Shown piece by piece: positions 1 through 32,625 of a DNA stretch of 32,625 bases; the stretch's first letter is position 1, and each line of letters opens with the position of its first letter. The notes under the pieces were generated by a model. It was not told the DNA's origin and made no database searches. It was given only the letters and a program-made list of their open reading frames with translations. A program made the position numbers and the translations under genes. The DNA is taken from sequence record SRR2962707_5588. One strand, given 5' to 3'.

Positions 1-30
1 AGACCCCCGCCACTTGGGCGAGGGCTTTGG

Positions 31-684
31 CTATGCTGCAAGCTTCTCGGGGAGGCGCTGAAGTTGCTTGTAGAGTTCTGTCGTGCTGTCGACATGAAGC
101 CACGCCTTGAACAGGCCGCGCATCCGCTCGCTGGGGATGTAAAGATACACTGGTTCGCCATTTCTGATCGCGGTTCTCCAAAGGAGTTGGATCATTTCTG
201 AGATCGTAAAGAGGTCATCGTTCACTTCGATCCCCCTCTTTGTGAAGAAGTTGCGCAAGACAGGTAAGGAGAAACGGTTGGCGAGGTAGGCCATTGATCG
301 CTTGTGCGCAAAGGCGTTGGTCGCTTTGGTATTCAGCGGAACCCAACTTCCCGGACCGGAGTACGCGGCACCCTTTAGTTTGGTGCGGCGAGGCTTGAAG
401 GTTGTCCATGCGTTCTCTCGCGAACGGGTTTTGGCGTGGTTTTTGAAGAATGTGACTGTATTCGCTCTGAGCCGCTCAAGGGTTGCCGCATCTGCCCTCT
501 TGAACCAAGAAGACGCCAGAGGCTGCTCTTTGCGCTCCTGAGTGCCAATTTCATTCCCACGCCCTTCATACACATTGACCAATTCTCGGATACTGGCTTT
601 GATCGCTGCTTCGCTGTGATCCTGCCAAGATACCAGCCGATAGCCTATCAGATGGGTAGAAGGTTGCTGGGTTGTGGTGGTCAT
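31..684 (-). CDS. Hypothetical phage/MGE protein; resembles the C-terminal domain of an uncharacterised family often annotated as DEAD/DEAH-helicase-like
   Basis: Motif SEMIQLLWRTAIRNGEPVYLYIPSERMR; ATG at 684 with GAGG upstream; no Walker motifs in this ORF. Confidence 0.55.
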   Translation of the reverse strand: MTTTTQQPSTHLIGYRLVSWQDHSEAAIKASIRELVNVYEGRGNEIGTQERKEQPLASSWFKRADAATLERLRANTVTFFKNHAKTRSRENAWTTFKPRRTKLKGAAYSGPGSWVPLNTKATNAFAHKRSMAYLANRFSLPVLRNFFTKRGIEVNDDLFTISEMIQLLWRTAIRNGEPVYLYIPSERMRGLFKAWLHVDSTTELYKQLQRLPEKLAA

Positions 685-1064
685 GACGTCGCCTCGCTGT
701 CTCACACAAATCCAAGAGGTTACGCGCGATGTGTCTCAAAGCGTCAATGGGCATTCTTTTGGTACACTTTCGGTGTTCCCCTGAGACGCACCAATGGGCC
801 TTGCCCTGTGAGACACAAGCCAGCCCATACAGGGATAGGGATATCAATCGCTCTGGGTTCCCCCGGAGCCGATCAGCTGAGGCTAACGACTTGTGGTGCC
901 AAGGTTAACCCCCGGTGGGCTTGAAGTGAACTCGGAGATGCTCAGGGGGGGCACAGGGGGATAACAAGGTGGAAGGTATATGTATATGCCAGCTCAGAAA
1001 TGTGAGCCGAAACTTCGTTGGGTTGTTCAGCATTTGTCTTCGAAGGTCTGCTTTTTACAATTGT

Positions 1065-1586
1065 TCAGTGCAGTGAGTTACCCTTCGCGATCAAGAGATG
1101 GTGCCGTTGGTGATGCGCTCCAATTGTCATCAATCCAAAGAATCCCAAGCCGAGTATCTGGTTCAAATCTTTGTCTGACCCAACCAGAACCAGCATCGAT
1201 GCACCGCCTTCCATTTCCCTAGCGGTGACGGTCCAATCTGATATTCCCTGCAACGTCGTGCTGTGCGCCAACACCATGCGTCTGATAGACGCTACAACTA
1301 CATCATCGCCCGTGACTATGAACGTCACACCCGTCCCATCGACCGCCCGCTCAACCGATGCCCTCGTCGTCACGTTGTCCATATCCACGAGGTGATCACG
1401 CAGGGCTTTGATATCGACCTGCTCCCAATCCGTGTTTGGATCATCACGCAGCAATGTGACGATCTCGGCAATCGCTGCGAACTGTGACTGACCCGTTTCG
1501 CTTGGTGACCCCGACGTATGCGCATGTTGCGCCATGGCGTTGGATGCGACGAACATCATGGCTGCTGATAAAAGACCTAGTTTCAT
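1065..1586 (-). CDS. Exported His-rich hypothetical protein (possible metal binder)
   Basis: AGGAG RBS before ATG 1586; signal peptide MKLGLLSAAMMFVASNAMA; QHAH after the cleavage site; C-terminal AHHQRHH. Confidence 0.75.
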   Translation of the reverse strand: MKLGLLSAAMMFVASNAMAQHAHTSGSPSETGQSQFAAIAEIVTLLRDDPNTDWEQVDIKALRDHLVDMDNVTTRASVERAVDGTGVTFIVTGDDVVVASIRRMVLAHSTTLQGISDWTVTAREMEGGASMLVLVGSDKDLNQILGLGFFGLMTIGAHHQRHHLLIAKGNSLH

Positions 1587-1635
1587 TGAACACTCCTGTT
1601 TCTTAATCAACCTATCCAACTTCGCTCTGATCCTT

Positions 1636-1651
1636 TATGATTTGGATCATA
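1636..1651. promoter_or_regulatory. FNR/Crp-type palindromic box TATGAT-N4-ATCATA
   Basis: Perfect 6-bp arms with a 4-nt spacer, similar to TTGAT-N4-ATCAA; lies between the divergent genes and abuts the regulator start codon. Confidence 0.6.
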
Positions 1652-2217
1652 TGCTTCCTGATCCTTTTTCCCATCTGCCCACCGCTGCCTGTCGCACAAT
1701 TGACATGTACAAAGGGGACGTACTGTTTCGCCAAAACCAGACGACATCAGGGCTTTACCGTGTCGCTTCTGGATGCGTGACGCTGCAACGAACTGGGTTG
1801 GGTGGCGATACCTTGACCCTGCACAGGGCCGTGTCTGGTGGGCTTTTTGCGGAGGCATCAATCTTCTCAGCGACCTACCATTGCGATGCGATTTGCACCG
1901 AATCTGGGAGCGTCATGAAGATTGCAAAGGCAGATGTCGTTGCAACGATGCAATCCAATCAATCGTTCGCTGAAGGCTTCACAAAGTTGCTTGCTGTTCA
2001 GGTTCAGCAATACCGCGCACATATAGAGTTACTGGCGATCTCATCAGCCAAGGAACGCTTACTCGCAGCGGTTCAGGTTGGATACTTCGATGCCACGGTG
2101 ACCGAATTGGCAACCCGCATCAATCTCACCCATGAAGCCTGCTATCGCGCTTTGCGGGCATTGTGTGATGACGGTCGTATGGTTCGAACAGGACGTGGCC
2201 AGTACAGCCTGGCGTAA
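1651..2217 (+). CDS. Crp/Fnr family transcriptional regulator
   Basis: cNMP-binding-like domain (KGDVLFRQ...GGLFAEASIF) and C-terminal HTH (ELATRINLTHEACYRAL). Confidence 0.9.
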   Translation: MLPDPFSHLPTAACRTIDMYKGDVLFRQNQTTSGLYRVASGCVTLQRTGLGGDTLTLHRAVSGGLFAEASIFSATYHCDAICTESGSVMKIAKADVVATMQSNQSFAEGFTKLLAVQVQQYRAHIELLAISSAKERLLAAVQVGYFDATVTELATRINLTHEACYRALRALCDDGRMVRTGRGQYSLA

Positions 2218-2245
2218 TCATTCAGATCGATTGGCTCATAATCCG

Positions 2246-2653
2246 CTAAAGATGCACCGTTGGCGCATCGCTCATCAGGCTATCCAGCATAGGGCATGAA
2301 GAAGTCCCGTCATCACAACTCGTAGACAGGCTCTGCAAGGCCGCACGAAGCCGTTCAAGATTATCGATCTTGGCATTGATGGCGACAAGTTGCTCTTCGG
2401 CCATGGTTTTCACTTCCTTACAAGAGCGGCCTTGATCATCATTCAGAGAAAGCAATGTTTGTATGATCGACATCGGAAATCCCAGATCACGGCAACGCTT
2501 CACGAACCTTAGCTTTGCAATCTCGTCTGCGGTATAAAGACGTCGCCCGCCCGCCGACCGATCAGGTTTCGGAACAAAACCCTCACGTTCGTAATAGCGG
2601 ATCGTCTCTATATTGACGCCGCTTTGTTGCGAAGCTTTTCCGATGGCAAACAT
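2246..2653 (-). CDS. merR: MerR family regulator, three-Cys Hg(II)/divalent-metal type
   Basis: IGKASQQSGVNIETIRYYE HTH; Cys in RSCKEV plus C-terminal SCDDGTSSCP; divergent from merF. Confidence 0.8.
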   Translation of the reverse strand: MFAIGKASQQSGVNIETIRYYEREGFVPKPDRSAGGRRLYTADEIAKLRFVKRCRDLGFPMSIIQTLLSLNDDQGRSCKEVKTMAEEQLVAINAKIDNLERLRAALQSLSTSCDDGTSSCPMLDSLMSDAPTVHL

Positions 2654-2658
2654 TTCAC

Positions 2659-2689
2659 TTGCTCCTGTAGTAGCTACAGGAGTTATGAA
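2659..2689 (+). promoter_or_regulatory. MerR-type promoter/operator
   Basis: -35 TTGCTC, 19-bp spacer, -10-like TATGAA; perfect dyad CTCCTGTAG-TAG-CTACAGGAG (2662-2682). Confidence 0.85.
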
Positions 2690-2760
2690 TGTCGTACGGA
2701 CGTTTATGCAAATCAAACTTTAGCGAACAGCTTCGAGTCAGAGCATCAAAGGTTGGTAAC

Positions 2761-2967
2761 ATGAAAAACAAACTACTGGCATTTGGCACTGGTGGAACGC
2801 TACTGGCTGCGCTGTGTTGCTTCACGCCATTGTTGCCAATCGTACTGACTGCACTGGGCCTGACTGGACTGCTGGGTGTTTTGTACAACGACGCAGTTTT
2901 GCTGCCCATTCTGGCAGGGTTTCTGATTCTTTCGGGGTACGCGATATGGCAACGACGCAAGCAATAG
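2761..2967 (+). CDS. merF: Mercury transport protein MerF
   Basis: Two TM helices, LAALCCFTP motif, DAVLLP loop. Confidence 0.85.
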   Translation: MKNKLLAFGTGGTLLAALCCFTPLLPIVLTALGLTGLLGVLYNDAVLLPILAGFLILSGYAIWQRRKQ

Positions 2968-3170
2968 TTGTTCTTGAATCCACACTGTCCTGCCCAGACT
3001 GCGGGCATGTCGAAATTGAAACCATGCCGACAGATGCGTGTCAGTGGTTTTATGAGTGCAAGTCATGTCACACTGTACTCAAGCCACTGAGTGGAGATTG
3101 CTGCGTTTACTGTTCGTATGCGACGGTTCCTTGCCCGCCGATACAAGAAGGAAAGTCCTGCTGTGCATGA
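2946..3170 (+). CDS. GDCCVxC domain protein
   Basis: CPDCG...MPTDACQWFYECKSC...GDCCVYCSY...PCPPIQ signature; overlaps the end of merF. Confidence 0.9.
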   Translation: MATTQAIVVLESTLSCPDCGHVEIETMPTDACQWFYECKSCHTVLKPLSGDCCVYCSYATVPCPPIQEGKSCCA

Positions 3171-3188
3171 ATTGGGTTTGCTGAACTG

Positions 3189-3614
3189 TTAATGCGGCGG
3201 GTTTCGGCTGGCTTGGGCTTCTTGTTCCCGTTCAGACCAAGTTGACCTAATGTAGGCGAGGATATCCCATATCTCATCATCGATGAGTGTTTCGCCAAAT
3301 GCTGGCATACCGCTGTTGAATCCGGTTACACCCCTGACTTCCAATGCAGTAGCGCCACCGAACTTGGTGTACTCAAACAACAGCTCATCATCGTGATGCC
3401 AAGTGTGACCTGTCCCGTCATGTGGCGGGGCTGGAAGCACACCATCTGTGTTCGGGGATCGCCAGTTTGGTTGCCCCTCAAGGTTGGCACCGTGGCACGA
3501 TGCGCAGTTGTCTGCATACAGGCTTTGACCCGCAACGATGTCGCGATGTTCCCAGTTGTGATCAGCATCGGCTGTGGAGGCCAATGACAGCAGGATTGGG
3601 ATCATCCACCTCAT
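3189..3614 (-). CDS. c-type cytochrome (copper-cluster associated)
   Basis: Signal peptide; CASCH heme motif; [18 protein letters not shown] overlap with the oxidase stop. Confidence 0.9.
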
Positions 3615-4909
3615 GCGACGTCCACCCATGTGCGCATTCCGCCAACAGCATGGCTGAGCATATGGCAGTGCAGCAGCCAGCGACCAGGGTTGTCAAATAC
3701 ACAGATGACATCGCGGCTTTCACCTGAGTTCACCAGTGTTGTGTCACGCAGGTCGCCCAAGGTTCCGTTGTCATCAACTTCATAGAAATGGTGTCCGTGC
3801 AGGTGGATGCCATGCGGGAACGAGGTATCGTTTGCGAACGTGATCCGCACCGTCTCGCCATTTGGGAATGATCCGAATGGGTCGCCTTGTAGGTCCGAGA
3901 TGTTGTTGAAGGCCCAGATATTGTCGCCGCCGTGGCGACCTCTCATTGCACCGCCCATCATCGTCAGGGTGAGATGTTGCGTGGGTTCCGCAGGTGTTGG
4001 TAGGTTTGGCGGTGACAGAGCCATAATCGGTCCAGCCTGCCTACCCGTATTGGTGCCACCCACAGCCAGATCAGCCAATCGATATGATCCTTGGCGGGTC
4101 AACATATCAAACCCAACGGGGCCAGTGATATCTACGATCAGGTCGGCCCGTTGTGCAGGTGCGAGAGTAAGTTCTGTCATAGGACGTGGCTCGGACAGCG
4201 CCATGCCATCCAAGGCCACAACCGACCCACTGACACCGCTGACCGCAACGGGAAAAATTCTGTTCGTTGCTGCATTGATCAGTCGAAACCTAACCCGATC
4301 ACCAGTCTTGACCTGATCTTGAGACAGGAATGCCCGAGCGAAGTTCCCCATGTAACCGCCATGGGCGACACTGTGCATGTCAGTGAACTCTTCGGACAGG
4401 CTACCATCTTCCTGCATCTGCCAATCCGACATCAGCACAATGATGTCATGATCCACATCTGGGGGTGTTTCATCCTCAACAATCAGTGGTCCCATCATGC
4501 CACGTGCGACTTGTTCATGAGAAATGTAATGCGAATGATACCAATAGGTGCCTTCGTCAGGTGGGACAAAGCTGTAGGTTTTGCTGTCCGCCGGTTCGAT
4601 CAACTCTTGGGTCAACATCGGCACCCCATCCATCTGGTTTTCCAACCTGATGCCATGCCAATGCACCGCCGTGCCTTCATCAAGCCCATTCTCGACATCA
4701 ATAGTGACCCGTTCCCCACGACGTACACGCAGTTCTGGCCCTGGCATCGAACCGTTGAAACCCAACATTGTCGTGGCATTATCTCCGTCAGGTAGGATTT
4801 GCTGCGTCACCGTTTCAGCCTTCAACCGTAACGTGCCTTGGGCTGCAAGTGTTGGCAAAGGTAGGACCGCTGTGGCTGAGACGGTGGCCAAGAAGTGTCG
4901 TCTGTTCAT
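3611..4909 (-). CDS. Tat-exported multicopper oxidase
   Basis: MNRRHFL Tat signal; [18 protein letters not shown] and HCHMLSH Cu-ligand motifs; GAGG RBS before ATG 4909 (alternative start 4921). Confidence 0.95.
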
Positions 4910-4917
4910 ATGGTGCC

Positions 4918-5766
4918 TCATGTTGGCAAAGTCAGATTTGTGGTTAGAACTGCGGTCGTTCCCAGCACGGCAAGGATGACCAGCCATTCGACAGATATGG
5001 ATTTGGAGAGATGGTCTGCCGCTGCTGGATCACCGCTGCGCAAAGCGGGAATGAATCGAAGTTTGTTGGCAGCAGCCAGCCCCAAAAGCAGACCAACCAG
5101 CAGCACCTTGACGATCAATGCCTGCCCGTATCCAGTTCCGACAAGAGCAGGAATCGACCCAACAAGTTGGTAACCCATGTAGCCACCTACGATGATCAGC
5201 ACTGGGACAGTGACAGTGGCAACTACACCAAATCGATGCCCCACATCCGCAGCCGCAGCATAGGTGTTGGAAGACGATGCTAAGCGTTTCAATGGCGTGA
5301 GAACACCGATCCACAGGGCAACCGCCAACAAGTGCAACAACAATGCAAGGTCGAGGAGCGTGATATCATGGCCAGAAACATGTCCGACGTGATCAAACGA
5401 CCAGATCGCAATGACACCACCAAACACCGAGACCCACATCCCAAGGCGACCCATAAACAGGCCCGCAATTAGTGAGCAAAGGCCCACCAAACGTAATAGC
5501 AAAGCAGTGCCTACAGGTGTGGTCCAAAGCAGGCCCAGCATCTTAGGATCGGTCATGCCGCTGACATCGCCAGTCAGATTTGCACCTCGCAATGAGAAGG
5601 CAAGAATTGTTGCACCCAGCCCCAGAACGGCGAATGCTGCAGCCAGACCACGTGTGCGAGCTAGCCGAAACATCAGCGTCGCCATAACGGTGCCAGTAGC
5701 AGTTATCACGCCAAGATAGAGTGCAAACTTGATGATGATTGCTGCCAGACCGAACGCATCAGGCAT
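4918..5766 (-). CDS. copD: Copper resistance protein CopD family
   Basis: Multi-TM protein with GH...LHLLAVALWIG and YGQALIVK...AAANKLRF motifs; follows copC. Confidence 0.85.
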   Translation of the reverse strand: MPDAFGLAAIIIKFALYLGVITATGTVMATLMFRLARTRGLAAAFAVLGLGATILAFSLRGANLTGDVSGMTDPKMLGLLWTTPVGTALLLRLVGLCSLIAGLFMGRLGMWVSVFGGVIAIWSFDHVGHVSGHDITLLDLALLLHLLAVALWIGVLTPLKRLASSSNTYAAAADVGHRFGVVATVTVPVLIIVGGYMGYQLVGSIPALVGTGYGQALIVKVLLVGLLLGLAAANKLRFIPALRSGDPAAADHLSKSISVEWLVILAVLGTTAVLTTNLTLPT

Positions 5767-5768
5767 CG

Positions 5769-6110
5769 TTATTCAACTGTGAAACTAAAGGTGCCGTTTA
5801 AGGCGTGGCCATCAACACCAAGCCCGCGCCATTCAACCACATAGGTTCCCGCACCCAAGTCGTGCATCGGCAACGCGAACTCCTGCGTGAAGGCCGTTTG
5901 TTCGCCAAGGTCCATGTCCATGTTTTGTTTGTCGGCATGTGTGATCGCGACGCGTGTTAAACGAATGTCACCTTTGAAGTCCATCAAGACTACAGTCGGC
6001 ATTTCCGTGACGGTGGTCTTATTCGCTGGGGTCGTTCCATCCAAAGGGGTATGTGCCATCGCACCAATTGCCAAAATCCCGATCATGCCTGCGAGTAGAA
6101 TAGTCTTCAT
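5769..6110 (-). CDS. copC: Copper resistance protein CopC family
   Basis: Signal peptide exposing an N-terminal His (AMA-HTPL); YVVEWRGLGVDGH...GTFSFTV. Confidence 0.9.
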   Translation of the reverse strand: MKTILLAGMIGILAIGAMAHTPLDGTTPANKTTVTEMPTVVLMDFKGDIRLTRVAITHADKQNMDMDLGEQTAFTQEFALPMHDLGAGTYVVEWRGLGVDGHALNGTFSFTVE

Positions 6111-6137
6111 TCTGGTTTCCAATTTTGTTGTTGGAGA

Positions 6138-6572
6138 TCAGTTGATCCCATTGGCACGTTGCAGTTCCCGAATGTAGGCGATGATCATCGTTACATCACC
6201 CCGTGTTACACCCTCAACAGGCGGCATATCACCAAACGGCCAATGATGTCCCCGAACACCCATAGCAGCAGCCCGTTGGAATGCTTCGTCCCCGTGGTGG
6301 CTGGGTTCATAGATGATGTGGACCAGTGGTGGTGCCACGCCATCTTGGCCCGCTGCATTTTGCCCGTGACAAGCCGCACATTTGTCTTCAAAGCCAAGTT
6401 TCCCGATCTGGGCATTCTGTGTCAGCGTTTCAGGCAGCACCACATTGGCCAAAACCCCTTCATCCATGCTTATTGCAGTGTCAGTCGTGGCGGTTTGTGG
6501 TGCTGCGGGCCACATCGCGTAGCCCACGCCACCCGCAACCAGAATGACGGCAATTGCGATAATCGCTTTCAT
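6138..6572 (-). CDS. c-type cytochrome
   Basis: N-terminal anchor; CAACH; YEPSHHGD...HHWPFGDMP (alternative GTG start at 6581). Confidence 0.9.
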   Translation of the reverse strand: MKAIIAIAVILVAGGVGYAMWPAAPQTATTDTAISMDEGVLANVVLPETLTQNAQIGKLGFEDKCAACHGQNAAGQDGVAPPLVHIIYEPSHHGDEAFQRAAAMGVRGHHWPFGDMPPVEGVTRGDVTMIIAYIRELQRANGIN

Positions 6573-6603
6573 TGAATGCACTGATCCTCACGTCTTTTGG
6601 ATA

Positions 6604-6634
6604 TCGCTAAGCCTTCCTGTAGGTGGAGGGTCAA
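6604..6634 (-). promoter_or_regulatory. CueR-box promoter of the copper operon
   Basis: Minus strand reads TTGACC, 19-bp spacer, TAGCGA; dyad ACCCTCC-N7-GGAAGGC matches CueR consensus ACCTTCC-N7-GGAAGGT. Confidence 0.85.
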
Positions 6635-6699
6635 ACGATTTATTATCACAGCTTCGAGAGCATCCAGCCTTCCATGACGACCAACATCAGACTTTCGTT

Positions 6700-6729
6700 A
6701 AGCCTCACAAACTCCAGTGGGGCTTTTTT
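6700..6729 (+). terminator. Rho-independent terminator-like hairpin
   Basis: AAGCCTCAC-8 nt-GTGGGGCTT followed by a T run. Confidence 0.5.
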
Positions 6730-7014
6730 GTCTCCGCCAACGCAAGCGCATTTGAGTTCACGTTTGTTTCTGTATCTTGGGAGAAGTTCGCAGCTCTACA
6801 TTTCTCAGAAGCCGACGTTCGATGCGGAACGGAAGGATGTAGGTTTGGACTCACAGCGGTCATCTGACTGTTCTGGCTGGGCAAAAGTCGGCCCCATCAG
6901 GCCCCGAGGTCGGTTGTGCGGACAAAGTTGCCTTTCGCTGACAAGCGAAGTATGCCGACATCACAAGTATCTAAAGCCGCTTAGAAAAGCAGCGCGTTCC
7001 GTGATTTTCCTGAT

Positions 7015-8649
7015 TCATGCCGCAGCCGCGCGGCACAGGCAACTTGAACGGATCGGGATATCAGCCCGCGCAATAGCCTGATCGAGCAGCAGCTTCACAT
7101 GCGGCAGTTCCACACTCTCGCCGCGCCTTACCAGACATTCATGCAAGCCGTGCAACGCCCAGACGTTACGGGGGTGCTGGCTCGGACGTGGTAGTTTGCC
7201 ATCCAAGCCCAGGTCTGCTCGATAGGCTGCTTCGGCCTCGTTATATTCGCCTGCCTCCATGAGCAGTGCGCCCAAGGCGTGACGCGTGGGCTGTGGCCAA
7301 GACCACGGTTCTTCGTATTCCAGATTGTCGTCCAACTCGACCGCCTTGCGAAGATGGTCCAGCCCTTCCTCGCGACGGCCTGCTTTGAAGGCGATTTCCC
7401 CTTTCATCATCTCTTCGGCCAGTGCAAGCACATCACGCGCCTTGTTGTTGAACAGCATCCGGCTTTCAGGGACCTTCGAATAGGCCGAGGTAAAATTCGC
7501 CATTGCTGCTTGGGCTTCTTCGTGTCGGCCGAGATTCGCAAGCGCCACCGCCTTGGCATAATAGATCAAGGCGTTGGTGGTCACATACAGTTCCTTGTCT
7601 TCGGGTTGAGCGAGAGCAACTATCTCGGACCACATACCGAAGCGGATATAGACGTGCGGTGCAGCGGCCACAAATGTTTCGAAGATATCGGGATAAGAGC
7701 GGACGACTTCGTCGGGAACTTCTTCACGCAGACGTGTGGCTGCATCGACCGCCGCGGCCTTCTGTCCTAGAAACATTGCGCCATAGAAGGCGAAATGCAG
7801 ATTGTGAATGCGATACAGCGCGTAGAAGTTTGCCGGACCCGCATAGGCTTTGAATTTTTCATCTACTTTGACGGCGGCAAGATTTCTGTAGAGGACGTTC
7901 TGGTATTCACCGCACAGCACATCGATGTGGGTTCCCATGTGCACCAGATGGCCCGCATCAGGCACCAGGTCCTTCAGGCGGTCGCCGTGGCGCAGGGCGC
8001 GTTCAGGATGCGGCGACATCTCCATCAGGTGGATATACATGTGCAGCAAGCCGGGATGGTCCCAAGCTCCGGGAGTTTGTTCGAAAGCGCGCTCAAGCAC
8101 GGCCATCGCTTCGGGTGTTGAGGCATCGGGGTTGGGAACGCCCCGATGAAAGTCCCAAAGCTGCCAAGGGGTTCGGTTCATCATCGCTTCAGTATAGGAA
8201 AAAGCGATATCCAGATCGTCGGAATTAGCCTCGTAAACGGGCTTCATTGCAGCTGCGAATCCGTCATTAAAAGGCTGGTAATCTTCAATTTCCGGGTCGG
8301 TAGGGTAGCGCGACGCGAGCGCTTGAATGAGGGCGCGTTCCACCGGCTTGGCGTTTTCGAGCGCGAGGCCCGCCTTAAGCGCTGTATGTGCGCGTTCCAA
8401 GGCCGGTGCTTTCTCCTCCGGCGTAAAAAACTCCCACGGCTTGTTGTAATTTGGACCGATGGCATAGGCAATCCCCCAGTGAGCCAAGGCGCAGACCGGA
8501 TCCGCCTCCAGCGCCTTTTCGAAACAGACAATGGCTTCTTCATGATTGTAAGCGAATAGCCAGACAAGGCCGCGATCAAACCACATTTGTGCGTCAGGAA
8601 CATCACTCGCTGGGCGACAATAGCTGCCTAAGTTGAAATAATCTGACAT
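7015..8649 (-). CDS. Tetratricopeptide-repeat protein with His motifs, function unknown
   Basis: GAGGGGG RBS before ATG 8649; TPR-like helices (WFDRGLVWLFAYNHEEAIVCFEKALEADP); HPGLLHMYIHLMEMS and DAGHLVHMGTHID; C-terminal SSCLCR. Confidence 0.85.
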   Translation of the reverse strand: MSDYFNLGSYCRPASDVPDAQMWFDRGLVWLFAYNHEEAIVCFEKALEADPVCALAHWGIAYAIGPNYNKPWEFFTPEEKAPALERAHTALKAGLALENAKPVERALIQALASRYPTDPEIEDYQPFNDGFAAAMKPVYEANSDDLDIAFSYTEAMMNRTPWQLWDFHRGVPNPDASTPEAMAVLERAFEQTPGAWDHPGLLHMYIHLMEMSPHPERALRHGDRLKDLVPDAGHLVHMGTHIDVLCGEYQNVLYRNLAAVKVDEKFKAYAGPANFYALYRIHNLHFAFYGAMFLGQKAAAVDAATRLREEVPDEVVRSYPDIFETFVAAAPHVYIRFGMWSEIVALAQPEDKELYVTTNALIYYAKAVALANLGRHEEAQAAMANFTSAYSKVPESRMLFNNKARDVLALAEEMMKGEIAFKAGRREEGLDHLRKAVELDDNLEYEEPWSWPQPTRHALGALLMEAGEYNEAEAAYRADLGLDGKLPRPSQHPRNVWALHGLHECLVRRGESVELPHVKLLLDQAIARADIPIRSSCLCRAAAA

Positions 8650-8900
8650 CGAAATACCCCCTCTATGCTTTGGCACCGATACCACAAAATCAAGACTCAG
8701 GATACTGCGGCTCGATTTTGCCGGGACGCTTTGCGGCTCCGTCGCCTTTGGGCTCTTTCCAACCATTCACTGCAGTTGGAAACGTCGCATGCTGCCGAAC
8801 GTCCGCTTCTTCAAAAGCGGAAACCAAGTCTCGCATGCGCAGCGAACGACCGCTTCCCGCCCAATACTGCGTATTGAGCTCCCTCAAGCGCACCCTCTTG

Positions 8901-10184
8901 TCATCTCAGCCCATAGTGCAACTTCAAGACCGCCTCACGTTTCTGCTCCATTGAACTGCCACCAGAATACACCCCGTAACTCATGGTTTTCTTCTGGTGC
9001 CCCAAGATATCCGCTGCGACACCCTCGGGTACAGCAGCTTGTTCCATCATAGTCGCAACAGTCTGGCGCAATCCATGGAACGTATAGCGACCGTCATAAC
9101 CCAGCTTCGACTTAACCTTGCCAAACTGCTTCGACATGGCCGGTGACCTTGCCCCGTACTTATTCGGGACCAAGTCGGACAACAGGTAGTGGTCACTCTT
9201 CGCCAAAAGGTCTCTGATCAACGGTTTGATCGCGTCGTGAACAGGGATCGTTCGGTTGACCGCAGTGGTCTTGGCGCGGGTGATCGTAATGGTGTGTTCG
9301 GTCACATCAGCGCTTTCGAGGGACGCGAGTTCCTCGATCCGGCAACCCGTGTAGATCGTCAACAAAAAGATCGCCCGCATCGTGTCGCTACGTCCACCGT
9401 CGATTGCTTTGTGTAGCTTACGGATATCCTCAGAGGTATACTCAAGGCGTTGCTTGGCGGCGGCTTCCTTCCTGTTCTCGGCGGGCAAAGTCACCTTTGA
9501 GAATGGGTTGGGCTGGTACTCGGGCGCATATCCACGATCTGCAAGCCAGTCCCAGTACACGCGATTCGTCATAAGATTATCCCGGATCGTCCGCGACTTG
9601 AGACCTTCATCGGTCGATAAGGCGGCAACGAAGTCTTTCACTGCCCTCTTGTCCACATCTTGGATCGTAGCGACCTGTTTGGCAAACTTGGCAACCGCGT
9701 GGCGATCCTTCGCTTCGGTCTTAGGTTCAACCCGGCGGCTCTTGGTGTATCCTTCAAGCGGGCCGTCAAATAACACCTGTTTCCCGGTGGTGACCTTGTA
9801 GGCCTACCGCACTTTTTCAAGTGCAAGGGTCGGTAGGTCTTCAACCTGCTGCACACAGTAAGTCTTCAAAAGCGTATCGAGGGCCTCTTCCTCAACAGCT
9901 TCGATTGCGACGATATCAACACGTCCGCTCTTTCTCGCATCCCTCAGGTGTTCTTGGGTATGCTTGAGGTAGTCGTCGAGGTGCTGGGTCGGGGTTCCCC
10001 TTGCCTCAGCAATGGCATCCTTGAAGCCCGCGATGATTGGCCCGGATCGTGTGATTGCGTCGATCTTGTTTGACGTCTTAAGAGACTTTTTGAATGCCCG
10101 CTTGCCAAAGATGTGCTGGACATCTGCAGGAATGGCGACTTTCGCATAACACATGCTACCTTGCTGAATGAGGTGGTGAGACAT
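8901..10184 (-). pseudogene. Tyrosine recombinase/integrase (DUF6538-like N-terminus) interrupted by an in-frame TAG at 9804-9806
   Basis: ORFs 9804..10193 and 8901..9776 share a frame (…GTG CGG TAG GCC TAC…); catalytic motifs TGCRIEEL, AKT, FHGLR, LGH and VYS are intact. Confidence 0.85.
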
Positions 10185-10283
10185 CGCGACCAACCTTGAT
10201 TATACCTAATTTTGTACCTCGCACTGAGGTATCAAGTTAACAAAATCAATAGGATAAGGCAGTTCACATTGAGAAACACCCCG

Positions 10284-10300
10284 TCCCCTACGGGCTGCCA
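10284..10300 (+). other. att core: duplicated 3' end of tRNA-Glu (TCCCCTACGGGCTGCCA)
   Basis: Ends in CCA; matches my recollection of the Rhodobacterales tRNA-Glu(TTC) 3' end GGTTCGACTCCCCTACGGGCTGCCA; lies 100 bp upstream of the integrase; no 5' tRNA part present. Confidence 0.75.
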
Positions 10301-11015
10301 CTTTTCCTCTAAAATCTTAGTCAAAGCATTTAGGCACCGACAGATGCGGGGGTCTGTATCTCGCCGCAAATCAAATAATCGCTCTTTCAGAAAAGTGCTG
10401 TACGCTTGAGGTGAAACTCAGGAGTATTGCGGCCGTGTAACCCACGCTTCCAAAAATTGCGAAGCTCTATCTGATTTCTTCTGAACCAGTCTATCAGATC
10501 GCACATGATTATGAGTCTCAGCGTGGCGTACATATGACCGATCTTGCCGGGCGTCACGTCTTTTGTGGAAAATGGCTGCCCTTCCTGAACACGTATAGAA
10601 CTATGTGCGTAGCTCCCGAGGCTGAATTTCGGCAGCTCCTTCAGGACATCCGAACCCTCGATTTCGCCGCATAGCGGCCGTTCGTGATCGGCGCGGCGAA
10701 CGACGACTCTGAGCCCAATGTGTGAATTCGTTTTTACGCACCGTGCACGCGCAGCGCGTAAATTTGTGCAACTACGCAATCTTCTATCCCACGCATGCGA
10801 CGCAAAAACCGGTCGTTCAATCAAACTGCAGCCAAGACAAAATGTTCGGGCTTCAGCACCTAAATTGTCGATGATCGGTCGATGTCTTTCGTCATATCAG
10901 TAGAGGGGAGATTTCGCATGATAGACCACGTGTATCCGAGATTACAGTCTGACTCGCTAGCTCATTAACAGCAAAGGTTTGCGGAACATACGGTATGGTC
11001 ATCAGAACATCACCG

Positions 11016-11459
11016 CTATCCCTCAAAGCTCGCCTCTAGGGCCTCAAACCCACCAACGAATACATCGTTTTCGACAAACTGATGCCAATGTTCTGTTTGG
11101 CCGTCCCCAGCCTCAAACTCTGCCCACCACTGCGCGAATGTCTCACCGGTTGTCGTGATTTCACAAAACTTCATTATCGCGATGTAGTTGACGAATGGCA
11201 GCGGCCCACCACCCAGCATGTCATAGGTCAATGTACGCTCGGGATTGGAAATCGACAGCAGGGTTTCGCGAATGCGACCTGACCCATCGGTCAGTGCAAA
11301 ATTGCGCACACAACCGACTTGGCCGTTTGCGTGGCCGTCTTCAATTTTGCTGTCGGTCGCTGCGGGGTGCCAGTTCGGTAAACCATTGAAATCACGTACG
11401 CGTTCCCAAACACGGTCGACGGGGACGGCGATGATTGTAGATGAATACGCTTTGATCAT
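11016..11459 (-). CDS. SRPBCC/polyketide cyclase-dehydrase family protein
   Basis: IIAVPVDRVWERVRDFNGLPNWHP...VGCVR...IRETLL signature. Confidence 0.9.
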   Translation of the reverse strand: MIKAYSSTIIAVPVDRVWERVRDFNGLPNWHPAATDSKIEDGHANGQVGCVRNFALTDGSGRIRETLLSISNPERTLTYDMLGGGPLPFVNYIAIMKFCEITTTGETFAQWWAEFEAGDGQTEHWHQFVENDVFVGGFEALEASFEG

Positions 11460-11470
11460 GACAAAACCTT

Positions 11471-12319
11471 CTATCCTTTCAATGCGCCGGGGCGCAGTTT
11501 TCCAAATGCCGCGGTTTGTGCGATAATAGCACGTTCGGTCGGCAAACGTTCCATCGAAGACGCGCCATAAAACCCGTGACAATCAGGGCAAAGTTCAAGA
11601 AACTTTTGTACATCTTCGGGTTCGGCTAACGGTCCGCCGTGGCAGATGAAGATCAGATCGTCCCGTTCAGCGCGCGCAGCGGCGGTCCATTCATCAAAAA
11701 GATGCGCACATTCGGCAATATCGGGCGCACTGTCCACGGCCCCGATGGACCCACCCGTGGTCAAGCCAAAATGGGCGACGATCACATCCGCGCCCGCTTG
11801 CGCCATATCAGCGGCGTTTTGCGCGTTGAACACATATGGCGTGGTCAATAGATCGCGTTCGCGGGCTTTGGCGATCGTTTCAACTTCCATCGCGTAAGAC
11901 ATGCCGGTCGCCTCTAGTTCTTGGCGAAACCGTCCGTCAATTATACCGACAGTCGGGAAGTTTTGGATACCTGCAAAGCCCATCGCGGCCAGCTCATCGA
12001 GGAATTTATCCATAATGCAAAACGGGTCCGTCGCGTTCACGCCTGCCAGAACGGGCACGTTTTTGACGACAGGAAGGACCTCGCGGCCCATGTCCACGAC
12101 GATTTCGTTGGCATTCCCGTACGACATATAACCTGCCAGCGACCCACGGCCAGCCATTCGGTAGCGGCCCGAATTGTAGATGACCATCAAGTCAACGCCG
12201 CCCGCTTCTTCGCATTTTGCCGATAACCCCGTGCCTGCTCCGCCACCAATGATGATCTGTCCTGCCGCGATTTTTGTGCGCAATCGTTTTAGTATTTCTT
12301 CCCGTCCGACCATTGCCAT
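11471..12319 (-). CDS. TIM-barrel protein, PEP-hydrolase-like / TIM-barrel signal transduction family
   Basis: [48 protein letters not shown] and [12 protein letters not shown] motifs. Confidence 0.9.
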
Positions 12320-12320
12320 T

Positions 12321-13532
12321 CTATTTGCCCTCACTTTCGTATATTTCATTAAACTGCGTGACCGCGGCTTGTGCAAAGGCGGGGTCATTGATGTGCATGT
12401 CCAGCTCAACCAACTGACGATTTTGCGTTTGCTGCACTGTGTCGCGCAACGCACTAAACAACGCATCAGACGCTGCCGGATCGTGAAACGGACCGCCTGC
12501 GATATCCAGCGCTGACACCCCGCGCAAGGGCAACAAGAACCGAACCGAACCGTCGCATTTGTTAAGCTTTTCGCCAATCCAGACACCGATCCGCGTACTT
12601 TCTTCTGGCGTGGCGCGCATCAACGTCACTTGGGCATTGTGATAATACAAGGACCGGTCTTTGAATTGCGTTGGTACAGATTCAGGACCCCAGAAATTAG
12701 CCATATCCAGCGCGCCACACGACCCAACATAGGGCAGTTTGCTGCGCGCGATACTGTCCAGACGCTCTTCGCCCGCGCTTAGGAAACCGCCCGCGATCAG
12801 ATCGCAAATTTCGGTCGTGGTTATGTCCAGAACACCAGCGACATCGCCCTGATCGATCAATTGTTCCATCGCGCGTCCACCGCTGCCAGTGGCGTGAAAC
12901 ACCAAGCAATCGAAATCGTTTTCCAAAAGTGCGGTGATTGCTTGCACGGCTGTTGTCGTCACGCCGAACATCGACAACACAACTGCGGGCGCGTCGTCTT
13001 TTACGTGTGGAACTGTATTGTTCATCATCCCTGCTAGCGCGTGGGCGGCATTGCCAAGCAGTTTGCGCGACAAGCGGTTCAAACCAGACACATCCGTGAC
13101 GGGATGGAACATATTCACATCCGACGCCCCGACATAGGCAGACACGTCACCAGACGCCAATGTCGACACCAGCACCTTTGGCACCCCAATCGGCAAGGCC
13201 TGCATGGCAGGTGCGATGATCCCAGATCCGCCAGATCCGCCAAGCCCGATGATGCCGCCAATGTCGCTGCGACCAGACACAAATGCGGTCAACGCGCACG
13301 ACATTTCGACAACGGCCTGCCCACGGTCGTTCACAAACACCGCCGCCGGGCCGTCGGGGTGACAGGCCGCAACCGTTGCGGCGGTGACGTCAACGCGGTC
13401 TTCGCCCCCTTTGGTGCCAACGTTTACCAGAACTGTGTCCAGCCCCGTCTTGGCAATAAGGTCGCGCACATATCGCAATTCAGCGGCTTTCGTATCGGCC
13501 GTGCCGACTATGTATGCCTTTTTAACCATCAC
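12321..13532 (-). CDS. Tm-1-like ATP-binding protein (UPF0261)
   Basis: [55 protein letters not shown] and HINDP motifs. Confidence 0.9.
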
Positions 13533-13541
13533 GCGTACTCC

Positions 13542-14261
13542 CTAAATTTTCTGACCGGGCTCAAGGCCCAAGTGACGTTTCTGCATGGCTTGATCTTGCT
13601 TAAGGGCTTGTGCCGTCATCGTCTCGACAATCTCACCGCCGACCATGATTGCCACATCATCCACCGCTGACAGCGCCGCATGTAGGTTTTGCTCGACCAC
13701 CAGAACACCAATGCCTTCGGACGCAATATTACGGATCAGGTTGACAACATCCGTCACGATTGCAGGTGCCAAGCCTTCGGTGGGTTCATCCAGCAGCATC
13801 AAACGTGGGTTTAGTAACAAAGCCCGCCCGATGGCGAGCATTTGCTGCTCTCCGCCAGATAAACGATCGCCCAGATTTTTGCGCCGTTCCAGTAGGCGTG
13901 GGAACGTTTCATAGATACGCTCAATCGACCAATCGCCACCTTTGCAGGCGGCGATTTTCAAATGTTCTTCCACGGTAAGCGAGCGGAAAATACGCCGTCC
14001 TTGTGGGACATACCCAATACCAGCCTGCGCACGTTTTTCCACGGAAAGCCCCGTGATATCATGGCCCATAAACCGGATGGTTCCGGCTGAATTGGGGTGT
14101 AGCCCCATGATGGCCTGACACAAACTGGTTTTGCCCATTCCGTTGCGCCCCAGCATCCCCATGGGGCGATCGCCGAGGGTCAGGGCCACATCATGCAACA
14201 CATGACTGGAACCATAGTGCAAATGCAGCCCGTCAATTTCCAGCAAAGCCTCAGTCATCAC
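13542..14261 (-). CDS. ABC transporter ATP-binding protein, LivF-like
   Basis: GRNGMGKT, LSGGEQQ, LLDEPTEGLAP. Confidence 0.95.
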   Translation of the reverse strand: MMTEALLEIDGLHLHYGSSHVLHDVALTLGDRPMGMLGRNGMGKTSLCQAIMGLHPNSAGTIRFMGHDITGLSVEKRAQAGIGYVPQGRRIFRSLTVEEHLKIAACKGGDWSIERIYETFPRLLERRKNLGDRLSGGEQQMLAIGRALLLNPRLMLLDEPTEGLAPAIVTDVVNLIRNIASEGIGVLVVEQNLHAALSAVDDVAIMVGGEIVETMTAQALKQDQAMQKRHLGLEPGQKI

Positions 14262-15024
14262 GGGCCCCTCCGATATAGACGCGGTGTACGTCTTCGTTGC
14301 TCATGATCGCATCGGGGGAGCCTTCGGCAAGCAGTTCTCCGTTAAATAAAACCGACACGCTTTCAGACGTCTGCAAGGCGATGTCCATATCGTGTTCGAT
14401 TAGCACGACAGTCACGTCCTTGGGCAATGACATTAAGAGTTCGCTCAGTTTCGGGCGTTCTGCCGGGGACAGACCCGCGGCTGGCTCATCCAGCAACAAC
14501 ACCTTTGGGTTTTCCGCAAGCGCAATCCCGATCTCAAGCTGGCGACGCTGCCCGTGGCTTAACTCGGACACGTTTCTGTCCAAAAATTCAGCAACGCCGG
14601 CGACTTCGGCCAATCTTTCGGCTTCTGATCGCCGGGCATCACCCACCTTGAGCGGTAGAACCTGCCGCCAGCCGCCGCGCACCCCGGCGACCGCTAAGAA
14701 TAGCGTGTCGCGCACCGTTAAACCCTCAAATAAGTTTGCGTGCTGGTAGGTACGGCGCAGGCCGAGTTGAATACGTTTGTGGATCGACAGTTTGGTGATG
14801 TCTGTCCCAAACATTTTGATCGATCCGGTCGTTGCGTCGGTGTCGCCCGTCAATACATTGAACAGACTAGTTTTGCCTGCTCCGTTCGGGCCAAGGATCG
14901 CACGTCTTTCGCCGGGCTGGACCGTCAGGTTGATATCCTGAACGGCCCAAAACCCGCCAAAGCGTTTGCCAATGCCCCGGATCTCCAGGGCATTGGTCGT
15001 GTTATGTGTGTCGCTTACGGGCAA
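14251..15024 (-). CDS. ABC transporter ATP-binding protein, LivG-like (start uncertain)
   Basis: GPNGAGKT, LSHGQRR, LLLDEPAAG, IEHDMD. Confidence 0.92.
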   Translation of the reverse strand: MPVSDTHNTTNALEIRGIGKRFGGFWAVQDINLTVQPGERRAILGPNGAGKTSLFNVLTGDTDATTGSIKMFGTDITKLSIHKRIQLGLRRTYQHANLFEGLTVRDTLFLAVAGVRGGWRQVLPLKVGDARRSEAERLAEVAGVAEFLDRNVSELSHGQRRQLEIGIALAENPKVLLLDEPAAGLSPAERPKLSELLMSLPKDVTVVLIEHDMDIALQTSESVSVLFNGELLAEGSPDAIMSNEDVHRVYIGGARDD

Positions 15025-16253
15025 GATGGGTTGTCCCGGCTGACTGGACCTGCGGCCAAGAACACGTCGAGGTCCTGGCCCAAAGTCTGGTTCACATCGC
15101 GCACAACCCTAATCACGCGGTTGCCCAATGTGCCGTCTTCACGCTCGAACACTTCGGTCACGAAGTTGTCGACGATGCCGTTGCGGTTTTCATCCAGACG
15201 CATCGTGCCACCACTTGGCACGGTGAATTCCAGACTGGAGAGGGACGCACGCAAGGCGGTGTGATCGTTGCTTAGATCGCCATCAACTTCGTCCAACGCC
15301 AGCAAAATCGCCGTTGCGCCCATGTAGTAATGGTGCGCAAAGATAGACGGTGACGAAAACCCTTCGGGGAAGTTCGTCGTGTACCCTTCGACAAAGGCTT
15401 GCCATTCGACGCCGTCATAATCGCTGACGGTTGGCGTGCCAGCAGGCGCACCGATCAACAGGTCTTTGAATGGGCCATTGGCCTCAAGGATGGATTGGTC
15501 AATCGTGACAGACCCGCCAATGATTGGCTTGTCGCCGCCCGCCTGGTCATACTGCGTCAGAAAGTTGACCGCGTCGGACCCGCCAAGAGCCACAAAAATC
15601 GCGTCCACATCATCTGGGATCGAATAGACGACAGACGAATAATCTGCGTTGCCAATCGGCGTCCAGAATTTCTCAGGCACCGTTCCGCCAGCGGCGCAGA
15701 ATTCGGACATAAACCCAAGGACCTGCGTATAGGGGAAGGAATAGTCTTCGGCGACGATGGCCACAGTTTCGTACCCAAGTTCGTTGAACGCATAGCTACC
15801 GACGCCAACCATCCATTGTGCGCCATCTCCGCCAAAGCGGAAAAAGTTATCCGAAGGTTCACGCAGTGTTGTGTCTTGTGCGGCGGATGATCCGTTGATG
15901 AACGTGACACCGGGATAAGACTTGGACAAATCGCGCAGGGCGAGGCCTTCGGATCCACTAAGAGGGCCGAGAATAATATCAACCCCGTCCTGTTCGATCA
16001 GTTTGCGTGCGGCGTTTACGGCGGTGTCGGGGCTGCCGTCGGATGACATTGTGATCAACACGATGTCGTTGCCGTCAACCGCGCCGCCTGCTTCAAGGAT
16101 CGCAAGTTCCGCACCACGAATGGCGTCCGTGCCCGATACGGCAAAGTTGCCTTCGAGAATGGAAATCAGCCCGATCTTGATATCTTCGGCGCTGGCTGTA
16201 CCGGCTGCGGCGCTTAATGCAAGCACCGATACGGCGAGTTTCAGTCTATTCAT
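15015..16253 (-). CDS. ABC transporter substrate-binding protein (HAAT/Liv family)
   Basis: Signal peptide; IKIGLI, ILGPLSGS and AEDYSFPY motifs; GGAGG RBS. Confidence 0.93.
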   Translation of the reverse strand: MNRLKLAVSVLALSAAAGTASAEDIKIGLISILEGNFAVSGTDAIRGAELAILEAGGAVDGNDIVLITMSSDGSPDTAVNAARKLIEQDGVDIILGPLSGSEGLALRDLSKSYPGVTFINGSSAAQDTTLREPSDNFFRFGGDGAQWMVGVGSYAFNELGYETVAIVAEDYSFPYTQVLGFMSEFCAAGGTVPEKFWTPIGNADYSSVVYSIPDDVDAIFVALGGSDAVNFLTQYDQAGGDKPIIGGSVTIDQSILEANGPFKDLLIGAPAGTPTVSDYDGVEWQAFVEGYTTNFPEGFSSPSIFAHHYYMGATAILLALDEVDGDLSNDHTALRASLSSLEFTVPSGGTMRLDENRNGIVDNFVTEVFEREDGTLGNRVIRVVRDVNQTLGQDLDVFLAAGPVSRDNPSCP

Positions 16254-16273
16254 TTTAGTTCCTCCCTTTGAGT

Positions 16274-17233
16274 TTAGTTGGTCTTCGTGGTTTTGGGCCG
16301 CAGGCGCGCAATCGCGTCGACGGCCAATTGATGCAGCCCATTGGGGCCCACGATAATGATCAAAAGCAACACGGACCCGATCAGCGTGTTGAAGCGTTCG
16401 CGATCAATCAGATCGATGGCAAACGTGTCGAGCAGGACAAATACAAGCGCGCCAATGAAGGCCCCGCTGGGGTGTTTCAGCCCGCCGATGACGGCGATGA
16501 TCAAGATGTCGACGATGGGGCCCAGCCCAACTGAAAACGACGAAATGCGTTCCTGAAACCACACGTTCAAAATGCCACCCGTTCCGGCGATAAACCCCGA
16601 AAACGCAAAGGCGGCGACAATGGGGGTGGTGGTCGGAATGCCCAAGGCAAGCAGGCGTTGTGGCGCATCGCGCACCGCCTGAATGGCCAATCCCATGGGC
16701 GAGCGCACGAAGCCAGCAACAAGTATCATCGCAAGCGCGGAGACCGATAACGTCAACCAATACATGATCATGGGTTCGCGCAGGTTGCGGCCTGCGACAT
16801 CCGGCGCACGCACCCCTGAAAATCCGGTCCAGCCGTTAAAGACCATGTAGTTTTGGCGCGTGAAGTAAAAGAACGCGACCCCCACCGCGAGGGTGATCAT
16901 GATCGCATAAATCCCGCGCGACCGCCGTGCCACCAACCCAAGGCCCGCCCCCGCCAACGTGGACGCGATCAACGCCATGGGGATGATGACGAAAAATGGC
17001 AATTCAATACCAACCGCGACCGTATTGGGCCCGAAATAGGCAATCGCATAGCCTGCAACACCCGCAAGGGACGCTTGCGCAAAAGACACAACGCCAAGGT
17101 ACGCGGCCAGAAAGCTAAGGCTAAGAGCAATGATGCCGAGGATCAGCGCACGGGTCACAACCTGCATCAGCCAGAAATCATTCAAAAGCAGTGGCAAAAA
17201 CAAAAGGGGGACAAAGACGGCGAGTTTTATCAT
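16274..17233 (-). CDS. ABC transporter permease, LivM-like
   Basis: Multi-TM; GVVSFAQ, GIYAIMITLA, SPMGLAIQAVRD. Confidence 0.92.
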   Translation of the reverse strand: MIKLAVFVPLLFLPLLLNDFWLMQVVTRALILGIIALSLSFLAAYLGVVSFAQASLAGVAGYAIAYFGPNTVAVGIELPFFVIIPMALIASTLAGAGLGLVARRSRGIYAIMITLAVGVAFFYFTRQNYMVFNGWTGFSGVRAPDVAGRNLREPMIMYWLTLSVSALAMILVAGFVRSPMGLAIQAVRDAPQRLLALGIPTTTPIVAAFAFSGFIAGTGGILNVWFQERISSFSVGLGPIVDILIIAVIGGLKHPSGAFIGALVFVLLDTFAIDLIDRERFNTLIGSVLLLIIIVGPNGLHQLAVDAIARLRPKTTKTN

Positions 17234-18096
17234 CGCTCTGCCTTTCCCAGTAAACCCTGTGGGCGCACGGACAGCACAAACACCATGATCGCAAAAGTGA
17301 ACACGGCGCCGTAGGTTGGCGCATAGGCCAGCCCGTATTGTTCCGCCAACCCCACAAGGATTGCACCAAGGGCCGCGCCCCCGATGGACCCCATGCCACC
17401 CACAATCACGACGACCAAGGCGGACAGCAGAAATTGTAAATCCGTCCCCGGCGCAATCGACAGCGCACTTGCGGTAATCACGCCCGCCATGCCAGCCAGC
17501 ATCCCGCCAAGGGCAAACACCAGCACGAAAATGTAATTAATCGGATAGCCAAGGGCGCGCAGCATGTCCTGATCGTCCACCCCCGCACGGATCACCGCAC
17601 CAAGCCGCGTCTTTTGGATCAAGAGCCATAGCGCGATGCCCGTCACAACAGCAAAAGCGATCAACGCGAGCCGGATTTTCGCATATCCAACCCCAAGCCA
17701 TTCCAGTCGCGTGCCGCCTGATAAGGCATCGGGGAGCTGAACCTGATAGGTGACGCCGCCCCAATACCACAACATCAGATCGGCCATGATGATCGACACC
17801 GCAATTGAAGCGAGCGTTTGTCGCAACTCATCGCCCTGCATCCAGCCAAGAACGCCAAATTGGATGATTGCGCCAGCAAGCCCCGCCGCACAGCCACCGC
17901 CCAGAACGCCCAGCCACCAAATGCCCGTGACGTCCACAACGCTATAGCCCACATAGCCGCCCAGCATCAAAAGCGCGCCATGCGCCATGTTGACCGTGCG
18001 CATCAGCCCGAAAATCAGGCTGAAACCGCTGGCGGTCAAAAAATACAGTGCGGCTAACGTCAACCCATTCAGTGTGATGATGAAAAATAGCGTCAT
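17230..18096 (-). CDS. ABC transporter permease, LivH-like
   Basis: GFSLIFGLMRTVNMAHG, TRLGAVIRA, VVVIVGGMGS; GGAGG RBS before ATG 18096. Confidence 0.93.
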   Translation of the reverse strand: MTLFFIITLNGLTLAALYFLTASGFSLIFGLMRTVNMAHGALLMLGGYVGYSVVDVTGIWWLGVLGGGCAAGLAGAIIQFGVLGWMQGDELRQTLASIAVSIIMADLMLWYWGGVTYQVQLPDALSGGTRLEWLGVGYAKIRLALIAFAVVTGIALWLLIQKTRLGAVIRAGVDDQDMLRALGYPINYIFVLVFALGGMLAGMAGVITASALSIAPGTDLQFLLSALVVVIVGGMGSIGGAALGAILVGLAEQYGLAYAPTYGAVFTFAIMVFVLSVRPQGLLGKAER

Positions 18097-18165
18097 GATT
18101 CCTCCCATTGGTGCAATTAGACCCCATTTGGGCCGGTTTCCAAAGTGCGCTGAGTATTAGATGCG

Positions 18166-18267
18166 AAATAATTAATTATTTAATTACAATACCTTAACCA
18201 AGACTAGGTGCAGAGGTATATATGAAAATCAGAAATTTTCAGAAATTGTTTCCGCTAATCAGAATTT
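18166..18267. promoter_or_regulatory. Divergent control region with an AT palindrome and phased direct repeats
   Basis: Perfect palindrome AAATAATTAATTATTT (18166-18181); TCAGAAWTT at 18229, 18239 and 18259. Confidence 0.55.
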
Positions 18268-18284
18268 TGTTCCTATACAAGGCT

Positions 18285-18926
18285 ATGGAAAAACATACCC
18301 TTACGGCAGCAACGCGAACCGCACCCCCCCGGCACGACGTTGTCTTTTGCCCCAGTCTTTCGGGCCTGACGCCCGCGCAGGCGGATTTGGCCTTCGTCAT
18401 GCCGCGCATGGATCACAATCGCGCTGTGCGTGAGAACACGCGCCAAGGGGATTGGGCCGCCCTGCTGGCAAGTGATCCGTTCGGCTCCGAGGCCGCATTG
18501 CTGGCCCAACTGCGCGACGTCGGCTACCGTGGGGTCACAAACTGGCCATCGTCCATCCTATTGGATGGCGGATTGCGCCAAGCCATGTCGACAATCCCCG
18601 CGTCCCCCGAATTCGAATATGCATTCTTGGGGCGTGCACGCGACGCCGGACTTAAGACAATGGCGTTCTTTCGGTCCCTTGAACAAGCGCGCGCCGCATT
18701 ATCGGCGGGCCTGCACCACCTCGTTTTGCATCCCGGCCTGCTGGAAATTGATAGTGCTGAAACCGGGCAGCGCATTGCAGAATCGCTTACGCGTCTGGTG
18801 GACACGGTAAAAGGTGAAGCCCCCGACGCCACCATCTTTGCATATACATCAGATTGGCACGAAGAATTGTTACGGCTAAGCGCGTTACCGGTTCATGGCC
18901 TCATCTGGCTGGAAACCAACACATGA
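18285..18926 (+). CDS. Degenerate stand-alone TIM-barrel (PEP-hydrolase-like) protein
   Basis: ASDPF, GYRGVTNWPS and EYAFL...ARDAGLKT align by eye with the family core; the N-terminal GAG/NSGR motifs are missing. Confidence 0.7.
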   Translation: MEKHTLTAATRTAPPRHDVVFCPSLSGLTPAQADLAFVMPRMDHNRAVRENTRQGDWAALLASDPFGSEAALLAQLRDVGYRGVTNWPSSILLDGGLRQAMSTIPASPEFEYAFLGRARDAGLKTMAFFRSLEQARAALSAGLHHLVLHPGLLEIDSAETGQRIAESLTRLVDTVKGEAPDATIFAYTSDWHEELLRLSALPVHGLIWLETNT

Positions 18927-20647
18927 CCGCTGCACCAAAAACGTTCTTGTTTGGTGCCGTGGTCGGGGCGGGCCTGACGGCAAAGGCCGCAGACAATGCC
19001 GGCGCGGATTATTTACTTGCGCTGAACGCAGGTCGGTTTCGTGTTCAAGGCGCGTCGTCCCTTACCAGCTTTCTGCCCGTACGCCCCGCGAACGAATGGG
19101 TCATGGAATTTGCCGAACGAGAAATGCTCGGGCGCAGCACCGCTCCGATTTACGCAGGTTTCTCCGTCAGCGACCCAACCCTTGATATCGATGCGTTGGT
19201 TGCGCGGGCGAAAAAGATGGGCTTCGCCGGCGTCTGCAACTTCCCGTCGACCACATCGATTGACGGGGCACTTGGCGCGTTATTTGAACGTGAGGGTCTT
19301 GGTTTCGCGCGGGAGCTGGAACTGGTGCAAAAAGCAACCGACGCAGGGCTAGGCACTTTTATTTATGTGCAAACCAACGCACAGGCACGCAAAATGGTCG
19401 ATGCGGGGGCAAGCGCGATTTGCGTCAACATTGGATTTACGGGTGGCGCAACCGGTGTCAGCACCCATCTGACCCTCGAATCCGCCGCCGTTCGCATTGA
19501 TCGTGTTCTAGAGGGGGTACCCAGTTCGGTTGATCGGCTATGTCACGGTGGGCCGATCACATCACCCGAGCACGCGCTCGCGCTGACGCGCATTTGCGGG
19601 GTGCAAGGATTTGTCGCGGGGTCGACGCTGGACCGGATCCCGCTCGAGCAGACACTGAATGAAGTCACCAAGGGATTTACCGCCATCCCCAGCCTGTCGC
19701 GGGTGCGTGCAACGGCGGGCGATCCCCAATTGGGGTTGATCGGCTCATCGCAAGCAATGCAGCACATTCGCAAAGAAATCGAGGATTTGGCGTTTGATCA
19801 GATTCCCGTCTTGATCACGGGCGAAACGGGCACGGGCAAAAGCCTTGCGGCGCGGTGTCTTCACGAGAGTGGCCCGACGGCATCGCGCGCGCCTGTGTCG
19901 GTGGATTGTGCAGCACTGGACGTTGAGGATGGCGGAGCGCACCTTTTGGGTCGCGCAGCAGGCGGGCGCACGGGAACCGCCAGCCACCGCGGCGCGCTGG
20001 AACAAGCCGCCAAAAGCACGATCATCTTTGAGGAAATAAACGCTCTTCTGCCAGAACATCAGGGTAAAATCCTGAAATTCGTAGACGAGGGGATCGTCCA
20101 ACGCATCGGAGATCACACCATGCGCGATGTTTCTGCTCGGGTTGTGTCCACCACAACCATAGACCGTTTAGTATTGGCTGATGGCGCAGGGTTGCGGCGT
20201 GATCTGTTTTATCGGCTTTCCGGCCACATCATCTCAATTGCGGCCTTGCGCGACCGGGTCGACGACATCCCCGAGCTGGCCTTTCATCTGGGGCGCAACA
20301 TTGTGGGCGGAGAACCACCCAAATTTTCAAACGCCGCCCTGCGTCGCCTATTGGAATACAGCTGGCCGGGTAATGTAAGAGAATTAAAATACGCGGTGAT
20401 GCGCGCGCTACGTCAAAGCAACGGATCAACTATCAACCTAAAGGCGGTCGCTTTCCTACGCCAAAGCCCGGTTGCGGATGACGTGGCAAACCTTAGCACC
20501 TTGCCCGATGGACCTCCTTCCGAGCGTGACTTGATCACATCCGCCCTTGCTCGAAACGGGTTTAGACGTGCTGAAACTGCGCTCGAATTAGGTGTAACCA
20601 CACGAACGCTTTACAATAAGATCAAGAAATTAGGTTTGCAGGTTTAG
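18923..20647 (+). CDS. TIM-barrel sensor fused to an NtrC-type AAA+ domain and Fis HTH
   Basis: ALNAGRFR, CNFPS, CHGGPI; GETGTGKS; RRDLFYRL; WPGNVREL; C-terminal HTH; ATGA overlap with the upstream gene. Confidence 0.9.
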   Translation: MTAAPKTFLFGAVVGAGLTAKAADNAGADYLLALNAGRFRVQGASSLTSFLPVRPANEWVMEFAEREMLGRSTAPIYAGFSVSDPTLDIDALVARAKKMGFAGVCNFPSTTSIDGALGALFEREGLGFARELELVQKATDAGLGTFIYVQTNAQARKMVDAGASAICVNIGFTGGATGVSTHLTLESAAVRIDRVLEGVPSSVDRLCHGGPITSPEHALALTRICGVQGFVAGSTLDRIPLEQTLNEVTKGFTAIPSLSRVRATAGDPQLGLIGSSQAMQHIRKEIEDLAFDQIPVLITGETGTGKSLAARCLHESGPTASRAPVSVDCAALDVEDGGAHLLGRAAGGRTGTASHRGALEQAAKSTIIFEEINALLPEHQGKILKFVDEGIVQRIGDHTMRDVSARVVSTTTIDRLVLADGAGLRRDLFYRLSGHIISIAALRDRVDDIPELAFHLGRNIVGGEPPKFSNAALRRLLEYSWPGNVRELKYAVMRALRQSNGSTINLKAVAFLRQSPVADDVANLSTLPDGPPSERDLITSALARNGFRRAETALELGVTTRTLYNKIKKLGLQV

Positions 20648-20690
20648 TCGCAGCAAATACCGCCCGCGAATGTCGCGAATGTTTTCTGCG

Positions 20691-20707
20691 ACCGCATCAT
20701 GCGGTTT
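20691..20707 (+). terminator. Possible terminator hairpin
   Basis: ACCGCA-TCA-TGCGGT followed by TT, about 45 nt after the regulator stop; short U tract. Confidence 0.35.
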
Positions 20708-20744
20708 GGGGTTACAAAGAACAGAATTCTACCATTGGTCGTTT

Positions 20745-21579
20745 GTAAGCACCAAGGGAACCCCCTCTATATTGGCCTGATTTGATCTGTCATTTGTTGC
20801 GCGAGGCTGGCGATTTGCCTGCGCAATGACTGGGGATTTGATGTGAGCAAGAAGCGAAGAGGCCACGAGTCCAAATACACCGATGCGTTCAAGAGGCAGT
20901 TGGTTGCGGAGAGCTATGCCGTGGGAGCGACAGTTCCGATGGTGTCAAAGCAGCATGGGGTGCCGACCAGCCGGATATATTCTTGGCGAGGTGATGCGCG
21001 GTTTCAGCCAAGCGAAGTTGAGACGCCTGACTTTGTGGCGGTTGAGGTGTCTGACGCGCCAAGGCTCAACGACATCGATCACCTGCTGCCCGAGGCGCGC
21101 ATAGAGATCACGCTTGAGAATGGGCGCAGGCTATCCATCACCGATGATCTGGAAACATGGCTTAGGGCGCAGTTAAACAAAATGTCAGGCAAAACGCCGC
21201 TGGCCAAAGCCATCAGATATGCGCTGACCCGCCTGCCCAAGGCGCGGCCCTACCTGGATAACGGCCTCCTGGAATTGGATAATAACACTGCCGAACGCGC
21301 CGTGTGTCCTGTCACACTTGGCCGTAAGAATTATCTCTTCTTGGGCTCGGAAGCGGGCGGTAAATCAGCCACCATCGCCTATACCCTGATCGAGACCTGC
21401 AAACTCAACCGCGTAAATCCAGAGGCTTGGCTTGCATGGGTCCTGGAGCGCATCCAAGACTACCCCGTCAATCGCATCGGCGAGCTGATGCCATGGGAAT
21501 ATCAGGCCATCGTTGATGCACGAAAAGCTGAGGCCGAAGCAAAAAATGGCGTTTGATCAGCTGCAGCGTTGATGCTTAC
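20745..21579 (+). mobile_element. Internally deleted IS66-family element (835 bp)
   Basis: Left end GTAAGCACCAAGG; right end reverse complement GTAAGCATCAACG (11/13 match); no 8-bp target duplication. Confidence 0.85.
20843..21556 (+). pseudogene. In-frame fusion of IS66 TnpA to the TnpC C-terminus
   Basis: KYTDAFKRQLV...IEITLENGRRLSI (TnpA-like) joined near 21138 to DDLETWL...LAKAIRYAL...LELDNNTAER...TCKLNRVNPEAWL (TnpC-like); tnpB and most of tnpC are absent. Confidence 0.85.
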
Positions 21580-21746
21580 TCTTGAAGTAACGAAATGGAC
21601 TGCGTTTTGTCTTCCGGCGACGCTACGGAACCGCCCTGCCCGCCTCAAGCCAGTTTCTTCTGACAGTACATTTCATTATGTTAATAATTTATTGGCCCCC
21701 GACATTTTACAAACCGAGGGCCAACGCGCGAATAAATTAGGTCAGT

Positions 21747-22724
21747 TTACTCGTCTATATTCAAACGTAAAAGTCCCGCACCTGGCTCTAAGTTACGATA
21801 ACCTAGCACATTGAAGTAACTCATTAAGTCAAGGTTCGTAATATAAAGCGTATCGTAGTCATTAGGTGCGAATTCGACGATGACGGGATATTGCAACGGC
21901 GCGCCTTCGGCATGGATTTTCATAAACCCGTCTTGGGTGACGCTAACGATCCGATTGTTTATACCGCTCGCAATAAAGATCGTTCCATCTGGTGTCATTG
22001 CTAGACCGTCATTCCCCTCCAGGACGCCTGCAGAGTTGATTTCACAACCCGTGTGGTGGCCAAACCAGCAAGAGATATCTCCAGCGCTGCCATCGTCATT
22101 GATCATAATTTTTGCAACAAGGTTTTTTGACGTGTTCGAGACGTACAAGACGCTTTCGTCTTCATTAAAGACCGATCCGTTTGCACCGAGTTGGAAGCCT
22201 AAAGATGGAATCGTGATGGAAGAAATCCAAGGCGAATCCGCCCAAAGCGTGATGTCCAAACCATCTGCGCTGACTTTATAAATCTGGCCCGGGTTGGACA
22301 TCGAAACGTAGACTTCTCCAGTGCTAGAGAACGTCGGGTGGTTTGGTACACCGGGAATTTCATCAAAGTTGGCGAAATGAGTGGGTTCTTCGCCTGGCAT
22401 TACACGCCACAGCCCTGTGCCTTCGGCTGCGTTATTCACCAATCCATAAGCCGCGCCGTCAGGCCCCATCGCAAGACCGGGCATAAAGCCGCCCTCAATA
22501 TCGATCTGCCCCGCCAAACCTGTGGTGCCATCAGAGTTTACAGTAACTATCTCTTTGGACTTAAGAAGGCTGACATAGGCCGTGCCGTTGGCATCGAAAC
22601 CTAGACCTTCAGCAAGCACACCTGCCCCGTAATTTGTGAGCACCTCTGGTGTTTCAGCCGACGCCGGTATCGATGTCATTAACATGCTTGTTGTCGCCAC
22701 CACCGTTGTTAAAGCAAACTTCAT
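21747..22724 (-). CDS. Exported SMP-30/gluconolactonase-like beta-propeller protein
   Basis: Signal peptide; AEGLGFD, PNHPTF, ANGSVF...LYVSNT and NDGLAM blade motifs; GGGAG RBS. Confidence 0.8.
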   Translation of the reverse strand: MKFALTTVVATTSMLMTSIPASAETPEVLTNYGAGVLAEGLGFDANGTAYVSLLKSKEIVTVNSDGTTGLAGQIDIEGGFMPGLAMGPDGAAYGLVNNAAEGTGLWRVMPGEEPTHFANFDEIPGVPNHPTFSSTGEVYVSMSNPGQIYKVSADGLDITLWADSPWISSITIPSLGFQLGANGSVFNEDESVLYVSNTSKNLVAKIMINDDGSAGDISCWFGHHTGCEINSAGVLEGNDGLAMTPDGTIFIASGINNRIVSVTQDGFMKIHAEGAPLQYPVIVEFAPNDYDTLYITNLDLMSYFNVLGYRNLEPGAGLLRLNIDE

Positions 22725-22769
22725 GTTCTCTCTCCCTAGTTGTTTATCGTCTGTTTTCGTTTGGACAAT

Positions 22770-23798
22770 TTATGAAACACTCACGGTGACTTTTCCGTAA
22801 TGTTGCCCGGCTTCAAGCCTGCGATGTGCACCAGCGATATCGGCAAGTTCAAAAACTGCATCATCAAGATTTGGACTAATGTGCCCATCCGCCACGAGCT
22901 TGGCGATTGCATCAATTGCGTGGCCCTGCTCTTCGACCCCGACCCCGTACATCAGTGGAACGAGCATCAAAACGGTGTGAAGATTTGCGCCCTTTAGATA
23001 CAGTCGCGCCAAGTTGTGATCGTTCGCACCTACAATCGTAATCACGTCACCGGCTGGCTTTACCATTGCAAAAGCCGCATCCAACATTGCACCGCCGACG
23101 GTATCAAAGATGACGTCAAACCCTTTTCCACCTGTATGGGTTTTTACGACTTCAGCAGGGTCAAGCGTCCGATAGTCAATAGTGACATCCGCACCAAAGC
23201 TTTTTGCCTGCGCAGCTTTTTCAGGTGTCGAGACAGTCGCAAAAATATTCGCACCAGACAGGCGGGCGAGTTGCAAAGCGATGTGACCAACGCCGCCTGT
23301 GCCGCCTTGGATCAGGACGTTCTGCCCTGCCTTCAAGGTGACAGTATCCTTGAGCGCCATCCAGGCGGTAAGACTGACCAATGGCAACGCCGCTGCCTCT
23401 AGAAAGCTAATATTTCCAGGTTTGTGGGCAAGATAGACGGCGTCGGCGGCCATGTATTCTGCCAATGCGCCAGGGTAGTCGCGATCTTTCCCTTTAAAAC
23501 CACCGGGGCATCCGAACACAGCGTCACCTGCTTTGAACTTGGTAACGCCGTCGCCCACGCTGTCGACAATGCCCGCGACATCACCATGCAAAATGGCAGG
23601 AAGTTGTGGTGTCATTGGAAGCTGAAAGCGCCGTACTTTTGTGTCGATTGGATTGACGCTTGTCGCCCTTACCTTCACCACAACCTGACCGGGGCCCGCG
23701 ACTGGTTTGGCGATTAGGACTTCGCGAAATACATCGGGTTCGCCAGCCTCTTCGACGATCATCGCACGCATAAGTTCGGCGTTTTTCTCAATGGACAA
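22770..23798 (-). CDS. MDR-family NAD(P)H quinone oxidoreductase-like protein
   Basis: SVNPID, ILHGDVAG, GGTGGVGH, GKVTV; TTG start with AAGGAG RBS (alternative ATG 23771). Confidence 0.9.
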   Translation of the reverse strand: MSIEKNAELMRAMIVEEAGEPDVFREVLIAKPVAGPGQVVVKVRATSVNPIDTKVRRFQLPMTPQLPAILHGDVAGIVDSVGDGVTKFKAGDAVFGCPGGFKGKDRDYPGALAEYMAADAVYLAHKPGNISFLEAAALPLVSLTAWMALKDTVTLKAGQNVLIQGGTGGVGHIALQLARLSGANIFATVSTPEKAAQAKSFGADVTIDYRTLDPAEVVKTHTGGKGFDVIFDTVGGAMLDAAFAMVKPAGDVITIVGANDHNLARLYLKGANLHTVLMLVPLMYGVGVEEQGHAIDAIAKLVADGHISPNLDDAVFELADIAGAHRRLEAGQHYGKVTVSVS

Positions 23799-23926
23799 CT
23801 TTTTCCACTCCTTGGTTTTCTGTGCGGCCTTCTCGTGGCGGCACTACATCTCCAAGAAGCTTAACGAGTATATAGTAACACAAAAAACGAATAATTCTTG
23901 ACCATTTAAGTGATTTAATTCATCAA

Positions 23927-24811
23927 TTGAAGATGGAAGATTTAAATCTAGCGCAAGTGCGCGCATTCGTAACCGTTGTCGATTCTGGCGGCTTCACGCC
24001 TGCTGCTACTAAACTTGGGCGCACGCAATCGGCAGTAAGCGCAAAGATTAGACAGCTTGAGGATAGCCTTGGCGTCGTCTTGCTTGAACGCACAACCCGG
24101 TCCGTCAATTTGAGCCGAATGGGGCGATCATTTTTAGTCAAAGCGCGCGATTTGTTGGAGCGCGCAGAGCATCTGCGGTCCGGCATGGCAGTCGGTTCCT
24201 CTGCTGAGCCCATTCGTATCGGAGTTGCGGAGCATTTCATCGGCCCAAAGCTTTTGGATGCTCTTGCTGAGTTGGAAAAATCCAGCTCTCAGATTCCTTT
24301 GGATATGTCTGTAGAACTGACCGATAGCTTGTTGAAAAAACTAGATGATGGAGAGCTGGACGTGGTGGTTGCAAGTCACAAACCTGACCGTTCTGATGCC
24401 CAGATTATCCATCAGGAATCTTGTTTCTGGGCCGCGGCGCAGGACTATGATATTACATCCGCGCGCCCGGTTCAGTTGATTGCGATGCCGCCAGAATGTC
24501 ACTATCGACAGATGGCGACTGAGGCGCTTGATGCCGCAGGCATCGAGTGGCGTTTGCGTTTCACAACATCAAGCATTGCCAGTGCGCAGGCAGCAACAAT
24601 CGCAGGATTGGGCGTTTCGATCGTGGGGCAATCCGCGTTGCTGGACACGCTCAAGGTGTTGGGTCCTTTGCAGGGGTTTCCGTCCCTTCCGACCAGCGCG
24701 ATGTCGCTTTACAGTTCTAATCATCAAGCAGCGGACCCTGCCATCTCAGCAGTTGTTGATACACTGGTTTGTAGGGATGCATTCCCTCAGAGAGCCGCTT
24801 TGCTTCAATGA
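23927..24811 (+). CDS. LysR family transcriptional regulator
   Basis: GGFTPAATKLGRTQSAVSAKIRQLEDSLG...ERTTR; divergent from the oxidoreductase. Confidence 0.95.
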   Translation: MKMEDLNLAQVRAFVTVVDSGGFTPAATKLGRTQSAVSAKIRQLEDSLGVVLLERTTRSVNLSRMGRSFLVKARDLLERAEHLRSGMAVGSSAEPIRIGVAEHFIGPKLLDALAELEKSSSQIPLDMSVELTDSLLKKLDDGELDVVVASHKPDRSDAQIIHQESCFWAAAQDYDITSARPVQLIAMPPECHYRQMATEALDAAGIEWRLRFTTSSIASAQAATIAGLGVSIVGQSALLDTLKVLGPLQGFPSLPTSAMSLYSSNHQAADPAISAVVDTLVCRDAFPQRAALLQ

Positions 24812-25329
24812 TTGAAAAGAGGTTTTAAAGCTGTCCTCAAGTGCCTTGAAGCCGCCCAAGAACACGTCGGTGGTTACGGTCGTTTTAAAGCAAGGCCCGC
24901 TTTATCGGCGAACCAATTGCCGGAGCCGGAGGCGACGAAATGGTGGTTTGCTTTTGCACCTGATCACTGATTTCAATGGCTGCTTCGGTGACGTGCGCTG
25001 CATTGCGGCAAAAACTCTGATGTACATGCGATAAAGTGCTGAGTGAGCGAAGGTGAAAAATCCAATGTCCGCAAAGTCCGCAACTGAGACATTCTGCCGA
25101 GCCGCAGCGAACGGCAGCTATCCCTTTGCAAGCTTTCCAAGCAGCCGGGCATCAGCGTCCTGCGTACTTGTGGCAACGAAAATGGAACTGATCGCCGCGA
25201 AAACCTTGGTGACTCCGCGGGCCGACGGGTATCGCAACGAGATGTAGTCAACTGAGCGCTGAAAGGCGCAGCATCTTGACTGCGACCGAATCGAGTGTTA
25301 CCTATCCACTAAACAGGGGAGGGACTCAT

Positions 25330-25683
25330 ATGGCCGACAATGGTCTACAATTCGGCGCATTCGTCCGCCGCGAACGTGAGGCAAAGGAGATTGGATTGCG
25401 GGAGATGGCCAAGAAGATCGGGGTGAGCCCCACCTACCTTTCGAAGGTCGAGCGGGACGAGTTCACGCCGCCGACAGAGGACAAGGTCCGGGCCATTGCG
25501 CAGATCATTGAGTGCGACATCGACGAGTTGCTGGCCATGGCGGGGCGGATGCCGTCCGACTTGGCTGACATCATCAAGCGCAACCCCGTCGAAGTTTCGG
25601 CGCTGCTGCGCACCACCAGCGGCATGACCCGCGACGAGATCGCCCGACTGGCAGAGGGCGCGAAGAAGGCCAGAGGCGACTGA
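25330..25683 (+). CDS. XRE-family HTH repressor
   Basis: IGLREMAKKIGVSPTYLSKVER; GGGAGG RBS. Confidence 0.92.
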   Translation: MADNGLQFGAFVRREREAKEIGLREMAKKIGVSPTYLSKVERDEFTPPTEDKVRAIAQIIECDIDELLAMAGRMPSDLADIIKRNPVEVSALLRTTSGMTRDEIARLAEGAKKARGD

Positions 25684-25726
25684 AACCACGGGGCATGGCC
25701 CCCACGATGCAAATGAAGGATGACTG

Positions 25727-26497
25727 ATGAGCCGATTTGTTCCCTATCTTGCCGACGAGGCCATCGAGCGCGACTCGGTATCCCTGATCGAGGAATTTGA
25801 GCATGCACGGGGCGTGACGATCGAGCCGCCGATCCCGATCGAGGACATATTGGAAAAGCACCTCAAGCTGCGGGTCGAGTTCGACGACCTTCACGCCCGC
25901 CACAACGTGCCTCGGCCGGAAAACGGGCAAACCGACATTCTCGGCGCGATCTACGGCGACGGCAGCATCTTCATCGACGAAAGCCTCGATCCTGAGGAAA
26001 ACCCGGTACGCGAAGGCCGCTATCGTTTCACTTTGGCGCATGAGGGCGGCGGTCACTGGCGCCTGCATCAGCATCTGATCAAGGAAGATACGGCGCAGGC
26101 ATCGCTGTTCGGAGATGACGGTGCGCCTAAGTTTATCTGTCGGTCGAGCCAGGCCAAGGAGCGGGTGGAGTGGCAGGCCGACTTCTACGCTTCCTGCCTT
26201 TTGATGCCGCGCAAGATGGTATTCGCTGTGTGGGATGAGTTCTTCCCTGATCGCAAGCAGCGCGTGCTCCAGCCTAAGACCCCGATCGAGCATTCCTTCG
26301 TCGAGATCCCGAAGTACTGCTTCCAATTGAGCGGACAGATGCTGGAGTGCGAGACGGACGACGAAGCTCTGGAGCGCTTCTGTAGGCCGCTCGCCGAGCG
26401 ATTTCTGGTGTCCCCCATCGCGATGCGCATCCGGCTGGAGAAGCTCGGACTGTTGCACCGATCCGTTCCGCTGCAGCGACTCCTCGCGGGCAGCTGA
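25727..26497 (+). CDS. ImmA/IrrE family metallo-endopeptidase
   Basis: RYRFTLAHEGGGHW and EWQADFYASCLLMP; C-terminal HTH-like LAERFLVS...RLEKLGL. Confidence 0.9.
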   Translation: MSRFVPYLADEAIERDSVSLIEEFEHARGVTIEPPIPIEDILEKHLKLRVEFDDLHARHNVPRPENGQTDILGAIYGDGSIFIDESLDPEENPVREGRYRFTLAHEGGGHWRLHQHLIKEDTAQASLFGDDGAPKFICRSSQAKERVEWQADFYASCLLMPRKMVFAVWDEFFPDRKQRVLQPKTPIEHSFVEIPKYCFQLSGQMLECETDDEALERFCRPLAERFLVSPIAMRIRLEKLGLLHRSVPLQRLLAGS

Positions 26498-26521
26498 AAC
26501 TTTTTTTGAGGAGAGTGTAAA

Positions 26522-26788
26522 GTGTCAAGTGGACAGGCAAAATACAGCGCAGTGGCGCGGGAGGACGGGTTTGAGACGCGCGACTTCTATCTCGCCTGCT
26601 TCTTGCGATGTACCGGATACGAACTGCTGGATCTGCGTGCCGAGGGACGACGCAAGGTCTTCGTTTTCCGCGACCGACCGTCCCGTCGTGATGACATTCT
26701 GTCGTACTACGGCGACGGGGCGATGGTTCCACCTCTCGCGTTCTCTACCACCGTCAAAGACATGAAGGCGCTCCTGCACAATGCTTGA
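26522..26788 (+). CDS. Small MGE protein (DUF5659-like)
   Basis: FETRDFYLACFL...GRRKVFVF pattern; GAGGAG RBS before GTG. Confidence 0.65.
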   Translation: MSSGQAKYSAVAREDGFETRDFYLACFLRCTGYELLDLRAEGRRKVFVFRDRPSRRDDILSYYGDGAMVPPLAFSTTVKDMKALLHNA

Positions 26789-27002
26789 AAAACACCCTCA
26801 TCCCGACGCCGACCCGATCAGTGGTCCACAACTGCGCGAGGCAATTGATCAGATCAGCCAGATCGTTCTCGACGGGCTTCGCCATGGCCACTTCCGCGCA
26901 ACGATTTCCAGCGGGATCGGCAAGAACAACCGCCGCGACCTCGTGATTGAGGCCGGTAAATCCCACAAGTTCACGATCCCCGAGGACGAACTGCCGCGCT
27001 AA
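26781..27002 (+). CDS. Hypothetical protein
   Basis: Overlaps the previous gene; operon context; DGLRHGHF...GKSHKFTIP. Confidence 0.65.
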   Translation: MLEKHPHPDADPISGPQLREAIDQISQIVLDGLRHGHFRATISSGIGKNNRRDLVIEAGKSHKFTIPEDELPR

Positions 27003-27067
27003 CGGGGCGCGCAAACGGGCGATCCCTGAGACTGGGACGCCGAACATGCAAATGACTATACGATCCA

Positions 27068-27373
27068 GTGTCATCGGTGCGAGTCCGAGGCCGGAGATCA
27101 GGGGCACGGACAGGCGAGAAGCCGACCGTGAGATCTTCGGTGAAAGCTGCAAACGACAATCTCAATGACGAACTGATCGAACGGACCCACGAGGTCTGGC
27201 AACCGCGCCTCGGGCGCGATCTGAGCCGCGATGAGGCGAAGCAGATCGCCGCCAGCGTGACGGGCTTCTTTGCTGTACTGGCCGAGTGGTCGCGGGCAGA
27301 CATGTCCGACCCAGCCAATGACAACGGTGACACGGCAGCCTCCGGCGATGAGGAGGTGTGCGATGACCGCTGA
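27068..27373 (+). CDS. Hypothetical protein (start uncertain, possibly later)
   Basis: AANDN/PANDN motifs common in alphaproteobacterial MGE proteins; overlaps the primase start. Confidence 0.5.
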   Translation: MSSVRVRGRRSGARTGEKPTVRSSVKAANDNLNDELIERTHEVWQPRLGRDLSRDEAKQIAASVTGFFAVLAEWSRADMSDPANDNGDTAASGDEEVCDDR

Positions 27374-28253
27374 GACAATGGCCAAGGCGCTTGGTGGCCG
27401 CAAGGTTGGACAAGGATGGACGGCGCGCTGCCCTGCCCATGACGACCGCGAGCCCAGCCTCTCCATCCGCGACGCTGACGGCAAGGTGTTGGTGCGCTGT
27501 CATGCCGGGTGCGACCAACGGGACGTAATCGCGGCCCTGAAGGCACGCGGACTGTGGGACGGCAAGGAGCGCTTGTCCCTCCCGAAACTGAGTCGCCGAA
27601 AGGTCTCGTCGCCGCGTCTCGATCCGAGCCAAGCGGAACGAAGTGCTGTCGCGCTTTCGATATGGCAATCCACGATCCCTGCCGACGGCACTCCGGTCGA
27701 CGCATATCTCGCGCTACGCGGCCTGACCTGTTCGCGGCCGCCATCGTTGCGCTTTCATTCGGGCCTGAAGCATCCTTCGGGCGGGATCTGGCCCTGCATG
27801 GTGGCGCTGGTGACGCGGGGCGCTGACGGCACGCCGCTGGCCATCCACCGCACATTCCTCGCCCGAAAGGGTCCGGGCAAGGCCCCGGTCGAACCTGCAA
27901 AGATGATGCTCGGTCCGTGTAGGAACGGTGCTGTTCGCTTGGGCGATCCCCGCGACGTGCTGATGATCGGCGAAGGCATCGAGACCTGTCTCGCGGCTAT
28001 GCAGACGACCGGACATCCGGCGTGGGCTGCGCTTTCCACCTCCGGGCTGCGGGCGCTCGATCTGCCAGATTGCGTGCGCGACGTGATCGTTCTGGCCGAT
28101 GGTGACGATCCCGGCGAAGCGGCCGCGCGTGACTGCGCCCTGCGCTGGATGCGGCAGGGGCGGCGGGTGCGCATCGCACGGCCGCCACGTGGTCTGGATT
28201 TCAACGATATGTTGCTCGGCCGCGCACCTGGCTTCGAGGAGGGCGCACAATGA
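27363..28253 (+). CDS. Primase (zinc-binding domain + Toprim)
   Basis: CPAHDDREPSL...CHAGC; IHRTFL; IGEGIET; LADGD; DFND; GAGGAGG RBS. Confidence 0.9.
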   Translation: MTAETMAKALGGRKVGQGWTARCPAHDDREPSLSIRDADGKVLVRCHAGCDQRDVIAALKARGLWDGKERLSLPKLSRRKVSSPRLDPSQAERSAVALSIWQSTIPADGTPVDAYLALRGLTCSRPPSLRFHSGLKHPSGGIWPCMVALVTRGADGTPLAIHRTFLARKGPGKAPVEPAKMMLGPCRNGAVRLGDPRDVLMIGEGIETCLAAMQTTGHPAWAALSTSGLRALDLPDCVRDVIVLADGDDPGEAAARDCALRWMRQGRRVRIARPPRGLDFNDMLLGRAPGFEEGAQ

Positions 28254-30211
28254 GTAGCGAGATTGAAGTTGAAGACCTGAACCCCATCCTCGACGCGATC
28301 GATGCGGCTGAAGAAATCCCTGATCCGCTTGACGGTCTGGTTGAGAAATCTGCCGAAGATCCCGGCGCGGCATTCACGCCTGAGGTTCTGGATCGGCTGG
28401 TCGCCCTCAAAGCGGAGGATCGCGCTTCATTCGAAGCCCTGCGCGCAAGGCTTAAGAAGGCCGGGTGCCGGGTGACGGCGCTCGACGAGGCCATGGCCGA
28501 GGAAAGCGGGGATGGTGGGCGCGGTCCGACGCAGGCTGACATCCTGATCGACCTCGCGGGCGCGGTCGACCTGTTCCATTCGGCGGACGGAACGGCCCTT
28601 GCCGACATCCTGATCAACGAACATCGCGAAACCTGGCCGGTGCGCACGAAAGGCTTCCGCCGCTGGCTGGCGCGGCAGTTCTACGAGCAAACCGGCGGCG
28701 CACCAAGCTCAGAGGCGCTGCAATCGGCGCTCAACGTGATCGAGGCGAAGGCGCATTTTGACGGACCGGAACGGCCGGTGTTCATTCGTGTCGGCGGTCT
28801 CGATGGGCGGCTCTACCTCGATCTCGGTGACGAGGCTTGGCGGGCGGTGGAAATAGACACCACAGGCTGGCGGGTGATCGACGAACCGCCCGTGCGATTC
28901 CGGCGTGCGGCGGGCATGCAGCCGCTGGCCGTCCCGGCACCCGGAGGATCAATTGAGGCATTGCGCTCCTTTCTTAACGTCCAGTCCGATCAAGATTTCG
29001 TCTTGGTGGTAGCCTGGGCGCTCGCTGTCCTGCGCAACAAGGGCCCCTATCCGGCGCTTGTGCTGTCGGGCGAGCAGGGTTCGGCGAAATCGACTTTCTC
29101 GGCAATATTGCGTTCACTGCTCGATCCCAACACCGCACCGTTGCGCGCCCTGCCGCGCGAGGACCGGGACCTGTTCATCGCCGCCAGCAACGGCCATGTG
29201 CTGGCCTTCGACAACGTATCGGGCCTGCCTGCGTGGATTTCGGACACGCTTTGCCGACTGGCCACCGGTGGCGGCTTTGCGGTGCGCCAGCTCTACACCG
29301 ACCAAGATGAGGTGCTGTTCGACGCCGCCCGCCCGGTGATCCTGAACGGGATTGAGGACATCGTGACCCGGCCTGACCTTGCCGACCGCGCGGTGTTCCT
29401 AACGCTTGAGCCAATCCCCGAAGAACGCCGTCGACCGGAGGCGGAATTGTGGTCGGCCTTCGAGGCGGAACGCGCGCGTCTCCTCGGCGTCCTGCTTGAT
29501 GCCGTGGTGGAGGGCTTGAAGCACCTTCCCCATACCCATCTGCCAAGGTTGCCGCGCATGGCCGACTTCGCATTGTGGGCTTCAGCCTGCGAGACCGCGA
29601 TCTGGCCTGCGGGCACATTCTGGTCGGCCTATTGCGGGAACAGGGACGAGGCCGTTGAGGGCGTGATCGACGCCGATCCGGTCGCAGCGGCGGTGCGCGC
29701 CGTGATGACGGAGCGGACGGTGTGGACGGGAACAGCCTCCGATCTTCTGGGCGCCCTTGGAGAAGCGGCGGGTGAACGTATCGCCAAATCCAAGACCTGG
29801 CCCGACAGTCCCCGCGCGCTTTCTGGACGACTGCGCCGCGCCGCCACCTTCCTGCGAAAGATCGGCATCGAGGTATCCTTCGAGCGCGAAGGCCGGGCGC
29901 GCACCCGTATCATCCGCATCACCGTCGCAGGTGCTGACCCGGTGCCAGAACGCGGCGGGGTACAACCGTCCGCACCGTCCGTACCGTCCGCGCCAAGGCC
30001 GAAATCCATTCCGGACAACGACTTCGCGGCACCTGACCCGCGGACGGTCGCCGACGATGCGGACGGTAGAGCGAGCGGGCCGGTCGATAGCGCCCGCGCC
30101 AACCCGTTGAAATCCAATGGTTGGACCGATGCGGACGATGCGGACGCAAACTGCGCTGTTCAATCCGAGCCGGAAAAAACAGAAGCCACCACCTGGAGGG
30201 CACGGCTATGA
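28250..30211 (+). CDS. P-loop ATPase, probable replicative helicase
   Basis: Walker A GEQGSAKS, LAFDNVS, RQLYTD, ILNGI, DLADR; ATGA coupling to the primase. Confidence 0.85.
   Translation: MSSEIEVEDLNPILDAIDAAEEIPDPLDGLVEKSAEDPGAAFTPEVLDRLVALKAEDRASFEALRARLKKAGCRVTALDEAMAEESGDGGRGPTQADILIDLAGAVDLFHSADGTALADILINEHRETWPVRTKGFRRWLARQFYEQTGGAPSSEALQSALNVIEAKAHFDGPERPVFIRVGGLDGRLYLDLGDEAWRAVEIDTTGWRVIDEPPVRFRRAAGMQPLAVPAPGGSIEALRSFLNVQSDQDFVLVVAWALAVLRNKGPYPALVLSGEQGSAKSTFSAILRSLLDPNTAPLRALPREDRDLFIAASNGHVLAFDNVSGLPAWISDTLCRLATGGGFAVRQLYTDQDEVLFDAARPVILNGIEDIVTRPDLADRAVFLTLEPIPEERRRPEAELWSAFEAERARLLGVLLDAVVEGLKHLPHTHLPRLPRMADFALWASACETAIWPAGTFWSAYCGNRDEAVEGVIDADPVAAAVRAVMTERTVWTGTASDLLGALGEAAGERIAKSKTWPDSPRALSGRLRRAATFLRKIGIEVSFEREGRARTRIIRITVAGADPVPERGGVQPSAPSVPSAPRPKSIPDNDFAAPDPRTVADDADGRASGPVDSARANPLKSNGWTDADDADANCAVQSEPEKTEATTWRARL
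29965..30147. repeat. Iteron-like array inside the ATPase 3' end (putative ori)
   Basis: ACCGTCCG x3 at 9-bp period (29965, 29974, 29983); inverted CGGACGGT at 30041 and 30060; GCGGACG at 30131 and 30140. Confidence 0.7.
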
Positions 30212-30714
30212 GTGCCGTGGAAGCCTTGCGGGCAGCCCGCGATGCCGGAATCGGCCTGCATGTGGATGGCGTTGATCTGGTTCTGGAAGCATCAGCGCCG
30301 CCGCCCGCTGCTGTCCTCGATCTGCTGACCCGCCACAAGGCGGCCCTGATCATGCTGTTGCAATTCGGCGATGACGGTTGGTCGGATGAGGATTGGCGTG
30401 CTCTTTACGATGAGCGCGCGGGCATCGCCGAGTTCGATGGTAGGCTGCCACGATCGGAGGCCGAGACCCTGGCTTTCGAATGCTGCGTGGTCGAATGGCT
30501 GAACCGCAGCTTCGAGCGCTCGCCGCCCGGCAGCTGCCTCGCTTGCGGTGGTGCCGATAGTGCCTATGACGGCCTACTGCCGCACGGCGTCGAGGCAACC
30601 GGCCATGTCTGGCTGCATTCGCGCTGCTGGCCTGCATGGTATGCGGGCAGGAAAGCCGACGCGGTCACGGCCCTCAAGGCCATGGGGATTCATTACAGGA
30701 GCAAAGAGATATGA
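30208..30714 (+). CDS. Hypothetical protein with a CxxC and His/Cys cluster
   Basis: ATGA overlap; YDERAGIAEFDGRLPRSEAE; CLACG...WLHSRC. Confidence 0.75.
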   Translation: MSAVEALRAARDAGIGLHVDGVDLVLEASAPPPAAVLDLLTRHKAALIMLLQFGDDGWSDEDWRALYDERAGIAEFDGRLPRSEAETLAFECCVVEWLNRSFERSPPGSCLACGGADSAYDGLLPHGVEATGHVWLHSRCWPAWYAGRKADAVTALKAMGIHYRSKEI

Positions 30715-31382
30715 CGAAGCGAAAGACGAAAAAGGCCAATGAACCGACGACCGTTGTCGCAAACGATCCGGAGGATCAGAAGGGCGCGCTCAAGACGATC
30801 GGCGGATCGCAATCGGACCATTGGAACAACACGCTGGCCAATCAGGCGGTGCAGGCGCTGTGGGTGAAGAACTCTAATGCGCAGGAGCGAGACCGCCAGC
30901 TGAGCGCCACCGTCGCCGGACTGGCCGGTATTGGCCCGAAGGATGAATTGGAGGGCATGATGGCGGCGCAGCTGATCGCGGCCCATAACGCCGCGATGGA
31001 ATGCTACCGCCGCGCCATGATCGGCGAGCAGACATTCGAGGGCCGACGCGAAAATCTGAATCAGGCGAATAAGCTGTCCCGCACGTGGGCGACGATGTTG
31101 GACGCACTGAACAAGCATCGCGGCAAGGGCCAGCAGAAGGTGACCGTCGAGCATGTGCACGTCCACGCAGGCGGTCAGGCCGTAGTCGGCACGGTCGAAC
31201 GGCCGGGGGGAGGGGATCAAACGAAAATGGAGGAACAACCCCATGCAAAGCAGATTGCCCATGCACCTGAGCCCGCGCTGTGGCGCGCGGACGCGGAAGG
31301 GCACGCTGTGCCGGTCCCCCGCGATGGCGAACGGTCGTTGCCGGATGCACGGGGGAAAGTCTCCGGGCGCACCGATCGGTAA
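30711..31382 (+). CDS. Hypothetical MGE protein
   Basis: ATGA overlap; PKDELEGMMAAQL...GQQKVTVEHVHVHAGGQAVVG. Confidence 0.8.
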   Translation: MTKRKTKKANEPTTVVANDPEDQKGALKTIGGSQSDHWNNTLANQAVQALWVKNSNAQERDRQLSATVAGLAGIGPKDELEGMMAAQLIAAHNAAMECYRRAMIGEQTFEGRRENLNQANKLSRTWATMLDALNKHRGKGQQKVTVEHVHVHAGGQAVVGTVERPGGGDQTKMEEQPHAKQIAHAPEPALWRADAEGHAVPVPRDGERSLPDARGKVSGRTDR

Positions 31383-31494
31383 TTCCAATGCGCAGAAACA
31401 TGGCCTCTACACAGCCGACGCCATCGCGGAGCGGCGAGAGATGGCGGGGCTGCTCCGCTCCATGCGTGCCATTATCGAAGAGGTGGAAGGATAG
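31243..31494 (+). CDS. HGGxSTG domain protein
   Basis: RCGARTRKGTLC...NGRCRMHGGKSPGAP.GN.NA.KHGLY; GGAGG RBS. Confidence 0.88.
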   Translation: MQSRLPMHLSPRCGARTRKGTLCRSPAMANGRCRMHGGKSPGAPIGNSNAQKHGLYTADAIAERREMAGLLRSMRAIIEEVEG

Positions 31495-31776
31495 GGTATC
31501 GGTCCGCGGAGTCCACTCGCGGTTACTTGCCGTGAATTCCGTATACGCGGAGTCCAGGCGCAAATTCAGGCCAGCGAGGCAGCGAAGATCGCATAAACTC
31601 GACGTTTGCAAGAGGAAGTTCGCGGTTCCTTCCTGGGCGCTTTCGTATGCTGGCGGGCGAAGCGCGGGACATCGCCAGCGGCTGGCTTCCTTTTTTGGGA
31701 ATCCACACGGACTCCGGAATCCATTGCGCGTTGGGCCAAAATGGCCAAAAGTAGATAATCATTGGTGGGAAGTCAC

Positions 31777-31965
31777 ATGCAAACCCTGAGCGCGAAAGAC
31801 GCGAAATACGGCTTCGGACGGTTGATCGACCTCGCTCGGGCCGAGCCGGTGGCGGTCGCCAAGCATGGACGCCCCGTCGTCGTGGTGATGGCGGTTGAGG
31901 AATATGAGCGGCTGAAGGCGCTGGACCAGCTCAAGAGCCCTAACGGGCAGGAGAAACAGACATGA
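31777..31965 (+). CDS. Phd/YefM family antitoxin (no adjacent toxin)
   Basis: LSAKDAKYGFGRLID...PVAVAKHGRPVVVVMAVEEYERL. Confidence 0.9.
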   Translation: MQTLSAKDAKYGFGRLIDLARAEPVAVAKHGRPVVVVMAVEEYERLKALDQLKSPNGQEKQT

Positions 31966-31996
31966 ACCGGACGATGGCAGGGGGCGGCTGACCAGC

Positions 31997-32625
31997 ATGG
32001 ACAAGCGAAGCCTCACCGAACGCGACATCTGCACCAAGTTCATCCTGCCCGCCGTCAAGCGCGCGGGCTGGGACGAGATGGTGCAGGTTCGGGAGGAGGT
32101 GTATTTTACCAAGGGCCGCATCATCGTGCGCGGCAAGCTGGTGACGCGCGGCAAGGCAAAGAAGGCCGACTTCGTTCTCTACTACAAGCCGAACATTCCG
32201 ATCGCGCTGATCGAGGCCAAGGACAACAAACATTCGGTCGGCGACGGGATGCAGCAAGCGCTCGACTACGCCGAAACTCTGAAGATCCCCTTTGTTTTCA
32301 GCTCGAACGGCGATGGCTTCGTATTCCATGATCGCACGGGCGCCAGCACGCCGCGCGAGTCGAACCTCGGTCTCGACGCTTTCCCGTCACCCGCTGATCT
32401 GTGGGCGCGCTTTCGCGCCTGGAAAGGGCTCGACACGAAAGCCGAGGAGATCGTTCTTCAAGACTACCACGACGACGGCAGCGGCAAGGAGCCGCGCTAC
32501 TATCAGGTCAACGCGGTCAACGCGGCGATCGAGGCGATCGCCAAGGGACAGGACCGTGTTCTTTTGGTGATGGCGACCGGCACGGGCAAGACCTACACCG
32601 CCTTCCAGATCATCTGGCGGCTGTG
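31997..32625 (+). CDS. hsdR: Type I restriction enzyme R subunit (EcoAI/EcoEI-like); partial, runs off the window and is absent from the ORF track
   Basis: Manual translation from ATG 31997: MDKRSLTERDICTKFILPA...ADFVL...IEAK...QQALDYA...SSNGDGF...PRYYQ...LVMATGTGKT. Confidence 0.93.
   Translation, partial: MDKRSLTERDICTKFILPAVKRAGWDEMVQVREEVYFTKGRIIVRGKLVTRGKAKKADFVLYYKPNIPIALIEAKDNKHSVGDGMQQALDYAETLKIPFVFSSNGDGFVFHDRTGASTPRESNLGLDAFPSPADLWARFRAWKGLDTKAEEIVLQDYHDDGSGKEPRYYQVNAVNAAIEAIAKGQDRVLLVMATGTGKTYTAFQIIWRL

Follow-up and report, generated by a model that had tools for sequence, protein, structure and literature searches.

Does the short degenerate motif that recurs between the gene modules of this 32,625-nt stretch of DNA (the window) mark sites at which accessory DNA has been joined, and if so, by what kind of system? 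The initial annotation had described a palindrome of about 30 bp and proposed that its copies are recombination sites of an integron- or pdif-like gene-capture mechanism. The letters and coordinates of all six copies it listed were verified, and three further copies (6810, 10673 and 31027, all on the minus strand) bring the matches to CGAANGNCNRCT to nine where 0.96 were expected, none of 100 shuffles reaching that number. This test is circular because the pattern was built from the same copies; independently of it, the extended block GCAGCGAAYGNCNGC lends support with 46 matches in five other genomes (17, 10, 5, 11 and 3 per genome) against 1 for the reversed control (0, 0, 1, 0 and 0). The proposed intergenic placement holds for eight of the nine matches in a window that is 16.3% intergenic (binomial P = 3.8e-6), the exception, 31027, being absent from the original six. 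Clustering at the named module junctions is likewise borne out by a table of the window's gaps: the matches sit in the five intergenic regions that had been singled out, which, the tail of a recombinase gene dividing one of them, make up six of the window's 15 gaps of 100 bp or more. The family model (nhmmer) matches neither 1041 nor 31027; on this ground the former is probably a chance or decayed copy and the latter, which also lies in an ORF conserved in genome G334, probably a chance match. The features of the window are collected in Table 1.

Table 1. Motif copies, repeat units and associated genes in the window.
Position	Strand	Feature	Remarks
1041..1052	+	Isolated A-like match without B block	Fold z = +1.09
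6800..6945	-	Array of one full A/B unit and a second A block (6810)	Between cop cluster and TPR gene
8796..8854	+	Two A blocks, 47 nt apart	Between TPR gene and stop codon of split integrase
8901..10193	-	Tyrosine integrase, two ORFs	Pfam and NCBIfam
10573..10674	+	Last 33 codons and stop of large serine recombinase gene	
10650..10723	+	Minimal repeat unit: B-like GCCGCATAGCGGCCGTTCG, block A, then TCTGAGCCC	nhmmer E = 5.9e-5
24928..25129	+	Conserved non-coding element of ~200 nt, with GCWGC-rich words and an A/B-A unit at its end	
25062..25094	+	Best A-like/B unit of the window, CCAATGTCCGCAAAG/TCCGCAACTGAGACATTC	Recurrent junction 25076/25077
25078..32625	+	XRE - ImmA/IrrE - primase-like - unknown - HsdR element	Pfam
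25104..25118	+	Block A GCAGCGAACGGCAGC, annotated as copy 25108	Exact match to extended pattern
31027..31038	-	Motif match within ORF 30636-31382	Equivalent position in coding region common to G334

The annotated motif is block A (GCAGCGAAyGnCnGC, then wwwG) of a two-block unit whose block B reads TCCGC-N7-GnCrTTC, and constant DNA switches to variable DNA at wwwG/TCCGC. A/B units are found in marine Roseobacter-group genomes, plasmids and metagenomes at a low copy number (3-17 per genome) and cluster in accessory regions such as plasmids and integrase-bearing islands; genome-wide, the 12-mer stays at background level in five relatives. The 18-mer of block B occurs in 9 of 401 genomes (control, 0 of 401); within the window, block B shows no enrichment, with 3 matches for 2.34 expected. 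Its N7 centre is hypervariable between the conserved flanks TCCGC and GnCrTTC. The repeats are mosaic, with varying numbers of modules, and display no covariation. On contig C19 of G334 (G334:C19), five units share a strand at intervals of 4-13 kb, with small gene modules between them. The modules include regulators of their own and are mixed in orientation.

The palindrome itself did not survive scrutiny. Eight sites folded as DNA, both example units among them, gave z-scores of -1.12 to +1.09 against shuffles, no site folding better than shuffled DNA, and a strict two-armed unit was encountered once in 710 kb of related DNA. One example, GATG-N21-CATC (6836-6864), is attributable to chance, as a 4-mer facing its reverse complement at N21 was seen 144 times against 127 expected; the other, AATGTC-N18-GACATT (25064-25093), is real, in the form of a single A-like/B unit with the recurrent junction at its centre. 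Nor does the suggested core-site geometry of a tyrosine recombinase fit arms that lie 18 nt apart, unstable hairpins and a block B devoid of dyad symmetry. The original observation is partly confirmed: the motif is real and is not a true palindrome.

The XRE-ImmA element, whose left end falls within block B, reaches the end of the window and is marked by a rise in GC content from 0.53 to 0.59-0.66. Identity is 95% over 2.3 kb in genome G330 and 91-94% across most of the element in G334. Ten distinct left flanks, six at loci and four further ones on contigs from four studies, switch to the shared right side within 25063-25088; all do so at (G)TCCGC, except that of G334, where the switch is at ACATTC. 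The metagenome contigs may not all be independent. The contigs from the four studies cover the element side of the junction only, and one contig of run X14 is reciprocal, diverging after 25081. Right of the junction, locus L160 and the window are 99.7% identical, but left of it L160 is only family-like. The constant left terminus includes the block A at 25104, conserved at 91-99.7% in G330, G334 and L158-L160. No second B-like half-site was present in the 36 kb of G330 and the window, and because the far end was not found, we infer insertion of the element from one end only.

The ~200-nt element ending at 25129 is about 80% identical to unannotated Phaeobacter plasmid DNA and is matched in 32 of the 401 family genomes (nhmmer E = 1.5e-52, its self match); codon periodicity is absent from it, stops occur in every frame and no consensus structure was obtained. 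The minimal unit at 10650 overlaps and trails the recombinase stop codon, its block A corresponding to the annotated copy 10697 plus 10673 on the minus strand. A sub-module of about 55 nt recurs in some 20 further genomes among 301 searched (any match, 24), and homology with G334, G233 and G120 stops just past GAGCC. In the array that begins at 6800, the full unit, CAGCGAAAGGCAACTTTG/TCCGCACAACCGACCTCG, occupies 6902-6940 (nhmmer E = 0.0026 for 6900-6940). The family model matches the paired A blocks at 8796 weakly (E = 0.58); their spacing of 46-47 nt recurs in G005, G195 and G116. The window and G334 have the recombinase tail and the XRE-ImmA part in common, with unrelated cargo between the two, 14.4 kb in the window (10.7-25.1 kb) and 11.7 kb in G334; both breakpoints lie at A/B units, about 20 nt or less from an A block. 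An orthologous empty site was found for none of the insertions.

The serine recombinase tail is 94% identical, with mostly synonymous substitutions, to the C-terminus of P0002 (Recombinase and Zn_ribbon_recom domains); the body of the gene is found, in G334, 26 kb further downstream without a change of strand, and TGGCTG is all that the two junctions have in common. Position 10573 is the attL-type end of a serine-recombinase-borne island; the att/Tm-1 junction, previously ascribed to the motif, owes its end to a large serine recombinase and lies about 100 nt away from the motif. The split tyrosine integrase comprises a catalytic part (8901-9776) and a DUF6538 N-terminal part (9804-10193). Of 251 genomes, 10 contain a homologue of it (37-63% identity; seven full-length ones, 36-41%); the 12-mer is present at 2 of these 10 loci and block B at none, and the integrase, though flanked by motif sites, is not linked to the motif.

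Junctions at the same position recur in other settings. Two Phaeobacter plasmids (P36 and P54), 98.7% identical over 2.9 kb, diverge right after TCCGC; and a 205-nt repeat has its junction at wwwG/TCCGC in six copies. Other insertion sequences lie next to units, namely an IS110-family gene in G334:C19 and, in opposite orientations, IS1182-like genes in G334 and G233. The best-resolved case is a 2.5-kb IS91-family insertion sequence that also encodes an Xer-like tyrosine recombinase. It was found in eight contexts, with both ends resolved in four copies, and these ends are fixed by a pair of copies in G047 with 99.96% identity over 2,529 bp. The left flank is an A block followed by CTTyG and the right flank TCCGC-N7-GnCsTT followed by an A block, the label "A-like" for a flank being partly a matter of judgement, with the exact 11-mer in only three of the eight contexts. 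The 135 nt conserved upstream of the recombinase gene end at GTCC(C)GC in all eight contexts, and GCAGCGAA lies 25-50 nt past this point in five of them. The element lacks terminal inverted repeats and target duplication, its terIS end is a palindrome plus CCTTG, and its transposase, of the Y2 HUH type, scores 435.9 bits on NF033538 (cutoff 125). Because the family HMM matches its flanks and not its interior (best E = 0.019, across the left junction), the A/B unit appears to be the target of this element and not its end. At least five of the eight independent insertions (up to seven by eye) fall within one repeat unit of about 40 nt. The G334 copy starts TCCGCGG, not TCTAAGG, a start for which simple single-position cut-and-join does not account, and the XRE-ImmA module of that genome lies exactly on its terIS side.

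Two expectations attached to the recombination-site proposal were borne out: breakpoints map to the motif, at wwwG/TCCGC in the ten XRE-ImmA flanks, the eight IS91 contexts, the plasmid pair and the six copies of the 205-nt repeat, and a recombinase co-occurs with it, the Xer-like enzyme being multi-copy and its element ending exactly at block B. This gene always belongs to an IS91-family element with its own transposase. Neither the element nor a matching recombinase is present in the window, and no Xer-like recombinase is encoded on the annotated part of the G334:C19 array. Unit copies are most numerous in G195 and G116, which have no IS91 transposase; the units therefore persist, and perhaps spread, without the IS91 element. 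In PMC13181058, IS91-family elements are described as producing no target duplication, as using a CTTG, GTTC or GTCC tetranucleotide target beside oriIS, and as having a terIS made of a palindrome plus a similar site; one-ended transposition moves DNA beyond terIS (PMC13181058 and PMC5714925), and some members bear a phage-integrase-type ORF (PMC8496243). In the literature searched, no paper was found that treats such targeting by IS91 elements, or a role for the extra recombinase.

The boundary between a mobile element and its surroundings falls, for different elements, on the same phosphodiester of wwwG/TCCGC, give or take about 2 nt. Since several of them meet their surroundings at this one exact point, we regard the A/B unit, with moderate confidence, as a sequence-specific insertion or junction hot-spot in Roseobacter-group accessory DNA, and not as a hairpin repeat of the classical type or an integron site. 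An element would insert into the unit, leaving an A block of the target to one side of it, while what remains of B and the next A block come to lie on the other; the terIS end of an IS91-family element (palindrome plus CCTTG) would recreate an A-like/TCCGC junction, so that a usable target would persist beside each insertion and modules could stack with A/B units between them. Candidate enzymes are the Y2 HUH transposase of the 2.5-kb element, from a family that inserts next to CTTG-type tetranucleotides, and its accessory Xer-like recombinase, which could account for a specificity far beyond a tetranucleotide. Under the hot-spot reading, the copies in the window are passive landmarks of such events. 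Against it, the variable A-like block left of the junctions could be the hypervariable end of an element and not target DNA.

The precision of the junction, maintained in more than 20 contexts, would also suit a dedicated cassette system, in which a tyrosine recombinase exchanges strands in or near the 7-nt centre of block B, the unit serving as a true att-type site, and circular modules with one A/B unit each are captured serially into integron-like or pdif-like arrays. The hypervariable N7 between conserved flanks is what an overlap or coupling region would look like, a mobile Xer-like recombinase gene lies about 135 nt from the site, the five units of G334:C19 share one strand, and the insertion specificity of the IS is far above that of a tetranucleotide target. 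We nevertheless consider such a system unlikely, as its presumptive recombinase falls below all curated cutoffs (182 bits, in two stretches, against 265 for integron integrases), travels within an IS having its own transposase and is missing from the window and the annotated array, while block B lacks dyad symmetry, the inverted 8-mers being 18 nt apart, the modules bring regulators of their own and are mixed in orientation, and the homologues of the window's integrase are not linked to the motif. Still less probable is a rolling-circle origin of the IS91 type, with A blocks and their CTTG-like tail as surrogate terIS stops, B-A ends as oriIS-like starts, modules arising from one-ended transposition, for which there is the published precedent, and the 205-nt repeat as a non-autonomous derivative. 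The terIS palindrome plus CCTTG does resemble A plus CTTTG, the XRE-ImmA module of G334 is placed as this would predict, and the G195-type B-A linker GTTGTGACTGCAGCG resembles, by eye, the subterminal GTTTGTGGCTGC...AGCG of the IS; the family HMM, however, has no significant match to the interior or ends of the IS, the unit-rich G195 and G116 lack the transposase, and no module except that of G334 was found with an IS91 gene at the predicted end.

Slightly further down the scale, we doubt that the unit is a passive intergenic repeat of the REP/BIME/RIME kind whose coincidence with boundaries reflects the intergenic survival of rearrangements and homologous exchange at a short shared sequence. 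Its mosaic make-up, its variable module numbers and the location of eight of the nine copies in intergenic DNA beside a gene 3' end would fit, but neither hairpin stability nor covariation was detected, copy numbers are low with the 12-mer at background in the five relatives, the shared block B measures only 18 nt, and homologous exchange would scatter breakpoints over the 40-60-nt unit, whereas the ends of the IS, as fixed by the two nearly identical copies, sit at one position. That a degenerate, loosely defined pattern clusters by chance is very improbable: the derivation of the pattern from its own copies, the chance-like appearance of 1041 and 31027 and the lack of block B enrichment in the window speak for it, yet it is contradicted by the 46 matches against 1 in other genomes and by the block B 18-mer with its empty control, and whole elements are 80-99.7% identical across genera.

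The recombination-site proposal stands as regards the recurrent junctions and the co-occurrence of a recombinase elsewhere, and falls as regards integron, pdif and REP membership of the unit, each of which fails, and a responsible enzyme in the window, where there is none. In pdif modules of Acinetobacter plasmids, XerC/XerD sites flank the modules. Small plasmid gene modules bounded by short sites and an implicated Xer-like recombinase recall these, but no 11-6-11 dif-like site is found here, most units of an array point the same way instead of alternating, and it is an IS, not the host's XerC/XerD system, that supplies the recombinase. REP/BIME sequences of enterobacteria and RIME of Sinorhizobium are mosaic intergenic repeats of short modules, often behind genes. 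The units described here are likewise mosaic, intergenic, built of short modules and often 3' of genes; they differ in their unstable hairpins, in having 3-17 copies instead of hundreds and in their confinement to accessory regions. With integron attC sites and cassettes they share short degenerate sites between modules, a switch at a fixed point within the site and one-strand arrays (G334:C19); the proposed integron mechanism founders on the lack of IntI, the closest recombinase reaching 172-182 bits against the cutoff of 265 and residing in an IS91-family IS instead of an integron platform, on the lack of a stable folded site, and on modules with several genes, regulators of their own and no fixed orientation. 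Insertion into integron attC sites is known from the IS1111-attC group, and insertion into REP sequences from the IS110 family. Fixed position and orientation in a short dispersed repeat, the lack of target duplication and the IS110-family gene abutting a unit in G334:C19 are reminiscent of these, but the main element here has a transposase of another family and targets something other than attC or a hairpin REP. The unit comes near to matching a known IS end, MITE or REP family, which would have spoken against the proposal, without doing so: it would be a target of the IS91 family and not its end. As in IS91, IS801, IS1294 and their ISCR relatives, the 2.5-kb element encodes a Y2 HUH transposase that clears the curated IS91 cutoff, lacks terminal inverted repeats and target duplication, and has a subterminal palindrome with CTTG at one end and a CTTyG target at the other, and its extra recombinase recalls a subgroup with a phage-integrase-family second ORF (PMC8496243); members described in PMC13181058 choose a tetranucleotide only, in contrast to the insertions within one repeat unit of about 40 nt seen here.

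The copies of the left arm CGAAnGnCnRCT listed in the initial annotation all proved correct in position and sequence, and three further copies were found on the minus strand at 6810, 10673 and 31027. The pattern CGAANGNCNRCT thereby has 9 matches in the window against 0.96 expected, eight of which are intergenic in a stretch whose intergenic share is 16.3% (P = 3.8e-6); those at 1041 and 31027 look like chance. As the pattern was derived from its own copies, independent support was sought in other genomes. The extended block GCAGCGAAYGNCNGC gave 46 matches in five other genomes (1 for the reversed control), and the adjoining 18-mer GTCCGCAACTGAGACATT, with at most one mismatch, was present in 9 of 401 family genomes (control, 0 of 401). 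The bare 12-mer stays at the level of its reversed control genome-wide in five relatives and at background in the Tm-1 neighbourhoods of relatives, and a high-copy, genome-wide REP-type family was therefore rejected.

Alignment of related copies resolves the motif into two blocks, A (GCAGCGAAyGnCnGC followed by wwwG) and B (TCCGC, seven hypervariable nucleotides and GnCrTTC(G)), which meet at wwwG/TCCGC to form what is hereafter called the A/B unit. A-B-A strings with a period of 46-47 nt are common, as in the 8796/8843 pair of the window and in pairs in three other genomes (G005, G195 and G116). The description of the motif as palindromic did not survive comparison with shuffled sequences: eight sites, including both units offered as examples, fold no better than shuffles (z from -1.12 to +1.09), and strict two-armed units occur once in 710 kb. 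GATG-N21-CATC, one of the two examples, occurs at chance frequency; the other, AATGTC-N18-GACATT, is real insofar as it represents one A-like/B unit.

A larger version of the unit, about 200 nt in length, lies at 24928-25129 in the window and has matches in 32 of 401 genomes. Stops in all frames and the absence of codon periodicity dismissed hidden coding in this block, and a structured RNA was likewise discarded (nothing in Rfam at E <= 1; RNAalifold -2.8 kcal/mol, covariation term -0.12). A model built from the block recovers only the A/B part at the other sites of the window. Extended blocks number 3-17 per genome and are clustered, with five copies, all on the same strand, within 26 kb of a contig that carries a relaxase gene (G334:C19), four in 22 kb in G195 and four in 36 kb in G116; the surrounding regions contain truncated genes, integrases and regulator-plus-enzyme modules. 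A 205-nt repeat, six copies of which are spread over G195 and G116, has sharp ends, G/TCCGC... on the left in all six and ...GAGCCC on the right. Compared with a MITE, which would have terminal inverted repeats and a target-site duplication, it shows a short inverted match (AGnCATTC, about 8 nt) and, by eye, no duplication. We note that repeat copies adjoin the C-terminal half of an AcrB gene in G195 (L117:17100-17330) and a fragment of 167 aa of an MFS protein in G116 (L119:7830-8995), neighbours that are consistent with repeats marking the ends of inserted DNA.

Features of the window and matches to the model of the 200-nt block
Feature	Position	Remark
Crp-type and MerR-type regulators		before cop cluster
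cop cluster	3189-6581	
Match to 200-nt-block model	6900-6940	E = 0.003
TPR protein	7015-8766	
Match to 200-nt-block model	8834-8865	E = 0.58
Tyrosine integrase, two ORFs	8901-10193	minus strand
Large serine recombinase tail	10573-10674	last 33 codons and stop codon
Match to 200-nt-block model	10667-10726	E = 6e-5
SRPBCC gene, Tm-1-like genes, ABC transporter, sigma-54 activator	11016-20647	
SGL/ADH/LysR genes	21747-24811	after IS66 fragment
Larger version of the unit, ~200-nt block	24928-25129	about 80% identity to unannotated DNA of Phaeobacter plasmids
GC-richer block: XRE, ImmA/IrrE, primase-like protein, unknown proteins, HsdR	from ~25.2 kb	

The window comes from the Roseobacter group of the Rhodobacteraceae, and its Tm-1/UPF0261 protein shares 79-83% identity with counterparts from Shimia, Sulfitobacter, Ruegeria and Pacificibacter. 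GC content rises from about 0.53 to 0.59-0.66 in the XRE-ImmA block. The integrase of the window is split on the minus strand into a catalytic part (8901-9776) and a DUF6538 N-terminal part (9804-10193), and the gene is probably frameshifted or broken in some other way. The sigma-54 activator (18222-18926 and 18854-20647) has a PEP-hydrolase-like sensor domain of the Tm-1 C-terminal type, and its N-terminal part forms a separate, overlapping ORF, possibly owing to a frameshift. An IS66-family fragment at 20843-21556 fuses an HTH_Tnp_1 region to the C-terminal part of a DDE transposase. The possibility that the motif is the att site of the window's DUF6538-type integrase was abandoned when no association was seen at 10 homologous loci; the 7 of these homologues that are full-length are just 36-41% identical.

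Comparison of the window with other genomes places breakpoints at the unit. Two segments are common to the window and G334 and keep their order: the XRE-ImmA...HsdR part and, ahead of it, the serine recombinase tail together with its unit. The cargo between them is unrelated, 14.4 kb in the window and 11.7 kb in G334, and neither breakpoint is more than about 20 nt away from an A block. The XRE-ImmA element (25078-32625) starts at the same position of block B in the window, G330, G334, three metagenome contigs and contigs of four sequencing studies, the last used as loose ends and listed contig pieces, with no joints reported among them and absent cover left of 25037 not being counted. Ten distinct left flanks of this element were found, each with a different A-like block immediately before (G)TCCGC. 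One of the metagenome contigs (L160) is 99.7% identical to the window right of the junction and only family-like on the left, and the reciprocal pattern was seen in one contig. Away from this element, two Phaeobacter plasmids are 98.7% identical over 2.9 kb and diverge directly after TCCGC. The 'empty' arrangement was not seen in the three metagenome contigs (L158-L160), no second block-B-like half-site such as would make block B an attB was found at the far end of the XRE-ImmA element with up to four mismatches, the viral collection held no further copies of the element, and no tRNA target was found. Searching plasmids with the junctions at 6582-7014 and 8767-8900 returned coding matches only (65-74% identity). 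The A/B unit is a low-copy sequence confined to accessory DNA, and several unrelated mobile elements and cargo segments meet at one fixed point inside it.

One junction is explained differently, by the end of a large serine recombinase gene. The '151-bp element' at 10573 proved to be the coding tail of this gene, 94% identical to the C-terminus of the 450-aa P0002, a protein with Recombinase and Zn_ribbon_recom domains, with mostly synonymous substitutions between genomes; the motif pair at 10673/10697 is simply a minimal A/B unit behind the stop codon. The homologue in G334 carries Resolvase, Recombinase and Zn-ribbon domains, and its body lies 26 kb downstream of the tail on the same strand; the two G334 junctions share TGGCTG only. 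GC content drops at the tail, and unrelated flanks switch to it at the identical point in five genomes or attL-side contexts. The split gene, the junctions sharing only TGGCTG and the common switch point form the signature of an integrated element with attP inside its own recombinase gene, which makes 10573 an element end. Features of integrative elements found here are the three recombinase domains, read from the G334 gene because the body of the window's gene lies outside the window, and the very short shared core. For the same reason, the extent of the island can only be inferred; by analogy with G334, 10573 to the window end would constitute a serine-recombinase island.

Around this end, integration has divided the very gene that encodes the recombinase, such that the last 33-42 codons and the body occupy opposite island ends (window 10573-10674; L124:407-532 and L125:6881-8608 in G334), the body reading about 72 codons into flanking DNA in the integrated state. 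Transposase genes of the IS1182/IS5 type lie just to the right of the recombinase-tail unit in G334 (L124:648-2035) and G233 (L128:1716-3116), in opposite orientations, which suggests a second insertion hot-spot at ...TCTGAGCC. In the metagenome contig L158, about 110 nt right of the B-A junction (1150-1197 of the oriented copy), the XRE gene is replaced by a stretch that matches 16 residues (364-379) of the serine recombinase, an alternative arrangement of the same parts.

The suggestion to look for co-occurring recombinases was borne out in other genomes. In G334, a gene for an Xer-like tyrosine recombinase begins about 135 nt away from a junction. At E <= 1e-70, close homologues occur in 25 of 251 genomes and are multi-copy; in four genomes the identity is 87-96%. 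Upstream of the gene, a conserved stretch of 135 nt breaks off precisely at GTCC(C)GC in each of eight contexts, in five of which GCAGCGAA follows 25-50 nt past that end. Two G047 copies, 99.96% identical, delimit an element of 2,529 bp whose second gene encodes an IS91-family Y2 transposase (NF033538, 435.9 bits, cutoff 125; Pfam Y2_Tnp 2.3e-68 and Zn_Tnp_IS91 7.8e-34). At one end, this insertion sequence closes with ...ACCGC-GAGA-GCGGTTTCGTCCTTG, after which come TCCGC-N7-GnCsTT and an A block; its transposase-distal end, TCTAAGGTTTGTGG..., has an A block and CTTCG or CTTTG in front of it, placing the IS inside an A/B unit split at wwwG/TCCGC. The ends are unlike each other, and the flanks of the two G047 copies show no duplication. 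Since the repeat-family HMM matches the flanks only (E = 3e-5 to 1e-3; best match reaching into the IS, E = 0.019), the unit is the target of the IS rather than a copy of its ends. An IS110-family gene adjoins one unit. Of the IS and its recombinase, no remnant was found in the window.

Two details of this element were also noted. At the transposase-distal end, the G334 copy starts with TCCGCGG (L124:9613-9640) versus TCTAAGG in the G047 and G236 copies (L191/L192/L193); the first 7 nt of the G334 copy look like the start of block B and could reflect exchange across a 7-nt overlap region. Between the start codon of the recombinase and the element end, a near-perfect inverted repeat, CCTGTCATCAGATTG...CAATCGTCAGACAGG, is kept in eight copies (L191:8553-8692 and homologues) and could be an operator or binding site.

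On balance, we lean towards the A/B unit being a sequence-specific insertion hot-spot: a mobile element would insert at the unit and usable units would remain beside each insertion, so that modules would accumulate with units between them. The initial annotation had gone further in proposing cassette recombination sites akin to those of integrons or pdif modules. The recombination-site idea stood insofar as junctions recur at the unit and a recombinase lies beside it elsewhere, and lapsed as to membership in the integron, pdif or REP families and to a recombinase in the window. A dedicated tyrosine-recombinase cassette system, its stricter version, would accommodate the Xer-like recombinase beside the junction and the seven hypervariable nucleotides at the centre of block B; however, the integron and dif tests failed, and the recombinase sits in an IS context and is absent from the window, such that we regard this system as doubtful. 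An IS91-type rolling-circle origin of the modules appears unlikely. Failed termination of IS91-family elements at terIS, a palindrome adjoining a similar site, is described as frequent and as mobilizing neighbouring DNA in the available text of PMC13181058; no IS91 transposase was found in G195 and G116, the unit-richest genomes. That the unit is a passive repeat undergoing homologous exchange seems similarly unlikely to us.

A bolder reading, which we consider rather improbable, sees in the A/B unit the attachment site used by a gene-capture system so far undescribed in marine Roseobacters. The Xer-like recombinase that an IS91-family element carries, or one related to it, would integrate circular DNA at wwwG/TCCGC, and the 7-nt centre of block B would serve as a heterology-tolerant overlap. 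If true, plasmids and islands would accumulate satellite-like elements, insertion sequences and regulator-plus-enzyme modules serially, in an integron-like manner, except that the modules would be multi-gene and the recombinase mobile. Roseobacter-group plasmids and islands carry much of the ecological versatility of these bacteria and their assembly is poorly understood. A unit at which plasmid cargo, a satellite-like element and an IS91-family element all meet at the same nucleotide offers a testable handle on this process and a practical marker with which to delimit cargo modules in Roseobacter-group genomes. It would also be the first indication we found of a possible role, in target choice, for the extra tyrosine recombinase of some IS91-family elements. 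Were the unit only a preferred IS landing pad, it would be a useful but ordinary addition to the mobile elements that target repeats.

No description of the repeat family was found in a literature search that covered few subscription journals, and the unit fails on the tested features of integron, pdif and REP membership. Systems near to it include integron attC sites, mosaic REP/BIME/RIME repeats and repeat-targeting insertion sequences such as the IS1111-attC group and the REP-targeting members of IS110. attC sites are expected to form stable imperfect hairpins, unlike the eight A/B sites with their shuffle-level z scores, and integron cassettes are mostly promoterless, single-gene and of one orientation, whereas the modules here hold 1-10 genes on both strands with LysR, GntR or AsnC regulators. 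Against TIGR02249 (cutoff 265), the recombinases of G334 and G047 score 171.9 and 182.2 bits, matched in two stretches; the window integrase has no match to this model, its best NCBIfam hit being NF040815 at 68 bits (cutoff 220). The dif consensus recognized by Xer recombinases, as in pdif, is a 28-bp site of two 11-bp arms and a 6-bp spacer; here, 18 nt separate the inverted 8-mers, and dyad symmetry is absent from TCCGC-N7-GnCrTTC. REP and BIME repeats should show a stable GC-rich stem-loop and a high genome-wide copy number, in contrast to the fold and the few extended blocks per genome seen here; no perfect palindromes were seen in five genomes, where a perfect alphaproteobacterial hairpin considered as ancestor (GAATGTCCGC...GCGGACATTC) had no matches. 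The closest counterparts of the inserting element are IS91-family elements with an integrase ORF, a phage-integrase-type ORF being present in some members according to the accessible portion of PMC8496243. In the same literature, no targeting of a repeat unit by IS91-family elements was found. As far as the family is portrayed in the available text of PMC13181058, its oriIS and terIS ends are unlike, target duplication is absent and insertion occurs beside CTTG, GTTC or GTCC; the 2.5-kb element fits these traits, but the target beside it (CTTCG/CTTTG) is one base longer than the CTTG given there, and its target choice is far more specific than four bases.
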